DNA of 58,769 nt, taken from assembly GCA_947168085.1 (NCBI GenBank), contig CAMVKM010000001.1, forward strand, positions 1 to 58,769. Reading direction: 5' to 3'. Position numbers and translations under genes: made by a program. Below are positions 1-58,769 of this stretch, piece by piece (within the stretch, counting starts at the first letter, position 1; the number at the start of each line of letters is the position of its first letter). The notes beneath the pieces are model-generated. The model did no database searches. It was not told the DNA's origin and was given only the letters and a program-made list of their open reading frames with translations. The DNA comes from an uncultured Clostridia bacterium (lineage in GTDB: Bacteria; Bacillota; Clostridia; Christensenellales; UBA1242).

Positions 1-27
1 GCCACCATTTATGACAAATTTTTCCAT
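1..27 (-). CDS. 5' end (9 codons, MEKFVINGG) of a CDS continuing beyond the left edge; product not assignable (the N-terminus is MurA-like at best)
   Basis: ATG at 27-25 on the minus strand, preceded by AAGGAAG (38-32). The frame is open to position 1. Confidence 0.3.
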
Positions 28-97
28 AAATCTTCCTTTTTTAAACAATAATATGAAAAAAAAATGTTTTTTGTTAAAAAATTTCAAAAATTTTGTA

Positions 98-125
98 TTG
101 ACATCTTTTTGTTTTATGTTATAAT
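98..125 (+). promoter_or_regulatory. sigma-A-type promoter with extended -10 for the 148..642 CDS
   Basis: TTGACA at 98-103, a 16-nt spacer containing TG at 117-118, and TATAAT at 120-125 (TGtTATAAT). AAGGAG RBS at 134-139 and ATG at 148. Confidence 0.6.
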
Positions 126-147
126 AAAAAGGTAAGGAGTTAAAACT

Positions 148-642
148 ATGAACATTACTGAATACAACAACATGATGTTAGACTTAAAAAAATATGACCT
201 TGAAAACGAAATTGTTTGGTTTTACGCAATTGAAAAAAATGGCGCAGTTGTTGTGCCTGTTGCAAAAAACATTTTAAACACTGAGTTCTTTGACCTTAGA
301 ACAGGAAAATATTACAGCCAAAACAGCATTTTTGATGCAATGAAAACAGATTACTTTTTGGAAACCTACTTTTGCCAAACAAATTCAGCAAGTTTACAAA
401 AAAGTTTGGAAGATGTTTGCATTGAAAATGACTCTAACAAAGAAGTTTTTCAATTAATTTCAAAAACTTTGGCAAAAGACAAAAAAATTGCTTTCCCTGT
501 TATTGAAAAAGAAAAACAAAAACTTTCAAAATACAAATTAATTAAAAAAGCAAACGCCCTTGAAAACATTTTTGGTGCAGTACACAAATTTCAACATAGC
601 AAAAGTTTTAAAGAGCAAGAAAACAGCACACTTTCAAGATAG
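148..642 (+). CDS. hypothetical protein (164 aa), no family recognised
   Basis: ORF with a strong promoter, an AAGGAG RBS 8 nt upstream and a terminator directly downstream. Composition looks like an ordinary soluble protein. Confidence 0.75.
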   Translation: MNITEYNNMMLDLKKYDLENEIVWFYAIEKNGAVVVPVAKNILNTEFFDLRTGKYYSQNSIFDAMKTDYFLETYFCQTNSASLQKSLEDVCIENDSNKEVFQLISKTLAKDKKIAFPVIEKEKQKLSKYKLIKKANALENIFGAVHKFQHSKSFKEQENSTLSR

Positions 643-671
643 AAAAAAGAGCAAATTTTTGCTCTTTTTTT
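643..671. terminator. bidirectional rho-independent terminator between convergent genes
   Basis: A-run 643-648, stem GAGCA 649-653 / TGCTC 660-664, T-run 665-671. Confidence 0.6.
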
Positions 672-758
672 ATCTCTCAAAAACTGCTTCTTTTAATTTT
701 GTTAACACTTTTGGTTTTTGTGATTTTGCAACATTTAATTGTCCACAGTTTTCTCCTA

Positions 759-1688
759 TCACTTTTTCTTTCGGTGTTTAATTTTGCTTTTTGCCACTTT
801 TTGTTTGTTTTTCTTTTTTTGTTTAACTGATTTTACAATTTGTTTTTTAACTGTTTTAATTTGTTTTTTCTCAGCCTTAAGTCCTTGTTTTGCTTCCTTA
901 ATTTCAGCTTTAATTTCAGCTTTTGCTTCTCTAAGTTCGGCTTTCACTTCTTCTTTTTCATATTTTATTTCAACTTTTTCAGCATGTTCAATCGCTTTTT
1001 CATTTTGCTTTTGAAATTTATACTCATCTTTTTCAAGTTTTTTGATTATGTTTGTTTTGGTTTCCTTTCCTTTTAAAAGCCTTTCAATGTTGCTTCGGTG
1101 AGCATACCAAACAAGCAAAAAGAGAGCAAGGGTTAAAAGTGCAATTGGAAGATTTGGCTCTGTTAAAAGCCCAATTTCAAATGGGTTGTAGTAAAGATAA
1201 AACAAGTTTTGCCAAACAACCATAACCGACACAATCAAAAGTGAAGCTAAAGATAGATACTTGAAAAACCAAACAAACCAAAAAGCAAGGAAAAAGAGTA
1301 TCAGCATTGGAATTGGCTGTGCAACCAAAAACACACCAATTACTGTTGAAACACCTTTTCCACCCTTAAATTTAAAGATAACAGGAAAAATGTGTCCTAC
1401 AACTGCGGCAAGACCACACGAGTAAAGCGCAATTGTGCCTTCGGTTGTTCCAAAACCAAAAACCAAAAGTGCAGCAAGGCTTGGAATGATACCTTTTAAT
1501 GCGTCAAGCAAAAGCACAATCCATCCAGTTTTCCTTCCAACATTTCTAAAAACATTTGTTGCACCTGGATTGCCTGAACCTTTTGTTGTTATGTCAACAT
1601 TGTGTTTTTTTGCAAGAATTCGTCCAAAACTTATGTTTCCAACAAAATAAGATGCAACAACAAAAACAGCAAGAAGAATGAAGTTCAT
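759..1688 (-). CDS. plsY: glycerol-3-phosphate acyltransferase PlsY with a ~98-aa Lys/Glu-rich C-terminal extension
   Basis: N-terminus ...GNISFGRILAK...GSGNPGATNVFR...LLLDALKG... and C-terminal ...HRSNIERLLKGKE are classic PlsY. The TAATG overlap with the der stop preserves the conserved der-plsY order. Confidence 0.9.
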   Translation of the reverse strand: MNFILLAVFVVASYFVGNISFGRILAKKHNVDITTKGSGNPGATNVFRNVGRKTGWIVLLLDALKGIIPSLAALLVFGFGTTEGTIALYSCGLAAVVGHIFPVIFKFKGGKGVSTVIGVFLVAQPIPMLILFFLAFWFVWFFKYLSLASLLIVSVMVVWQNLFYLYYNPFEIGLLTEPNLPIALLTLALFLLVWYAHRSNIERLLKGKETKTNIIKKLEKDEYKFQKQNEKAIEHAEKVEIKYEKEEVKAELREAKAEIKAEIKEAKQGLKAEKKQIKTVKKQIVKSVKQKKKNKQKVAKSKIKHRKKK

Positions 1689-3016
1689 TATTTATCCCCC
1701 TTGTTTGTTTGTTTAACTAAAATTTTTATTGGAGTACCAGAAAAATCTTTTGCCCTTCTTAAACAATTTTCAAGATAACGTTTGTAGGAAAAATGCAACA
1801 ACTTTTCGTCATTTACAAACAGCATAAAAGTTGGTGGGCAAACATCAACTTGTGTCATATACTTTATTTTAAGTCGTTTTCCAGCATGCGTTGGTGGCTC
1901 TGTTGTTGAAATTGCATCTTGCAAAATTTCATTTAAAAGCCCAGTTGAAATTCTTGTTTTTGCATGCTCTAAAACTGTTTCAACACTTTCCATAATTTTC
2001 CCAAAACGTGTCCCTTCAAGCGCTGAAATGTATTGCACAACAAAATAATCCATGAATTTTAGTTCTTGTTTTAGTTTGTCTGTGTATTTTTTAACAGTTT
2101 TGTTGTCCTTTTCAATCAAATCCCACTTGTTGTAAAGAATCACACTTGGTTTTCCAAGTTCGTGAATGTATCCCAAAACACGAACATCTTGTTCGCTAAT
2201 TTCTTCAGAAGCATCTAAAACATAAACAACAACATTTGCTCTTCTAATTGCCTGCAAACTTCGCATAACCGAAAAACCTTCTATGCTTTCATAGTCTATT
2301 TTGCTTTTTCTTCTAATCCCTGCTGTGTCTATCAAAACAAAATCTTTTCCTTTGTAACGAAAAGGAACATCAATGGCATCTCTTGTTGTTCCAGCAACAT
2401 CACTAACAACAACACGTGTTTCACCCAAAAGTCTGTTTGTTATGCTGCTTTTTCCAGCATTTGGTCTGCCAACAATTGCAATTTTTGTTTTTGCATTTTC
2501 TTCAAATGGTGAAACTTTGTTTTTAAAAAGAGCAACAACTTCATCCAAAACATCAGCAACACCTTTGCCGTGTTCACTTGAAATTGCAATTGGAATTCCA
2601 AGCCCAAGTTTGTAAAAATCAAGGGTGCCTTCATCCAGTTCATCATTTTCAAGTTTGTTTACCGCAAGAACAACTGGCTTTTTTGCTTTTCTTAAAATTT
2701 GAGCAACATTAAAATCGCTGTTGCTCACACCTTCTTTTCCATCAACAATCATCAAAACAACATCAGCAACATCAATAGCAAGATTTGCTTGCATCAAAAT
2801 ATATTTTTGCCATTCATCATCTTTTGCCGGTTCAATTCCACCAGTGTCAATCATTGAAAACGCATGGCCAGCCCATTCTGCGTCAACAATAATTCTGTCA
2901 CGAGTAACTCCCGGTGTGTTTTTAACAATGCTGATGCGCTTGCCGGCAACACGATTAAAAAATGTTGACTTTCCAACATTTGGCTTTCCAATAATTGCAA
3001 GAACTGGTTTTTCCAT
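1688..3016 (-). CDS. der: ribosome-biogenesis GTPase Der (EngA), double GTPase domain
   Basis: Two G-domains (GKPNVGKSTFFN...DTGG; GRPNAGKSSITN...DTAG...NKWD) plus a KH-like C-terminus. AAGGAG-type RBS at 3022-3030. Confidence 0.95.
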   Translation of the reverse strand: MEKPVLAIIGKPNVGKSTFFNRVAGKRISIVKNTPGVTRDRIIVDAEWAGHAFSMIDTGGIEPAKDDEWQKYILMQANLAIDVADVVLMIVDGKEGVSNSDFNVAQILRKAKKPVVLAVNKLENDELDEGTLDFYKLGLGIPIAISSEHGKGVADVLDEVVALFKNKVSPFEENAKTKIAIVGRPNAGKSSITNRLLGETRVVVSDVAGTTRDAIDVPFRYKGKDFVLIDTAGIRRKSKIDYESIEGFSVMRSLQAIRRANVVVYVLDASEEISEQDVRVLGYIHELGKPSVILYNKWDLIEKDNKTVKKYTDKLKQELKFMDYFVVQYISALEGTRFGKIMESVETVLEHAKTRISTGLLNEILQDAISTTEPPTHAGKRLKIKYMTQVDVCPPTFMLFVNDEKLLHFSYKRYLENCLRRAKDFSGTPIKILVKQTNKGDK

Positions 3017-3037
3017 AAAAATTTTCTCCTTTTTGCT

Positions 3038-3496
3038 TTAAGTTTTTAGTTTTGACAAAACATCAATAAAACTGTCGATGTCAGTAAATTGTTTGTAGAC
3101 CGAAGCAAATCTAACATAGGCCACTTGGTCAAGTTTTTTTAGCTCTCGCATCACTTCTTCACCAATTTTTAGTGATGTTACTTCTTGCGCTAAACTGTTG
3201 CAAATGTTTTTTTCAATTTGATTAACAACTTCATCAATTTGAACCATGGTAACAGGACGCTTGTCACAAGCCTTAACCATTCCACGTCTAACTTTTTCAC
3301 GGTCAAACATTTGTCTGCTTCCATCTTTTTTTACAACCATAACAGGAATGCTTTCGTAAACTTCAAAAGTTGTAAAACGTTTGCCACATTTTGGGCATTC
3401 ACGTCTACGCCTAATTGAAGTTACATCTTCATTCGTTCGTGAATCAATAACTTTTGTGTCAACAAAACCACAAAACAAACACTTCATAATCTTCAC
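3038..3496 (-). CDS. nrdR: transcriptional repressor NrdR (zinc ribbon + ATP-cone)
   Basis: [15 protein letters not shown]...[16 protein letters not shown] plus an ATP-cone. The true start may be the second Met at 3487. Confidence 0.93.
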
Positions 3497-3587
3497 CTCT
3501 TTTAAAATTATAGCAAATTTTAACGGGTTTGTCTAGCACTTACAAAATTTAGTAATTTATTTTTTAAAATTTTCATAAACTTTTACT

Positions 3588-3899
3588 ATGGAAACCAGTT
3601 TTAACGAAATGAGAACAAAACTTGTGGTAAATGTTGTGGATGGAAAAAAGTTAGGACATATCATAGACATTGTTTTTGAACAAAACAGTGCAAAAATTTT
3701 GGGATTTGTTGTTCCAAGTCACAAAAATTTTTTATCTCTTTTTAAAGCTAAAGAAGACATTTTTATTCCATACCACTGCATTTGCAAAATTGGAAGTGAC
3801 ACAATTTTAGTTCAACTGTCTGGCGTTTTTAATCAAACACCCAAACCACCAAATCAAGTTTTTTACACCGAAATAACAACTCAAGAAAACAAAAAATAA
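3588..3899 (+). CDS. YlmC/YmxH-family PRC-barrel (sporulation-associated) protein
   Basis: LVVNVVDGKKLGHIIDIVF...ILGFVVP...IPYHCICKIGSDTILVQL matches the YlmC/YmxH pattern. There is no clear SD, so the start is uncertain (alternative Met at codon 8). Confidence 0.7.
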   Translation: METSFNEMRTKLVVNVVDGKKLGHIIDIVFEQNSAKILGFVVPSHKNFLSLFKAKEDIFIPYHCICKIGSDTILVQLSGVFNQTPKPPNQVFYTEITTQENKK

Positions 3900-3920
3900 G
3901 GGCAAAATCCCTTATTTTTC
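3897..3920 (+). terminator. rho-independent terminator
   Basis: Stem TAAGGG 3897-3902 / CCCTTA 3909-3914, loop caaaat, then TTTTT. Confidence 0.6.
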
Positions 3921-3985
3921 ATTTTTTACATATGTTTTTTAACTTTTTTTAAAAAAACTTGCCAATATTTTTGCAAATCAAAATT

Positions 3986-4369
3986 TTAAATTATGTTTTG
4001 TGGATCAAAAGACACAGTGCTAAAAAACACATCAACAGCATGAAACAAAACTTTTGCTTCAACAAAAGCAAGCTCAAAATCTTCGTTGTCAAGATGAGCT
4101 GAAACAAGTGTTAGTTGACTGCCAATTTTTTCTATGTCTTTAAAATCAACCAAAAGGCTCAAAACAACTTCTTTGTCTTTCCAAAAGGTTGTAAGATTTT
4201 TGCACTTTTGTTTACTTTCATCAAGTTTGTTTTCTTCAATCAAGTTTGTGAGTGTTGTGATTTCATCTTCCATTGTTTTACAAGTTGTGTCAATAAAGTT
4301 TTGCTCAAAAAACACACCCACCAATAGCACCACAAACAAACACAAAACAAACCAGCCACGCCCTACCAT
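3986..4369 (-). CDS. DUF4363-family small membrane-anchored protein
   Basis: N-terminal TM followed by a helical region with W-x(n)-L..L.D..DIE pattern. It overlaps the upstream DUF421 gene by 7 nt, and DUF421-DUF4363 is a common pairing in Clostridia. Confidence 0.6.
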   Translation of the reverse strand: MVGRGWFVLCLFVVLLVGVFFEQNFIDTTCKTMEDEITTLTNLIEENKLDESKQKCKNLTTFWKDKEVVLSLLVDFKDIEKIGSQLTLVSAHLDNEDFELAFVEAKVLFHAVDVFFSTVSFDPQNII

Positions 4370-5082
4370 TTGCCTTCTCCATCAAATTGTGTTTGCATGA
4401 TTTCAAACTTTTTGTTTTTTGGCTGCACAAAAACACTGCCGTTGCTGTCAAGAGTTAGAATCACCACATCTTTAAAATTTTTTATGTTTATTTTTGTTAA
4501 AATGTCTTGCAAAAATTTGATGTCAATTTGCGCCAATTCCAAATTTTTTTTAACAATTTTTCCAGCAGACACCAAAACAAGCGGTAAACTTGCTTTTGGC
4601 ATGTCAATTTTTAAACTTTGATTACAAACAGGACTAACTTCACTTTTTTGAATAACCGAAAGCGTTCCATTTGTTTCAACAATTGCATAAGCAACATCTT
4701 CAAGCCTAAAAACATTCATTGCCCTTAACCCTTGCATCAAATCATCAAAAGTCATGTTAAGAGATTTTAGTGCATCAAATTCAATTCCTTTTGGCGACAT
4801 AACAACAACCGGTCTGCCGTTTACAAGCTTTCGAACAAACAAACTTTTTCTAGACAAAAGCGAAACAACAAAATGAAGCACCACCAAAAAAGCAAGTGGC
4901 ACCAACGAAAACAAAAGTGGCACGCTGTTTTGTGTCATGGGAAGAGTTGCAATGTCTGCCATAACAAGAGTTAAAACAAGCTCAAAAGGTTGCAACTCAC
5001 CAACCTGACGTTTGCCCATAAAACGCAAAAAAATTAAAACAATTAAATAGACAATTAAAACTCTTAAAAGGATTGTAAACAT
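4363..5082 (-). CDS. DUF421 (YetF-like) membrane protein
   Basis: N-terminus ...LRFMGKRQVGELQPFELVLTLVMADIA... is the DUF421 signature, with a C-terminal soluble domain. Confidence 0.85.
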   Translation of the reverse strand: MFTILLRVLIVYLIVLIFLRFMGKRQVGELQPFELVLTLVMADIATLPMTQNSVPLLFSLVPLAFLVVLHFVVSLLSRKSLFVRKLVNGRPVVVMSPKGIEFDALKSLNMTFDDLMQGLRAMNVFRLEDVAYAIVETNGTLSVIQKSEVSPVCNQSLKIDMPKASLPLVLVSAGKIVKKNLELAQIDIKFLQDILTKINIKNFKDVVILTLDSNGSVFVQPKNKKFEIMQTQFDGEGKW

Positions 5083-5116
5083 AATTTTAATTTGCTAAAT
5101 TTGCAAAAAATTATGC

Positions 5117-6655
5117 TTAAATTTTTGATATTTTGCGATTTTTGTGGAATATTTTTGAAAATAAACCAATTTTTGAAAAAATAATTGCAAAATCAAACAA
5201 TTTAAATACCATGCAAAGTAACACAAAAAAGAAAACGCAAATTCCACCAGCACACACAAGTGACAAAAAACTTGGCAAAAATTTTAACAGCAAATTAAAA
5301 CACAGTCTTGAAAGCAAAGCACAAAAAACAGCAAACAGAACACTTAAACAAAGTGGCTTTGTTAAACCAAGTTTTTGTTTTGTCGCTTTTTTTATCATAA
5401 GCACATTTAAAAACGTTGTGATCAGCATGCAAAGTCCAAAACCAACAATTAATGCAAAAACTTTTAAAACACCCGTTAAACACACAATGCTTAAAATTAA
5501 AATCACACCACCCAAAAGATTGTTTACAAAAGATTTTACTTCCAAATTAAGTGCATTCAAAACACTTGATGTAATGTTTGAAAGCCCAAGTGGAATCATA
5601 ATAAAACTTGCCCAAATCAAAAACTTTCCACTTTGGATGTTGTCATAAACAAGCGAGCAAATTTCAACACCAAAAGCAAGATAAAGTGGAACAATCAAGG
5701 CGCTTGCAAGAACCGAAAAAGTCATGCCGGTTTTTATTCGCTCTTGGGCAAGTTTTGTTTGACCTTTTTCAATTGCTGTTGAAAGTTCTGGAATCAAAGC
5801 AAACGAAAGCGCACCAATTAACGCCACCGGCAAAAACAAAAGTGGAAAACTCATGCCCATCACTTCACCAAACACACTCATGGCCACCTCATTGCTTTCG
5901 CCAGAGCAAACAAACATTAAAGGAAACAAAATTCCAACGATTGGTTGAATTAAACTGCTAACAACTCTAACGCCCGTAATTGGAGCAGAGCTTTTAAAAA
6001 CTGGAGAAAAATAGCCCTTTGGTTTTCCAAAGCGTTTACCTTTTTTAAAAAACACAAAAAGCACAGCAAGCATAGAAACAACACATGAAACTGTCATGGC
6101 AATTCCAGCAATCATTGCGCCGTCAAAGGGCAAACTTAAACAACCAAACAAAACTGCAAAAACAAAAATTCTTGCAACCTGCTCAAGTGTTTCTGTCCAA
6201 CCAACCGAAAAATAATCTTTTTCGCCCCAAAAAATTCCACGAACAGAAGCATAAACAGCGCTCGCAACAACAGCAGGAAGTAACACCACCAAAATGTCCA
6301 CCACTCTTTCATCAGTAAACATCAAAGCAAAAACATTTTGAAAAACCAAAACAATCACACAAACCAAAAGGCCAACCAAAACACCTAAAATGGTTGAACT
6401 TGATGCAACACTGTTAATTTGTTTTGTTCTTCCACTTGCCTTAAACCTTGCTGTCATTTTAGAAACTGTTACAGGAATTCCACTTGACACCAAAAGCACA
6501 AAAACCATAAAAATTGAAATGGCAACGTGGTAAACACCCAAAAGTTCAGCCCCAATACTTCTTGAAAGATAAATTTTAAAAAAGAACCCAAGTGCACGTG
6601 CCAAAACCGAAAAAACAGCAACTAACAAAACATCTTTAAAAAGTGATTTTGCCAT
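5117..6655 (-). CDS. MOP-superfamily polysaccharide/lipid-II-type flippase, SpoVB-like
   Basis: 512 aa with about 14 TM segments. N-terminus ...VFSVLARALGFFFKIYLSRSIGAELLGVY... is typical of the SpoVB/MurJ-Wzx family. Confidence 0.8.
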   Translation of the reverse strand: MAKSLFKDVLLVAVFSVLARALGFFFKIYLSRSIGAELLGVYHVAISIFMVFVLLVSSGIPVTVSKMTARFKASGRTKQINSVASSSTILGVLVGLLVCVIVLVFQNVFALMFTDERVVDILVVLLPAVVASAVYASVRGIFWGEKDYFSVGWTETLEQVARIFVFAVLFGCLSLPFDGAMIAGIAMTVSCVVSMLAVLFVFFKKGKRFGKPKGYFSPVFKSSAPITGVRVVSSLIQPIVGILFPLMFVCSGESNEVAMSVFGEVMGMSFPLLFLPVALIGALSFALIPELSTAIEKGQTKLAQERIKTGMTFSVLASALIVPLYLAFGVEICSLVYDNIQSGKFLIWASFIMIPLGLSNITSSVLNALNLEVKSFVNNLLGGVILILSIVCLTGVLKVFALIVGFGLCMLITTFLNVLMIKKATKQKLGLTKPLCLSVLFAVFCALLSRLCFNLLLKFLPSFLSLVCAGGICVFFFVLLCMVFKLFDFAIIFSKIGLFSKIFHKNRKISKI

Positions 6656-6797
6656 AAAAACCTTCCATATTTTTACAGAATTATTACGAAAACTTTTGCA
6701 AAATTATAACAAAAATTACAAAAACCATGTTTTTTCGTTGTTTTTTTACATTTTTTTAAGTTTTTTCATAAACTATTTTGCAAAAAGGAGAAATGTT

Positions 6798-7097
6798 ATG
6801 ATTAACTTTTTAGGCAAAAACAAATTTGAAAACTCTCAAATACTACACAGATTTAAAGATGGCGAAAATTTGGAAACATTAACAAAACTTTACGGCCCAC
6901 ACAAACTTTTATTTACCCCACAAAAAATATATCCCGGAGCATGCGCAATTTTAACAAACCTAAATCAAAACATTTATGTTGTTCATCCCGCAGACACAAT
7001 TGAAAGTGTTTCAAACAAATTAAAAGTTGACAAACAAATTTTAACCCACAAAAACAAAATCAAAAAACTTTTTGTTGGTCAAATTTTAAGTTATTAA
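6798..7097 (+). CDS. LysM-domain protein (99 aa from the internal ATG)
   Basis: AAAGGAG at 6784-6790 precedes ATG 6798; the upstream part of the track ORF from 6696 has no RBS. The C-terminal YVVHPADTIESVSNKLKVDKQIL..N....LFVGQIL is LysM-like. Confidence 0.7.
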   Translation: MINFLGKNKFENSQILHRFKDGENLETLTKLYGPHKLLFTPQKIYPGACAILTNLNQNIYVVHPADTIESVSNKLKVDKQILTHKNKIKKLFVGQILSY

Positions 7098-7124
7098 AAA
7101 AACAAGCATAATTGCTTGTTTTTT
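7096..7124. terminator. bidirectional rho-independent terminator
   Basis: A-run, stem ACAAGCA 7102-7108 / TGCTTGT 7113-7119, loop TAAT, T-run. It lies between convergent genes. Confidence 0.65.
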
Positions 7125-7127
7125 GTT

Positions 7128-7403
7128 TTAAAGTTCATTAAGTTTTTTAAGCAAAAGGTCAAGTTCAACTCCGTGAACCTGTGAAGCTTCTTCCAAAGTT
7201 TCAAACTGAGAAACAAAGCAACCAATGCAGTGCATCCCAAAACCAAGAAGCACAGCTTCGGCTTCTGGTTTTTTCGCAACAACCTCACCCAGTGTGCTGT
7301 CTTTTGTGAAAAGGTCATCTTTTGTTTTTGATTTTGCATTGCTTGTTTTTGTTCTGGATTTTTTTACATTTGTTTTAACTGTTTTTGTTGACGTTTTGGT
7401 CAT
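7128..7403 (-). CDS. DUF1858 (hybrid-cluster-protein-associated redox disulfide domain) protein with a Lys/Thr-rich N-terminal tail
   Basis: ...TLGEVVAKKPEAEAVLLGFGMHCIGC....ETLEEASQVHGVELDLLLKKLN matches the DUF1858 consensus. AGGAG RBS at 7412-7416. Confidence 0.8.
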   Translation of the reverse strand: MTKTSTKTVKTNVKKSRTKTSNAKSKTKDDLFTKDSTLGEVVAKKPEAEAVLLGFGMHCIGCFVSQFETLEEASQVHGVELDLLLKKLNEL

Positions 7404-7416
7404 AACACAATCTCCT

Positions 7417-8583
7417 TTAATTTAATTTTTCTCCACATTTTTTACAAATTTTTTCGCCTTCAAAATTTAAGTGTCCACAAACAGGACAAGTGTTTGAAAT
7501 CTCATCTGCGGTTTTGTAAAGTGTGTTTTTTTCTTTTCCACCAAATGAATAAAATGGGATTTTTTTCTTTTTTACTTTGCCTTCATTTTCAATTTCTTGC
7601 AAACTTCCTTTAACAAGGCTGTCTAGTTGTTTTTTGTTTGAATTTTCTTCAAACTCAAGTGTTTTTACTTCTTGTTTGAAAAGTTTTGGTTTTGTTGTGA
7701 TTTTTTCTTCATTTTTTGTGTTTTCGTTACTTAATTTTTGCAAATCAAAAATTTCAATTTTTTTCTGCGTATCTTTCTCATCGTTTTCATTTGTCAAAAC
7801 AACTTCTTCTTTGTTTTTTATGACAACATCCATTGTGTCATTATCTGGAAAAACTTCTTCAAAACGCTCGCCAGAAAAAGTGTCTGGAAACACAAGTGAA
7901 GTTAGCCTCATGTCAAACACAACAATTCCATAGTTAAGCATTGTTTTGTTTACTGCTGGTTTTAAAATCTCATTTGCAAAATCAAATTCTAAAAACGGCT
8001 TTTTGTTTTTGTATTTCTTTTTCCACAAAACTTCAGAACAAATTTCACTAATCAAATAATCAAGTTTTTGGCTTGCTTTCCCTGTTTTGATTTTTGCCCA
8101 ATCAATCAAAAAAAGTTTTAGTGCTTTCTCTGGTTCTTGAATCAAAAATTCGTAACTCCCACTCACATAATAGTGCATCCGTTTTGTTTCTTTGCTTTTA
8201 ATTCTTATTTCTTCTGTTCGCCACATACGTTTGGTGTTTTCACCAACATGAACAAAGTAAAGGTCACACTTAAACCTTTGCGGAAGAACAACTTCGGCAG
8301 TAATGCCATGTTTTACAACTTTGCCCTTGTCTAAACCAAGCGCCTTTGTGGTTTGCGGCAAATAAGCAAGCCCCATTTTGTGAGTTCCTTCACCAAAACA
8401 ATCAAGTGGCCCACCTTTTGCAACCACAACCGCTTTCCAATCTTTTTCAACAACAAGTTCTTGATTTAACTCAATTGTGTCATAGCCCCTTGAAAGTGGT
8501 TGAATAAAATCCATGTTTTTTGGCTTTGGCATTACAATTGGTTTTGGTTTAAAAAGATTTTTAAAAAACTTTATAAGCCCCAT
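7417..8583 (-). CDS. YdjI-like (SPFH-related, 'virion core protein-like') protein with a C-terminal CxxC...CxxC zinc ribbon
   Basis: The start is taken at Met13 (ATG 8583) behind a GGAGA RBS. The N-terminal half resembles B. subtilis YdjI-type proteins. The C-terminus is CPVCGHLNFEGEKICKKCGEKL. The family call is tentative. Confidence 0.7.
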   Translation of the reverse strand: MGLIKFFKNLFKPKPIVMPKPKNMDFIQPLSRGYDTIELNQELVVEKDWKAVVVAKGGPLDCFGEGTHKMGLAYLPQTTKALGLDKGKVVKHGITAEVVLPQRFKCDLYFVHVGENTKRMWRTEEIRIKSKETKRMHYYVSGSYEFLIQEPEKALKLFLIDWAKIKTGKASQKLDYLISEICSEVLWKKKYKNKKPFLEFDFANEILKPAVNKTMLNYGIVVFDMRLTSLVFPDTFSGERFEEVFPDNDTMDVVIKNKEEVVLTNENDEKDTQKKIEIFDLQKLSNENTKNEEKITTKPKLFKQEVKTLEFEENSNKKQLDSLVKGSLQEIENEGKVKKKKIPFYSFGGKEKNTLYKTADEISNTCPVCGHLNFEGEKICKKCGEKLN

Positions 8584-8686
8584 TTTTTTCTCCTTGTATT
8601 TATTATAACACAAAAACAAAAATTAAAGCAAGTTTTCAAAGAAACATTTTTTAAAATAATTCATATATTTTTTAAAAGGGGTTTTT

Positions 8687-9202
8687 GTGAAACAAACTGA
8701 TTTTTTTGAAAAAAATGTTATTTCGATTTTTGATGGAGAGTTTTGTGGAAAAGTTGAAAACCTTTGCTTTTGCGGTTTTAAACTTTTGGGAATTGAAATT
8801 AAAAAAGACAATTTAAAATTTTTTGTGCCAGCAAAAGCACTTTTTTCAGTAAACAAAAAATTTGTTATGATAAAAAACAAAAGCTTTTTAATGATTGCAC
8901 AAACACAAAAAGTGATTTCGTTTTTAGGAAAGCCGGTTGTTGATGTTTTTGGAAAAAGTTTTGGAAAAATTTTGCAAGTTTGGTTTTCAAAAAAATTTTT
9001 GATTGAAAAATTTTCAACATCAAACTTTAGTTTTGTCCCAAAACAAATTTTGTCTTGCAAAAATTTTGTTGTAATTAACAACAAAACAAATTTCAAAAAA
9101 AGCTGTTTTGCAAAAAATTGCAAATTAAAATCACAAAAAAACAAAATTTTTGCACCAAAAGTAAGCATTTTGCCTAAACACACAAATTTAAACAAAAAAT
9201 AA
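8687..9202 (+). CDS. PRC-barrel-like protein (two degenerate PRC-type modules), GTG start
   Basis: VISIFDGEFCGKVENL... and GKPVVDVFGKSFGKILQVWF... resemble PRC-barrel strands, and a terminator follows directly. A 194-aa antisense ORF competes with it (see rejected). Confidence 0.55.
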   Translation: MKQTDFFEKNVISIFDGEFCGKVENLCFCGFKLLGIEIKKDNLKFFVPAKALFSVNKKFVMIKNKSFLMIAQTQKVISFLGKPVVDVFGKSFGKILQVWFSKKFLIEKFSTSNFSFVPKQILSCKNFVVINNKTNFKKSCFAKNCKLKSQKNKIFAPKVSILPKHTNLNKK

Positions 9203-9226
9203 AACATTGCATTTTTGCAATGTTTT
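9201..9226. terminator. bidirectional rho-independent terminator (serves the PRC gene and the giant gene)
   Basis: Perfect stem AAAACATTGCA 9201-9211 / TGCAATGTTTT 9216-9226 with loop TTTT, and T-rich flanks on both strands. Confidence 0.65.
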
Positions 9227-9253
9227 ATTAAAGATTTTTTGCTAGATTAGCGT

Positions 9254-12200
9254 TTAAGCTTTGTTGTTATTGCTTGCTTCTGAGTTAGATGTTTGCTCTT
9301 CAGCGCCTTCTTCGCCGTTTTGACGAAGTCTCATACGCTTACGTTTTGCAGCATTAACTCTGTTAATAATAATGATAATAGCCACGATTAAAGCAACACC
9401 AACACCAACACCAACATAAATCCAAACAGAACCCATGCCGCCCCTTGGAACGGTTGATAGCAAGATTACTGTTGATGAAATGTTGTCAATTGTAATTTGA
9501 TTGTCGCCAATCTTTCTGTAAGCTTCTGCATCAAGTGGTTCTTCTGAGAAGCTGCTTTCAATGCCATCTTTTACATAAATCTTAAGTCCAGCATTGTCAC
9601 GGATAAGTGGGTCAACACTAAATGTCAAGTTGTAGGTGCCTTCAAAGGTTGTATCTCTTCCGTCCTTTGTGAAGTGAACAATCACAAGTTCAGCAATTTG
9701 GGCATCAAAAGCACCAACATAGCGTTTAATGTCACGAGCAGTAAGGTCACTTAAGAATTCAAGATAGATTCCAAATCCTTCTTCAAAACCTTGTGGGCTT
9801 TCAGCTTCAACAGAGTAATTTGTTGTTGCATGTGAAATTTTTGGAAGTTTTACTGTAATCTTAAATTCGTTTTGTCCTTCTGCAAACACAAAGTTTTCAT
9901 TGTTTGAAACAACTCTAACCAAGTACCAACCCTCATCAGTGTAACCATTTTGTGCCGTTCCAATTCCGTACTTGTGGTAAGTTACTGTAACTCCTTGGCC
10001 AAATTCATACCATTTGTCCATAACAGACAAGTTAGTTGGTCTTAAGTCATAGCCAAGAGAAGTTTCTTTGATTTCTCCTGTTACTTCATCATATTGAACA
10101 AGATATGGGTCAGAAACAAATTCAATTTGAATTTGAATTGTGCCAACAGTAATTGGAACAATTTCTGTGATATCTCCAAGTGATGTTGTAACAACAAAGC
10201 AAGTGTCGCTAAGTGTTACTCTAGCAAGTTCTCCATACCAATGATAACCATCAACACGCTTAATGTCGTATTGCCCTTCATCATAAGACAAAAGTTCACC
10301 TTTAGCACTTTCTTCTTCTTTGTAATCATCTTTGTCTTCATCGTTAAAGTGTCCAATAACAGTCATGTTGTGATTGAAGAAGTCATAAGCAACATACTCG
10401 CTTTGATATTCAATAACTTCAAGTGAAACAAGATATCTTGGTTCAACTTCAAAGCTCAAAGTTCCTTCAGCATTGTTGAAGTTTCTTGTATCATATGGTT
10501 CGAACACAAAGTGACGAACAAGAGTTTGATGAGCTTTAAGTTCTTTTCCTCCAAATTGTTCGGTTGTGCTTTCAACCCAAGTAAATTCTCCTGGTGTGTG
10601 TGGATCACCAAGGTCATAAACAACATCTTCAAGAGTTTGTGTTGAGTAGTAGTATTGTTTGTTTGGATCTGTTGAACGATACAAAATTCTTGCATCAATC
10701 ATTGGGTTAATTTTGTGAATTTCATAAGTTTTGTGAACAACACCAACATAATTTCCACCAAGTCCCATTAAGGTCATTGTTGCAAATCCTGAATCTGTGT
10801 TGTCAGCATAAACAACATCATAGTCAACTGTTAGTTGAAGAACTTCTTTGTCAACTCCTTCAAGAACAAGTGTTAGAGTGATGTTTTGTGTGATTTCTTG
10901 ACCAAAGTTGTAGTCAAAGTCATCAACAAATCCATCAAGTCTTACATATGATGATTCAATGTCACGTTGCAAAATTGTGTACTCTTTTTCAGCAATTCCT
11001 TCATAGTTTCCACCTTCAATTGCTTCAGCAACAATTGTAATAACACCTGCGTTTTTAAAGAAGTTTGCTTGCATTTCGGCATCTGATGGATCGTAAACAT
11101 ATTCATTTGCTTCACCATAGTTGCGGTAGTAGTTAAGAGTCACATCAACACCAATGTTAACGGTAATGTCATCTAGTCCATTGTTTGATGACACAATTTC
11201 ACGAACAAGATTACTGTGTGATTCTGTGTCATAGTAGTGACTGTCCACATCGTTTAGAAGCACAATTTGTGTAACTGTGCGTTTTTGGATGATAAATGTT
11301 GCTCTAAGGCTGCTTTCATAGTTACCCTTTCCTGTGATGATAACTTCTGCTTCTCCACAGTTAATATTGTTTGAATAATCAGTGTCAAAGTCTTCTGTTG
11401 GGATAAGAGCCACGCCATCAAACTTAACCACTACACTAGGCTCCCAAGCGCTTCCTTTATAGCGCATTTCACCTGTAATATCTTCAAGCACAATTCTGTC
11501 TTCATCTCTAAGACTACGTTTTTTGATTGTAAAGTGGAACACAGCATCACCTTGATAGTTGTTTTGTCCAACAATTGTCAAAGTTGCTTCTCCAGCATCA
11601 ATGTTGTCAGTAACAGCAAATGTGTAGTCATAGTTTTGTGCTTTGTCAAGATCACTGTAAAGGTTTAATGTTGTTCCTTGTCCATCGTCATACTCAAGAC
11701 TAAATTCTGGAACTTGAGCAGTTCTGTCATAAATAATGTTTAAAACATCCCATGTGATTGTAACGTTGTCGTTTGAAAGTGTTCTTGGAATAATTCTAAA
11801 GTAAACAAGTCTTTCTCCACTAAAGTTGTTAATTCCAAAGAATGTAACATGCGCATTGTCTCCACTTTGAATGTTTTCTTCTTCATCAATTTCAAATGTG
11901 AAGTCTCCAGCATATTGCTGATCAACAGGAATTCCCAAAACAAGTTCATTTGCTTCTCCTGGGCAGTAAACAAGGCTCATTGTTGGAGTGATTGCTTCTC
12001 CTGTGTAAGGCATGTCATCAAGTGTAATTGTAACATCATTAAGTGAACGTCTTTCAATTGTAAACAATTTTTCCTGACTTCCCTCAAAGTTGTTAATTCC
12101 ATGAACAATTAATTTTGCCATGCTGCTTGCATTTACGTTGTTTGTAAGTTCAATTTCAAAATCAGAATCCAAAATCAAAGCATCTTCAATTCCGCCAAAC

Positions 12201-15200
12201 ACAACAGTAAAGTTTGGTGTAATTTCGCAGTTATCAAACACGTAAGTTCCCAAAATTGTGATTTGCGCATCAGCAATGTTTCCAAAGTCAATGTCATAAG
12301 CCACAATTTTTGTTGTGCCATCTCTAAAGTTTCTGTTTGTTGATGTTGCAACAACAGTAATTTGTCCGGCATCCTTAAAGTCATCAAGTTCTGGGTCAGC
12401 AACATCGAGTTCAACTGGGGTTGTTGAGTAGTCGCGATAGAACTTAAGTGTAAATTCATTTGCATCAACTGGTTGATCTTCAAATGAGTAAGCAGCATTC
12501 CAAAGGTGTGCTGTGCGATCGTAAACATAAGCTGGATATGGTAAGTTTTCAGCACTGATGTCACTTAGGTCTGCTTTTGTGATTGTAAAGTGTGCATCTG
12601 CAGTGTTTGCATAGTTTTTCCAGAACCTTAGGGTTATGGTTGCAGTTCCTGCATCTTTGTTGTTTGTGTATTCAACAGTAAAGTCATTACGATCTTCGTT
12701 TTCTTCAAGAGAACCAAGAACAAGAGCATCTCCTGTTGATTTTTCTGTTATTGTTACAGTTGGAGTAATGTTTCTTGCAACATATTCTGTTGCATAATCA
12801 GTGTTTCCATTAATCAAAACATCAAAGATTGAAGCAATGTTTTCGTTTGTAATTTGTTTTCTTTCAATTACAAATGTTGCTGTTGTTGTTCCATAGAAGT
12901 TTTTGGTTTCGTCACCAACAAATCTAATCACAGCTTGATTGCTTGCATCAATGTTGTTTCCTTCTAATGTTCTGTCTGTGATGTATTCAACATCAAAGTT
13001 GAATGCACTTGGAGCAAATGGTCTTTGGTTAAAGTAAATTTTTGCATCATCTTGAGTTTGTGCTGTTCCGTCATAAGTCTTTGGAACAAGATCGCGTATT
13101 TCAAGACCTGAAATGTCAACAGCTTCAATCTTGAACTTGGTTTCTTGTTCACCTTCAAAGTTTCCTTGTCCAACAATGCGAACAACATAATCCGCTCCAC
13201 CATTAACATTTATGTAAGGCTCAACACCATACTCAAGAGTAAAGTCATCAAGATATCTAAGATATCCATAATCGCTTTCAGCATCAATATCCTCTGGATC
13301 TGTTGCGTAGCAAACAAGTGTTAAAATATCACTGTTTGCAAGTTTCATTCCTTCAGGATCTCCAGTAAAGCTGTATCTAAATCCTGTGTTTATAGTAATT
13401 TTTGAATCACTAATGTTCTTTGGTTTTATGTTAAATGAAGTTGAAATTTCACCAGTGTAGTTGTGTTTTCCAACAATTCTAATGTCATAATCACCAATTT
13501 CTTTTGCGTTTTCGTCATAAATTAGTGTAAAGTCTTCGTTAAGAAGAAGTGGTGATAGGCTAATGTCACGGTCAGTTACAACAACTTCTGGTCTAATAGT
13601 AAATCCAGTAAATGTTTGTCTTACAATTTTTGTAACAGCATCTTGTTCTTCTGGAACTTCAGGAACACGTTTAAGGTCATTAAGGTCTTTTGGACTAATT
13701 GTAAATGTTTGTATTACATAACCTTTGTAGTTGTTTCGTCCCAAAACTGTTACGCTTGCTGGTGCTTCAAAGCTTGCATTTGTGTTGTTTGTGTATTCCA
13801 AAACAAAGTCTGTTAAGTTAGCATCTTGGCTAGCAACAAGTTGTCTTTCTACACCATCAACTGTAACTGTAATAACAATTGAAAGTGCTGGATCAACACC
13901 ATCAACTGTTTTTGCTGTTCCATCATAAATTGGTTTTAGAACAGTGATGTCAACAATTGTGTTGTCATCATCAATTTCAGTTTGTTCAATCTCATAGTCT
14001 ATGTCAACTGAGCCTTGGTAGTTTGCAACACCAACAACTCGAACAAAGTAGTTGCCAATGTTAAAGTCAAAGTCTTGTGGGTCAATCAAGGTTTCATTGC
14101 TTGTGTAGTATTCAAACCTAAAGTCTGTTGGGTCAAGCGCACCATCAACAGGGCTGTTGTCTGCAACTGTTGGAGTTGGTGTTATTGCGCTGCCTGTGTA
14201 ATTGTAGGTTGTTTTTGTAAGAGATGTCATTGCAAGTGTCAAAGTTTTTGGAACAATCTTAAATGTTGTGCTGGCATGTCCAGAGTAGTTTCCAGCAAAC
14301 TCAACAGTAACTGTCGCGCTTGAAAGAATTTCACCCTCTGGGTCATCATTTGCTCTGCTAACATCAATGTTGTGAGCATAGGTTGCCAAAAGAATGTCAA
14401 GTGATGTAAGAACAACTTTTGAAGACTCATCTTCTGGGTCAAGCAAATAGAATGCTGTGTAGCCTGGTTTTCTTTCTGATCCTGTGTAAATTACATCTGC
14501 AATGTCTTCAAATTGAGCAATGTCTGTAAGGTTACGTTTTTCAATTGTAAATTGTGCGTAAGCATTTTTAATTTCGTAAACTGATGCTTGTGGAGCAAAG
14601 ATGTAGTTAAGTTTTGAGTTGTCGCCACCAGCTTTTGTTTCAATTACAAATGTAATTGTTCCAACATCTGTAAAGTTTTGAGTGATTTGTTGCTCTGCTG
14701 TGCCATAGTTTTCGTAAGCATAAATTGTGTAGTAGCTTTCTGGAACAACAGCAACTTCGTTGTCAGCCAAAACTGTTAGTTGATAACTAAATGGACTGTT
14801 TTTGAACACCAAACTTAGTGTGTCAACTGAAGTGTTTGCAACACTTGCAAGGTCTTGTGCACTTTGCTCTCCATCAATTGTAACATAAGTTCTTGTGATA
14901 AATGCTGGAGTGATTGTAAAGTTGTGGTAAATTGTGCCTGTGTAGTTGCCTTTTCCTGTGATTGTAACAGGGTAAGTTCCAACATCAACACCCAAGTTGT
15001 GAGTTACAACAAAGTCAATGTTTTCAGCAAGTGAATCGTTGCCAACAGCGCCAATTGTTGCTAAAGCATCTTCAACTTTAACTGCTGGGCTAAATGCGTG
15101 GTTTGCATAAGTAAACTCAAGTTCTTCATTTGTTGCAAATCCGTTAAGATAGGTTGAAACTTCAGCAGAATCAAGTGATCTTGGGTTTATCACAAATTTA

Positions 15201-18200
15201 AATTCTGTTGATCCTTCAAAGTTGTTAATACCTGTAATTGTAAGTGTTGCTGTTGCTTTTGGAGTTATTCCATCATCTTCATAGTCAACAGTTTTGTTTA
15301 AACTAAATTGATATGAGTAAGCTGAAAGTTTATCAAGCCCCAAAGTGTCACGATAGTTAATTTCAAAGAATGGAGTTTGTTGTGTTCCGTCATAAACAAT
15401 GTTTGTTGTGCTTACAGCGTAATTTAGGTCATCAATAACCCATTTGTGTGATGCATCCAAACTAATGTGGTTATCTTCAATTGCCCAAACAACGCTTGCA
15501 CTTGCATCAGAAATCTTTCTCTTTGTAATTTCAAAGGTTCTTTCTATTGTTCCACTAAAGTCTTTGTTTCCTGTTACTCTAATTGTTGCAATTCCTGCAT
15601 TTTCATTGTTAATGTATTGAACAGTAAAGTAATCAAGCCAGTTTGCTTCTTCAGCAACAACGCCATTATGAATTGATTTTCCGTTGTAGCTGAGTGTGAT
15701 TTTTGGAGTGATTGGAACAGTGTTTCCATCTTCATCTTGATTGTATTCAAATGATGGGTCTTCGCCTTCATCAAAGTGCTCTGTTTCTGATTTCCAAATT
15801 TCAGCAACAACTGAAGCAATTTCATCATCTGCAATGTTCTTTTTGTTGATTGTAAAGTTAATTGACTTGCTGTCTCTTTCTCCTGTGATTGGATCAATGT
15901 AGTTAAAGTTGTTAAGACCATAAATTGTGAGTGTTGCAGTTCCTGCGTGGAAGTTGTTTGTAAATTCAAATTCATAGTCACCCTTGCCTTCATTTGGTGT
16001 TCCAATTAATGATTTGTCACTAGACAATGTGTAGATGTTTTCAAAGATAACTCTAAATGTAAATCCACTTTCATCATCAATTTCTTCACCAGTAAATGTC
16101 ATTTCCATGTGATCAACATCAATTTCAGCAAGACTAATTTTTGTAACTCTTATTTCATAATCAAGAGTGTCTTTTGTTCCCACAAAGTTGCGTCCAGTTG
16201 ATGTCAAAACAACTGTGATAACACCAATGTCAACAAAATCTTCTGGGTTTGTGATTTGTGTTTCTTGTGCTGTTGCGTAGTTACGATAGAATGTAACATC
16301 AAATTCGTCAGCACTAACTGCGTAGTTGTTGTCGCCAATGTGGTAAACAAGGTCGGATTCATTAAACTCATCATCATGTGGTGTGCGGCTGTATTCAACT
16401 GGGTGGTGATTGTACATGTCACCAGCACCCCAAAGAATTGTTGTAAGGTTTGTTTGTGGGTTAATCTGGAAGTTTGCAACTGCTTCTCCGGTGTAGTTTC
16501 CGTGGAATGCAATTGTGATAACTGCGCCAGCAACAACTGTTCTTACTCCTTGAACTGTGCCATAAGTTACGTTTGTGTTGCTTGTGTAAGCAACTGAGTA
16601 ATCTTTTGGTGTTACAACTGGCTCGCCTTGCTCAATTGTCACAACGTCTTCAACAAGTGTTCTTCCATCATCAAATTTTGATTTAAGTTCAACACCTGGT
16701 GTTTGTGCTGTTGCATTATAAACATTTCCATAAATGTTTTGTGCTGGTGTAAAGTACTCAACATTTCCAACCCAAAGTCTAAAGAAGTTTTCAAGATTTG
16801 TGATTTCTTGTGGAATAATTCTGTATTGTTTTGAAACTTCTCCAACAAAGTTCATGTAGCTAGCACCAGTAATTGTAATTGTTACTGTTCCAACGTCAAC
16901 GCAAAGTGTTGTGTTAACGCTGTCAAAGTCTTCAGTCCATGTTGCGTTAAAGTTAATGTTTTGACCAACAACTACATTGTCAGAATGTGCTCCGTTAAAT
17001 TCAACAGTTGGAGCGAGTTTAATTTCACTTCCGGTGTAAGTTTTGTCAACACCATTCAAAGCACCGTCAACATACATCATGTCGCCACTTAATTGTTGTG
17101 GAGTGATTGTAAAGTAAACTTTCTTTGCGGTTGTTTGATCAATTGTTCCCTTAAAGTTTCCGTTTCCGGTAAGAACAACATAGTACTTAACAACTTGTGT
17201 TCCATCTCCAACGTTAACTCTGTCTGCATCAACATAGCCTACACTAAAGTCAAGGTTGTTGTTGTTTGAAAGGAAGCCATACTCATCAGCTTGAATGTCT
17301 GAACTGTCTGCAGCATAACACAAGAGTGTTAAAATGTTTGCATCAGAAAGGCTTACTGTGCTTGCTTTGTATGGGTAAGCAAAACTGTAACCATCAAGGG
17401 TTTCTGTTCCGCCAACCAAAAGCTCAGTAATATCTTTTTGATATATTGTAAAGTAAAGTTCACGAGTTCCGGTGTAGTTCCAACTTCCGGTAATTGTGAT
17501 TTTTGCTTGTCCATTGTGCTCATCATCTGAGAACAATGCTTTGTTGTTTGCGCTTGCATTAATGTTGTTGTTTGCAAGCTCTTTGCTTGTAACATAAGTT
17601 AAGTAAAAGTCTGTGCCTTGGGCAAATTCAGTTCCTAATGTAAGAATTTGATCTGCTGCGGCCAAACGAGAGTCAGAAACTTGAACATCACCATTAATTG
17701 TAATGTTTAATCCTGTAAAGATACGAGCAAGTTTTTGTGATTCAGTTGCAATGTCCTCAATCAAAATCAAAACATCAGAAATGTCTTTTGGCTGTATTGC
17801 AAACAAAAGTGTTTGTGTTGAACCTTCAACATAGTTTCCACCACTTCCGGTGATTGTGATAAGAGCATCAGCAACAAGTTCATCATTAACATATTTAACA
17901 TTTACGTTTCTTGTGTAAGCCACTGTAAAGTCATAATCATAAACATCACTTACTGTGTGTGTGCTGTCATCAAATTGTGTTAATGTCAAAACATCTAGTG
18001 TTGTGTCAAATGTTACAACAATGTCTGGTGTTTTTGCTGTTTTGTCGTAAACAAAGTAACTTTCAGCAACATTTGGATCAATTGCAACAACTGTTCTGCT
18101 TAAATCAATTTTGTTGATTACATATGAAACTGCAACAAAGTCTGTGTAGTTGCTGTTTCCGGTAATTCCAACATAATAGGTTCCAGCATTGATTGGTGAT

Positions 18201-21200
18201 GCAATTTCGGTGTAAGTGTAGTTTCCTACTGTTCCAGAGCGAGTGTAGTAAGCAAAGCTAAAGTCATCTGTGTCTGCAAGAGGTTCTGTTCCGCTTGTCA
18301 AAACAATTCCGCTTTCATTTAAAGCATTTCTTGATGTGTCTGTAACTGTTGGAATTGGAGTTCTTGCGTGTGAGTTGTAGTCAAAGCTGTCTTCATCAAG
18401 AACAACAGTGATGCTTGCATCTTCAAGTGATTTTGGATTAATAACAAAGGTTTGTGTTGTTCCACCAGTGTAGTTGCCTTCAAACACAACTGCAATTGTT
18501 GGTGTTCCATCATAAACATTAACATTGTGAGCGTAAGATGTTGTAAAGTCTGTTTTGTAAATTATGTCACCCTGAATTTCTTCAGTGCCTTCAAAATCAT
18601 CATGGTTAAGTGTTACTGTTTGACCATTAATCTCATAGGTTAATGTGAATGTTGGTTCAATTGCATAACCTGTGTAAGTTTGAGCAGTAACAGTAGACCA
18701 AACAACTCTTGATGAAAGGTCAAGTGCTTCAATTGTAAATTCTGCAACAAGGTCACAGTTTGGTGCAACAACATAGTTCATGTTGCCATTTGCATCAGCT
18801 TTTGCTGTTACAACAAATGTGATTGTTCCAACGTTTGTAAAGTCAGGTGTAATTGTTCCAGTTCTTACAATTTCGTTGTTTTCAATGCTTGCAGAGTAGT
18901 TACGATAAGCAGTGATGTTAAAGTAATCACTTAAAACAGCAACAAAGCCATTTGCATCATAGCCATATGTTCCTGGAACATCGCTTACGTTTGTTCTAAC
19001 TTCAGTTACAATGTTAAACGCTGCGTGTTTGTAGTCAAAACTTAACACATCTTTCAAGGTTGTAAGTCCAGAAACTGTTTGTGTTGTTGGACCAACAGAT
19101 GTGCCTTGAGTGTTTGATTCGTTTGTTGTTGAAATAACAATTCTGTCAAGTGTTGCAGCAACAATTGTAAAGCTTACAACTGTTGTTGAACCATAGTTTC
19201 CAAGTCCAGCAACTGTTATGTTTGCTGTTCCTGCGTTAATGTTGTTGTGCAAAACAGTTGGATCTGTAATGTAAGTTAAATCGTAATCTGTTCCGTCAAC
19301 AAGGGTTGGCAAGTTGTTGTAGTTTGCAACAATGCCTGGTGTAATGTTTGTTCTGATGTATGTTTGATTTGCAATAGGGTCAATAGTAACATCACTAATT
19401 GGTCTTGGAGTTACTGCAAAGTTGTAAACCAAGGTGTCAGTGTAGTTACCTCTTCCTTCAATTGTTAACACTGCTGCGCTCAAAACGTTTCCGTCAAGTG
19501 CGCCACCTTCACGAGCAACATTGATGTTGTTTGAGTATTCCCAAACAAAGTCAAGTGAAGTTTCGTGTTGAACATTGTCATAAGTGTAGGTTGAACCATC
19601 AAACAAAACTGTTCCTACTCCATCTGGATCATAAATCAATGTTTGGTTAAGAACAATGTGTGTTCCAAATTTTGGAGTGATTTCGCTGCCTGTGTAGATG
19701 TAGTGTGATGCATCTTCGTCCCAAACAAGACTAACGTTTTCTGTTAAGTGTCTTGGAGTAATCTTAAAGTGCTCAATTCTTGTTCCAACATAGTTTCCTT
19801 TTGCTTCAATCGTGATTGTTGCAGCAGCTCTAACTTCGCCTTCACCATCATAAGCAACATTTCTGTTGTCTGAATATGTGATTTTTGCGTCTTTTGCTGT
19901 TGTCGCTTCACTCACGTCAAGAGGATTGTCGTTGTTGTAGCTCAACAAAACTGTTGGTTTTTGATCTTGTTCATTAAACTCGACATCAGCAAGTGTTGAA
20001 GCTGCCAAAGTTACTTCATTAATGTTCTTTGGAGTGATTGTAAAGTAGTGTGTTCTGTAAATGTCTGCATTGTCAGCATTGTAAGCAAGTGTGCTATCAT
20101 AGAAGCTGTTTGTTCCGCTTACAAAGTTTCCGTTTCCAATGATTTGGAAGTAAGCTGCAGCTTCGTAAACTCCTGCTGAGCGGTAAACAACATTGGTGTT
20201 TTCACCATAAACAACACTAAAGTCGTTTGCATTAGCTCCACTTTCTGCTGTAAGGTCATGACCAAGATATGTAAGAGTGAATGTTGGGTTAATTGCACTT
20301 GTTGTGTAAGGTTTGTTGCTTGAATCCCAATCAACTGTAACATCACTTGCGTTAATGTTCTTTCTTTCAATTGTGTAAGAAATTGCACGACCAGAGTTAA
20401 GAACAAAGTTCTTTCCTGTTGATTTTAAGAACACTGTAATTGTTCCAGCTTTGTCAAATTCTGTTGTAATTTGTGAAGCTGAAGTTGGAGTTAAAATGTC
20501 ATCAATTAGTTCAGCTTCGTAGTCACGATAGTATGTTACTGTGTATTCACTTGAATCAACAGTTTTGTTGTTAAACTTAATCCATTCTGGGAATTCTTTG
20601 TGATCTTCCCAATCGTAATCAAAGTTTTGAATTGATGCTGTTGTAAAGTAAACTTCGTCTTGGAATGATGCTTGTGTTATTGTAAAGAGTGATTTTGCTT
20701 GTCCTGTGTAGTTTTTGTGGAAGGTTACAATAATTTCTGCACCATTGTTAATTGCATCAATGTTTTTGTCATAAGCAACTGTGTAATCAGCAGTTGTTGC
20801 TTCTGCTCCATAATTTCCACGAGTCAAAATTCTTTCATCAGCAAAAGTTGATTTAAGAACAATGTGTGGGGTGTGAGCTTCTGAAAGATAACTGATTGCA
20901 TAGTCATTGCCCCATTCAATGTCATCAAAGTCAGCATTGTCAAGTCCAATCTTGCGACTGAACACTTGTTCAATTGTCTTTCCTGTTACATCATATGGGT
21001 TAATTGTAAAGTTTCTTGTAACTGCTGGAGTTGTGGCATCATTTACAATTCCAACAAAGTTTTGATTTGCTGTTGCAGAAATTGTAACAACTGCGCCAGC
21101 AACAACGTTTCCGTTTTCAATGGTAACATCTGTGTTGTTTGAGTAGCCAACACTAAAGTTAAGTGTGCCTGCTTTATAACCTTTTCCGTTAAAGGTTAAA

Positions 21201-24200
21201 ACAATGTCTTGACTGTCTTCACCTTGTGTCCAAGCCGCACCCTTGTAAGTTTTGTCAACAATTCCACTAATGTAGTCTGTTGTTGTCATTGCATTTTCAA
21301 GGTCAACAAGAGCTTTTGGATCAATTGTGAAGTAAGCAACTTTGCTGTTTTCACCATTTGTAATTGTTCCGGTGAAGTTGCCTTGTCCTTCCAAAATCAA
21401 GCCATAGTATTTCTTTGCAGCAACGCCGTTGTCATCATATCCAACGTTGATTCTTGTGTCATCAACATATGAAACAGTAAATTCATCACCCAAAACAAGA
21501 GCAATGCCATCATATTTTAAGTATTTTACTGCATCAGCATCTAAAACACTAATTTGGCTTCCTGTAAATTCATAAGAAATTGTGTCTGAAACATCTTGCA
21601 AAATGCCTGCTTCATTAATGTTTCTTGCAACAATTTCAAATGTTACTGGAAGTGAGCCACTGTAGTTGTTAATTCCTGTTACTGTGATTGTTGAAATTCC
21701 AACATTAACTCTGCCATCATAAGCAAGAGTTACATCAGTGCCTGTAACAAGGTAGTAGTCACTGCCTGTTGCAAGACTGTTGTCAAGAATTGAAAAGTCA
21801 TCATTTGCGTTTGTTCCGTTTGTTGGACTAAATGAACCACGGTTGTAAGTTTTGTCTGCGATGTTTGAAACAGTTAATCCAGAAATTGGTTTTGGACTGA
21901 TTTCAAACACAAATGTGTCATCAAAGTTTGCTGTTGTGTTTGCAGCCATTTCAAAGTTTGGAGAAACGGCACTAATAACAATGTCGTTAAGATTTGCGTG
22001 TGGAGTAGCAAAAACTCTAACATTTGTAAAGTCAAATGCTGGAAGGTCTCCACTTGCTGATGTTGTTACTTGTGTGTTTTGGTCATTTACGTAAGTAAAG
22101 CGATAACCACTGCTGTCCACAACATTTCCATTAATGTCCAAAACTCTTGCGCCCCAAATTGTGTGAGCCACACCATCATAGGTGATTTCAAAGTTTTCGG
22201 TTCCGTCGTAGTAAACAGCACCATTTTGTGTCGTTCCAATCAAAAGTTCAAATCTAAGAATTTTAACTGGTGTGATTTCATAGCTTGAGAATGTGTAGCC
22301 TGTGTAGTTTCCGTTCCAAACACCAACTCCACTGTTTGCAACAAATTGAACAAAAATTGTTCCTGTTGCAACAAAGTCGCTGTCTTGTGTAAGCATGTAA
22401 AGATAACCTGTTGTTCCACCAGTTTCGCTTGTTGGGAATGCTGTTGCTCCTGTGTCAGTTGATTCACATTCACGCCAGTAAACAACTTGATAGTCGCCTT
22501 GCGCTGCTTGAACAAGTGACATTGTGTTGTAGGTCATGCTTGTTGTTGTTGGACGTTGAGCAGCAAGGTTGTAGATGAATTCATCTGGGTTTACAACAAA
22601 TGTTGCGTTTGTTGCACCATAGGTTGCATCAGCGTTTGAAATGTCTTTTTGTTTGATTGTAAACAAAACTTCACGTGTTCCGGTGTAGTTTCCAATTCCA
22701 GTAATGATAACTTTTGCTTGGCCGGTTGTGTTTGTTGAATCTAAGTTCTTTGCACTTGCATTAATGTTGTTGTGTGCAAGTGTTATGTCACTAATGTAAC
22801 CTAATGTGTAGTCAATGTTTTGTGTAAGGTCATTAACTGAAATTGTGCTACGGTTGTCTAACACTTCAACAAAACTGTCAATTGTAATCTCACTTCCTGT
22901 GTAGATACGCGCTGCTTGTTCTTCTGCAGTTGCTGTGTCAGAAGTTAAAATGTTTGTTGTGTCATTTGTAATGTCATAAGGGTCAATTGTAAAGGAAATT
23001 GGAAGTGCTGTGTTTTCAGCATAACCTTTTCCAGCAACACCGGCAATAAGCATTGTTCCCATTCCAACATTAATGTTGTTAAGATAACTTGCGTATTGTC
23101 CTTGACCAATTGTGTTGTCTCCAATTGATGGGTCATTTACATGGAATGTGCAAAGTTGAAGTTGAAGTTCTGGAACAACATAAATGTTTTGCACTTTGTC
23201 TTTTACAACAATGTATTGTGGATTTGCTGCTGTGTAAATAGCTGCCAAACTTGCCTGAATTTCACTATCTACAGCTGTTTTGTCAGCCAAATCTTCATAT
23301 TGCGCAACTGTGTAGTGTTGTGTTGTAAGGCTTGTAAATGCTGGGAACAAGTCAGCCCAAACAAAGCCTGTGCCACGATAGATTACTGTAAGATTTGATT
23401 GTGCAAAATTTTCACTGTTAAGTGGACGAGCTGTAACGTTATATTCTCTTGTAAATCCACCAGCGTAGTTACCATAACCAGTGATTGTAATTGTTACTGT
23501 TCCAACAACTGTAAAGTCGGTTGTTGTTTGACCTTGATAGTCTTGTTTTGTCCAAGAGTAAGTGTAGTCTTGGCGATTGCTTGCGTCAGTTAAGCTGCCT
23601 TCTTGCAAAAGTGGTTTTGCCACGCTTTCGGCAGAAACAAACACAATTTCTGATTTAAGTGGACGACCTTGGTAAGTTTGACTGTTAATCATGTAAATTT
23701 TAACGCGTCTAATGTTGTTGCTGTTGTTGTAGTAATCACCTAAAGCAAAGCCTGTGTCTTTTGCTCCATAAAGTGTTACCATTGCTGCTTCGGTTCCTGG
23801 GTTTGCAACAGAATCATTTCCGTAGCCAACCAAAACTTGGTCGTCGCCATCCATGTAGTAGTAAGTTGTTGTTGATTCGTTGTAGAAAATTTCAACTCCG
23901 TCACCGTCTGTTGGGATGTCGGTTACAACAACTTGGCTGTTTGCATCTGTGTAGTAAGAAACGTAGTAGTATTTAATGCTAAAGTCAGCATTTTGAGCAA
24001 TTGCTTTTGGTGCAATTGTAAATGTTTTTACTGCTGTTCCTGTGTAGTTTGTAGAAACAGGGCTAACAACAACATAAATTGTTCCTGCGCTTGTAAAGTC
24101 GTCTGTTTCTTCAACACTTGTGTTGTTTACAGTAAATGCATTAACGCCATTTGATTCACGGCAGTATTGAACTGAAACATCACTAAGTGAGTCTGGATTA

Positions 24201-27200
24201 ATTTTAACATCATTTCCGCCAAGACGATTGGTGTCTTCTGTTGTGATTTGAGCCACTTGTGTGATTGCAAATTTTGAGTATTTTGAAGCATTGCTAAATG
24301 TGTCTTCATTAGTTCCAGTAAATGAAATGATTGTTAAAGTTGCTGGGTAAATTTCGTAGCTTGTTGTAATTTGACCTGTGTAGTTAATGTTTAGTCCTGC
24401 AATTTTAACATAAATTGTTCCTGCACTTGTAAAGTCAGTTGTTTCTGAAACCAAAACATTGTTAATAGTTTCTGTTCCATTTGTGTCTGCACGGTAGTAG
24501 TTTTCTTCGTAATCAGAAGCTGTTAATGTTCTTGAAGTTGTTGTCAATTGTGAACTTGAGGTTGAAATTGTAAGAACTGGGCTGTGAGACAAATGGTCAT
24601 AGTTGTAGCCAGTTGCATTAATTCCAGCAATCGTGTCATATTGACCTAAAATGTATTTTGAAATTGCAAAGCTGTAAGTTGCGCTTTCAGCAAAGTTTCC
24701 ACATCCTGCAAATGTCATAGTAACAGTTCCAGCATTAATGTTGTCATTGTAAGAAACAACATAGTCTGTGTTTTGAACAAGAAGTGTTCCTCTTGACTGT
24801 GCCATGCTTGCGTGGTTAAGTGTTACATCACTGCTGATGTCGTGCGCTGCACCGTCATAATAAATTGTTGTGTTTACTCGATTGTCAGCAATTGTAAGTT
24901 TATTTGTTTCATTAATGTTACGTGGATTTACTGTGAATGTTCTTGTTGCAAAAACAAGTTGATCAAATTCATCAAGTTTTCTAAAGTTGTTAATTCCAAT
25001 GATTGTCATAGAAGCAAAGTTTTCAACAACTGCTCCATCCAAAGCATCATTTAAACGTTTAACATTGATGTTGTTTGCATATGTAATAATGAAATCATAA
25101 CCCGTAACAGTGTCAATGTCTTCATTTGGCAAAAGTTCACGACCTGTTAGTGTGTTTCCATTAAATGTTACTGTGTAGTTTGGTTTGATTTGATCACCTG
25201 TGTAAGCTGTGTTGCTTGTTGAATCCAAATTGAAGTCAGCATGTGTGATTGCAACTGTTTCAATAACAAAATCAATAGGAATTGTTCCACTGTAGTTGCC
25301 CATACCTTGAATTACAACTGTGTAGGTTCCAACAGTTGTTGGAGCCGCAACTGTGGTGTTTCCTTGTTTGTAAGCAAATGTGTAGTCTGTTTCATCAATC
25401 AAAATTGTTGGCGTTACAACACCTCCAACAAGTTTAATGTTGTCGGTTACTTGTGGAATTGGATTGATTGCTGAACGAGTGTATGGTGCTGTGTAAACAT
25501 CATTTGAATCCTTTGTCATTTCTTGCATTTGTTGTGTTGAAATGTTCAAAAGTTTCAAAATTGATGTCATGTTGCTTTCAATTGTTCTTGCCAAAATTGT
25601 AAATTGTTTTTGGTCAGTTCCAGCATAGTTTCCAGCAAAACTAATTGTGATTGTTGCAGTTCCTGCATCTGTGTTGTCATCATAACTAACTGTGTAATCT
25701 GTTCCACTAACAAGGCTTTGAGCGGTGGTTACGCCCAATGTGCTGTCTGTCCATGTAAGACTAAATGATTTTTCAATTTCTGAACCTGTGTAGGTTTCTG
25801 GGGTAGCATCATAACCAACCCAACTAAGGTCAGCTGTTCCAATGCTAAATGTCTTTTCTATTATTGTAAGCTCGGCACGGACCCCTGTGTTTGTTTCAAA
25901 CACATAGTTTGTAAAGGTTCTGCCAGACTCTGTAATTGAATTGAGTGTCAATTCAAATTTAATCTTTCCAACATCACTAAAGAATGTTGCAAGTTTTGGA
26001 TCTGTTGGGTCAGCTTGCATAATTGCATCGTAAGAATATTGTTGCCCTGCAATTGCGTAGTATCTAAAGCTTTCAATTGAGAAGTTTGCTGCTGGAACAT
26101 CTGCAACTGTGTTTGAAACAATTGTAAATGCTCTTGCATAGTCGCTGTTTTTAAACACTCTTGAAACTTGGTCAACACTAATGTTAACGCCAGCTTCTGT
26201 AACATAACTTCTGGTGCTTGGTGCTTCTGTAACTAATCCTTGGTCAACAGTAAGTGCCATTCTTGTAACGTAAGCTGGAGTGATTGTAAAGTTGTAAGTT
26301 ACACTGCCAACATAGTTTGCTGTGCCTTCAGTTGTTCCAACAACTCCACTAACAACAGCTTTGTAGCTTTCAGCATTAACTGGTGTTACTGCGTTTGCAT
26401 TAACTGCATCATCAGCAAAGTAGTAAGTTAATGTGTAGTTTGTTGTTTTTGCAAGACTTCTTGTTGAATAGCCTGCTGGTGTGTATTGTGGGTTAACTTC
26501 TGGAGCATAGTTTTGAGCATTGTAAACGCTGTTTGTTGGTGCTGTCATAACAACACTTCCAAGTGCTGTTGGGCTAGCATCAGCTGAGCGAAGAAGATAA
26601 CCTTTGTTGTTGTCAACTGCGTTTGTTACTGCTGCTTGAGCAATTTCATTGTTGTCAAGTGCTTTTGGATAAATTACAAAGTAGTATGTAACTCCGCCAG
26701 CAGCTGTTTGATAGTTTCCGTTTGCAACTGCGTTGATGACAATTGTTCCAGCCGCAACATAACTTGTTCCGTCAAACACAACATTAATGTTTTCACCGTA
26801 GGTTGCGGTGTAGTCTGTGCCAGCTTGAAGGTTTTCAAGAACATTTCCACCACTCATATAAGCTGCCGTAAAGCTTGGTTCAATGTTTGCGCCAGTGTAA
26901 ATATAGTTGTTTCCTGCGCTTGCGGTAAGGTAAGTTGAGTTAATTGTAATTTCTTTTTTAGTTATTACAAAACTCTTTGTTGTCTGTCCAGTGTAGTTGC
27001 CAGTTCCTTCAATTTTAATAACATAATTTCCAGCATGTCTTGGTGTTGTTGCTGTTTCTCCGTCTTCTTCAAACATTGTAATGTTAAGTTCAATTGGACT
27101 TGGACTTACATCAGTGCTTGTTTGAAGTCGGTAACCAAAGTAAGTGAAGTTAACATATGGAATAAGGTCTGCGTTGTTATACTCTTGTGATGCAATGTTG

Positions 27201-30200
27201 TTTTTAATAATGTCAGAACTTGTTGAAATGTTTCTTGGGTCAATTGTGTAAGTCACATCATCTCTGTATGAAGTTGGTTCTGCAGTTGCTGCTGTTGTGG
27301 CATAGTTGCCAATTCCAGTAATCTTAACCATGTAGGTTCCAGCTTCTGTCAAAAGATTTGTTGAGCCCGTAACAAAGCGTTGTTCTGTTCCGTTAGAATT
27401 CCAGTAAGTTACTGTGTAATCTCTGTCTTCTTGCAAATCTTCAGCATAATATGTCATAGCAATAACTGGTTTAAGAACAACGGCGCCATTTGCATCTCTT
27501 GTGTAGGTTTGATTTGCAATAGAAAGGCTTACCGCATGCTGTCCAGTTGCTGCGATAGATTTTGGATTGATTCTATAGTAAATGTCTTCTTTGTTTCCTG
27601 CAAAGTTCTTGCCTTTTGTTTCAAGAACAATGTAGATTTTTCCAGCATCCCTAAAGTTTGATGTTGGTTTTACATTGATTGTTGCGTTGTCTACCGTGAT
27701 TGCAATAGCATCAACATCACTACTTTCACGATACCAACCCATTGTGTACTCTTCATTTGAAACACTGTTTCCACCAAACGCAAAGTTTAGGTTTGATGCC
27801 GAAACTTGATGATTTGCTGTGTCATACAAAACGTCATCAACAGCTGAAGCTGTGTAAGTGATGTCATCAAGGTCGGCTGGCACAATCTTAAAGGTTGCAG
27901 TAAGTGTTCCACCATAGTTGCGGTTTTGAGTTCCACCTAAAGTAATTGTTACAAGTGCGTTTGCAATTACTGCTCCACCCAATGTGTCGTTTTGTCGTTT
28001 AACTTCAATGTTATTTGTGTATGTTACACTAAAGTGTGTTCCAACGCCATAAGTTTGTGACTGTGGTTGTGCTGTTGTTGTTTTTGTGTAAAGGTAAACA
28101 GATGGCAATTGTTGTTGTGATGTGTAAACTGGCTCATAACCAGAGAAAGCAGGAAGAATTTCTGTTTTGTCTGGCATTGAAGTTCCGCCAATTTGAACAT
28201 CCAAAAATTCGTCAAATGATGTGATTTGTTTTGGAAGAATTTTGAAGTATTTTCTAATTGTTCCACTAAAGTTTTTGGTTGTTGCACCAGTAAGGTCAAC
28301 ATAAGCTCCTGCAATAATTCCTGTTTGGTCAAACGAAACATTAACATTGTTGTCATAGGTTGCAGTAAAGTTAATGTCACTTGCGGTAAACTCTTGTCCA
28401 TTAAATTGAACATAAGCTGTTGGGGTGTGAGCTTCACCGTTGTAAGTTACGTCAGCAATGTTTTTAACAGAAAGTGTTGCAAGGTTAATTGGGTTAATTG
28501 TAAAGTAAACTTTTGTGGTTGTTGTGTTGTCAATTCTTCCAGTAAAGTTGCCTTTTCCTTGAAGAATAACATAATACTTTTTGTTGTTTGCAACGTTAAC
28601 TCTTGCGCTGTCAACATAGTCGTACTCAAAGTCAACAACACTTGGATTTGCTGCGATATCTTTGTTAAGGTAGCCATAACCAGTGTAATACAAAAGTGTT
28701 GCAAGGTCGTTAGAGCCAAGAGGAACGTTGTAACCTGTAAAGTCATAGTTAAATTTGTAGCCATCAGCTGTGTAGGTTCCGCCAAATGTAAGTGTGCTAA
28801 TGTCTTTTGGATCAATCTTAAATGTGATTGTTCTGCTTCCTTGATAGTTTCCTCTTCCAGCAAGAGCAATTGTTGCTTGCGCAGCAACAACTGTTCCGTT
28901 GTAGGAAACTTTTGTGTTGTTTGCGTAAATTGCTGGAGCAAGGTCTCCGTCAGTTCCTTGAGCAGTTGCGCCAAAAAGAAGTGAGTAATCTTGTCCTGTT
29001 GCAAGTCCGCTGTCAACAATTACAACAGTTGGTGTAATTTCTGAACCTGTGTAAACATAAGTGTTAGGGTCAAGACCTGTGTTTGGCACTGCTTGTCCAC
29101 TAATCGTGTAAGAAATGTTTGCCGCTGTAATGTCTCTTGGAATGATTGTAAATTCAAGTGTGCTTGTTGTTCCAGTGTAGTCTCCATGTCCAGAAACAAC
29201 ATAAGTTCCAGGAGTTGTTGCATTGATGTTTTCACCATAAGTTACGGTGTAACCATTTGTGTCACTTAAAGCAACTGTCATGTTGTTGTAGGTTACAGTA
29301 AGTGCTGGTGTCCATTGTGTTCCGCGGTAAATGATTGAAGTTGGGTCAGAAACCGCAATTGAAACACGGTTGTCTGTCACTGAAATTGGAGTGATTGCAA
29401 ATGTTTTTTCAATACGTCCAACATAGTTTTTAAGTCCAACATTTTCACCATCATAGTCATTTGCATCAAACACAACATAGTATGTTTTTACATGAATTGG
29501 GCTTGATTCTGGTGTGTAGGTGTAAGGCTCACTTGAACCTGTTCTTGTAAAGATGCCCAAAGTGTAATCACTTGATGTGATGATTTGTGTTCCCACTGCT
29601 GGGTCCAAAACTGTCATGGTTGGTGCGTGAGCAGCACCAGTAAATTCAAACGAACTGTTTTGTGCGTTATCAAAACCAGACAATGTAAGCATGTCGGCAG
29701 TAAGAGCCTTTGGTTCAATTCTAAAGTAGCATTCTGCTGAACCTTCATAGTTTCCAGTAAAAGCAACAACAACCTTTGCTTTAGCATCAACAACTTTAAC
29801 CGAATTTTCAGTTTTGTAAGCAACATTAACATTGTCAACATAAGTTATTGAGCTGATGTCTGTGCTTAAAAGTCTAACTTGTGTTGAAGCTCCTGGCGTT
29901 GGAAGTTGATAGGTTGTGTAAGCCACAGAATCGCCAGTGTCTTGGAAGTTTTGTGTTACTGCGCTTCCAGTGTAAGTTTTTGCTGAAACGTTGTGGAAGT
30001 TAATTTGTCCGTTTAAGTTACGTTTTGCAATAGTAAAGCTTGCAACAATGTTTTTGCCAGATGCAAAATCATAGTCCATTGCTGTGTTTGCTGTGTTTTT
30101 CTGTGGAACAATGCTAAAGTTTGTTGTTCCAATGTTTGTAAGATCAACCGCTCCACCATTTGCGTTTTCAACAACAAGGGTGTAGTAAGAACTGTCACCT

Positions 30201-33200
30201 GGTGTTCCTGTTTGAAGTGTTTCGTCATAATCACCTGCTGTGATGTCAAAACTTCCTGACCAAACGTGAACACTGTAGGTAAATTCGCTGTTCTTAAAGG
30301 TCAATGTTTTTGCATTTGTTGCAGAAGTTCCATCAACAACAGCGTTGATTGTTTTGTCGCCATCAAGGTCATTCAAGATAACCTGAAGTTTTGTGATTTC
30401 AGCTGGTGTAATCATGTAGTAAAGCGTGATTGTTCCTTCAAAGTCACCATGTCCAGACAAAATTGCTTTTGCGTTTGAAGCAACTTGACCTGAGCCATCA
30501 TGATAAACGTGAGTGTTGTCTTGATAATCAACAGTAAAGTGCTGATTTGCTCCAAGCACAAGGGTGTGACCATTGTAGTGAGCTCCAATTGTTGGAGTGT
30601 AAGCTTCACGGTTAAACACTCTGCTTGCAATTGTGTCATAAGTCATCACGCCAGCACCGTGTGCTGTTTGCGCTTCAATTTCGCTAATGTCTTTTGGATC
30701 AATTGCAAAGTTAAATGTTTGTGAACCTTCGTAGTTACGTTTTCCGGTTACGGTAATTGTTCCGCCGGTTGCAACGTGAATGTTTGTTCCATAAGAAATT
30801 GTGTAGTCATCAGTTGTAAGTTCATCAGAAGTTGATGTTTCCGCACCTGTTGCATCATAGAAAAGTGTAAACGCTGGTGTGATTTGATTAAATGTAAAGG
30901 TGTAGTCATTGTTTGCTGCATACTCAACAAATGATTTTCCATAAAGATTTCTCTTGTAAATTTCAAAGTCAAGATCAAGATGACCCGTGTAGTTTCCAGA
31001 AGCCTGAATTCTAACAGTGTAGATTCCTGCATCAACAAGATCGTTTGCTGTTTTTGGAGTTCCATTTAATGAGTAGCTTTCTGTAAAGTCATAGTTAGTT
31101 GCATTTGTTGTTTGAGAAACAAGTGTGTTAACTTGTTCTGGGTTTGTTTTGTAAGTGATTGTGTAAGTTACAACAACATCTGGGTCACGTGGTGAGTTTG
31201 TAACAAACTCTTGTGAAGCAATAGATGCTGAAATTGTTCCATAAGTGTTGTCTGTGATGTCTTTTGGAGCAATTGTAAAGTTTAACACTTTGTTTGTTTG
31301 AGTTTGACCAATCATGCTGGTGTAGTTTCCAATACCAACAAATGTGATTGTTGCATTTCCTGCATTCAAGTTGTTTGCGTATGTAACTGTGTAGTCAACA
31401 TCTTTTTGAAGTGGTGTGTCACCACCAAACGAAATGTTGTAGTCTGGCGTTAAAGCAACACCGGTGTAAGTTAAGTTTTCTGTGCTTAAAATAGATGCTG
31501 TAACATCACCAATGTGGCGTGGAACAATGTTATATGAAACAGTTTTAACTGTTCCGCTTGTAAAGTTTTTGCCTTTTGATGTAAGTTCAAGTGTGATTGT
31601 TCCAACTTTTCTAAAGTCGGTTGTTACAGCCTTTTTGGTTGAATCATTGTAATCTCTAAACCATTTAACATTATATTCATTTGTTGTGTCAACAGCAACG
31701 TTGTTGAACTTAAACGCAAAGTCAGAAGCTTGCTTTTTGTGTTCGTTTAATGCTCCTGCGGTGTAAGTGATGTCAGCAACGCTTGCTGTGTTTGTGATTA
31801 ATGCAAGTGAAACTTGGTTGATTGTAAAGCTTGCTGTTGGTGAACCGGAGTAGTTGTTGCAGAAACCAATTGTAATGGTTGCAGTTCCTGCATCTGTGTT
31901 GTTTGTGTAAGCAACAGTGTAGTCTGTTGTTGGTTGCAACACTCCACCACCCTGCTCGCCTGATCTAACATTTTCAACAACTACAACTGCTGGGGTTTGC
32001 GCGGTTGCGTTGTAATCTGTTGCATAAACTTGTGGCCAAACTTTTGCCGCTGCTCCTGAGCCAACTGTAACAGTAAAGTCAGAAAGGTCTGAAACTGGTT
32101 TTGCAACAATTTGGTAAGAACCAGAAATTGATCCTGTAAAGTTTTGGTTGCCGCTTGCGTTTCCAGTAACAGTTACTGTAACTGTTCCAACATTAACTCT
32201 GTCAGCTGAGTAGCTAACAGCAAAGTTGTTTGCGTTTTCACTAAACGTTTTTGAGTTATGACTAACTGTTGGCGTAACGGTAATCTCTGAACCTGTGTAG
32301 ATTTTGTCAGCTGTGTCAAGGTTTAGCATTGCTTGAGTGAGTGTAACTGAAGTAATTGTAAAGTAGGTTGATGTAGAACCAGTAAAGTTTCCATTTTCTT
32401 TTGCAGAAATGTTAACAACATAGTGTTTTTTGCTTGCAACATTAACTCTGTCTGCTTCCGCATCAGCGTAAGAAATCACAAAGTCAACATTTTCTTCAAG
32501 GTGTTTGTTTGAACCTCTTCTTACAAACTTTGAGTAAGAAACAAGGTTTGCTCTGTCGTTTGCCGAAAGTGATTGTGAGCTTCCTGTAAACGCATAGTGA
32601 AGATTTGCACCAGAAGTAACACTGATTTCTGTTGTGTCAGAAAGGTCTTTTTGAACAATCTTAAATGTAATTACTTTTGTTGTTGTGGTGTCATAGTTGC
32701 CCATTCCAGTAATTGTTACGGTTGCATTTGCAACAACTTGGTTGTTTGCGTTAAATGAAACATTAACGTTGTTTGCCCAATCGCTGTCACTAAAGTTAAA
32801 GTCCTGACCTTTAACAAGGGTTGTTGAACCATCTTTAACTGTAAAGCTTGGCTTAATTTGTCCACCTGTGTAGGTGTAGCCATTTGCATTAATGCCTGAA
32901 ATTGTCATTCCTGAAATTGATTTTGGCAAAATTGCAAAGTAAACTGTTTGTGAGTTTTTGTAGTTTCCGTGTCCAGTAAAGGTAATAGAGCCACGTGTGC
33001 TGTCATCACCAGAAACGGTTACATTAAGGTTTGTGCCATAAGTTCTTGTGTAGTCTGTTGGGTCTGTCATTTGGTTGCCAGCATAAGAAATTGTGTAAGG
33101 CACATCAGTTGTCCAAGCTGTTCCACGATATATGATTGAACTTGGGTTTAAAATTGAAATTGTAACATTTGCCATATCAATTTGTGTGATGTCATAAATC

Positions 33201-36200
33201 ACATAAATTGTTCCATAGTAGTTGTGAGTTGGATTTGCTTGTGTTCCAGCATCAATCTTAATTGCGTAGTGCTCGTTTGCAGTTGTCAAAACATCAACTG
33301 GTTCAGTGCTTGCAAGCGCTGTGTAAGTGTATGGCGCTGATGCCCCACTACGTTTAAAGTAAGAAATTGAGTAGTCAGCAGATGTTAAAACAGAATCAGC
33401 ATTTGCTGATGGTTTGTCTTCAACAATCAAACTTGAGTCTGGTCTAATAATGCCACCAGTAAACGCAAATTGATTGCTGTCCTGCCAACTTGCCATTGCA
33501 TCAGTAAGTGCTTTTGGTGTAATTGCAAAACTTGAAGTGATTGTTGTGTTTTTCTTGTGTGCATAGTTGCCAGTTAAGTGAATTGTGATTCCTGCAGTTC
33601 CAACATTTTTGTTGTTTGAGTAAGAAACAGTAAAGTCAGTTCCCAAAGCAAGAGTTGCGTTTGCTGCTGTCCACTTAATTTCAAAGGTTGTTGAAAGTGA
33701 TGAACCTGTGTAAACTTGAGAAACTGGGCTTGTAACCCATGTGATGTCAGCACTTGCAAGTTCTCTTGCTGTAACTGTAAGTGTTGCTTGAACTCCTGCT
33801 TGCACAACATAGTTTGATTTTCCTGTTGTTGTTCCTGCTCTTGCTGTCACAGTGTAGGTTTTGCTTCCAACATTCTTTTGATAGCCTGATGTGCTTGGAG
33901 CAACAGTAAAGTATTGTGAATCAACCGTGTCGGTTTTGCTGCTTCCAGAAAAAACATAAAAGCTTGGCTCAAAGTCTGCGTTTTTAAAAGCAACACTAAG
34001 TGTGTCAATGTAACCCGAAGAATTTGTACTTTTTGTTTCTGTGCTAGCACCAAGTGTCAAAACTCCAATTTGAAGTCTTGTGATTGTTGCTGCTGTGATT
34101 GTAAATGCTGCATTTCCTTGGCTGCTTGTGTTTGCATTAATGTTGCTTCCACCAATGGTAACGTGAAGATTGTAGGAACCAACATTAATAACTTCATTTG
34201 TTCCAGTAATTCCAGTTCCATCAAAACTTGGTGTAAAGGTGTAGTAACTTGAAGAAACTGCGCTTGTATTTCCTGCAACACGAACTGAAACTGTCAAGTT
34301 TTGTGTTTGGTCAGTTTTTCTGTCCAATTTGTTGTAAACAAGGCTTGGTGAAACACCACTAATTGTGATGCTTTCAACGTTTGCTTTGTTTACAGTTAAT
34401 GTTGCTGTTGTTGAGCCAGTGTAGTTTCCGTTTGAACCGCCACTCACCACAACTGTGTAGGTTCCAGCAGTGATAACTCCAAAACTTCCACCATTGTTTT
34501 GAATTGAAATGCTAAAGTCTGTTCCTGCAGTCAAAGTTCCGTAACCAGTTTTTGAAACAGTAACATCTGAAGCGCTGATTGTTTGAGTAAGTCCATTAAA
34601 GGTTAATGCGCTGATTGATGCAGTAAATTCACTTAAAGCTCTTGCATTAATGTCAAAATACTTTGAAACATCATTTCCAGTGTAGTTTCCTTTTCCTTCT
34701 ATAACTATATAATATCTTTGTGCTGTTTTTGGATTTGCAACATAGTTTGCTGAACTTGCTGAGTTAACTGTTGAAAAGTGAACAACGTAGTCGTTGTTTG
34801 TGCCCTCAACAAGTGGGGTGTTTGGATTAATCACCTTATCTTTCACTGTGATTGATGGCACTTGTTTTGTTTTTGTTTCGTCATAGTAAAAACTTGCTGG
34901 ACTAACAGTTAAATTAACATTTCCAGAAATTTGTTTTGGATTGATTGTAAAACCACCAGAAACTTCAATTTTTGTGGTTGCGTCGTAGTTGCCTTTTCCT
35001 TTAACAAACAATCTGTAGGTTCCAGCATTTGTGATTGTTGCTGGGTCGGTGCTTCCTTGAACAGCAAAGAAAACTTCGTAGTCTTGGTCTTGTGTCATTG
35101 CACCAATTGTTTTGTCAGTAACAGACACGGTTGTTGTGCTACGTGAAACACCATCATATGTAATTGCGTTAACTGTTCCAACTGTAAAGCCACTTGTTGT
35201 TAATGCCTTTGGTGTGATTGTAAAAGTTTTTACAACTGAAGAACCAGTAAAGTTGCTTGCTCCGGTGCCAACATTTGTGTTTGGAACAAGAGTAACTGTT
35301 CCGCCGTCTGCAACATTTCTGTTTGTGCCATAAGTTGCTTTAACCGGAAAAGCTGCAGTTGAACCAACCAAAATTTCTGGATCACTGTGATCTACAGTAA
35401 CAGTTGGGGTAAGTTGACTGCCTGTAAACACATGAGTGTTGTACTCTAACACAATGTCAGCAGCATTTAATGTTGAAAGATCAAAAGGATGAATTGTGAA
35501 TGTAACACTAATTGGGCCACCAGCTGGGTTTTGAAAACTGTCGCCTTGTGCGTTAATTATCACTGTGTGATCACCAGCTGACTTAAAGTCTGTTGTGCTG
35601 TAGGTGATGCTGTAGTCATTACCATACGCCAGTTCTACACTTCCAGCCCAAACATGCTTAAAAGTTGGAGCAAAAACTCCGCCATCATAAACTGCATTTT
35701 TGTAAATGTCGTTAAATTCTGCACTTGTGATTGTTGCTTTGTTAATTATAAATGAGTTGCTTTCATCAACGCCAGTAAAGTTTCCTGTTCCTTCAACAAC
35801 AACGTAGTAGGTTCCACCAGCAACAACTTCATTTGCTGCATAGTAGTTTGAACCTTTACGATATCGAACAGTGTATTCTGTGCCTGAACTAAGAGTCATG
35901 CCAGAAGCCTGAACTTGTGTAACCTGACGCGCGTGTGGATTTCCATCATAAGTGTAAGCAGCATTTCCATTTAAAGTGATTGATGCTCCTTGAACTGAAA
36001 CACGGTTAATTGTGTAGGTGTGTGTTATAACACCTTTGTAACTACCAATTCCGGTAATTTCAATTGTAATTGTTCCCTTGTTTGGATAAACTGCTGTGTC
36101 AGTTGTGTTAACAAAGTCGGTTACTTCTGTTTTACTTGATGTACCATATTTGAAGTAATATTTTAAAGTAAAGTCAACATTTTCTTCAAGCTCTTTTGAG

Positions 36201-38683
36201 TAAACTTGATTGCCAACTTCAACTTCCCATGTGATTTCTGGAACAATTTTGTGTGCGTTTCTATCATAAAACACACTGTTAACAGCATCAAGTTCGATGC
36301 TTGAATCAGAAAGCGGTGTCTTAACAACAAATGATTTTTTAACAGAACCATAGTAGTGAGCATTCACTCCAACAAGGTTGTTTGTTCCAAGTCCAGACAA
36401 AATTCCTTCTGCAACAACATAGTAAGTTCCACCAGTTGCGGTAACAGTGTTTGCAGTGTATTCTTGTGTTAAGGCTTGGTTAAAGTAGCGCACTCTAAAG
36501 TCAGTGCCTTCTGCTGTTGAAAATGTTGCTGCTCCATTTAAAAGTTGAACTGGGTCAACTCCGTCACGAAGTTTGTATTCAGCAGCTGGGCCACCAATTG
36601 TTGTGTGCACAATTGTTGAAGCTGTCATTGAAAGTTTTGGGTAATCTAAAAGTGTGTAAACCCAAGCACATGTGTTGGTTGTTGTGTTAAAGTTTGGAAA
36701 ATCAGTCATTCCGCTTGGCTTTGTGTTGATTTCACCACTACTTTTCATTTGCGCTTCAGTCAAACGATTTCCAACAACATATTCACCAGGTGTATTAGTT
36801 GGTCTATCATACTCTCTGTAAGCATTGTTAGCGGTACTATCTAGATAGTAGCATGCAGTTACGCTTCCACCTCCATCAACTAAAAGCCCTACAATACCAT
36901 TTTTCCCCGAAGGAAGTGAACCGACGTTGTAAGCATAACTGATTTGAGAGTAACTAACACCAGCAATTCCACCAACTCTGTTTCCAGACGAAATCGTTCC
37001 AGTGTTGTAAACTCTTGTGATTAATGTGTTTACTGTCACTTGGTCAATTGTTGTATTTTCTGCGGAACCAACAATTCCACCAACATTCATTCCATTTGAA
37101 AGAGTTGCGTTGTTATAGCAATCGGAAACCGTCGTTCCAAAAGCCCAAGCAACAATTCCACCAACTCGACTGGTTGTTGCTGATGTTCCACTGATTGTTC
37201 CACTCAAAATTGCAACATTTTGTATGTAACCACCTTTAATTTTTCCAAAAAGTCCAGCATGAGCTGCTGTTACATTAATGTTTGAAATTCCATGACCTTG
37301 GCCGTCATAGAAATATGTGTAGTTTCCACTATTTCCACCAATAGGGGTAAATGATGAATCGTTTTGTAAATCGATGTCAACTGTTTGTCTAAAATAATAA
37401 CCACTTAATGCCGCTGCATTTTCAGACAGTGTCATTAAGTTTGCTTTGCTTTCAATAAGGAAAGGACTGGCAGAAGTTCCTTCTCCACTAAATCCAGGAA
37501 TGATTGTCCATGGGAAAGTGATTACTGTGCTTGTTCGTGTTGTTCCATCACTTGGAAGAGTTGTGCTGCTGTTCCATTCATAGTTTGTGGTTGTGATTTC
37601 AAAACGCGCTGTGTAGTCACCAACTGCTGATGCACTTATGTAACTTTTTGTAACAACAGTGTCTGCTTGTCCACTTTGGCAATTGTTAATTTCATTTCTG
37701 TAAGATGTGTCGTAATCTGGTGACACATTGCTGCCCGTGTAAATTGCATCTCTTGTTTTTAATGGCAATGTCAAAACTTTTTTGGTGATGTCAAAACGAG
37801 CGTAGGCATAACCATAGTAGTCATTTTGACCTTCAACTTGAACATAGTAAACACCAGCATTTGTGTAAGGTGATGATGTTGGGTTTGCTTTGTTTGAGTC
37901 AACATAGCACCATGTGTAATCTCCCTCATGAGTGGTTGAATTGTATGGATCTAAGTTAACCCATGCAGCAGCTTCATAACCTGGGTCTGTTGGTGGAACC
38001 ATTTTAAGTTTCACTTCAGACACAGTAACGTTGTATGGGTCACCATTATACTGTCTGTAGATTTGCGCTGCATCATTGGCGTGCTCAAGATCTGCTTCAT
38101 CATGCAAAGTGATAAACGCATCTTCAATGTTTTGAATTGATGTGTTGCCAATTTGATTTTGATAGTCAGCAAGGTTAAGCCTTTCAATTTCAAATGGAAC
38201 AAAAAGCTCCCCTTCAAAATCAGAGCCTAAACCCACAACTTTGCGATAGTAAGTTCCTGCATGAACTGGCGCAGCATCCATTTCCGCAAATTCATTGTTT
38301 GCGTCTTTAACAAAAAACGCTTCTGCAACAACAAAGTTTGTGTTTTCAACAAGCAAAAAGTCTTGTTCATCAATGGTTACAACAACCTTTTGAACAGTTG
38401 GACTAAATGCTTCGTCATTAAACACTCTTGATGTTTCAGACAACAAAACATTAACGCTGTAGGCACTGCCACCTTCAGCAAGCGAACGCAAAACACCTTG
38501 ATTGGTGTTTAGATCATCTGTCCACAAAATTGTGGTGTCGCTCAAGTTGCCACTTGTTTGTGTTTCAACTTGACCTGTTGTTGTTCTTTGCCCTGCAAAA
38601 TTAAAGCCAAGCATTGCAACCACAACTGCTGCGATTGCAACTGGCAAGAAAAAGAACAATTTTAGAAAGTTTTTCTTAGACAT
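9254..38683 (-). CDS. giant (9,809 aa) membrane-anchored repetitive surface protein / putative fibrillar adhesin with a GLUG-type beta-helix and MBG/YGX-type Ig-like repeats
   Basis: Uninterrupted 29,430-nt ORF with GAGGT SD at 38689-38693, 5 nt before the ATG. See the sub-features for domains. The recurring unit signature is Y-[TD]-G-x(3-5)-P ... [GT]-x-D-Y-x-[VLI]-x-Y-x-N-N-x-N-[AV]-G-T-A ... G-x-G-N-[YF]-x-G ... F-x-I-x-P-[KR]. Confidence 0.95.
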   Translation of the reverse strand: MSKKNFLKLFFFLPVAIAAVVVAMLGFNFAGQRTTTGQVETQTSGNLSDTTILWTDDLNTNQGVLRSLAEGGSAYSVNVLLSETSRVFNDEAFSPTVQKVVVTIDEQDFLLVENTNFVVAEAFFVKDANNEFAEMDAAPVHAGTYYRKVVGLGSDFEGELFVPFEIERLNLADYQNQIGNTSIQNIEDAFITLHDEADLEHANDAAQIYRQYNGDPYNVTVSEVKLKMVPPTDPGYEAAAWVNLDPYNSTTHEGDYTWCYVDSNKANPTSSPYTNAGVYYVQVEGQNDYYGYAYARFDITKKVLTLPLKTRDAIYTGSNVSPDYDTSYRNEINNCQSGQADTVVTKSYISASAVGDYTARFEITTTNYEWNSSTTLPSDGTTRTSTVITFPWTIIPGFSGEGTSASPFLIESKANLMTLSENAAALSGYYFRQTVDIDLQNDSSFTPIGGNSGNYTYFYDGQGHGISNINVTAAHAGLFGKIKGGYIQNVAILSGTISGTSATTSRVGGIVAWAFGTTVSDCYNNATLSNGMNVGGIVGSAENTTIDQVTVNTLITRVYNTGTISSGNRVGGIAGVSYSQISYAYNVGSLPSGKNGIVGLLVDGGGSVTACYYLDSTANNAYREYDRPTNTPGEYVVGNRLTEAQMKSSGEINTKPSGMTDFPNFNTTTNTCAWVYTLLDYPKLSMTASTIVHTTIGGPAAEYKLRDGVDPVQLLNGAATFSTAEGTDFRVRYFNQALTQEYTANTVTATGGTYYVVAEGILSGLGTNNLVGVNAHYYGSVKKSFVVKTPLSDSSIELDAVNSVFYDRNAHKIVPEITWEVEVGNQVYSKELEENVDFTLKYYFKYGTSSKTEVTDFVNTTDTAVYPNKGTITIEITGIGSYKGVITHTYTINRVSVQGASITLNGNAAYTYDGNPHARQVTQVQASGMTLSSGTEYTVRYRKGSNYYAANEVVAGGTYYVVVEGTGNFTGVDESNSFIINKATITSAEFNDIYKNAVYDGGVFAPTFKHVWAGSVELAYGNDYSITYSTTDFKSAGDHTVIINAQGDSFQNPAGGPISVTFTIHPFDLSTLNAADIVLEYNTHVFTGSQLTPTVTVDHSDPEILVGSTAAFPVKATYGTNRNVADGGTVTLVPNTNVGTGASNFTGSSVVKTFTITPKALTTSGFTVGTVNAITYDGVSRSTTTVSVTDKTIGAMTQDQDYEVFFAVQGSTDPATITNAGTYRLFVKGKGNYDATTKIEVSGGFTINPKQISGNVNLTVSPASFYYDETKTKQVPSITVKDKVINPNTPLVEGTNNDYVVHFSTVNSASSANYVANPKTAQRYYIVIEGKGNYTGNDVSKYFDINARALSEFTASISALTFNGLTQTISASDVTVSKTGYGTLTAGTDFSISIQNNGGSFGVITAGTYTVVVSGGSNGNYTGSTTATLTVNKANVESITISGVSPSLVYNKLDRKTDQTQNLTVSVRVAGNTSAVSSSYYTFTPSFDGTGITGTNEVINVGSYNLHVTIGGSNINANTSSQGNAAFTITAATITRLQIGVLTLGASTETKSTNSSGYIDTLSVAFKNADFEPSFYVFSGSSKTDTVDSQYFTVAPSTSGYQKNVGSKTYTVTARAGTTTGKSNYVVQAGVQATLTVTARELASADITWVTSPVSQVYTGSSLSTTFEIKWTAANATLALGTDFTVSYSNNKNVGTAGITIHLTGNYAHKKNTTITSSFAITPKALTDAMASWQDSNQFAFTGGIIRPDSSLIVEDKPSANADSVLTSADYSISYFKRSGASAPYTYTALASTEPVDVLTTANEHYAIKIDAGTQANPTHNYYGTIYVIYDITQIDMANVTISILNPSSIIYRGTAWTTDVPYTISYAGNQMTDPTDYTRTYGTNLNVTVSGDDSTRGSITFTGHGNYKNSQTVYFAILPKSISGMTISGINANGYTYTGGQIKPSFTVKDGSTTLVKGQDFNFSDSDWANNVNVSFNANNQVVANATVTITGMGNYDTTTTKVITFKIVQKDLSDTTEISVTSGANLHYAFTGSSQSLSANDRANLVSYSKFVRRGSNKHLEENVDFVISYADAEADRVNVASKKHYVVNISAKENGNFTGSTSTYFTITSVTLTQAMLNLDTADKIYTGSEITVTPTVSHNSKTFSENANNFAVSYSADRVNVGTVTVTVTGNASGNQNFTGSISGSYQIVAKPVSDLSDFTVTVGSGAAAKVWPQVYATDYNATAQTPAVVVVENVRSGEQGGGVLQPTTDYTVAYTNNTDAGTATITIGFCNNYSGSPTASFTINQVSLALITNTASVADITYTAGALNEHKKQASDFAFKFNNVAVDTTNEYNVKWFRDYNDSTKKAVTTDFRKVGTITLELTSKGKNFTSGTVKTVSYNIVPRHIGDVTASILSTENLTYTGVALTPDYNISFGGDTPLQKDVDYTVTYANNLNAGNATITFVGIGNYTSMIGQTQTNKVLNFTIAPKDITDNTYGTISASIASQEFVTNSPRDPDVVVTYTITYKTNPEQVNTLVSQTTNATNYDFTESYSLNGTPKTANDLVDAGIYTVRIQASGNYTGHLDLDFEIYKRNLYGKSFVEYAANNDYTFTFNQITPAFTLFYDATGAETSTSDELTTDDYTISYGTNIHVATGGTITVTGKRNYEGSQTFNFAIDPKDISEIEAQTAHGAGVMTYDTIASRVFNREAYTPTIGAHYNGHTLVLGANQHFTVDYQDNTHVYHDGSGQVASNAKAILSGHGDFEGTITLYYMITPAEITKLQVILNDLDGDKTINAVVDGTSATNAKTLTFKNSEFTYSVHVWSGSFDITAGDYDETLQTGTPGDSSYYTLVVENANGGAVDLTNIGTTNFSIVPQKNTANTAMDYDFASGKNIVASFTIAKRNLNGQINFHNVSAKTYTGSAVTQNFQDTGDSVAYTTYQLPTPGASTQVRLLSTDISSITYVDNVNVAYKTENSVKVVDAKAKVVVAFTGNYEGSAECYFRIEPKALTADMLTLSGFDNAQNSSFEFTGAAHAPTMTVLDPAVGTQIITSSDYTLGIFTRTGSSEPYTYTPESSPIHVKTYYVVFDANDYDGENVGLKNYVGRIEKTFAITPISVTDNRVSIAVSDPTSIIYRGTQWTPALTVTYNNMTVALSDTNGYTVTYGENINATTPGTYVVSGHGDYTGTTSTLEFTIIPRDITAANISYTISGQAVPNTGLDPNTYVYTGSEITPTVVIVDSGLATGQDYSLLFGATAQGTDGDLAPAIYANNTKVSYNGTVVAAQATIALAGRGNYQGSRTITFKIDPKDISTLTFGGTYTADGYKFNYDFTGYNVPLGSNDLATLLYYTGYGYLNKDIAANPSVVDFEYDYVDSARVNVANNKKYYVILQGKGNFTGRIDNTTTTKVYFTINPINLATLSVKNIADVTYNGEAHTPTAYVQFNGQEFTASDINFTATYDNNVNVSFDQTGIIAGAYVDLTGATTKNFSGTIRKYFKILPKQITSFDEFLDVQIGGTSMPDKTEILPAFSGYEPVYTSQQQLPSVYLYTKTTTAQPQSQTYGVGTHFSVTYTNNIEVKRQNDTLGGAVIANALVTITLGGTQNRNYGGTLTATFKIVPADLDDITYTASAVDDVLYDTANHQVSASNLNFAFGGNSVSNEEYTMGWYRESSDVDAIAITVDNATINVKPTSNFRDAGKIYIVLETKGKNFAGNKEDIYYRINPKSIAATGQHAVSLSIANQTYTRDANGAVVLKPVIAMTYYAEDLQEDRDYTVTYWNSNGTEQRFVTGSTNLLTEAGTYMVKITGIGNYATTAATAEPTSYRDDVTYTIDPRNISTSSDIIKNNIASQEYNNADLIPYVNFTYFGYRLQTSTDVSPSPIELNITMFEEDGETATTPRHAGNYVIKIEGTGNYTGQTTKSFVITKKEITINSTYLTASAGNNYIYTGANIEPSFTAAYMSGGNVLENLQAGTDYTATYGENINVVFDGTSYVAAGTIVINAVANGNYQTAAGGVTYYFVIYPKALDNNEIAQAAVTNAVDNNKGYLLRSADASPTALGSVVMTAPTNSVYNAQNYAPEVNPQYTPAGYSTRSLAKTTNYTLTYYFADDAVNANAVTPVNAESYKAVVSGVVGTTEGTANYVGSVTYNFTITPAYVTRMALTVDQGLVTEAPSTRSYVTEAGVNISVDQVSRVFKNSDYARAFTIVSNTVADVPAANFSIESFRYYAIAGQQYSYDAIMQADPTDPKLATFFSDVGKIKFELTLNSITESGRTFTNYVFETNTGVRAELTIIEKTFSIGTADLSWVGYDATPETYTGSEIEKSFSLTWTDSTLGVTTAQSLVSGTDYTVSYDDNTDAGTATITISFAGNYAGTDQKQFTILARTIESNMTSILKLLNISTQQMQEMTKDSNDVYTAPYTRSAINPIPQVTDNIKLVGGVVTPTILIDETDYTFAYKQGNTTVAAPTTVGTYTVVIQGMGNYSGTIPIDFVIETVAITHADFNLDSTSNTAYTGDQIKPNYTVTFNGNTLTGRELLPNEDIDTVTGYDFIITYANNINVKRLNDALDGAVVENFASMTIIGINNFRKLDEFDQLVFATRTFTVNPRNINETNKLTIADNRVNTTIYYDGAAHDISSDVTLNHASMAQSRGTLLVQNTDYVVSYNDNINAGTVTMTFAGCGNFAESATYSFAISKYILGQYDTIAGINATGYNYDHLSHSPVLTISTSSSQLTTTSRTLTASDYEENYYRADTNGTETINNVLVSETTDFTSAGTIYVKIAGLNINYTGQITTSYEIYPATLTIISFTGTNEDTFSNASKYSKFAITQVAQITTEDTNRLGGNDVKINPDSLSDVSVQYCRESNGVNAFTVNNTSVEETDDFTSAGTIYVVVSPVSTNYTGTAVKTFTIAPKAIAQNADFSIKYYYVSYYTDANSQVVVTDIPTDGDGVEIFYNESTTTYYYMDGDDQVLVGYGNDSVANPGTEAAMVTLYGAKDTGFALGDYYNNSNNIRRVKIYMINSQTYQGRPLKSEIVFVSAESVAKPLLQEGSLTDASNRQDYTYSWTKQDYQGQTTTDFTVVGTVTITITGYGNYAGGFTREYNVTARPLNSENFAQSNLTVIYRGTGFVWADLFPAFTSLTTQHYTVAQYEDLADKTAVDSEIQASLAAIYTAANPQYIVVKDKVQNIYVVPELQLQLCTFHVNDPSIGDNTIGQGQYASYLNNINVGMGTMLIAGVAGKGYAENTALPISFTIDPYDITNDTTNILTSDTATAEEQAARIYTGSEITIDSFVEVLDNRSTISVNDLTQNIDYTLGYISDITLAHNNINASAKNLDSTNTTGQAKVIITGIGNYTGTREVLFTIKQKDISNADATYGATNATFVVNPDEFIYNLAAQRPTTTSMTYNTMSLVQAAQGDYQVVYWRECESTDTGATAFPTSETGGTTGYLYMLTQDSDFVATGTIFVQFVANSGVGVWNGNYTGYTFSSYEITPVKILRFELLIGTTQNGAVYYDGTENFEITYDGVAHTIWGARVLDINGNVVDSSGYRFTYVNDQNTQVTTSASGDLPAFDFTNVRVFATPHANLNDIVISAVSPNFEMAANTTANFDDTFVFEISPKPISGLTVSNIADKTYNRGSFSPTNGTNANDDFSILDNSLATGSDYYLVTGTDVTLAYDGRVNVGISTITVTGINNYSGSLPVTFEIVARNINEAGILQDVSDTISYEFTGSQISVLDADAVKYLKYDGIALVLGDEFTVSYVDDTRINVGYDDNGVAAKKYYGLILEGQGNFTGTITNGENSKVAYFTIDPKALVDLENAMTTTDYISGIVDKTYKGAAWTQGEDSQDIVLTFNGKGYKAGTLNFSVGYSNNTDVTIENGNVVAGAVVTISATANQNFVGIVNDATTPAVTRNFTINPYDVTGKTIEQVFSRKIGLDNADFDDIEWGNDYAISYLSEAHTPHIVLKSTFADERILTRGNYGAEATTADYTVAYDKNIDAINNGAEIIVTFHKNYTGQAKSLFTITQASFQDEVYFTTASIQNFDYDWEDHKEFPEWIKFNNKTVDSSEYTVTYYRDYEAELIDDILTPTSASQITTEFDKAGTITVFLKSTGKNFVLNSGRAISYTIERKNINASDVTVDWDSSNKPYTTSAINPTFTLTYLGHDLTAESGANANDFSVVYGENTNVVYRSAGVYEAAAYFQIIGNGNFVSGTNSFYDSTLAYNADNADIYRTHYFTITPKNINEVTLAASTLADVEFNEQDQKPTVLLSYNNDNPLDVSEATTAKDAKITYSDNRNVAYDGEGEVRAAATITIEAKGNYVGTRIEHFKITPRHLTENVSLVWDEDASHYIYTGSEITPKFGTHIVLNQTLIYDPDGVGTVLFDGSTYTYDNVQHETSLDFVWEYSNNINVAREGGALDGNVLSAAVLTIEGRGNYTDTLVYNFAVTPRPISDVTIDPIANQTYIRTNITPGIVANYNNLPTLVDGTDYDLTYITDPTVLHNNINAGTANITVAGLGNYGSTTVVSFTIVAATLDRIVISTTNESNTQGTSVGPTTQTVSGLTTLKDVLSFDYKHAAFNIVTEVRTNVSDVPGTYGYDANGFVAVLSDYFNITAYRNYSASIENNEIVRTGTITPDFTNVGTITFVVTAKADANGNMNYVVAPNCDLVAEFTIEALDLSSRVVWSTVTAQTYTGYAIEPTFTLTYEINGQTVTLNHDDFEGTEEIQGDIIYKTDFTTSYAHNVNVYDGTPTIAVVFEGNYTGGTTQTFVINPKSLEDASITVVLDEDSFDYNSHARTPIPTVTDTSRNALNESGIVLTSGTEPLADTDDFSFAYYTRSGTVGNYTYTEIASPINAGTYYVGITGNSNYTDFVAVSYVINKIDLSRTVVAIDPNVAESYFVYDKTAKTPDIVVTFDTTLDVLTLTQFDDSTHTVSDVYDYDFTVAYTRNVNVKYVNDELVADALITITGSGGNYVEGSTQTLLFAIQPKDISDVLILIEDIATESQKLARIFTGLNITINGDVQVSDSRLAAADQILTLGTEFAQGTDFYLTYVTSKELANNNINASANNKALFSDDEHNGQAKITITGSWNYTGTRELYFTIYQKDITELLVGGTETLDGYSFAYPYKASTVSLSDANILTLLCYAADSSDIQADEYGFLSNNNNLDFSVGYVDADRVNVGDGTQVVKYYVVLTGNGNFKGTIDQTTAKKVYFTITPQQLSGDMMYVDGALNGVDKTYTGSEIKLAPTVEFNGAHSDNVVVGQNINFNATWTEDFDSVNTTLCVDVGTVTITITGASYMNFVGEVSKQYRIIPQEITNLENFFRLWVGNVEYFTPAQNIYGNVYNATAQTPGVELKSKFDDGRTLVEDVVTIEQGEPVVTPKDYSVAYTSNTNVTYGTVQGVRTVVAGAVITIAFHGNYTGEAVANFQINPQTNLTTILWGAGDMYNHHPVEYSRTPHDDEFNESDLVYHIGDNNYAVSADEFDVTFYRNYATAQETQITNPEDFVDIGVITVVLTSTGRNFVGTKDTLDYEIRVTKISLAEIDVDHMEMTFTGEEIDDESGFTFRVIFENIYTLSSDKSLIGTPNEGKGDYEFEFTNNFHAGTATLTIYGLNNFNYIDPITGERDSKSINFTINKKNIADDEIASVVAEIWKSETEHFDEGEDPSFEYNQDEDGNTVPITPKITLSYNGKSIHNGVVAEEANWLDYFTVQYINNENAGIATIRVTGNKDFSGTIERTFEITKRKISDASASVVWAIEDNHISLDASHKWVIDDLNYAVSTTNIVYDGTQQTPFFEINYRDTLGLDKLSAYSYQFSLNKTVDYEDDGITPKATATLTITGINNFEGSTEFKFVINPRSLDSAEVSTYLNGFATNEELEFTYANHAFSPAVKVEDALATIGAVGNDSLAENIDFVVTHNLGVDVGTYPVTITGKGNYTGTIYHNFTITPAFITRTYVTIDGEQSAQDLASVANTSVDTLSLVFKNSPFSYQLTVLADNEVAVVPESYYTIYAYENYGTAEQQITQNFTDVGTITFVIETKAGGDNSKLNYIFAPQASVYEIKNAYAQFTIEKRNLTDIAQFEDIADVIYTGSERKPGYTAFYLLDPEDESSKVVLTSLDILLATYAHNIDVSRANDDPEGEILSSATVTVEFAGNYSGHASTTFKIVPKTLTLAMTSLTKTTYNYTGSAITPTPTVADNSPVDGALDPTDFRFEYYTSNETLIDPQDFDFNIGNYFVRVVGVANYQGSVDIDYEIEQTEIDDDNTIVDITVLKPIYDGTAKTVDGVDPALSIVITVTVDGVERQLVASQDANLTDFVLEYTNNTNASFEAPASVTVLGRNNYKGYVIQTFTISPKDLNDLKRVPEVPEEQDAVTKIVRQTFTGFTIRPEVVVTDRDISLSPLLLNEDFTLIYDENAKEIGDYDIRIVGKHNYTGEISTSFNIKPKNISDSKITINTGFRYSFTGDPEGMKLANSDILTLVCYATDPEDIDAESDYGYLRYLDDFTLEYGVEPYINVNGGADYVVRIVGQGNFEGEQETKFKIEAVDISGLEIRDLVPKTYDGTAQTQDDAKIYFNQRPFAPSAFNFDVEYITDRTLEGNNIDASNQAVIRFVGDETKNFYGTTTATFVIERKQITNENIASIFDVLINGNTDYATEYVARNITPTVTITEKSTGDALVLGSLEENEDRNDFTVEYTNNKDAGTATITLRFWKNYANTADAHFTITKADLSDISAENLPYPAYVYDRTAHLWNAAYSFEDQPVDANEFTLKFYRDYSTTPVELDVADPELDDFKDAGQITVVATSTNRNFRDGTTKIVAYDIDFGNIADAQITILGTYVFDNCEITPNFTVVFGGIEDALILDSDFEIELTNNVNASSMAKLIVHGINNFEGSQEKLFTIERRSLNDVTITLDDMPYTGEAITPTMSLVYCPGEANELVLGIPVDQQYAGDFTFEIDEEENIQSGDNAHVTFFGINNFSGERLVYFRIIPRTLSNDNVTITWDVLNIIYDRTAQVPEFSLEYDDGQGTTLNLYSDLDKAQNYDYTFAVTDNIDAGEATLTIVGQNNYQGDAVFHFTIKKRSLRDEDRIVLEDITGEMRYKGSAWEPSVVVKFDGVALIPTEDFDTDYSNNINCGEAEVIITGKGNYESSLRATFIIQKRTVTQIVLLNDVDSHYYDTESHSNLVREIVSSNNGLDDITVNIGVDVTLNYYRNYGEANEYVYDPSDAEMQANFFKNAGVITIVAEAIEGGNYEGIAEKEYTILQRDIESSYVRLDGFVDDFDYNFGQEITQNITLTLVLEGVDKEVLQLTVDYDVVYADNTDSGFATMTLMGLGGNYVGVVHKTYEIHKINPMIDARILYRSTDPNKQYYYSTQTLEDVVYDLGDPHTPGEFTWVESTTEQFGGKELKAHQTLVRHFVFEPYDTRNFNNAEGTLSFEVEPRYLVSLEVIEYQSEYVAYDFFNHNMTVIGHFNDEDKDDYKEEESAKGELLSYDEGQYDIKRVDGYHWYGELARVTLSDTCFVVTTSLGDITEIVPITVGTIQIQIEFVSDPYLVQYDEVTGEIKETSLGYDLRPTNLSVMDKWYEFGQGVTVTYHKYGIGTAQNGYTDEGWYLVRVVSNNENFVFAEGQNEFKITVKLPKISHATTNYSVEAESPQGFEEGFGIYLEFLSDLTARDIKRYVGAFDAQIAELVIVHFTKDGRDTTFEGTYNLTFSVDPLIRDNAGLKIYVKDGIESSFSEEPLDAEAYRKIGDNQITIDNISSTVILLSTVPRGGMGSVWIYVGVGVGVALIVAIIIIINRVNAAKRKRMRLRQNGEEGAEEQTSNSEASNNNKA
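9356..9439 (-). other. C-terminal transmembrane anchor of the giant protein, followed by a basic/acidic cytoplasmic tail (9257-9355)
   Basis: GMGSVWIYVGVGVGVALIVAIIIIINRV followed by NAAKRKRMRLRQNGEEGAEEQ.... No LPxTG-type sorting signal. Confidence 0.8.
10700..36620 (-). repeat. tandem array of roughly 90-100 diverged Ig-like coding repeats (~90-110 aa each), organised in about 7 super-repeats
   Basis: The protein-level unit signature recurs throughout, and landmark units recur every 3.1-4.2 kb (see findings). Boundaries are approximate. Confidence 0.8.
36629..37492 (-). other. GLUG-motif beta-helix 'head' module of the giant protein (aa ~398-685)
   Basis: GEGTSASPFLIESKANLMTL... followed by repeated G-G-I-V/A-G turns (AGLFGKI, VGGIVAWA, VGGIVGSA, VGGIAGVS, NGIVGLL), as in GLUG-motif adhesin and IgA-protease-type modules. 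Confidence 0.65.
38591..38683 (-). other. N-terminal signal peptide or signal-anchor of the giant protein (aa 1-31)
   Basis: MSKKNFLK followed by LFFFLPVAIAAVVVAMLGFNFAG. No lipobox, and the cleavage site is ambiguous. Confidence 0.7.
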
Positions 38684-39219
38684 TTTTTACCTCGATTTAT
38701 TTTTCTGTTTCCTTGGTGGAAATATATTTGAATCACTGCCGCAAAGCAAATTCAAAATTGCCTTTCAAGAACTTTGGAGTTTTCACAACTGCAAAATTCT
38801 CAAAATTAAATTTTGTTTTTGCCAGCACCAATGTTTCAACCATTTTTTGAAATCAACCCCTTAAACGACAAAAAACACAAAAAGGCAAACGGAAAGTTTT
38901 TTTACCCTAAAGTGCTCGCGTAAAAGAAATTTAAAAAATCAAAAAATTAAGTTTTAGCACCAGTCGAACAATTTTTGTCCGGATTAGTCTCGTTTTTTGT
39001 ATCTTACCCCACTAATGCTGCTTATATTATACCCCATTTTAGAAAAAAAGTATACTAAAATAAGACAAAAATCCCAAAATTTTTCAAAATTTTTTTTCGC
39101 CACTTTTTACCCCCAAAAAGCCCACATTTTAAGCCAAAAACATAGGAATTTAGATTGAATGATTTTCTGTTTTTTGAACAAAAATCCAAGCATATTTACC
39201 TCATTTTTTAAAAATTCGT

Positions 39220-39232
39220 GGTAAATTTTACC
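39220..39232. promoter_or_regulatory. 6-1-6 palindrome GGTAAA-T-TTTACC in the giant-gene leader, overlapping a TAGGGTAAAAT -10-like element
   Basis: Read directly from the sequence. The minus-strand TAAAAT (39230-39225) has TTTAAA 17 nt upstream. This is a candidate only. Confidence 0.3.
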
Positions 39233-39590
39233 CTAAAAATAACTATTTTTAAAAGAAAACACCAAAAAAAGTTGCATTTTCTGCATTATTTTTAACACAA
39301 AACCCCAATTTTTTGTTTTTTTCATGTTTTTTTAACATTTTTTTGCTTTTTTTGCGTCAGTTTTTTGCAAAATACAAAAATTTTGGTTGTTTTTTAATGT
39401 TTTCACAAAAAATTAGCATGATTTTTAGTGATTTTCGCCAAAATGCGAAAAACATAACAAAAAACCGCACTTTTAATTAAAAAACATTGATTTTAACAAA
39501 AATGTGGTTTTGACAGTAAAACAGAAAATGTAATTTGTTTTCTTGATTCTTTTGTTTTTTCTTTGCTAAATTAAATTATGTTTCACGCAA

Positions 39591-39621
39591 AAACAAAAAA
39601 GAGAGCAAAAAACTCTCTTTT
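39591..39621 (-). terminator. rho-independent terminator of the metal-binding lipoprotein gene
   Basis: Stem AGAGAG 39600-39605 / CTCTCT 39613-39618 with a 7-nt loop. On the minus strand a T-run follows. A second imperfect hairpin lies at 39631-39663. Confidence 0.6.
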
Positions 39622-39673
39622 GTTTTGCACAGCAAAGTTTGTTTAAAACAAAACTTTTGCGTGTCATCAAATT

Positions 39674-40672
39674 TTAGCCAAGGTAAGCAAGGGCTGTTTT
39701 TAAAACATTTAGGTTAGCATTCATGATTGCAAAAAAACTTGCGCCGGCGTCAATGTCGGCTTGTCTTACTCCCTGAATTGAATTAAGCTCTAAAATGTTT
39801 TCAATGTTTTGTGTGGATGTGTTTTTTACTGAATTTGCAAGGTCATAGTTTCCGCCTTCCAAAATCAAAATTGTGTCAAGCCCTTGTTCATTGGCAAAAT
39901 TTGCAAGGTCAGTTGTAAGTTTTAGGCTTGCACTGGTTTCAGCAGAACACCCAGAAAATGCTGCCATGTGATTTAAGTTCATGTCACGAACAAGATAAGC
40001 AAATGGAAAACGATCAGCAACAAGCAAACTTGCAGTTTTTCCTTGAGTTGATGCCTTTTGATTTGCTGAAGTTGAAAGGCTGTCATATTCTTGCTTTAAG
40101 CCTTCAAGTTTTTGATTGTAATTTGTTGCATTTTGTTGAAATAGGTTTGCTTCTTGCGCATTTACTTCAGAAAAAACTTCAGAAATTTTTGAAACAAACA
40201 ATTTTGCATTTACAAGACTAAGCCAAACATGTTCGTCAAACTCATCTTCTTCACCATCTTCCAAAATTGCCATGTTTTCATCTTTTAAGATGTCTAGAAG
40301 ATTTATTACAACCATGTTTTTGTTAACTCCACCTGCAGAAAGCAAAGTTTCAACAGCTTCCTCACTTTCTCCGCCACAAAAAATCAAAATGTCACAATTT
40401 TTAATTTTGTAAGTATCACTAAAATTTGGTGATGTTGAAAAATAACTGTGCAAATCACTTCCGTTTTTTACAATTAAATCAATGTCCATGTTGTTTGATC
40501 CTTTCGCTATTGCTCTAGCCCAATCATATTGAGGAAAGACCGTGCAAACAACATGAATTTTTCCATCATCTTGAGTTTTGCAAGCACTAAAACACACGCA
40601 AAAACCACAGGCAAAAAGCATTAAACACAAAACAGCCAGCAATTTTGTTAATTTCTTGGAAAATCTCACCAT
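39674..40672 (-). CDS. ZnuA/TroA-family metal (Zn/Mn) ABC-transporter substrate-binding lipoprotein
   Basis: Start taken at ATG 40672 behind AAGGAA. Lipobox ...CFSAC. Motifs ...DLHSY..., acidic loop EDGEEDEFDEHVWLS, ...LLVADRFPFAYL.... No cognate permease or ATPase gene is adjacent. Confidence 0.85.
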   Translation of the reverse strand: MVRFSKKLTKLLAVLCLMLFACGFCVCFSACKTQDDGKIHVVCTVFPQYDWARAIAKGSNNMDIDLIVKNGSDLHSYFSTSPNFSDTYKIKNCDILIFCGGESEEAVETLLSAGGVNKNMVVINLLDILKDENMAILEDGEEDEFDEHVWLSLVNAKLFVSKISEVFSEVNAQEANLFQQNATNYNQKLEGLKQEYDSLSTSANQKASTQGKTASLLVADRFPFAYLVRDMNLNHMAAFSGCSAETSASLKLTTDLANFANEQGLDTILILEGGNYDLANSVKNTSTQNIENILELNSIQGVRQADIDAGASFFAIMNANLNVLKTALAYLG

Positions 40673-40692
40673 AATAACACTTCCTTTTGTTT

Positions 40693-40706
40693 TAATTTGC
40701 AAATTA
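40693..40706. promoter_or_regulatory. perfect 14-bp palindrome TAATTTGCAAATTA between the -10 and the RBS of the metal-binding lipoprotein gene (candidate operator)
   Basis: Read directly from the sequence. The position suits a roadblock-type repressor site. Confidence 0.35.
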
Positions 40707-40713
40707 TTCTCAA

Positions 40714-40742
40714 ATTGTAACACATTTTTGCTGTTTTGTCAA
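40714..40742 (-). promoter_or_regulatory. sigma-A-type promoter with extended -10 for the metal-binding lipoprotein gene
   Basis: On the minus strand: TTGACA (40742-40737), 17-nt spacer, TGtTACAAT (-10 at 40719-40714). Confidence 0.6.
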
Positions 40743-40745
40743 TAC

Positions 40746-40768
40746 AAATTGCAAAACTTTTGCAATTT
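40746..40768. promoter_or_regulatory. perfect 11-1-11 palindrome AAATTGCAAAA-C-TTTTGCAATTT just upstream of the -35 (candidate regulator site)
   Basis: Read directly from the sequence. It shares the TTGCAA core with the 40693-40706 palindrome. Confidence 0.35.
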
Positions 40769-40904
40769 TGGTTAGTTTTTCCACTTTTCCACACTTAAGC
40801 ATAAAAAACAATTCACAAGATTCACAACAAAAATGTTTTTTGTAAAAAAACAAAATTTAAAACAACACAAACACAACACAACTTTTTTATTTTGAAAAAA
40901 TTTG

Positions 40905-40933
40905 TTGCAAAAAATGAATTTTTATGTTAAAAT
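40905..40933 (+). promoter_or_regulatory. sigma-A-type promoter with extended -10 upstream of tRNA-Ser
   Basis: TTGCAA 40905-40910, 17-nt spacer, TGtTAAAAT (-10 at 40928-40933). The tRNA starts at 40973. Confidence 0.6.
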
Positions 40934-40972
40934 AAGCGTGTTAATTTAATCTTATTAAATTTTTTAAAGCAT

Positions 40973-41060
40973 GGACAGGTGGTCGAGTGGTTTAAGGCAC
41001 ACGCTTGGAAAGCGTGCGATGTGAAAGCATCCGTAGGTTCAAATCCTATCCTGTCCGCCA
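40973..41060 (+). tRNA. tRNA-Ser, anticodon GGA, type II (long variable arm), CCA encoded
   Basis: Acceptor GGACAGG/CCTGTCC, discriminator G and CCA. Anticodon stem CACGC/GCGTG with loop TTGGAAA. Long variable arm, and T-loop GGTTCAAATCC. Confidence 0.95.
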
Positions 41061-42137
41061 ATGAAAGAAAAAGTTAAGTTTAGTTTGTTAATAGCAGTTT
41101 GCATTGTAGTTGGTTTGGCATTTAGCGTTTTTTCGATTGCCTATTTTTTGTTGTTGCATCACTATTCCGGAAAAAATGTTGATTACATTTGGCAAGAAAC
41201 TGATGAATTTTGCATTGAAAACATAAAAACAGTTGAAAAAAATGCTGATGAGGATTTTGTTATTTTAAATCTTGCTGATGTGCAAATGTGTGACCTTGAA
41301 GACATTTTGCATTTTAACACCATAAAAGCTGAAATTGACTTTTTGATTAAAACCACAAAACCAAATTTGATAACCCTTTCTGGTGACCAAACTTGGAGCA
41401 ATGAAAATTTGATTTGCTTAATGCTTTTGGTTAACCTTTTGGAAAGCTACAAAATTCCTTGGGCACCAGTGTTTGGAAATCACGATTATGGCAACGAAGG
41501 ATGCACAGCTGTTGCTGGAAAAAATGTTTGTTGTGATATTTATGAAAGAGCTCCGCATTGCTTGTTTTCACGTGGACCAACAAACTTAAATTCTTTGGGC
41601 AACTATGTTTTTAATATCACCGAAAACGGCAAAATTTTGAAAACGGTTTTTATGCTTGACTCGGGCTATGAACAAAAAATTTCAAATGAACAAATTGCAT
41701 GGCTAAAATGGAACGCAAATGGCATAAAAATTGCAAATGGCGGGGTTGCACCCGAAGGCATGTGCTTTTTGCACAAACCACTTCCAGAATTTAGAACTGC
41801 TTATGTTCACTATCTCTATGACTATGGTGATGTTACACAAATTAGCGAAGATGTTCAGGTTTTTTACAGCCTTAATGGCTCAGAGCAAAATGGTGCTTTT
41901 GATGCTTTAAAAACATGCAACGTTAAAGACATTGTTTGCGGACATCAACACGGCAACAATTTCACTTTAAGTTATCAAGATGTGCGCCTTACGTTTGCCC
42001 TTAAAACTGGCGAACTTGGTGGTTTTGTGCAAAACGAAGATGTTTACCTTAATGGCGCAACATTTTTTACAATTTCAAATTTACAAACAAGCGTTGCAAA
42101 CCTAAGAGTTAACCCAAACCAATTTAAAATAAAATAA
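41061..42137 (+). CDS. membrane-anchored calcineurin-like metallophosphoesterase
   Basis: N-terminal TM helix, then the motifs ...SGDQTW..., ...FGNHDYG... and ...CGHQHGNN.... The ATG directly follows the tRNA CCA and there is no SD. Confidence 0.8.
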   Translation: MKEKVKFSLLIAVCIVVGLAFSVFSIAYFLLLHHYSGKNVDYIWQETDEFCIENIKTVEKNADEDFVILNLADVQMCDLEDILHFNTIKAEIDFLIKTTKPNLITLSGDQTWSNENLICLMLLVNLLESYKIPWAPVFGNHDYGNEGCTAVAGKNVCCDIYERAPHCLFSRGPTNLNSLGNYVFNITENGKILKTVFMLDSGYEQKISNEQIAWLKWNANGIKIANGGVAPEGMCFLHKPLPEFRTAYVHYLYDYGDVTQISEDVQVFYSLNGSEQNGAFDALKTCNVKDIVCGHQHGNNFTLSYQDVRLTFALKTGELGGFVQNEDVYLNGATFFTISNLQTSVANLRVNPNQFKIK

Positions 42138-42144
42138 AATAAAA

Positions 42145-42178
42145 TAAAAAAAGATTGGATAAAATCCAATCTTTTTTG
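42145..42178. terminator. bidirectional rho-independent terminator
   Basis: A-run, stem AGATTGGAT 42152-42160 / ATCCAATCT 42164-42172, loop AAA, T-run. It lies between convergent genes. Confidence 0.7.
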
Positions 42179-42179
42179 T

Positions 42180-45100
42180 TTAGTTTGTAATTTTGTGGAA
42201 TCCACCCAACAAAACCGCCATTCCGTTGTAGATGAATGCGTTAAGGTGACTTTCGCCATTTTCATCTTCTGGAATGTTGTCCATGTTTGGAGTTAGATCA
42301 ATATGTGGAATCGAAAGAACAACATCTTCATAAACATAGTCTAGTGTGAAATCTCTAATCCAATCATTTGCTCCAAGCATTGCTAAGCTTCCGTTTTGAG
42401 TTTGTGTTAGGAATGATTTAAGTTCACCAGCATCAAGAGTTCCCATTGTTTGAGCAATAAACAAAATAAATTGTTGCGCTGCGGCCGTAAGACTTTCATC
42501 AGTAAATGCTCCTGCGGCTTCCAACATTTCTTCTGTTAGTTGTTCTGCCGCAAAAGCCTTTGCTGCGTTTTGAACACCTTCCGTTTCAATATATTCTTTA
42601 GCTTCTTGTTCTGCTTGTTCTTCAGTTTTGCCGCCGTCAATCAATTCTTGTTTTTTTGTTGCTTTTACTTGATCTAAATAAGCTTCTTTAATTGGTTTTC
42701 TTTGATTTGCAATCACAAGTTCTTTAACTTTTGCTTTTCCTTCTGGTGTTGCGATGTCAAAGTAAGATGCAAGAGCTGGACCAACTCTACCTAAAATTCC
42801 CTGTATTTTTGATTGTGTGGACGCATCAAGACAAGGATGAGTTTCTGCATTTTCGTCATAGTCATAGTAGAATTTTCCCCGAACAGCAGAACTGCCCAAA
42901 CTTGTTGTGTCATCTTTAAAAAGTGCAATAAGGTTAAGACATTGATGTCCTTCAATTTCTTTTAGATAGGTGTAAGAATCTGCTGCACCTGTTACTGGAG
43001 CACTATAAAGTTGCGCCATTGTAACAATTGTCAAAGCTAGCATTTGTGCCATTGAAGGAGCGCCTGGATTTTCTGCGTCACGACCAAATGAACCAAACCA
43101 TGGTTCACCACCATAAACATAACTTTCAAGTGTTGAACCTTTTTCATAAACAAAGATTGGGCGACCTTTGTTTTCCATGCCAGCGTAAGACTGATTTGAT
43201 TTTCCGTGGTCACAAATCATAACCGGACCACCACAACCAATCATAATGCTGTCTTCAATTTCAACTTTTCCTGTGCTTTGGAAGTAAAGAAGTGTGTTGT
43301 AGTTGTCAAATGCTGCAACATTTTTAAATTTTGCCATTGTAACAAGATCTGCTTCATCTTGTGTGAGGTCAACATTTTCATCCATTCCCCTAATCATGTA
43401 GGTTATGTAAAAACTTTGACTGAAATCGTTTACAAATTCAGAAATAATGTTACGGTTTTTAAAACCTATTAGTCCACCAGAAAATGATGTGTCTTCTGAT
43501 TTTTGTGAGTTTCCAAAGAACGCTGTGTTTTGAATAACACATTTTGCTGTTGTATCTAAAGCTTTTGTTGTGTCGGTTGGATATGCTGGATCTGGAATTC
43601 TTTGAACCATTGCCTCACATCCAAACAAACTTGAAAGTCCCAAAATTGGGTCAGCACCTTGTTGTGGAACTGGAGATGTGTCTTCACTAACCATTAAAGG
43701 AAGTCCGTGAATGTAATCACCTGTTTGTTCATTATATTTTAAACTGATGTCAATGTTAAAGTAGTTTCCTTCAAAAACAAAGGTTTCGTCTTCATTAACT
43801 GCACGACGATAAATAATTCCAAATTTTGCTTCATCACTGTTGTCATTTAAATCTGAAGCGTTGTGTCCATAACCAATATCCCAGTTTTTAAGGTGCCCTT
43901 TTGTGCCAGGCTTGCCTTCATCACCCCAAATGTGTGATGCTGGAATGTCACTTGTTGTAAGTGTTAAGTTTTTGTGCAAAATAAGTTTGTTTGCTGAAAC
44001 ATTCAAAAGTCCGTGTTCTGTTTTAAAGTTTGTCCATTTTCCACCAGAGTTAACGTTATCAAAAACTGAAAGCTGTGCCGCATTTTGAATGTTGTAACCA
44101 TTTGTAACAAAAACTTGTGCACTAGCCGAGAAAGAACCACTTGAAATTGTTATTCTAAATTCATTGTCTTCAGCTGCTTTAGTGAATTGAAATTCGTGAG
44201 TGTAGTTGTTAAAAGAAACAAGTGTTTGATCATTTGTTACATCAACAAAGTTTTCACCAACTTTTTGTTCAACTTTCACGGTTGCAACAAATTGTGTTGT
44301 TTGTGTTGTTCTGCCGGTGCTTCTGTCATAACCAGAAACAATTGGAAGATAGAAATATGAGTTGTCTGTTCCAACATAATATTTTGCATTTTCTGTAACC
44401 ATAAAACCTTTGTGTCCATTACTTCCGGTTTTGTCAAAAGTGTTTTGGTTTGTTTTGTTTGTTTCAAAATCAGAGTAGTTTGTGTCTTGATACATTGCTG
44501 AAACCCTAACATCACTAACAACTCTAACAACCACTGGATCAGATGTTACATTTCCAAGTGTTGCTGTAAGGTTTTTCTCTCCAACTGTGCTTGTGTCAAT
44601 GTCACTAAACTCAAGGTTTGGTTCACTTGATTTTAAAAGAATTTTTGTTAGTGGGTCGCCGTCAAGGTCATTACCCTCGTAAGTTGCAACAACTTTTACA
44701 TTTGCTGTGCTGTATGATGAGTTTAAGTTTACTTGTTTTACAACTGTTTCTTCATCAATTTCAAGACTTAAAACATCCCCAAAAACTTTGATGATTTGTT
44801 CACTGTAAACTGAGCCGTCTTGTATTGACTCAAAAACAACTCTCTGTTCACCAGGAGAACTTATGCCAAGCCCTGTAACTATGTAGCCATCAACATCATC
44901 TTTGTCTTTTGTTAAAACAATCATTTCACCATCAGCTCTTTCCCCTGTTACAACAACACGAGAAAAATCAATTTCGGTGTTTGCTTTAATTTCTGTTGGA
45001 AAATTAGAAACACTAACGATATTTACAATTTTGTTTTCAAAAACATAAACTTTTGCTGTTGTTGAAACACCAGAGTAGCTAACAACAAGTTCACGATATT

Positions 45101-45650
45101 CTTTTCCATCTGGATCGAACTTTTGTTCATCCTTTTTAAAGTTGATTGTTAAACTTGATGTGGCAACATCAATTTGATAATCTTCAGTGGCAATGTACTC
45201 ATAACTTGCAACAGCAACTATGTGCGAAGTGTCATAAGTGTCAAGTTCGTCTTCCAAAATCTTTGATTTAAAACTGTCTGCTCTTAAATCGAGTGATTTT
45301 AGGTTACCATAAACTTTTACTTTAACAACTGGAGTTGTAAAAAGTTTTCCATCAACAGTTATGCTTGCGGAAAGATCTGTTTCACCCAAAGTTGAGGTGT
45401 TTATTTGAGAAAAAGTGAATTCTCCGTCAAGTTTTGCATCTGCCTTTTTAACATATTTGGCATAAACCTCAATGTTTGATGTGTCATAATTGCTGTCTTT
45501 TACTACAGCTGTGGCATAAGTGCCATCTTTTATGTAAATGCTTTGAATTGCGTCGTCACTTGGATTTTCACCACAAGCTGTGAAAACTGCCATAAACAAA
45601 CACAAAAACAAAAAAGCAAAAATTGAGCTTAGGCTCTTTGTTTTGGACAT
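42180..45650 (-). CDS. large (1,156 aa) lipoprotein of unknown function: N-terminal Ig-like modules, central beta-helix-like region, C-terminal helical region
   Basis: AAGGAG RBS. Lipobox LFMAVFTAC-G. About four ~100-aa modules end in VKVYG / KVYVF / IKVFG / VRVVS. The central region contains FSGGLIGF (GLUG-like). The C-terminus is rich in E/K/A. Confidence 0.85.
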   Translation of the reverse strand: MSKTKSLSSIFAFLFLCLFMAVFTACGENPSDDAIQSIYIKDGTYATAVVKDSNYDTSNIEVYAKYVKKADAKLDGEFTFSQINTSTLGETDLSASITVDGKLFTTPVVKVKVYGNLKSLDLRADSFKSKILEDELDTYDTSHIVAVASYEYIATEDYQIDVATSSLTINFKKDEQKFDPDGKEYRELVVSYSGVSTTAKVYVFENKIVNIVSVSNFPTEIKANTEIDFSRVVVTGERADGEMIVLTKDKDDVDGYIVTGLGISSPGEQRVVFESIQDGSVYSEQIIKVFGDVLSLEIDEETVVKQVNLNSSYSTANVKVVATYEGNDLDGDPLTKILLKSSEPNLEFSDIDTSTVGEKNLTATLGNVTSDPVVVRVVSDVRVSAMYQDTNYSDFETNKTNQNTFDKTGSNGHKGFMVTENAKYYVGTDNSYFYLPIVSGYDRSTGRTTQTTQFVATVKVEQKVGENFVDVTNDQTLVSFNNYTHEFQFTKAAEDNEFRITISSGSFSASAQVFVTNGYNIQNAAQLSVFDNVNSGGKWTNFKTEHGLLNVSANKLILHKNLTLTTSDIPASHIWGDEGKPGTKGHLKNWDIGYGHNASDLNDNSDEAKFGIIYRRAVNEDETFVFEGNYFNIDISLKYNEQTGDYIHGLPLMVSEDTSPVPQQGADPILGLSSLFGCEAMVQRIPDPAYPTDTTKALDTTAKCVIQNTAFFGNSQKSEDTSFSGGLIGFKNRNIISEFVNDFSQSFYITYMIRGMDENVDLTQDEADLVTMAKFKNVAAFDNYNTLLYFQSTGKVEIEDSIMIGCGGPVMICDHGKSNQSYAGMENKGRPIFVYEKGSTLESYVYGGEPWFGSFGRDAENPGAPSMAQMLALTIVTMAQLYSAPVTGAADSYTYLKEIEGHQCLNLIALFKDDTTSLGSSAVRGKFYYDYDENAETHPCLDASTQSKIQGILGRVGPALASYFDIATPEGKAKVKELVIANQRKPIKEAYLDQVKATKKQELIDGGKTEEQAEQEAKEYIETEGVQNAAKAFAAEQLTEEMLEAAGAFTDESLTAAAQQFILFIAQTMGTLDAGELKSFLTQTQNGSLAMLGANDWIRDFTLDYVYEDVVLSIPHIDLTPNMDNIPEDENGESHLNAFIYNGMAVLLGGFHKITN

Positions 45651-45697
45651 AAAAATTTCTCCTTTGTTCTTTGTTTAGTTTTTGCTAAACTTGTAAA

Positions 45698-45726
45698 AGT
45701 ATACCACAAAAAAAATGTTTGCGCAA
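45698..45726 (-). promoter_or_regulatory. candidate internal promoter for the 1,156-aa lipoprotein gene
   Basis: On the minus strand: TTGCGC (45726-45721), 17-nt spacer, TGgTATACT (-10 at 45703-45698). The -35 lies inside the terminator stem. Confidence 0.4.
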
Positions 45727-45743
45727 CCAAATTACGCAAACAT
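45708..45743 (-). terminator. rho-independent terminator between the 175-aa gene and the lipoprotein gene
   Basis: On the minus strand: ATGTTTGCG (45743-45735), 11-nt loop, CGCAAACAT (45723-45715), then T7 (45714-45708). Confidence 0.6.
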
Positions 45744-45751
45744 TTTAAACA

Positions 45752-46279
45752 TTATCTTTCAAAGTTTATCACTGTTATCCAAACAACTGCAGAAGATCCA
45801 TTTCTTGAACTGTTTTCTGGTGAAATAGTAAGTTTAAACGCAAAAAGTTCAGCCTCTTCACTTGTTCCAGGATCATTTATCACCAGTTGCCCGCGGTCAA
45901 ATGACACCACACCGCTTTCCTGAAAATGCTTCATGTTGTCATCGGGAATAAATTTTATTTTTTCTTCAGTTGACGCAACATCTCCACTCATGTATTTTAC
46001 ATGTGGCAAAATGGTAAGTGGCAAATACTTGTCACCTTCATAAACAAGGTGTTCATCATAAAAGTAAATTTGAAGTTCATATTCGTTGTTTGCTCCTGGT
46101 TCGGTTTTTTCTTTCTCAAAAATGTCAAACATTTCAGTTTTTTCCGCTTCAATTTTAACCGTTATTTCATCAACATATTTAACTTTGTCCACCACTTTCA
46201 CAGAAAGGCCAAAAAAGCCTACCCAAAAAATAGACACTAAGTAAAGTATTACAATAATGGCAATTGTCGTTTTACTCAT
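45752..46279 (-). CDS. small N-terminally anchored extracytoplasmic protein (175 aa), unknown function
   Basis: One TM helix (IAIIVILYLVSIFWVGFFGL) and then a beta-rich domain. AAGGAAA RBS lies inside the end of the upstream gene, 2 nt after its stop. Confidence 0.75.
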   Translation of the reverse strand: MSKTTIAIIVILYLVSIFWVGFFGLSVKVVDKVKYVDEITVKIEAEKTEMFDIFEKEKTEPGANNEYELQIYFYDEHLVYEGDKYLPLTILPHVKYMSGDVASTEEKIKFIPDDNMKHFQESGVVSFDRGQLVINDPGTSEEAELFAFKLTISPENSSRNGSSAVVWITVINFER

Positions 46280-46281
46280 AA

Positions 46282-48021
46282 TTATTTTTCCTTGTAATAA
46301 ATTTTTATTCTTCTAATTAAAAACATTATTCTAACAACGGCAAACAAAAGGCCAATGAAAAATATTTTTACAAAAGTTGTTTGAATGTTTTCGCCCATAA
46401 AAAAGTAAGCCACAAAAGTAAAAAGCACCGACACAACAAAGCCTAAAATGATTGACTTTGATTCGTTTGGATTTTTTAATTGTTTTCCTGATGTTTGATA
46501 AAGCCTGTTTTGTGGATTCATAAGGTCAAATTCAAGGCTCCAACAAGCATGGGCAATATACACAAAAAACATTGCAAAAAACAAAAGTGTTGCCTGACCT
46601 GCCGTGATGCCTGCATAGGCTCTTAAAATTAATGCACACGCCAAAATACTAATCGAAAAAACGCAAATTTGAAAAATTGGTTTTGCAAGCAAAATTTTTG
46701 CTGGATTGGTTGGCATTGTTTTAGTTAAATAACCCGAATTGCCTTCTTTGCTAAACAAACTTGCAAAGTTTGACGAACTGGACAGCATTAAAAGCATTAT
46801 GATTAAAATGTTAAACACAAGTGCCATAATTTGCCCTGAAAGCCTTTTGTCCATTGACGCAAAAATTTGGTTTTGAAGGAGTATTAAAATTGGAGTTATT
46901 ACAGCCATGGCCAAAATTCCATAAAACAAATTTGATGTTCTAAAAATTTGTTTTGTTTCTCCCCAAGCAACCGACACAAATGTTGGTTTTTTTCTGTTTT
47001 TCTTGTTTTTTATGTTAACTTTTCTTTTATATTCAAATGGTGTGCTTGCCATTTTTAAAAACAAAGGTTTTGCCAAAAGATTAATTAAAACTAAACACAA
47101 CACAATTGTTCCAACCAGCACAGCAAAAACAACAAAGTTTTGCAAATTTATTGGAATGAAATTTGAGTTTGAGTAAGATGTTCCAACCATAAACTGAATC
47201 AAAAAGTCAAAAGGAGCAAAAATTGAAGCAAATGCCGCCAAAAAGTCTTGAATGTTCCAGAAAATTTGTCCCCAATCTCTAACAAGATCGATGTCCGTTG
47301 GTATTGCCAAAATAAGTTTCACAACCCCGTAGGCAACTGCAGCAATCATTGCCGCCAGCACAACAAATTCAAGCCCCCTGTGTTGTTTGAACGCAATTGA
47401 AACAAACATGGATGGAATAGACAGAAATCCACTTAAAACCACCATAAAAAGTGTTATGAAAGCAACAATAAACACAATCCACAAAAAGTAAACAAATGGT
47501 AGACCCATAATAAGCCCATAGGCAATCATCATCGGAAGCATAAACGAACAGTTTTTAATAAGTTCGTAAACATAGCACACAACCATTTTAGACAAAAATA
47601 TTGTGCTGTTTTTAACGGGCATTGTTAAAAGAACTGGGTTGTCTTTTGAAAAGTAAAGTGTTGATGTTACATTTGTTAAACAAGACACAAACGAAAGTAG
47701 CAGCATCAGTGTCATCAAAATTAAAAACACTCTAAAGTTAAAAACTTGAATAAATGAAAAGATACAAAACTTAACAGCCAGCAAAAACAAAACATAAATT
47801 ACTGCAGTAACAGCCACAACGCCCACAATTATCCAAATAATTTTAAAAATTGTTTTCTTTTTTCTGGTTTTAAAAGACAAATCCATCTTGTCTTTAAGTT
47901 GCATACAAACAAGCGGATACAACTGAGTTTTTAGAAAAATCCAAAGCTTTAAAAAGAAGTTTTTAAAACCCTTACTCATTTTAACAAAAAACCCATTCTT
48001 TGTTTTTTGTTGTTCCATCAC
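46282..48021 (-). CDS. polytopic ABC-exporter-type permease (579 aa)
   Basis: About 12 hydrophobic segments and no soluble domain. The start (GTG 48021 or ATG 48018) overlaps the TGA of the upstream ABC ATPase gene. Confidence 0.8.
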   Translation of the reverse strand: MMEQQKTKNGFFVKMSKGFKNFFLKLWIFLKTQLYPLVCMQLKDKMDLSFKTRKKKTIFKIIWIIVGVVAVTAVIYVLFLLAVKFCIFSFIQVFNFRVFLILMTLMLLLSFVSCLTNVTSTLYFSKDNPVLLTMPVKNSTIFLSKMVVCYVYELIKNCSFMLPMMIAYGLIMGLPFVYFLWIVFIVAFITLFMVVLSGFLSIPSMFVSIAFKQHRGLEFVVLAAMIAAVAYGVVKLILAIPTDIDLVRDWGQIFWNIQDFLAAFASIFAPFDFLIQFMVGTSYSNSNFIPINLQNFVVFAVLVGTIVLCLVLINLLAKPLFLKMASTPFEYKRKVNIKNKKNRKKPTFVSVAWGETKQIFRTSNLFYGILAMAVITPILILLQNQIFASMDKRLSGQIMALVFNILIIMLLMLSSSSNFASLFSKEGNSGYLTKTMPTNPAKILLAKPIFQICVFSISILACALILRAYAGITAGQATLLFFAMFFVYIAHACWSLEFDLMNPQNRLYQTSGKQLKNPNESKSIILGFVVSVLFTFVAYFFMGENIQTTFVKIFFIGLLFAVVRIMFLIRRIKIYYKEK

Positions 48022-50483
48022 TCACGCCCCTTTTTGTTTTTTGTTTGTTTTGTTTTTTTGTTTTTAGGAGCTGATTTTTCTGTTTTTACAACTTCTGCAT
48101 CATTGTTTTTGTCGTCGTTACCCTCAGAATCCACTTCATTTTGTGTTACATCTGCTTGTTCAATCGTTTGCATATAAAAATCTTCAAGCGACTTTCCAGA
48201 TTCTTCAATTTCTTTAACACTTGTTGTAAGCAAAATGTTTCCCTTTTTGATGATTGCAATGCGGTCACAAATGCGTTCAACAACATCAATAATGTGACTT
48301 GAAAAGAACACAATGTTTCCATTTTTCGCATGTTGTTTCATTGTTTCTTTTACTTGAAAAATGCTGTTTGGGTCAAGCCCAGTTAAGGGTTCATCCAAAA
48401 TCCAAACTTTTGGATTGTGCACAAGTGCAGCCATAATTGCAATTTTTTGTTTCATTCCATGAGAATATGTTTTTATTTGATTGTCAAAAGCACCCACAAG
48501 TTCAAATTTTTCAACCAAATCATCAATCACTTTTGTTCTGTCTTGCTTTGAAACGCCATAAAGGTCGGCAATGTAGTTAATGTATTCTCTGCCAGTAAGT
48601 TTTTCATACAAAGCATAGTGGTCTGGAACAAATCCAATTTGCCTTTTTGCTTCAACACTTTGAGTTTTTGTGTCAAATCCACAAACTTCAATTTTTCCGC
48701 TTGTGTGAGGTTGAATTCCAACAATACTTTTTATGATTGTCGATTTTCCTGCACCGTTTGGGCCCAAAAATCCAAAAATTTCACCACCATGCACTTCAAG
48801 GTTTGCATCTTTTACTGCAAACACTTTGCTTGAACCATAGCGTTTGGACATGTTTTCCAAAATAAGTTTGTTTTTATTTTCTGGTGTCATAGGTTCTTTT
48901 TTACTCCTTCCATTAAGTTTTTCAGTTAAGGCAAGTTCATCTTGTTTTATAATTTGTGTGCGTTTTTTCATGTCTGCCCAGCCATCTGTTATTGCATAAG
49001 CTTGTTCATACAAAAACCAAACACCAAGCCCAAGCAACACATAAACCAAGAAAAACAGCACTTGATAAACAGGATAAAACGTCAGCGTTACTCCACTTAT
49101 GGTAAAACTAAATGTTATGTCTCTAAGCCTTTCAGCCCACGTTCCAAGTTTGTCAGCAACAAAATCACTGTTGATAAAGAAAAAGTCGGTTGATCTGCTT
49201 ACAAGTCCAGCATTATAAAGCCCCGTAAACAGCGCGTTTAAAATTAACACTAAAACAAAGTAACCTAAAAATCCCAGCATTGAGTAAACAAATTGTTTGA
49301 GTTTTGGTTTGCCAAACATTTGAAGTGACACAAACAAAATTGGCATAAAAAACGCAATGTAGTGATTGATGTAAAACATAACAAGGCTAGATTCAAAAAT
49401 GTTGTAACCATCACCATAGTTTGGCATAATCATTGCCAAAAAGGCCCCCAAAACATTGATGAAATATGTGAAGTAGAAAAACCTTTTCATGTTAAATATA
49501 AGCACAAGCGGCATGATGTACATTGCAGTGTTACACAGATGAAGTGGCCACAAAGTTGGATCCATAAAAGTGTCGATTCGTCTTGTTGTTGAAAATGAAA
49601 TCAATGTTCCAAGACAGATAAAAAGCAGCATAAACTTTCGTTCAAAAAAGTTTTTGTTTCTTAAAGCATAGTGTAGTGCCACTGGAATTAGCAAAGCAAG
49701 ATAAAGAATCATTCGGTGTGTGATTGTAAAGTTTTTTGCTTTGTAAATTTGATGTGATTCCCCAAAAAGCCCCTGAAAAAAATATGGTGGCATGGTTGAG
49801 AGAAAAATTGCAATCACCGCAAAAATTTCAAACCAATAGTTTTTAAAGAATTTTCCAATCAAAACAAAAATTTGCTTAATGTAAAACCATGTTGCACCCC
49901 AAAATGATTTTTGTCCAACATATTTTTTCCAAAGTTTTGGTTTGTCTTGTTTTTGTTTGTTTTTTGAAAACAAGTTTTTCCAATCGGTTGTTGTGATTAA
50001 AACAAACAAACTGTAGCCCAAAGCAAAACCAATTTCTAGTGCAAACAAAATTCCTTTTGCGTGCAACACATTGGCCATGCCCTCGCCCAAAATTGCGTCT
50101 AAACCAAGCCACAAACAAGCAGTGTTAAAAATTGCAGCCGGAAGACTAATGAATTTTGCATAATTTTTAAGTCTTTTTAAATCAAAAAATCCATAAAGCA
50201 TTAAAACAATTGCGCCGGCAAGGCCCGTCCACATCAAAAGAAGCATCAAAACATAGGAAGCATTTGTGCCTTGACTCACAAGATTTTGAACATAGTCTTC
50301 TGAAAACATAAATCTAACAGCAAACAGTGCTGCCATTATTAACGACAATGTTTTTGTAAGGCTCCATTTTTTTTGTTGTCCATTTTCAATGTTTTTTGAC
50401 TTTGATTTTTTAAAAATCAAAAAACTTACCCCAAAAGTAAGCAAACAAGAAAGAGCCAAAAAAACATAGTACAAATAAAGCAT
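48018..50483 (-). CDS. fusion protein: ~500-aa polytopic membrane domain (YwaF/TMEM164-like, PLHLC motif) + ABC ATPase domain + Lys-rich tail
   Basis: GGGAG RBS. Walker A GPNGAGKST (48738-48764), signature YSHGMKQK, Walker B VWILDEP. W-P-L-H-L-C-N at 49533-49547 within the N-terminal TM-rich 500 aa. Confidence 0.9.
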   Translation of the reverse strand: MLYLYYVFLALSCLLTFGVSFLIFKKSKSKNIENGQQKKWSLTKTLSLIMAALFAVRFMFSEDYVQNLVSQGTNASYVLMLLLMWTGLAGAIVLMLYGFFDLKRLKNYAKFISLPAAIFNTACLWLGLDAILGEGMANVLHAKGILFALEIGFALGYSLFVLITTTDWKNLFSKNKQKQDKPKLWKKYVGQKSFWGATWFYIKQIFVLIGKFFKNYWFEIFAVIAIFLSTMPPYFFQGLFGESHQIYKAKNFTITHRMILYLALLIPVALHYALRNKNFFERKFMLLFICLGTLISFSTTRRIDTFMDPTLWPLHLCNTAMYIMPLVLIFNMKRFFYFTYFINVLGAFLAMIMPNYGDGYNIFESSLVMFYINHYIAFFMPILFVSLQMFGKPKLKQFVYSMLGFLGYFVLVLILNALFTGLYNAGLVSRSTDFFFINSDFVADKLGTWAERLRDITFSFTISGVTLTFYPVYQVLFFLVYVLLGLGVWFLYEQAYAITDGWADMKKRTQIIKQDELALTEKLNGRSKKEPMTPENKNKLILENMSKRYGSSKVFAVKDANLEVHGGEIFGFLGPNGAGKSTIIKSIVGIQPHTSGKIEVCGFDTKTQSVEAKRQIGFVPDHYALYEKLTGREYINYIADLYGVSKQDRTKVIDDLVEKFELVGAFDNQIKTYSHGMKQKIAIMAALVHNPKVWILDEPLTGLDPNSIFQVKETMKQHAKNGNIVFFSSHIIDVVERICDRIAIIKKGNILLTTSVKEIEESGKSLEDFYMQTIEQADVTQNEVDSEGNDDKNNDAEVVKTEKSAPKNKKTKQTKNKKGRE

Positions 50484-50514
50484 ATCAAACTCCCATGAAA
50501 AACACTTTGTTTAC

Positions 50515-50543
50515 ATTTTACCCTATTTTTTTAAAAAAAGCAA
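50515..50543 (-). promoter_or_regulatory. candidate promoter of the ABC operon
   Basis: On the minus strand: TTGCTT (50543-50538), 17-nt spacer, TAAAAT (50520-50515) preceded by TAGGG. This is the same TAGGGTAAAA element seen twice in the giant-gene leader. Confidence 0.45.
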
Positions 50544-50715
50544 ACATTTTAACTAACAATACCCAAAAAACAATATCAAAATTTAAAAAAACAGCACAAT
50601 TTTAAAGAAAATAAATTATTTTTTTAAAAAAATTTGTTTTTTTGGTGTTATTTTTTAATTTTTTTCAATTTTTTCACTTAAATTTTTACAAATAACAAAT
50701 TTGTTTTTCATAAAC

Positions 50716-50744
50716 TTGTTTTTTAAAAATGTTTGTGTTATAAT
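50716..50744 (+). promoter_or_regulatory. sigma-A-type promoter with extended -10 for the M16 peptidase gene
   Basis: TTGTTT 50716-50721, 17-nt spacer, TGtTATAAT (-10 at 50739-50744). AAGGAG at 50757-50762. Confidence 0.55.
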
Positions 50745-50770
50745 AAAAAACAAATTAAGGAGAAAAACTT

Positions 50771-52063
50771 ATGAGAAAAATAGTTTACTGTGACGGTGTA
50801 AAAATTTTGTATAACAAAAACAAATTAAACAAAGGAACTTACTGTGAGTTTGGAATTAACACTGGCTCCTACTGTGATGACATTTGGGGGCAAGCGCACT
50901 ACATGGAACATTTGTTTTTTAGTGAAACACCAACATTAAGTCATGAAACAATTCAAAGATACTCTGAAATTCATCATCTTAATGCTTTCACAAGTTTCAA
51001 TAATGTAAGAATTAGTTTTGACCAAAGTTCTTCACAAATTGAAGAGTGTTTTAAAATTTGTTCAGACATGATGTTTAACTCAATCATAAATGAAAAGTTT
51101 TTGGAAAAAGAGCGAAACATTATTCACAACGAAATCAGTCAAAGACTTTCAAGAAACAAAAAAACAATTTTAGAACTCTCTTTTAGTGAAAAGCTTTATC
51201 AAAGCCCACAGTTTGGAACAATTGCTTGTGGCACACATGAATCACTAGACAAAATAACAGTTAAAGATTTGCAAGAATTTAGAGAAAAATGGTTTTGCAA
51301 AGAAAATTTTTCAGTGCTTATTTCAACCAACAAAAGTTTGCGAGCGGTAAAAAAACTCGTTAAAAAATATATCACAAAAAACCTAAAATCAAACAAAAAC
51401 TTTGAAGAAAAAACAACAAGAAACATTGTTTTAAAAGCACCAAACTTTTTAGATGTTATAAAAAAAGAAACAGAAACAAACAGTTCTTTAAAAATTTGTT
51501 TTGTAAATCAAGAAAAACCACAAAACCCAACAGAAAAATTAAAATTCAATCAACTTCAAAATTACGCATCAACAATGCTTTTTAGGCATCTTTTTAGAAA
51601 TGTTAGAGAAAAAAAATCCTATATTTACAGCATAAGCAAAACTTCAGTAAACACAAAATTTCAAAAAATTTTTGGCGTGAGTTTTGATGTTGAAAACAAA
51701 GACATAATTGCATGCATCAAAGAAATTGCAAACACAATAAAAGATTTGCTTGAAACTGGTTTTTCGCAAAAAGAATTTGATGATTATGTGAAAGAAGAAA
51801 AACTAATAGAAGACCTTACAGTTCCACACCCAGGAAAAGCCCTTGAAACAATGGATGACCAAGCAACAGTTTATGGATTTTTTTGGAAGCAAAAACAAGT
51901 AGACAAACTTTTCTTTTCACACACACTTGAAGAACTCAACAACTTTTTCCGCAAAAATTTTGTTTCTAACTGCATGTATGTTTCCATTTTAACCAATGCA
52001 GACAAAAAAGAAATTCCAACATTAAAACAAATTGAAAAAATTTTTGAAACAAAAAAAGACTGA
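50771..52063 (+). CDS. M16 (pitrilysin/insulinase) family zinc metallopeptidase
   Basis: Inverted zinc motif H-Y-M-E-H at 50897-50911, a downstream LEKERNIIHNE glutamate motif, and ~430 aa length typical of M16B. Confidence 0.85.
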   Translation: MRKIVYCDGVKILYNKNKLNKGTYCEFGINTGSYCDDIWGQAHYMEHLFFSETPTLSHETIQRYSEIHHLNAFTSFNNVRISFDQSSSQIEECFKICSDMMFNSIINEKFLEKERNIIHNEISQRLSRNKKTILELSFSEKLYQSPQFGTIACGTHESLDKITVKDLQEFREKWFCKENFSVLISTNKSLRAVKKLVKKYITKNLKSNKNFEEKTTRNIVLKAPNFLDVIKKETETNSSLKICFVNQEKPQNPTEKLKFNQLQNYASTMLFRHLFRNVREKKSYIYSISKTSVNTKFQKIFGVSFDVENKDIIACIKEIANTIKDLLETGFSQKEFDDYVKEEKLIEDLTVPHPGKALETMDDQATVYGFFWKQKQVDKLFFSHTLEELNNFFRKNFVSNCMYVSILTNADKKEIPTLKQIEKIFETKKD

Positions 52064-52081
52064 TTTTTTCAGTCTTTTTTT
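52051..52081. terminator. bidirectional rho-independent terminator
   Basis: A7, stem GACTGA 52058-52063 / TCAGTC 52069-52074, loop TTTTT, T-run. It overlaps the TGA stop. Confidence 0.7.
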
Positions 52082-52086
52082 GTTTA

Positions 52087-53676
52087 TTAATCACCAAGAT
52101 CAATGTAAACAGCAACATTAACAATAATGTTTAAATTTTGTCCATTGATTGTTTGAGTAAATGTTCCTGTAACATGAGCAACTGGCTCGTCTGGATTAAA
52201 GCTTGGGTCATCTACATTTGCAGGAATAAAGTTTTCAAAGTTTTCATCTGTGATTTCAAGAACAAGTTTTTGCTCTGTTTCTGTGTTTTCATATGTTTGA
52301 TAAGATCCATTAACATAGTAAAGACCTAAAACAACACCATCATCAAGAGTCCAAACTCTTTCCCCTGTTTGAGCATCTGTTTCTGCAACAATGTAAACAT
52401 CTGTTATGATGTTTGCAGAAAGCACTGGGTTGTTTTCAGCATCCCAAACATAAGTCATAACTTTTGTGCTTTGTCCTTTGAATGTGATTGTAACTTCTTG
52501 GAAGCCAAGCACAGTTTTGTCAAAGCCAGTAATTTGAATTAATGGGTTAAGTTGTGGAACGTCAGTTGTGCTAACATTAAGTGGAATTTCGTTTGAGTCA
52601 TATTCCATCATTCCAAAACCAGATTGAACTGTTCTGTAAGTGATGTAACCATCAGCGTAGAATTCTGTTCCTTTTTCAATGTAAAGAACACTGTCTTCCA
52701 AATATTGTCCATAGCTAATGCTTGTTGGTTTGTTAAGTGGCATGTCATATTTGTCAGCATAAACATAAATTGAATATGTTTTTGTTACTTCTTCATCTTT
52801 TGCATTTTCAAATGTAAGTGTAACAGTTTGAAGTCCAACTTCGCTTAAATCAAGTCCAACAATGTTTTTAAGCTCTGCTGCTGGAATATAAGAAGATTGT
52901 GATCCATCATCAGTCAAGAAAAGCATTCCAATTGCTGGTTTGTAAGCATAAGTTTCATCTTCCAAAAATTCTTCAACGCCTTCTGCTGTTGAAAGATCAA
53001 ATTGATCTGTTTGAAGCATTGCAAAATCACTTACATAATTTGGTTTTGGCGCTTCAATTCCAAACATTTTATACTCAATTGCTTCAGCGGCAAATTGAGC
53101 TTCAACCAATTCTTTTTCTGTGTAAGTTTTGATTGTGTCGTTTGCTTTAAATGGTTTTGCTGCTGTTTGAAGAAGAATTGGATTATCATCCATCATTCCA
53201 AACAAAACTGCTCCATTAAATTTTTTGATTTCCATCATTCCAAAAGCAAGATATTGATTGTAAATTGCCATTTCTGGGTTTGTTTTGTCCCAAGTTTCTG
53301 ATTTCACAAGTTTTCCATATTTGTAGGCTTGCTGAGAAAGTGAAAAGAATTGTCCTGTTTGAATGTTTCCATTTTTGTCAAACACAATGTTTCCAGTGAT
53401 TGTCATCACATTTCTTTCAGCTTTTCCAAGGTAATCTGTTGCATTAGTCATTTCAAAAAAGCCATTTGTGTAATACTTGAGTTCATAGCTTAATTCTGAA
53501 GAAACTTCATCATCATCATACTCTGCAAAACTTGCTGTGTAAACGTTTTCAAGAGTTCCTGGCTTGTCTGGTGCTTCGTTACAAGCGCTCATAAAAATTC
53601 CAACACTTGCCAAAAGCACAATGCTAAAAAATCCAACAAGCAAACTCTTTAAACTAAATGTTTTTGTTTTGTTCAT
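52087..53676 (-). CDS. lipoprotein of unknown function (529 aa from Met16)
   Basis: AAGGAG RBS before ATG 53676, and lipobox GIFMSAC-N. No family recognised. Confidence 0.8.
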   Translation of the reverse strand: MNKTKTFSLKSLLVGFFSIVLLASVGIFMSACNEAPDKPGTLENVYTASFAEYDDDEVSSELSYELKYYTNGFFEMTNATDYLGKAERNVMTITGNIVFDKNGNIQTGQFFSLSQQAYKYGKLVKSETWDKTNPEMAIYNQYLAFGMMEIKKFNGAVLFGMMDDNPILLQTAAKPFKANDTIKTYTEKELVEAQFAAEAIEYKMFGIEAPKPNYVSDFAMLQTDQFDLSTAEGVEEFLEDETYAYKPAIGMLFLTDDGSQSSYIPAAELKNIVGLDLSEVGLQTVTLTFENAKDEEVTKTYSIYVYADKYDMPLNKPTSISYGQYLEDSVLYIEKGTEFYADGYITYRTVQSGFGMMEYDSNEIPLNVSTTDVPQLNPLIQITGFDKTVLGFQEVTITFKGQSTKVMTYVWDAENNPVLSANIITDVYIVAETDAQTGERVWTLDDGVVLGLYYVNGSYQTYENTETEQKLVLEITDENFENFIPANVDDPSFNPDEPVAHVTGTFTQTINGQNLNIIVNVAVYIDLGD

Positions 53677-53745
53677 TTTTTTCTCCTTTACAAAATTTTT
53701 GTGATTTTTTTTAGTGTCCAAAAATTTAATGCTCTCACGATTATT

Positions 53746-53775
53746 ATTATATCACAAATCAAAATTTTTTGTCAT
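53746..53775 (-). promoter_or_regulatory. sigma-A-type promoter with extended -10 for the 529-aa lipoprotein gene
   Basis: On the minus strand: ATGACA (53775-53770), 18-nt spacer, TGaTATAAT (-10 at 53751-53746). Confidence 0.55.
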
Positions 53776-53900
53776 GTTTTTTACATAAGTTTTTTAAAAT
53801 TTTTTAAAAATTTTTTAAATACTTAAAAAGTTGAAAACTTTTTGCTCACACTCCACAAAAAATTGTTTTAAATTGATGTAAATTATTTAAAAGGAAAAAT

Positions 53901-53935
53901 AAAAAAAATTGCAGATTTTTTCTGCAATTTTTTGT
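53901..53935 (-). terminator. rho-independent terminator of the partial giant surface-protein gene
   Basis: A-run, stem TTGCAGA 53909-53915 / TCTGCAA 53921-53927, loop TTTTT, T-run. Confidence 0.65.
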
Positions 53936-53995
53936 TTTTAAAAAGTTTTCAAAATTAATAACAAGTGAGTAAGAGTAATTTTTTAAGCCAATAAA

Positions 53996-56900
53996 CTAGC
54001 TAGCAACTCTTCCAACAATTGTGTTGTTGATGTTTTGTCCTGATTTCGCAGAACTTGAAGTGTTATTTCCAGTTACAACAACACTAGCATCTGCAGTTGT
54101 TCCTGTTGTGTCAACTGTTTCCCAAGTGCAACCAATAACTTGGCCAGCATCTCTATCTGCATTAACTGTTGAATCTGTAGCTGAACAGTTTGTCACAAAT
54201 GAAGCTGAATAGATGTTTGTGTAATCACCAGAAATATATCCTATTAAAGCACCTGCTTTATCTCCACTTTCATCATCATTTGCAAACACACAACTAACGT
54301 CAACATTAATTACAGAACAGTTGTTAATTGTTGAGTGAGAAACAAATCCAGCAAGAGCTCCAACCCAATGATTACCAACAACTACTGCACCATCTATATT
54401 CAAATTTTGAATTACTCCACAAACCACTTGACCAAACAAGCCAACTCCAGCAGAGGCACCTTCATGCTCTCCTCCAAGAGTGAAGTTTGTAATTTTCAAG
54501 TTTGAAATTGTATGGTTTAAACCATCAAATGTTCCCATAAATTTAGGTCCTGTAATTCCTTGAGTTATGTTACCATTATCACATGTTCCATAACCAATTG
54601 GAACCCATTCCTGATTGTTTAGATTAATGTCTGCATCAAGTTTAACAACTTTTCCTTCAAAACTTGTTCCACCATTTACTGCATCTCTAATTGCTTCAAG
54701 TCCAGCAAGTGAGTTAATGTGCATTGTTGTTGCTGTGTCATAAGCGCTTGCAAGACTTGCTGCTGTGTTAACATAAGCAACAACTTCGTATTGCGTGTTG
54801 TTTGTTATGGTTGGAACTCCACCAGGATAATCTGCATCCAAATCCCAAACGATTTCATCACCTGCATTGATGTTAAGTGTTCTTTTTCCAATCTTTCCTG
54901 AAATTGTTCCTGTTGCATTAATTACAACATCTTCGCCAATTGTTGTGTTTCCGCTTCTTGCCAAAATTCCAATTCCGTCGGTAATGTTAAATGTTCCGCC
55001 GTTGATTATAATTGTGTCGTTGTTTGCAACACAAACACCACATGCAATATAGCCTGTTGATGTTATACTACCATTAAATGTTCCATCATTGATTGTAATT
55101 GTGTTTCCACCATAATCTGCACCACCACTTGTGCCAACAACAAAGTTGTCTGTTGACGCAAATGTTCCACCATTAATTATAACCTCTGAGTTTGTGTAAG
55201 GAACAATACAAGTTTCTACAGCTTCAATTTGTGCATTATTAACAACTAATGTTGCATCTTCAACCACCATAATTCCAGTTTTCCCTGCTGTTCTTTCAAT
55301 ATAATGCCCACCATTAAGTGTTACAGTTGCATATCTAATATAGAAAATGTTTCCAATTGAAGCATCAATTGTTCCATTTGCAATTACAACATCAATGCTG
55401 TTATTTTCTGTTCCATGAATCCAAAGAGCATCCTCTGAACATGTTGATGTAAATGTGTGTCCATTAAGGTCAAGAGTTAGTGAACGTGAAACATCCATTC
55501 CATCGGCTCCAGAAGTAATTGAAATGTCTGCGCCAAGTTGAACAATGTCAACACTTGTGTCTGCAAGTGCTGCAGTGAGTTCTGCTTCAGTTGTAACCAA
55601 AGCTGAATCCAAAACAAATGTTACATCAATGTATTCATAATATTGAACGCCGCCAGTCATTTCTGTTGGGATTGGGAATTTAATGTAAACACTTGCCTTT
55701 CCGTTTGCAACAGCAAGTTGCAAGTTTTGATTTTCAACAACAATTTTGTCTTGTCTTGCTGCTGTGCTATACATAAAGTCTTCAAATTGACTTGAAAAAT
55801 CTGTAAAGCTTGCAACATCACTTGTCACTGCTTCCATTCCGTTTGGAAGGTAGATTGTAAGTTTTACTAAGTCTCCAATTGCATATGGAAGTTCAGTTTC
55901 TTCTGTAGTAACAGTAAAGCTGTAGTTGTCTTTTGAGTCCACTTTTTCATAGTCATCTGCAAGTGTCATGGCAACTGCATTTGTTTCTTGTTCGCCTGTG
56001 CTGTAGGCCATGTCAAACACGTTTGCCAAAATGGCGAATGCCCCGCCAGTTACTGCGCCAACATAGTTTGTTGTTTCTGCAATTGTAATTTTAAACCAGT
56101 AGTTTGCAAACATGAGTTCGTTTCCTAGGTTAAATGCCCAAACATTAGCAAGTTCTTGTGGTGCAAGACTAACTGTTTGCCAGCCAAATCTTTGTTTAAC
56201 ATCTTCAGAAACGTCTGGGTCATTCATAAGAGCATCAACATCGGTGTAGGATGTTTGTGGATCTCCACCAAGATATTTTTCTGCAATTTGAATTGTTGCT
56301 TCGCTGTTTCCAACAGTTGCAAGATATTGAATTACAGCATTACTTTGCCATGCAAAGTTTGTTGTTCCGCTAATTTCAATGTTGTTTGTTGTTGCTTTTG
56401 TAATTGACCAGTTAAACACAACAGAGCTTTCGCCAGCCCATTCACAGTTGTTTGTGTTTGCAATTTCGTAGGTTAATTGGTAGGCTCCAACAGTTGTTGC
56501 TTGTTGATCACCAGTAACACTAAACCATGCTGGTTGTTGACCATAAAGATTAACTTCAGGTCCTTGTTCTTCACCTGTGTAAACAAAGCTTGTTTCTCCA
56601 CTGATTGTTGGTTTTGTAAGTGTTCGTTTTCCAATTGTCCACTGAGCTGTTTGATTTGTTGAAACTGGTGTTTCCAAATCCCAAGCATAGTTGTCTGTGT
56701 CAATCAAAGCAAAAATCATGTTAAATGTTCCAGCGTCTGTTGATGAAAGTATTGAACCTTCTGCAACTGTGCTCATTTTGTTAACATCAAAACCAGTCCA
56801 TTCTGGTGTTTGTTGTGTGCCATCATAGGTAAGTGCTTTGTTTTGAACAGGAACTGCAACTTTTGCAACTGCAATTGTCCAAGCATCTTCAATTGTTTTT

Positions 56901-58769
56901 GTTAAAATTGGTGTGCTTTCATTAAATCCAAAGCAGTAGTTGTCTGTTGCTGTGAGAACAATGTCATAACTTCCTGCATTTGTTTCTGAAGCTTCTGCAA
57001 TTGTGTATTGTCCTGGTGTGTAGTCCCAAGTTGGTGATTGTGCTTGACCTGTGTAAGTTAATGTTTCGCTTTGAACAGGGTCAGCATTTGTAACAACTTT
57101 TCTTGTGATTGTAAGAGTTAATGTAACGCTTTGAGCGTCGCCACTAAACTCATAGTTTGCCTTTGGTGTTAATGTGATTGTGTAAACGCCTGCATTTGTT
57201 GCACTCCATGTTCCACCATTAAATGATGAACCAGTTGTTGGTGTGCCTGCGTTCATTTTGTCACCATCAAAGTTTTTGATTGTGATTGCTTGACCAATTT
57301 CGTCAAATTCAACAGAAAGTGTTGTTTCGTCGTTTGTAAAGCTTGGTGCTGTGATTGCAACTTTTGCAACAGTAAATGGCAAGAAGTCACTTGTAACAGC
57401 GTTGTAGTTTGTGCTTTGAGCAATTGTGATTTTTGCATAGTATGCTCCTGCATTCACAATTTCTTCAAGCGCTAAAGGTGTGCCTTCGTTTGTATCATAG
57501 AAAGCATAAGAAATTGCACCAGTTGTGCTGATTGCTCCAACAAAGGTTGAATTTTCAAGTCCGCTAATTAAGTTTTCACCAGTGTAGGTTGCGGCTGCTG
57601 CGCTTGGTGTAAATTCATGAATTTCGTTGTTCAAACGAGTGATTTGCCACTCAATTGATTTTTGTGTTGTTGTGTGGTCTGTCCACTCATAGTTTGCTTT
57701 GTCAATCAAATCAATGTAAACTGTGTAGTTTCCAGCGTTTGTTTGTTCTTGATAATTTGTTACATCAACAATTGTTGAATCATAAGTTGAAAGTGTGATG
57801 TTTTGTGGGTTTCCGTTGTAAGGGAAACTTGTTTGACTTGTTGCTGTAACCAAAGCAACTTGTGCTTTTGAAATTGTAAAGCCAAGTTCTGTTTCAAGAG
57901 CGTTGTAGCTTTCTGTTCCTGCAATAGAAACAACAACAACATAGTTTTCCACATTTACAGGTGCTTGAGCTAAAGGATCACCAATTTTTGTGTAGGTTTG
58001 TGTTTGAACATCATACATTGCATTATAATACGTGTATGTGCGCGCGTCTCCACCAAACACTGCAGTTCCTGCTGTTACTGTTACTGCCGTGCCATCATAG
58101 ATTTTTGATGTTGCTGTTGGCTCAGTTGTCCAACTGTTGTTTGCTTTAACAATTTGGAAAAGAATTTCTTCTTCAAGTCCATCATAATCAGCTGTTTCTG
58201 CAACTGTAAACACTGCTTTGTAGTGTCCAACTGCTGTTGGTAAATCACTTAACAATGTTTCGTAGCTCCAAGTTTGTGATTGCTCGTTGTAAGTTCCTTC
58301 ATAAAGTGAAACTGTTGGCTCACCCTCAGCAGCATAAAGTGCTTCTCCACGAACAAGACCGTAAGCCTCTTCTGTTGCTTGTGTTCCGTAAACAATTTCT
58401 GCATTAATGCTTGGCTGTGTTCTCCACTCATTGTCTTGAGTTGTTTTTTCAATTTGCATTTCAAATGAAATTGAAACAGTTGATGGCTCTTCACCTTCTT
58501 GATGTGCCCAAACATAGTTTGTGATTCCTGTTGGGTTGTTAAGTTTGATTTCAACTTTGTAGAATGCTGCTTTTTTTGCAGACAAAACAAGTTTTGATGC
58601 AGCATTATTTGCTGGAACAACAGTTCCTGTCATGTCTTGTGTTGGTGCATATTCAGCATCTTGTGTTGCTTTTGCAAAAACTGCGTAGGTTAATGCTTCT
58701 TCATCAAAGCCCAAAACATCAAATGTTTTTTCTTTGCCATCATATGGTTTTACTGCTGTTGTTTCATCA
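53996..58769 (-). CDS. 3' part (at least 1,590 aa) of a second large repetitive surface protein: MBG/YDG-like Ig repeats, right-handed beta-helix, C-terminal GLUG module; the 5' end is outside the window
   Basis: The frame stays open from 58714 to the window edge (...DETTAVKPYDGKEKTFDVLGFDEE...). Repeat units have N-x-W-T..P......YDGT and YTG...P signatures. Beta-helix turns are encoded at ~54755-55450. The GLUG module (GVGLFGQV, VGALAGFV, AGALIGYI) is encoded at ~53999-54730. There is no TM or LPxTG at the C-terminus. Confidence 0.9.
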   Translation of the reverse strand, partial: DETTAVKPYDGKEKTFDVLGFDEEALTYAVFAKATQDAEYAPTQDMTGTVVPANNAASKLVLSAKKAAFYKVEIKLNNPTGITNYVWAHQEGEEPSTVSISFEMQIEKTTQDNEWRTQPSINAEIVYGTQATEEAYGLVRGEALYAAEGEPTVSLYEGTYNEQSQTWSYETLLSDLPTAVGHYKAVFTVAETADYDGLEEEILFQIVKANNSWTTEPTATSKIYDGTAVTVTAGTAVFGGDARTYTYYNAMYDVQTQTYTKIGDPLAQAPVNVENYVVVVSIAGTESYNALETELGFTISKAQVALVTATSQTSFPYNGNPQNITLSTYDSTIVDVTNYQEQTNAGNYTVYIDLIDKANYEWTDHTTTQKSIEWQITRLNNEIHEFTPSAAAATYTGENLISGLENSTFVGAISTTGAISYAFYDTNEGTPLALEEIVNAGAYYAKITIAQSTNYNAVTSDFLPFTVAKVAITAPSFTNDETTLSVEFDEIGQAITIKNFDGDKMNAGTPTTGSSFNGGTWSATNAGVYTITLTPKANYEFSGDAQSVTLTLTITRKVVTNADPVQSETLTYTGQAQSPTWDYTPGQYTIAEASETNAGSYDIVLTATDNYCFGFNESTPILTKTIEDAWTIAVAKVAVPVQNKALTYDGTQQTPEWTGFDVNKMSTVAEGSILSSTDAGTFNMIFALIDTDNYAWDLETPVSTNQTAQWTIGKRTLTKPTISGETSFVYTGEEQGPEVNLYGQQPAWFSVTGDQQATTVGAYQLTYEIANTNNCEWAGESSVVFNWSITKATTNNIEISGTTNFAWQSNAVIQYLATVGNSEATIQIAEKYLGGDPQTSYTDVDALMNDPDVSEDVKQRFGWQTVSLAPQELANVWAFNLGNELMFANYWFKITIAETTNYVGAVTGGAFAILANVFDMAYSTGEQETNAVAMTLADDYEKVDSKDNYSFTVTTEETELPYAIGDLVKLTIYLPNGMEAVTSDVASFTDFSSQFEDFMYSTAARQDKIVVENQNLQLAVANGKASVYIKFPIPTEMTGGVQYYEYIDVTFVLDSALVTTEAELTAALADTSVDIVQLGADISITSGADGMDVSRSLTLDLNGHTFTSTCSEDALWIHGTENNSIDVVIANGTIDASIGNIFYIRYATVTLNGGHYIERTAGKTGIMVVEDATLVVNNAQIEAVETCIVPYTNSEVIINGGTFASTDNFVVGTSGGADYGGNTITINDGTFNGSITSTGYIACGVCVANNDTIIINGGTFNITDGIGILARSGNTTIGEDVVINATGTISGKIGKRTLNINAGDEIVWDLDADYPGGVPTITNNTQYEVVAYVNTAASLASAYDTATTMHINSLAGLEAIRDAVNGGTSFEGKVVKLDADINLNNQEWVPIGYGTCDNGNITQGITGPKFMGTFDGLNHTISNLKITNFTLGGEHEGASAGVGLFGQVVCGVIQNLNIDGAVVVGNHWVGALAGFVSHSTINNCSVINVDVSCVFANDDESGDKAGALIGYISGDYTNIYSASFVTNCSATDSTVNADRDAGQVIGCTWETVDTTGTTADASVVVTGNNTSSSAKSGQNINNTIVGRVAS

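Follow-up and report, generated by a model that had tools for sequence, protein, structure and literature searches.

A probable membrane-anchored fibrillar surface protein of 9,809 residues encoded in a spore-forming Clostridia lineage

The window (the whole stretch of 58,769 nucleotides that was analysed) contains a giant open reading frame (9254..38683, minus strand) of 9,809 aa plus a stop codon. Its product is probably a fibrillar surface protein of an uncultured, spore-forming, gut-type Clostridia bacterium, exported by Sec and anchored as a type-I membrane protein, and would act as a long-reach adhesin or spacer if its signal peptide is cleaved. Sequence comparison places this large protein as a new member in a widespread, unstudied family that is already in databases; it is not a new kind of system. 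We infer the export route, the cleavage, the extension length and the adhesion from the features described below.

In the proposed mechanism, the N-terminal hydrophobic segment would guide the protein to the Sec translocon for outward threading from N to C, and the C-terminal transmembrane helix with its K/R tail would halt transfer and fix the C-terminus in the membrane without a sortase motif. A membrane-proximal module of 427 aa would probably span or engage the cell wall, and about 90 small beta-sandwich modules would be strung like beads into a stalk. With 3.3-4 nm for each module, the stalk would measure about 0.3 um, an estimate supported by the per-domain rise of SiiE (~3.3 nm). After cleavage of the signal peptide, the stalk would hold the GLUG head and a few N-terminal modules off the cell. 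If expressed, such a fibre of about 0.3 um, whose gene takes up about 29 kb in a small genome, would likely dominate contact with particles, hosts and phages.

The reading frame and its surroundings

Our own translation of positions 9254-38683 yielded one stop codon only, the terminal one, and an ATG start. This is exactly the single 29.4-kb ORF of 9,809 aa without internal stop that had been described by an earlier reading made from the sequence only. The strand was not given in that reading; the ORF lies on the minus strand. Stop codons account for 3.3-10.4% of codons across the five remaining frames of this DNA, and from these rates the chance of encountering 9,809 stop-free codons is about 1e-280. 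The GC3 of the giant ORF is 0.263, as against 0.22-0.30 in neighbouring genes, and a horizontal acquisition of the gene was rejected because this GC3 is native. Furthermore, codon usage is uniform along the ORF, and both the preference for C-ending NAY and ATC codons and the avoidance of rare codons are stronger than in neighbouring genes, a bias that is consistent with a translated gene.

On sequence grounds, the gene appears to be real, intact and free of assembly artefact, since its units share no more than about 22% identity overall, its DNA has no tandem repeats, its GC3 is native and a collinear gene is present in related genomes. Indeed, TRF detected no tandem repeats over the giant gene, the longest DNA repeats are of 30-84 nt with 60-80% identity, and identity between units reaches at most 45-55% at the protein level. 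A repeat-collapse artefact was considered and rejected, as the units have diverged and tandem DNA repeats are lacking. The window is nevertheless a metagenome contig, mis-assembly is known for repeat-rich adhesin genes such as cmbA (PMC13339910), and a scaffolding artefact is present in a related contig, so that a pseudogene or a series of chimeric or mis-joined repeats staying open by luck had to be weighed; given the open-by-chance probability, the native and uniform codon usage, the diverged repeats and the collinear positional counterparts held by several other assemblies, we consider this extremely improbable. The related contig in question is a 9-kb MAG contig (L001), the only one retrieved when a genome collection was scanned with the C-terminal module, and the split into two genes that it displays is an artefact (an N-run and an inverted duplication).

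The giant gene appears to have its own leader, ribosome site and terminator. Some 900 nt separate the znuA terminator (39621-39597) from the giant gene; they form an AT-rich, ORF-free leader and promoter region (38684..39596, minus strand) in which a GAGGT Shine-Dalgarno motif is located 6 nt before the ATG, in line with the good Shine-Dalgarno noticed by the earlier reading. Sigma-70-like matches in this leader are weak and no better than expected from shuffling. At the other border, an intrinsic-terminator-like hairpin (9198..9229, minus strand), with a 14-bp stem and a T run, lies 25 nt past the stop codon. The neighbouring genes code for PlsY, Der, NrdR, YetF, a flippase, an SPFH protein and ZnuA. 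No sortase gene, dedicated secretion gene or T1SS genes were found in the window, and the earlier statement on sortase and secretion genes thus stands.

Termini, anchoring and the GLUG head

Exactly two hydrophobic segments are present in the 9,809 aa, and both are terminal (aa 4-31 and aa 9749-9780). The first one forms the core of a signal peptide or signal anchor (aa 1-31; 38591..38683, minus strand), which consists of MSKKNFLK, a hydrophobic core of 21 residues and NFAG. The second one is a C-terminal transmembrane helix (VWIYVGVGVGVALIVAIIIIIN; aa 9749-9780; 9344..9439, minus strand), recognised by its hydrophobicity and conserved in relatives; it is followed by a cytoplasmic basic tail (KRKRMRLR...; aa 9781-9809; 9257..9343, minus strand), a predicted stop-transfer signal. 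The signal or anchor, the transmembrane helix and the charged tail announced by the sequence-only reading were therefore all recovered. A hydrophobic segment and a basic tail are also found in a sortase-type C-terminus, but the LPXTG motif is absent: the pattern LPx[TAS]G was not found anywhere in the 9,809 aa. A sortase-anchored LPXTG surface protein (MSCRAMM/CmbA type) was rejected on this basis and in view of the window being devoid of a sortase gene.

Long tandem Ig-like stalks project ligand-binding modules over hundreds of nm in SiiE, MpIBP and LapA, and the long tandem-domain stalk of the giant protein may be likened to theirs. RTX giants are Gram-negative proteins secreted by T1SS, with C-terminal RTX repeats and an N-terminal plug in the outer membrane, whereas the giant protein has the opposite polarity, being anchored C-terminally. 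A T1SS RTX adhesin was rejected, as no HemolysinCabind/RTX match and no T1SS genes were found and the host belongs to sporulating Clostridia.

Judged by the -3/-1 rule, the signal peptide has a poor cleavage site (N-F-A|G), and its 21-residue core is long, so that the N-terminal segment may remain in the membrane. The distal position given to the head in the earlier reading would require this segment to be cleaved. With an uncleaved signal anchor, the protein would be tethered at both ends and would form a loop of about 150 nm in a brush-like protective or spacing layer, with the GLUG head near the membrane. The long core and weak -3/-1 motif would suit such a loop, as would the similarly long N-terminal hydrophobic segments of P0123 (a complete relative of 7,213 aa whose plan matches that of the giant protein) and of other relatives, and the presence of about 370 aa before the head, which is therefore not at the extreme N-terminus; long signal peptides are, however, typical in Gram-positives, and the binding domain of fibrillar adhesins is generally distal to the anchor. 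Moreover, in some family members, FN3 or T9SS-type ends replace the C-terminal anchor and the N-terminal signals are kept, which suggests a leader and not an anchor. On balance, the double tether is unlikely, and a cleaved, C-terminally anchored fibre is preferred.

The segment that precedes the head (aa 32-397; 37493..38590, minus strand) was delimited by unit mapping and comprises 2-3 irregular units. The head itself (aa 398-690; 36614..37492, minus strand) is predicted to be a GLUG beta-helix by Pfam, AF2 and Foldseek. Indeed (i) Pfam Glug (PF07581) matched three stretches within aa 380-720, at 25 bits for a cutoff of 20.5, and is present in most of the head homologs (n=375), a set confined to proteins <600 aa and hence no guide to the rarity of giants, (ii) the AF2 model of the head is a beta-helix with a core pLDDT >90, and (iii) Foldseek matched this model to 3N6Z (E 1.7e-8, probability 1.0, TM 0.51). 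These results substantiate the GLUG beta-helix that had been placed at aa ~398-685 and for which a structure prediction had been proposed. An NCBIfam search of the head gave no match.

Foldseek also matched the head to the N-terminal domains of IgA1 proteases (6XJB, 7UVK and 7UVL, E <1e-3), and 3N6Z is described as a 'putative IgA1 protease', as could be the case for a secreted or surface enzyme of that type. The structural match is nevertheless limited to the non-catalytic beta-helix domain, no Peptidase_M26 or other catalytic match was found in Pfam/NCBIfam, and HExxH was not found anywhere in the 9,809 aa; an IgA1-protease-like enzyme is thus most improbable, and the M26 mechanism is refuted because the protein lacks the zinc-binding motif. 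The M26 IgA1 proteases (6XJB, 7UVK) and BACOVA_03286 (3N6Z) have the GLUG beta-helix fold and the Glug motif in common with the head, but the giant protein has no protease domain and its head is fused to a fibre. In the preferred reading of a C-terminally anchored fibre, the head would be a putative ligand-binding domain, kept away from the cell if the signal peptide is cleaved.

Repeat units, membrane-proximal module and relatives

The stalk is composed of units of about 95 aa, 83-84 of which are confident (88 with the weak ones); with four uncovered stretches of module size, the total amounts to about 88-92 modules. The AF2 model of a single unit, a prediction likewise proposed in the earlier reading, is a small all-beta module (pLDDT 95.1). 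A Foldseek search of this model against PDB and BFVD returned nothing at E<=1e-3; the weak matches, led by the Big_3 structure 2KPN (E 0.15, TM 0.34), were to Big_3, Rib, internalin and S-layer Ig-like domains. In Pfam, three pieces of 3,300 aa gave no match except a spurious CcmD_alt, and no MBG. Searched unit by unit, with the MBG models PF17883, PF18676 and PF18887 under consideration, the array remained nearly empty: MBG_3 was detected in 2 of the 83 units and MBG in one (E<0.01, best 4.6e-4), and the best units scored 19.3-19.7 bits with Big_3 (PF07523), below the cutoff of 21.2. NCBIfam gave no matches for the unit, the N-terminus, the C-terminus or the relative P0176. The units therefore appear, from these searches, to be remote MBG/Big_3 relatives only, and the many MBG hits that had been expected did not materialise. 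Likewise, the number of about 90-100 Ig-like units advanced earlier is close to the modules counted, but 'Ig-like' is a loose description, since there is no significant Foldseek match (best E 0.15) and no Pfam call.

A profile of the 83 units, compared with PDB sequences, matched the repeat of CmbA/Lar_0958 (4NG0) over its full length (E 3e-4), which is the sole solved structure found; 4NG0 is absent from the top 50 Foldseek matches of the AF2 unit. The unit and 4NG0 have the motifs Y-x-G, AG-x-Y-T, NY and T-I in common. CmbA of Limosilactobacillus reuteri, organised as beads on a string, has been proven to be a fibrillar adhesin that binds mucus; it is anchored to the cell wall by sortase and contains 8-11 perfectly identical repeats in about 1,500-1,800 aa (PMC13339910). 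The giant protein differs from it by its roughly 90 fully diverged units, its transmembrane anchor and the absence of LPXTG.

Between the array and the transmembrane helix lies a non-repetitive membrane-proximal module of 427 aa (aa 9322-9748; 9440..10720, minus strand), in agreement with the ~400 aa estimated by the sequence-only reading; that it spans the cell wall is a guess. This module is common to P0123, P0128, P0130 and the syntenic counterparts. BLASTP did not link it to P0123, P0128 and P0130, but profile methods did: hhalign against transmembrane-anchored relatives gave a probability of 98.9% (E 2e-17, 397 columns), the HMM of the relatives matches aa 9204-9798 at 7e-34, and transmembrane-anchored relatives are included in the module alignment. 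Identity to relatives is of 17-27%, reaching 58-63% in the closest ones only. The module has no relative in a PDB profile search (one chance match), Pfam or NCBIfam.

Representative proteins that carry the unit number 39,352, and many of them have a length of 3,000-7,600 aa. ORFs of this size had been called rare; this holds per genome, but databases contain tens of thousands of such proteins and the longest counterpart reaches 18,041 aa. The relatives P0123, P0128 and P0130 have the unit array, the C-terminal module and the transmembrane anchor in common with the giant protein, with 41-76 units as against the 83-84 confident ones here. The N-terminal heads differ among relatives: in P0129, a GLUG head is followed by units, and P0130 is devoid of a GLUG head. 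With the 18,041-aa MAG gene included, the common plan consists of a signal, a block-duplicated unit array, the membrane-proximal module, a transmembrane helix and a basic tail; lengths, block sizes and heads differ, and all these relatives are known from sequences alone. The Giant1-5 proteins of Apilactobacillus kunkeei are fast-evolving proteins of 3,000-8,000 aa, also from Firmicutes, without transmembrane domain and with an attachment predicted via SH3b-like/DUF5776 (PMC12863079). They resemble the giant protein in size and phylum, but their repeat folds are different and the giant protein is anchored by a transmembrane helix.

The 18,041-aa counterpart is encoded in a Clostridia MAG (GCA_017478185.1, JAFVEA010000003.1) at the same chromosomal position as the giant gene, beside SPFH-flippase-YetF-NrdR-Der-PlsY. 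It occurs in two assemblies (L003 and L004), which may share one sample, and three others (L005-L007) carry truncated copies at the same position; all these counterparts are stop-free and collinear with the C-terminus of the giant protein. Division and envelope genes (FtsQ/A/Z and the flippase) adjoin the giant gene in relatives, and the presence of SpoIVA in relatives points to sporulating Clostridia. The window provides a complete gene for a probable giant surface fibre, apparently free of assembly ambiguity, from a poorly sampled Clostridia lineage; in short-read assemblies, most relatives of this gene break off at contig ends. The unit is present in about 39,000 proteins yet effectively missed by Pfam-A and NCBIfam, with the result that these are annotated as 'hypothetical'; a dedicated unit model derived from the present array would annotate much of the dark surface proteome of gut and rumen Firmicutes and Bacteroidota.

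Super-repeats

The units of the array fall into six super-repeats, each with about 13 of them, a level of order that was absent from the sequence-only reading. It is visible by fragment-based BLAST; self-BLAST of the whole protein gave the diagonal only. A linker and nine units (aa 691-1526; 34106..36613, all coordinates here on the minus strand), delimited by unit mapping and fragment alignment, come ahead of the super-repeats. Fragment BLAST then delimits super-repeat 1 (aa 1527-2755; 30419..34105; 13 units) and super-repeat 2 (aa 2756-4131; 26291..30418; 12-13 units). Super-repeat 3 (aa 4132-5128; 23300..26290), defined by alignment and unit mapping, is degenerate and shortened, with 7-9 units and divergent modules. 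Super-repeats 4 (aa 5129-6599; 18887..23299; 13 units), 5 (aa 6600-7989; 14717..18886; 13 units) and 6 (aa 7990-9321; 10721..14716; 14 units) were again obtained by fragment BLAST. The super-repeats align in register over 900-1,500 aa (E down to 6e-95), with 25-30% identity at equivalent positions over >1 kb as against about 22% for neighbouring units.

This higher similarity of equivalent positions could reflect a functional, titin-like periodicity, in which position-specific surfaces would bind regularly spaced partners. The protein would then be a modular extracellular scaffold or ruler, possibly non-adhesive, which could be tethered at both ends. Species would adjust its length by adding whole super-repeats, of which there are six here; about 13 are predicted for the counterpart of 18,041 aa. 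The partners may be wall polymers, further copies of the fibre, or ligands from the host or from plant fibres. It could also set a fixed distance, as the super-repeats of titin do, or serve envelope integrity or cell size in the manner of Ebh. Ebh/Embp of staphylococci are proteins of about 10,000 aa with an N-terminal signal, long repeats, a C-terminal membrane segment, a positive tail and no LPXTG, and a role of Ebh in envelope integrity or cell size has reportedly been observed. The giant protein has the same size class and topology (aa 4-31, aa 9749-9780, KRKRMRLR), which fits a scaffold, as does the conserved position by FtsQ/A/Z and the flippase in relatives. The repeats of Ebh are alpha-helical (FIVAR/GA/DUF1542), whereas these families were not matched in Pfam, the unit model is all-beta and a GLUG head is present. 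An old block duplication devoid of function would explain the in-register similarity equally well. Furthermore, block size varies (P0123, about 2,290 aa; P0128, about 2,400), counterpart lengths differ two-fold (9,809 versus 18,041 aa), and the C-terminus shows just 58% identity at a Der identity of 95%, a plasticity that argues against a precise ruler. A scaffold or ruler, whether titin-like or Ebh-like, is accordingly a long shot, slightly more so than the double tether.

For the preferred adhesin or spacer fibre, the stalk would have grown as a block with about 13 units was duplicated, giving the six super-repeats, and the later divergence of all units to the present level would have removed recombination-prone DNA repeats. 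This divergence should also limit misfolding between adjacent domains, as has been argued for titin. The six-fold super-repeat and the 18,041-aa counterpart together offer a tractable case of adhesin growth by block duplication followed by divergence.

Integrity and genomic setting of the giant gene

The giant ORF, which encodes the predicted surface fibre, has exactly the coordinates (9254 to 38683) and length given in the sequence-only reading; it lies on the minus strand and runs from an ATG start through 9,809 codons to one terminal stop. Read in its other five frames, this DNA has 3.3-10.4% stop codons, so that the chance probability of a stop-free run of this length is about 1e-280. A GAGGT Shine-Dalgarno motif lies 6 nt 5' of the ATG. 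The gene is separated from the upstream znuA terminator (39621-39597) by an AT-rich stretch of about 900 nt without a credible ORF (38684-39596), and a hairpin with a 14-bp stem and a T run (9229-9198) starts 25 nt past the stop; given these flanking terminators and the ORF-free leader, the giant gene looks like a stand-alone transcription unit. This leader or regulatory region (38684-39596) is unusually long; no Rfam family was matched in it, and promoter-like matches upstream of the gene were not above those of shuffled sequence.

The concern that the ORF is a repeat-assembly artefact is strongly argued against by low DNA repeat content, native composition and counterparts elsewhere. Indeed (i) Tandem Repeats Finder reported no repeats over the 29.4 kb of the gene, the longest direct DNA repeats are motifs of 30-84 nt at 60-80% identity, and the protein identity between units averages ~22-23% (maximum 45-55%), a divergence which leaves nothing for an assembler to collapse or mis-join; this is the opposite case to cmbA of L. 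reuteri, whose perfectly identical ~290-bp repeats are undercounted in short-read assemblies (PMC13339910); (ii) the gene is compositionally native, with a GC3 of 0.263 (0.22-0.30 in neighbour genes), its higher overall GC being due to second codon positions (GC 0.41), which reflect a Thr/Gly/Ala/Ser-rich composition; (iii) a collinear, stop-free gene is present at the same chromosomal position in related assemblies. Codon bias is stronger than in housekeeping neighbours (AAC, 0.69 versus 0.53; TAC, 0.59 versus 0.37; ATC, 0.22 versus 0.10; GGG, 0.01 versus 0.13): C-ending Asn, Tyr, Asp and Ile codons are enriched, and GGG, GTG, CTG, TCG and ACG are almost missing. This bias suggests that selection has acted on how efficiently or accurately so long a message is translated.

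In the nearest named relatives ('MAG: Clostridia bacterium'), whose Der is 82% identical to that of the window, the SPFH-flippase-YetF-NrdR-Der-PlsY block adjoins a gene whose called length, 18,041 aa, is close to double that of the giant (locus L003, 1-3617, ENA ERZ28654714 scaffold_226; locus L004, 1-3614, GCA_017478185.1 JAFVEA010000003.1; both assemblies may share one sample of origin). Compared over its last 1,204 aa, this counterpart is collinear with aa 8535-9761 of the giant protein (26.7% identity, E 1e-67), and the alignment takes in the non-repetitive membrane-proximal module (427 aa, aa 9322-9748), the TM helix and the tail. The copies at loci L001 and L005-L007 each end at a contig end, and their identities to the window's protein are those of the visible C-terminal fragments: 58% for L005 (417 aa visible; Der 95%), 58% for L001 (597 aa visible), and 27% for both L006 (1,734 aa called) and L007 (2,829 aa called), compared over their last 1,262 aa (Der 82% in both). 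These counterparts (L001, L003-L007) show the gene to be position-conserved, length-variable and fast-evolving. FtsQ/A/Z and SpoIVA are encoded among the flanking genes in relatives, and the host is therefore a walled, sporulating Firmicute. In L001/L002 (CAVEAP010000025.1), the sequence beside an N run (7070-7160) is duplicated in inverted orientation, and the related giant gene seems to be two ORFs (2,377 and 597 aa) because of this scaffolding artefact. This contig was deposited as a '[Ruminococcus] torques' MAG, a label which looks doubtful for a locus of ~35% GC.

Repeat unit, super-repeat and relatives

An iterated HMM detected 83 confident units in the giant protein, with a median period of ~100 aa, and a second unit model detected 84 (88 counting weak ones), leaving uncovered the head region and four module-sized stretches (~100-146 aa). 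The protein thus has about 88-92 modules, close to the 90-100 Ig-like units first estimated. The unit consensus is YTGsAiTP..TV....L..gtDYTVtY.NNiNvGtAtVTItG.GNYtGt..ktFtI.P, and AlphaFold2, run on an alignment of the 83 internal copies, yielded a beta module made of five strands and a single short helical turn (pLDDT 95.1). Many MBG matches in Pfam had been predicted along with GLUG ones; the latter were obtained in the head, the former were not. No unit was matched when 3,300-aa pieces of the protein were searched against Pfam, a unit-by-unit search gave weak matches only (MBG_3, 2/83; MBG, 1/83; Big_3, 1/83), below the curated thresholds of MBG and Big_3, and NCBIfam returned nothing for the unit. 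The one solved match of the unit profile is the CmbA/Lar_0958 repeat 4NG0, aligned over its full length with shared motifs (E 3e-4). Foldseek with the unit model found no significant match; its top, non-significant ones were Big_3 (2KPN, probability 0.91), InlK, Rib and S-layer Ig-like domains (TM 0.3-0.5), and a viral structure library gave the same non-significant picture. On account of the 4NG0 profile match and of these weak structural matches, the unit can fairly be described as an Ig-like adhesin module remotely related to MBG/Big_3.

Identity between units is flat at ~22% for separations of 1-12 units, and there has therefore been no recent tandem duplication of units. Comparisons with 400-aa fragments of the giant protein nevertheless produced collinear alignments of 350-470 aa (27-35% identity, E down to 2e-44) at offsets of ~1,265-1,400, 2,400, 3,770, 5,100 and 6,410 aa. 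The corresponding super-repeat blocks are SR1 (aa 1527-2755, 13 units), SR2 (aa 2756-4131, 12-13 units), SR3 (aa 4132-5128, 7-9 units, degenerate), SR4 (aa 5129-6599, 13 units), SR5 (aa 6600-7989, 13 units) and SR6 (aa 7990-9321, 14 units). All except SR3 can be aligned in register across 900-1,500 aa (E down to 6e-95), the in-register block score being ~3-6 times the best out-of-register score. Judging from these long in-register alignments, the stalk is made up of six copies of a ~13-unit block with nine units ahead of them. Block duplication was also found in relatives carrying the unit (P0123, ~2,290-aa block at 35-40% identity; P0128, ~2,400-aa block) and is a habit of the family.

Searched against 1.84 billion representative proteins, the unit profile matched 39,352 at E<=1e-3, of which 7,603 also pass E<=1e-30. 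The best-scoring of these proteins are 3,000-7,600 aa long with 40-76 units, and among the 150 matches listed none reaches 9,809 aa or 83 units. P0123 (7,213 aa, complete) has the plan of the giant, namely a signal, a unit array, the membrane-proximal module, a TM helix and a basic tail. A TM anchor is common to P0128, P0130 and P0158, and in P0129 a GLUG head precedes the units; in other lineages the unit proteins have FN3 repeats or a T9SS-type sequence at their C-terminus. Unit arrays occur in widely varied contexts in P0122, P0124-P0126, P0127, P0131 and P0176, among which are Clostridia-type proteins with FN3-repeat ends, Bacteroidota-like ones with a T9SS-type C-terminus and one fragment holding 17 perfectly identical copies; Pfam called none of their units. 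The 427-aa membrane-proximal module of the giant is homologous to that of P0123, P0128 and P0130 (hhalign probability 98.9%, E 2e-17, 397 columns), and the HMM of these relatives matches aa 9204-9798 of the giant (E 7e-34). Pfam, NCBIfam and PDB searches with this module returned no relative.

Termini, head and proposed working

The giant protein has just two hydrophobic segments, at aa 4-31 (MSKKNFLK, then a 21-residue core) and aa 9749-9780 (followed by KRKRMRLR). Neither an LPx[TAS]G nor an HExxH motif was found in it, and it contains only 19 Cys residues. The region at aa ~398-690 passes Pfam Glug (25 bits versus a cutoff of 20.5, three stretches) and has 375 homologs, mostly GLUG-annotated, at identities of at most ~38%; all of them are shorter than 600 aa, long proteins seeming under-represented in that search. 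Its AlphaFold2 model (73-sequence alignment) shows short-strand beta-helix periodicity, with pLDDT >90 across ~200 residues and pTM 0.81. Foldseek matched it to 3N6Z, a 'putative IgA1 protease' of Bacteroides ovatus (E 1.7e-8, TM 0.51, 308 columns), and to the N-terminal domains of the IgA1 proteases of S. pneumoniae and Gemella (6XJB, 7UVK, 7UVL; E <1e-3). The GLUG-type beta-helix head is thus borne out by Pfam, AlphaFold2 and Foldseek; it resembles the beta-helix N-terminal domain of IgA1 proteases, but the giant has no protease domain.

Following Sec export and the positive-inside rule, the N-terminal segment would direct the chain to the Sec translocon, and the C-terminal helix with its basic tail would be a stop-transfer anchor; the giant would then be a type-I surface protein and share its topology with Ebh. 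At the 3.3-4 nm per module of SiiE, the ~90 modules would give a stalk of ~0.3 µm, and the reach of a few hundred nm suggested earlier is reasonable. This stalk should be extended as beads on a string, by analogy with the CmbA fibre (PMC13339910). The GLUG beta-helix is probably a ligand-binding head, which would be distal only if the signal peptide, whose cleavage motif is weak, is cleaved. An adhesive role may be proposed from the architecture and from the one characterised relative of the unit.

UniProtKB holds >41,000 proteins over 5,000 aa, surface-attachment proteins being the second largest bacterial class of giants after NRPS/PKS (PMC11573180), and bacterial proteins of up to 85,804 aa have been predicted, some of those in Firmicutes exceeding 30,000 aa (bioRxiv 10.1101/2023.11.21.568195). 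Giant1-5 of A. kunkeei have a similar general plan but no TM anchor (PMC12863079). The giant gene thus represents a large, clean and complete case of an already known kind, from a family present in databases but undescribed; the initial observation is confirmed and its interpretation is supported with corrections. The main new points are a very widespread unit without a curated model, a 13-unit super-repeat present six times, a conserved module near the C-terminus and the 18,041-aa positional counterpart.

Other genes in the window

The interval separating the giant gene from the SPFH gene contains two overlapping ORFs, 8623-9207 (minus strand) and 8687-9202 (plus strand). In relatives, that spot is taken by a gene of 159-220 aa which matches no Pfam family and is encoded opposite to the giant; the 171-aa plus-strand ORF is thus probably genuine, and the F/K/L-rich ORF of the minus strand spurious. 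Four contiguous or overlapping genes at 42180-50483 (minus strand) have an operon-like arrangement and encode an 821-aa fusion of a TMEM164-like part with an ABC ATPase, a protein of 579 aa that weakly matches ABC_tran_2, a membrane protein of 175 aa and a lipoprotein of 1,156 aa (lipobox ...FTAC) without Pfam or NCBIfam match. Two further surface proteins are probably encoded on the minus strand: a lipoprotein of 544 aa whose match to Big_3 is borderline (52087-53721), and the product of a 1,572-aa ORF with a Pectate_lyase_5 'adhesive' domain, which runs nearly to the contig end (53996-58714); the giant's unit is absent from both. Between znuA and a metallophosphoesterase gene, positions 40973-41057 of the plus strand encode a tRNA (Rfam RF00005, 54 bits).

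Follow-up and report, generated by a model that had tools for sequence, protein, structure and literature searches.

The stretch of DNA analyzed here (hereafter, the window) comprises 58,769 nucleotides from an uncultured Clostridia bacterium. On its reverse strand lies a cassette of four genes, which encode, in the order of transcription, an 821-aa fusion of a polytopic membrane region with an ABC ATPase, a separate permease, a small membrane-anchored protein and a large predicted lipoprotein. The features of the locus are the following, listed from the upstream end of the cassette:

50484..50770, reverse strand: upstream intergenic region, AT-rich, shared with the divergent M16 peptidase gene
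48018..50483, reverse strand: gene of the 821-aa fusion protein (ORF list; Pfam and NCBIfam; AlphaFold2 (AF2) model, pLDDT 85; full-length homologues)
49779..50483, reverse strand: N-terminal extension, aa 1-235 (AF2 helices and positive-inside counts)
48999..49778, reverse strand: YwaF/TMEM164-type core, aa 236-495 (PF14808, TIGR02206, invariant columns)
49533..49535, reverse strand: codon of C317, in the motif WPLHLC317NTAMY (coordinates checked)
49362..49364, reverse strand: codon of H374, in the motif FYINH374Y (coordinates checked)
48894..48998, reverse strand: cytoplasmic helical stalk, aa 496-530, K/R-rich (AF2 secondary structure)
48138..48893, reverse strand: ABC nucleotide-binding domain (NBD), aa 531-782, of the DrrA/ABCA/EcsA (ABC-2) subtype (Pfam, NCBIfam, motifs)
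46282..48021, reverse strand: 579-aa permease, polytopic with about 12-13 transmembrane (TM) segments, probably of the PF16949/PF09847 family
45752..46279, reverse strand: 175-aa protein anchored by a single N-terminal TM segment; extracytoplasmic domain Ig-like (Big_2-type)
45712..45746, reverse strand: terminator-like hairpin (stem of 16 bp, then a T-run) in the gap between the 175-aa gene and the lipoprotein gene
42180..45650, reverse strand: 1156-aa lipoprotein, the fourth cassette gene (lipobox; synteny in every locus with sufficient flank)
42147..42177, no strand assigned: bidirectional terminator-like hairpin closing the cassette (consensus scan only)

The three ORFs of the preliminary description of this DNA were confirmed at the coordinates given there, all on the reverse strand. 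A promoter-like site at 50628..50599, which is a consensus match only, and a GGGAG ribosome-binding site are found upstream of the fusion gene. At the junction with the permease gene (...GAG TGA TG GAA...), the TGA stop overlaps a GTG or ATG start, in line with the translational coupling of the two genes noted in the preliminary description, and a GGGG Shine-Dalgarno sequence lies upstream. The permease gene ends in a TAA stop, separated by 2 nt from the ATG of the 175-aa gene. As a counterpoint within the window, the hairpin at 45712..45746 stands between the lipoprotein gene and the three genes upstream of it. This element is confined to the close clade of the window and may act as an attenuator, and the corresponding gap measures merely 15-20 nt in about 12 of 30 related loci. 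The hairpin that closes the cassette faces a convergent metallophosphoesterase gene.

Four gene families are common to all 33 long related loci, with identical order and strand: the fusion protein, the PF16949 permease, the TM-anchored Big_2-like protein and the large lipoprotein. The next most frequent neighbour occurs in just 6 of these loci. The gene order previously noted, with a separate permease and a small anchored protein after the fusion gene, is therefore conserved, but the unit had been drawn too short: three genes were recognized, whereas the conserved unit has four and extends to the lipoprotein gene at 42180..45650. Moreover, the fused ORF recurs uninterrupted in independent assemblies: it was found in over 120 protein clusters (90% identity) and in 66 species-level metagenome-assembled genomes (MAGs), all of these from uncultured gut or rumen Clostridia. 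In the same cassette of two distant relatives, L070 and L073, the YwaF-like part and the NBD are encoded by two distinct genes that overlap, from which it follows that the functional link is old. On the other hand, long-YwaF genes without ABC neighbours were found in L069, L071, L072 and L074, indicating that the enzyme needs no transporter.

Such overlapping split genes, together with one apparently unfused homologue (P0122, 480 aa), could be taken to mean that two genes were joined artificially by an assembly error or a frameshift, the latter being a concern raised in the preliminary description. P0122, however, shares 83% identity with a fused protein of 768 aa, and its gene was probably called too short. 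With more than 120 clusters, 66 genomes and a confidently modelled continuous helix across the junction (aa 471-523), the artefact is refuted, and we give it practically no credit; the fusion is real and conserved. The combination of an enzyme-NBD fusion with a separate permease had also been called unfamiliar, and our literature search returned no published description of it.

The fusion protein is organized as an N-terminal extension, a YwaF/TMEM164-like core, a helical stalk and a DrrA/ABCA-type ABC ATPase. Thirteen TM helices precede the NBD in the AF2 model, within the 12-14 segments estimated earlier. The N-terminal extension has about 6 TM helices, with its N-terminus outside according to AF2 helices and positive-inside counts, and it occurs in unfused relatives too; a consistent Pfam match was absent for aa 1-235, and hhalign did not support its origin as a duplication of the YwaF/TMEM164 core. 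The last TM helix runs on into the stalk as a single helix (aa 471-523), so that in the model the NBD appears tethered by a stalk of roughly 50 residues. Pfam searches gave no match to type IV (ABC_membrane, PF00664) or type I/II importer domains, either in the N-terminal domain or in the permease, and the PDB profile matches of the fusion protein were confined to the NBD, with none of the TMEM164 fold among them. These observations agree with the earlier view that the N-terminal membrane region does not resemble a classical ABC transmembrane domain; it holds instead a YwaF/TMEM164 core with conserved Cys and His residues.

The NBD had been regarded as an ordinary one, and this was borne out. 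Pfam ABC_tran (PF00005) matches aa 558-700 of the fusion protein (E 3.5e-28), and Walker A (GPNGAGKST, 574-582), the signature (YSHGMKQK, 673-680), Walker B (WILDEP, 694-699) and the H-switch (H730) are intact and invariant across 57 homologues; the Q-loop, the catalytic Glu of Walker B and the D-loop are also present. NCBIfam models of the DrrA/GldA type match at aa 541-801, the top models being DrrA, GldA and RbbA, together with a lantibiotic-protection ATPase and PmtA/C. All these scores lie far below the equivalog cutoffs, and hence the NBD is not a member of any named transporter. By sequence, its best PDB matches are ABCA3/4/1/7, TM0544, Rv1218c and NosF, while the best Foldseek matches are EcsA (modelled together with the intramembrane protease RasP), TM0544 and TM1403. 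Judged from its sequence, the NBD is an intact domain of the subtype that pairs with ABC-2/type V permeases and lipid exporters. The cassette might encode an efflux or immunity pump of the ordinary ABC-2 kind, directed at a drug, a bacteriocin or an antimicrobial peptide, like DrrAB, BcrAB, LanFEG or PmtCD, with the fused membrane domain and the downstream genes as lineage-specific accessories. The best NCBIfam matches (DrrA, lantibiotic-protection ATPase, PmtA/C) point in this direction, as do PmtD and Rv1217c among the structural matches of the permease. Nevertheless, the distance of those scores from the equivalog cutoffs speaks against such a pump, conserved producer, regulator or two-component genes were not found near the cassette, and known pumps for efflux or immunity make no use of an acyltransferase dyad, an Ig-like protein or a lipoprotein. 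We thus regard this explanation as very improbable.

The assignment of the membrane core to the YwaF/TMEM164 family, tentative in the preliminary description, turned out to be right. PF14808 (TMEM164) matches aa 256-480 with 57 bits (E 2.5e-15), well above its gathering cutoff of 25, and TIGR02206 matches aa 251-420 with 56 bits (E 2.5e-15), below the model cutoff of 75; the protein is therefore a member of the Pfam family, and a divergent subfamily by the NCBIfam standard. A precomputed PF14808 match is carried by all 120 homologues listed. By contrast with this branch, the DUF1405 (LhaT/YpjA) profile gave no match in Pfam scans of the fusion protein. Conserved His and Cys residues, proposed earlier as a check on the assignment, were found: C317 is kept in 97 and H374 in 95 of 102 family representatives (at most 50% identity), and H256/R257 are invariant. 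In the AF2 model C317 starts the helix 316-330 and H374 lies within the helix 365-386, which would place a Cys nucleophile on TM2 and the His on TM4 of a 6-TM core. The catalytic residues of human TMEM164, C123 and H181, occupy the corresponding two helices (TM2 and TM4) in a 6-TM core, and they are spaced by 58 aa as compared to 57 aa between C317 and H374. Beyond these helix positions, shared with TMEM164/YwaF proteins (PF14808, TIGR02206; acyltransferases and hydrolases of the ATGY superfamily), the fusion protein carries, in addition to the ABC ATPase, about 6 further TM helices in its N-terminal extension and a conserved outside loop of 45 aa (425-470) with a β-hairpin. Based on sequence comparison, the acyltransferase domain belongs to the family and looks active.

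The fusion also provides a hint on topology. The NBD must be cytoplasmic and is C-terminal, so the last TM helix should run from outside to inside. Counting back along the AF2 helices, with K/R-rich loops as markers of the inside, puts C317, H315, H256/R257 and the 425-470 loop outside. The Cys317/His374 dyad would accordingly lie in the outer-leaflet half of the membrane, a placement that follows from secondary structure and not from coordinates.

The separate 12-TM permease previously described corresponds to an all-helical AF2 model (pLDDT 87) with about 12-13 TM segments. The window permease scores 19.1 bits against PF16949 (ABC_tran_2), below the gathering threshold of 25.7; PF16949 is matched by 25 of 33 permease orthologues (best E 6e-12), precomputed PF16949 and/or PF09847 (12TM_1) matches are found on many homologues, and the L070 orthologue is called as PF16949. 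On these profile matches, the protein is probably a divergent member of the PF16949/PF09847 family. Its top Foldseek matches nearly all come from type V domains, the best E being 0.34, which is not statistically significant; they include NosY at the top, CcmB (TM-score 0.54 on the target), ABCG2/G16, PmtD, Wzm, KpsM and the single-chain 12-TM Rv1217c. The single chain of the permease probably folds as a pseudo-dimer: it would contain two ABC-2-like halves, with a conserved amphipathic helix ahead of each. Unlike type VII systems, its model has no extracytoplasmic domain, and neither the permease nor the fusion protein gave an FtsX or MacB match in Pfam.

Regarding the two downstream products, the 175-aa protein is, as had been noted, a small protein with a single N-terminal TM anchor, encoded 2 nt after the permease gene; Big_2 was found in 3 of 33 orthologues, and the Big_2 protein of L070 matches the family HMM (E 1e-10). 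The 1156-aa protein starts with a signal peptide ending in a lipobox (FTAC26), which is present in 28 of 31 orthologues as well as in both split cassettes, and whose Cys is nearly invariant in the alignment; on this sequence evidence, the fourth gene product is a predicted lipoprotein. The fourth gene still encodes a lipoprotein where the mature part has diverged past recognition. N-terminal Big_3-like Ig repeats (Big_3 in 24-25 of 31 orthologues) accompany a conserved domain of about 600-850 aa. Outside the Big_3 repeats the lipoprotein gave no Pfam or PDB match, except that 2 of the 31 orthologues show a weak Beta_helix match; lipid-binding and lipase families were likewise absent from its matches. 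Of the neighbouring large surface proteins that the system had been suggested to serve, only this lipoprotein family qualifies. The 9809-aa, 1572-aa and 544-aa neighbours show no synteny with the cassette in other genomes and do not have the conserved domain of the lipoprotein; conservation of the cassette does not extend to its giant adhesin-like neighbours.

The structural matches of the permease and the NBD also bring to mind mechanotransmission of the NosDFY, FtsEX or CcmAB kind, in which ATP would drive a conformational change in the Ig-like protein and the lipoprotein, with no transport; a surface enzyme or adhesin would be activated or loaded, and the YwaF-like domain would be an anchor, a sensor or an accessory enzyme. 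NosDFY works with a β-helix periplasmic partner and a lipoprotein, and the Beta_helix match occurs in two orthologues of the cassette lipoprotein; NosY is the top structural match of the permease, NosF is among the matches of the NBD, and EcsA, whose model includes RasP, is the best structural match of the latter. However, the β-helix hint is very weak, the permease model has almost no extracytoplasmic domain to transmit force, and the strict conservation of the Cys/His dyad favours catalysis over a scaffold. Taken together, mechanotransmission appears quite improbable.

Our preferred reading, to which we assign a probability of roughly 0.45, is an ABC-2 (type V)-like transporter of lipids that is permanently joined to a transacylase facing outward, with the co-encoded lipoprotein as the likeliest acceptor. 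Two fusion proteins would dock their NBDs on the single 12-TM pseudo-dimer permease, leaving one YwaF/TMEM164-type domain on each side of it, each on its helical stalk of roughly 50 residues. Upon ATP binding and hydrolysis, the permease would deliver an amphipathic lipid to the outer leaflet, or extract it from that leaflet; candidates are phospholipids, glycolipids and polyprenyl-linked acyl carriers. The Cys317/His374 dyad would take the acyl group as a thioester, and the enzyme would pass it to an acceptor at the cell surface, most likely the co-encoded lipoprotein, e.g., at its N-terminal cysteine, which the TM-anchored Ig-like protein may help to position. The direction of transport, the substrate, the stoichiometry, the side of the membrane on which the active site lies and what the lipoprotein does are elements that we infer. 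A narrower version, i.e., a machine that acylates protein outside the cell, in which the permease flips a lipid-linked donor, the transacylase modifies the N-terminus of the lipoprotein and the Ig-like anchor presents it, is by itself unlikely. A general lipoprotein-modifying enzyme needs no dedicated lipoprotein gene, and therefore the lipoprotein could be part of the working machinery and not what it acts on.

The machine could also remodel or export lipids, with the YwaF-like domain re- or trans-acylating lipids and the ABC-2 permease flipping or exporting the product; as a variant, scavenged host or dietary lipid would be captured by the lipoprotein and the Ig-like protein and imported. 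TMEM164 itself is a lipid-to-lipid transacylase acting on lyso-ether lipids, the NBD is closest to ABCA lipid transporters, the solo enzyme genes fit a general lipid substrate, and the large conserved domain of the lipoprotein could bind or process a ligand. Such remodelling leaves unexplained, however, why a lipoprotein is constant in the fourth position whatever its passenger domains, and the lack of a detectable lipid-binding or lipase family in that protein does not favour it either. We consider it possible, if rather unlikely.

Among known systems, ABC-2/type V transporters (Wzm-Wzt, TarGH, ABCG, ABCA, NosFY, CcmAB, PmtCD, Rv1217c-Rv1218c, EcsAB) share the NBD subtype with the cassette, as well as the NBD-then-permease gene order with translational coupling, but in the cassette the NBD bears a 530-aa membrane enzyme and the permease probably belongs to the uncharacterised PF16949/PF09847 family. 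In MprF-type proteins, a lipid synthase is fused to a flippase, which is non-ABC and does not use ATP; the likeness lies in a lipid-modifying enzyme covalently joined to a leaflet-moving device, whereas the enzyme domain of MprF is cytoplasmic and unrelated to the YwaF-type core. The substrate of a bacterial YwaF member was not found in the literature, as far as it could be searched. The closest precedent for acylation outside the cell is LhaT (YpjA) of Bacillus subtilis, an N-acetyltransferase for lipoprotein N-termini that works at the outer face with a lipid-linked donor; this donor must be flipped outward, and the study left the flippase unidentified (PMC12345273). LhaT is an integral membrane acyl-transferase of the ATGY superfamily, to which the fusion protein also belongs, but it is a stand-alone 6-TM protein of the DUF1405 branch with no ABC partner, while the fusion protein has a candidate translocator attached. 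As LhaT belongs to a branch different from YwaF, its substrate is not simply transferable to the cassette. Still, the precedent (PMC12345273) strengthens the original proposal of a lipid or lipoprotein remodelling or export machine, which is plausible. In Escherichia coli, YbbAP-TesA comprises a type VII ABC transporter that extracts membrane lipids for a hydrolase (PMC12646458), and thus also presents hydrophobic molecules to an acyl-processing enzyme. YbbAP has an FtsX/MacB fold with large periplasmic domains, in contrast to the all-helical permease of the cassette, and TesA is a soluble periplasmic SGNH hydrolase, non-covalently associated, whereas the enzyme of the cassette is a membrane domain fused to the ATPase.

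Overall, the cassette looks like a previously undescribed ATP-driven machine modifying surface lipids or lipoproteins, a function that we infer, and an enzyme-bearing NBD with a separate single-chain permease is a new architecture in the ABC superfamily. It gives a testable context to bacterial YwaF-type proteins, a large family whose human relative, TMEM164, is a ferroptosis-linked acyltransferase. Moreover, the fusion serves as a natural topology reporter, as its cytoplasmic NBD would place the Cys/His pair of the family on the outer-leaflet side, judging from secondary structure. A transacylase joined to an ATP-driven lipid translocator is a candidate answer to how acyl donors are supplied at the outer face. 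If the narrower version, acylation of the lipoprotein outside the cell, is true, this would be the first ATGY-superfamily acyltransferase hard-wired to its own donor transporter, and would indicate what sort of protein might supply the missing flippase in LhaT-type extracellular acylation. Its distribution is limited to uncultured Christensenellales-like Clostridia of human and animal guts, where it is widespread; the lipoprotein and lipid chemotypes of such bacteria shape host recognition. The narrower version would also imply a pathway to a new lipoprotein chemotype in abundant gut Clostridia, with possible consequences for recognition by TLR2.

An ORF map placed the fusion, permease and small-protein genes, all on the minus strand, exactly where the preliminary description had put them, and a fourth gene was recognised by homology to the large protein of related loci. 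The features of the locus are as follows:

48018..50483, minus strand, fusion gene (ORF, 821 aa)
48021..48137, minus strand, K/E-rich C-terminal tail of the fusion protein, about 40 residues (aa 783-821), predicted to be disordered (pLDDT <50)
46282..48021, minus strand, permease gene (ORF, 579 aa)
45752..46279, minus strand, small-protein gene (ORF, 175 aa)
45712..45746, minus strand, strong terminator-like hairpin (16-bp stem and T-run) separating the small gene from the lipoprotein gene
42180..45650, minus strand, lipoprotein gene (1156 aa), homologous to the large protein of related loci
42147..42177, perfect bidirectional terminator-like hairpin between the convergent lipoprotein and metallophosphoesterase genes

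At the fusion/permease junction, which reads GAG-TGA-TG-GAA, the stop codon of the first gene shares bases with the start codon of the permease gene (GTG or ATG), and a GGGG ribosome-binding site lies immediately 5' of that start; the permease and small genes are joined by a TAA stop, two bases and an ATG. Both the overlap and the two-base gap are compatible with the translational coupling proposed earlier. The window has a G+C content of 29-39%, and its chromosomal neighbours (PlsY, Der, NrdR, ZnuA and an M16 peptidase) are of an ordinary Firmicutes type.

The extent of the cassette was then defined by comparison with related genomes. In every locus with enough flanking sequence, tblastn and ORF maps revealed the same order, namely the fusion, a permease of ~550 aa, a small protein of 136-177 aa and a large protein of 700-1100 aa. 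Moreover, clustering of all ORFs from the 33 loci that span 16 kb or more showed exactly four families to be present in 33/33, with strand and order unchanged throughout, and the next commonest neighbour was present in only six. The order of fusion, permease and small anchored protein proposed from the sequence therefore stands, but the set had been drawn too small, as the 1156-aa lipoprotein gene also belongs to it. The gap that precedes the lipoprotein gene is also long and structured in close relatives (loci L001, L003 and L005), and measures just 15-20 nt in about a dozen related loci, where so short a distance indicates that the four genes are co-transcribed. The hairpin found in this gap in the window may be an attenuator setting the ratio of lipoprotein to transporter.

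It had also been suggested that the system serves the large surface proteins encoded nearby:

9254..38683, minus strand, single ORF of 9809 aa with an N-terminal hydrophobic anchor
52087..53721, minus strand, 544-aa lipoprotein with a weak Big_3 match, upstream of the cassette
53996..58714, minus strand, 1572-aa protein with a Pectate_lyase_5 'adhesive' domain, upstream of the cassette

This link was rejected, as the three proteins are neither syntenic with the cassette nor share a domain. The 1572-aa and 544-aa genes do not accompany the cassette in related genomes, while the first and last 3000 residues of the 9809-aa protein gave no Pfam match at E <= 1e-4, and the conserved domain of the cassette lipoprotein is absent from it.

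We then focused on the fusion protein. Pfam identified TMEM164 (PF14808) at aa 256-480 (E 2.5e-15, scoring 57 bits where the gathering cutoff is 25) and ABC_tran at aa 558-700 (E 3.5e-28), so that the YwaF/TMEM164 assignment of the membrane region, originally made from motifs, proved correct. The NCBIfam model TIGR02206 ('TMEM164-related integral membrane acyltransferase') matched aa 251-420 (E 2.5e-15) with 56 bits against a cutoff of 75, and since this score lies under the cutoff, the core represents a divergent subfamily. The nucleotide-binding domain (NBD) is of the DrrA/GldA/CcmA type by NCBIfam, reaching no named equivalog cutoff, and all its ATPase motifs are invariant among 57 homologues. 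When a profile of these homologues was compared with the PDB, matches were confined to NBDs, with ABCA lipid transporters best, followed by TM0544, Rv1218c, NosF and LptB, and none fell in the first 520 residues. The AlphaFold2 model built on the 57-sequence alignment (mean pLDDT 85, membrane part mostly 85-97) contains 13 TM helices, within the 12-14 anticipated, the last of them being one unbroken helix (aa 471-523) that extends to the NBD. A Foldseek search of the full model against the PDB likewise returned NBD matches only, the best being B. subtilis EcsA as modelled together with the intramembrane protease RasP. The N-terminal extension (aa 1-235, ~6 TM helices) has no Pfam family match, and with hhalign probabilities of at most 1.2% it was rejected as a copy of the YwaF core or as kin of the permease. 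As neither profiles nor the PDB support a standard ABC transmembrane domain in the N-terminal part, that candidate was rejected, as the preliminary description had anticipated. The C-terminal tail differs in length among homologues.

A fusion of this kind could be an assembly or frameshift artefact, a reading that we consider practically dismissed. Full-length matches at 50-75% identity were found in more than 120 clusters (90% identity), every one carrying both PF14808 and PF00005, and the fusion is present in 66 species when one genome per GTDB species is scanned; together with the single helix at aa 471-523, these data show it to be genuine and conserved. The fused homologues, from Clostridia or Christensenellales MAGs, are named 'YwaF family protein' or 'ATP-binding cassette domain-containing protein' at NCBI, and the 66 carriers are without exception MAGs of uncultured gut bacteria (human, ruminant, rabbit and chicken). 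One database homologue, P0131 (1062 aa), retains the NBD and has ~450 extra N-terminal residues, its core beginning at residue 451.

An exhaustive HMMER search of 1.84 billion representatives with aa 1-530 yielded only 214 relatives, in two length classes of ~720-830 aa with the NBD and ~450-500 aa without it, the N-terminal extension being present in both; a tblastn search of plasmids with the YwaF-like core gave no match. Given its 83% identity to a fused protein, the apparently unfused database homologue P0122 probably owes its short length to a truncated gene call; scanning metagenomes with it found no match. More distant unfused proteins are genuine and were seen on several contigs each, and genomic context was inspected for six unfused members:

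L070, 8001..15118, split cassette
L073, 2018..8911, split cassette
L069, 8001..9392, solo YwaF-like gene
L071, 7001..8458, solo YwaF-like gene
L072, 119..1534, solo YwaF-like gene
L074, 2675..4069, solo YwaF-like gene

Both split cassettes consist of the YwaF-like gene, an NBD gene (243-246 aa, overlapping by a few bases), the 12-TM permease, the small Ig-like anchor protein and the large lipoprotein. The L070 NBD shares 56% identity with its fused counterpart, and the permease and the Big_2 protein of this locus, the latter with three Big_2 repeats, match their family HMMs (E 1.5e-85 and 1e-10, respectively); the mature part of the L070 and L073 lipoproteins is barely or not at all similar to that in the window. 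The four solo genes have unrelated neighbours and encode proteins of ~460-490 aa with the N-terminal extension and Cys/His dyad of the fusion. Their existence shows that the enzyme family is not tied to ABC transporters and can work alone; split and solo forms together indicate that one lineage recruited the enzyme into an ABC operon, where the adjacent genes were fused later.

According to the TMEM164 study, the superfamily comprising AIG1, TMEM164, GPC1, YwaF and YpjA has a 6-TM core with a nucleophile (Cys, Ser or Thr) on TM2 and an invariant His on TM4, C123 and H181 in human TMEM164. The fusion protein carries two invariant motifs, WPLH-L-C317-NTAMY, in which C317 starts the helix 316-330, and FYIN-H374-Y, within the helix 365-386, and the two residues are 57 positions apart compared with 58 in the human protein. 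A check for conserved His/Cys residues had been recommended, and among 102 family representatives (sharing at most 50% identity) the Cys is kept in 97 and the His in 95, equally in fused and unfused forms. Topology was derived by counting the helices of the AlphaFold2 model back from the last TM helix, which must run from outside to inside because the NBD must be cytoplasmic, and was cross-checked against K/R-rich loops (aa 25-39, 166-213, 275-278, 387-394 and 494-530). The N-terminus would thus lie outside and the C-terminus inside, with C317, H315 and H256/R257 predicted at outer helix ends, H374 ~10 residues below the outer surface, and a conserved 45-residue loop (425-470) bearing a beta-hairpin on the outside. 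The active site would then sit in the half of the membrane formed by the outer leaflet, as judged from secondary structure rather than coordinates. An ordinary efflux or immunity pump would account for the ATPase and permease and leaves aside this retained dyad; we regard it as very improbable.

The permease appears to be a divergent member of the PF16949/PF09847 family, and its AlphaFold2 model is all-helical (pLDDT 87). Foldseek gave no significant match for it (best E 0.34), and the top-ranked matches are nearly all type V (ABC-2) proteins (NosY, CcmB, ABCG16/G2, PmtD, Wzm, KpsM and Rv1217c, the last a single-chain 12-TM protein), a resemblance that, at this non-significant level, agrees with the NBD subtype. 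These fold matches suggest two ABC-2-like halves, a 6+6 internal duplication not being detectable in the permease sequence. The permease also has two conserved amphipathic helices, around aa 37-49 and 347-361. The small protein combines a conserved TM anchor with a Big_2-like domain, and in the large protein Big_3 repeats precede a long conserved domain at aa ~290-1150. Apart from Big_3, Pfam and the PDB gave no match for this protein beyond a weak Beta_helix match in 2/31 orthologues, a very weak hint. Its lipobox is present in 28/31 orthologues and in both split cassettes. Mechanotransmission to surface partners, NosDFY- or FtsEX-like, would suit the anchored partners and the NosF and NosY matches, but the conserved Cys/His pair speaks for catalysis; it appears improbable.

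Overall, the data establish that the ATPase is intact and of ABC-2 type, that the YwaF/TMEM164-type domain keeps its catalytic residues, that the system has a permease of its own, that the synteny of the four genes is strict, and that the cassette occurs both split and fused. Two fusion proteins would assemble on one pseudo-dimeric permease, which would deliver an amphipathic lipid to the outer leaflet or extract it from there, and the outward-facing Cys/His site would take an acyl group and transfer it to a surface acceptor. The function of the cassette, as read from sequence, is plausible, and we give this general mechanism of ABC lipid movement with outward acyl transfer a probability of roughly 45%. 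There are precedents: in YbbAP-TesA an ABC machine supplies an acyl-processing enzyme with lipids from the membrane (PMC12646458), and B. subtilis LhaT, whose branch is sister to that of YwaF, acylates lipoprotein N-termini extracellularly from a lipid-linked donor with an unknown flippase (PMC12345273). By analogy with LhaT, and because its lipoprotein nature is the sole feature of the fourth gene to survive sequence divergence, the co-encoded lipoprotein is the favoured acceptor, a specific assignment that is nonetheless unlikely. Lipid remodelling or export, in which the lipoprotein would be an accessory, would fit the same ATPase, permease and dyad but does not explain why a lipoprotein is constantly present, and we hold it doubtful.

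Each domain of the cassette is a member of a known family, its proteins are already in public databases under generic names, and ABC systems cooperating with enzymes are known from YbbAP-TesA and EcsAB-RasP. The arrangement was unfamiliar to the preliminary description, and in the literature searched we found neither the fusion architecture nor the cassette, nor any work on PF16949, YwaF-ABC fusions or bacterial YwaF function. The finding is genuine and extends somewhat beyond the first description. Its novelty is threefold: an ATGY-superfamily membrane acyltransferase fused covalently to an ABC ATPase that retains a separate permease, the constant company of an Ig-like anchor protein and a lipoprotein, and a distribution confined to a single clade of uncultured gut Clostridia.
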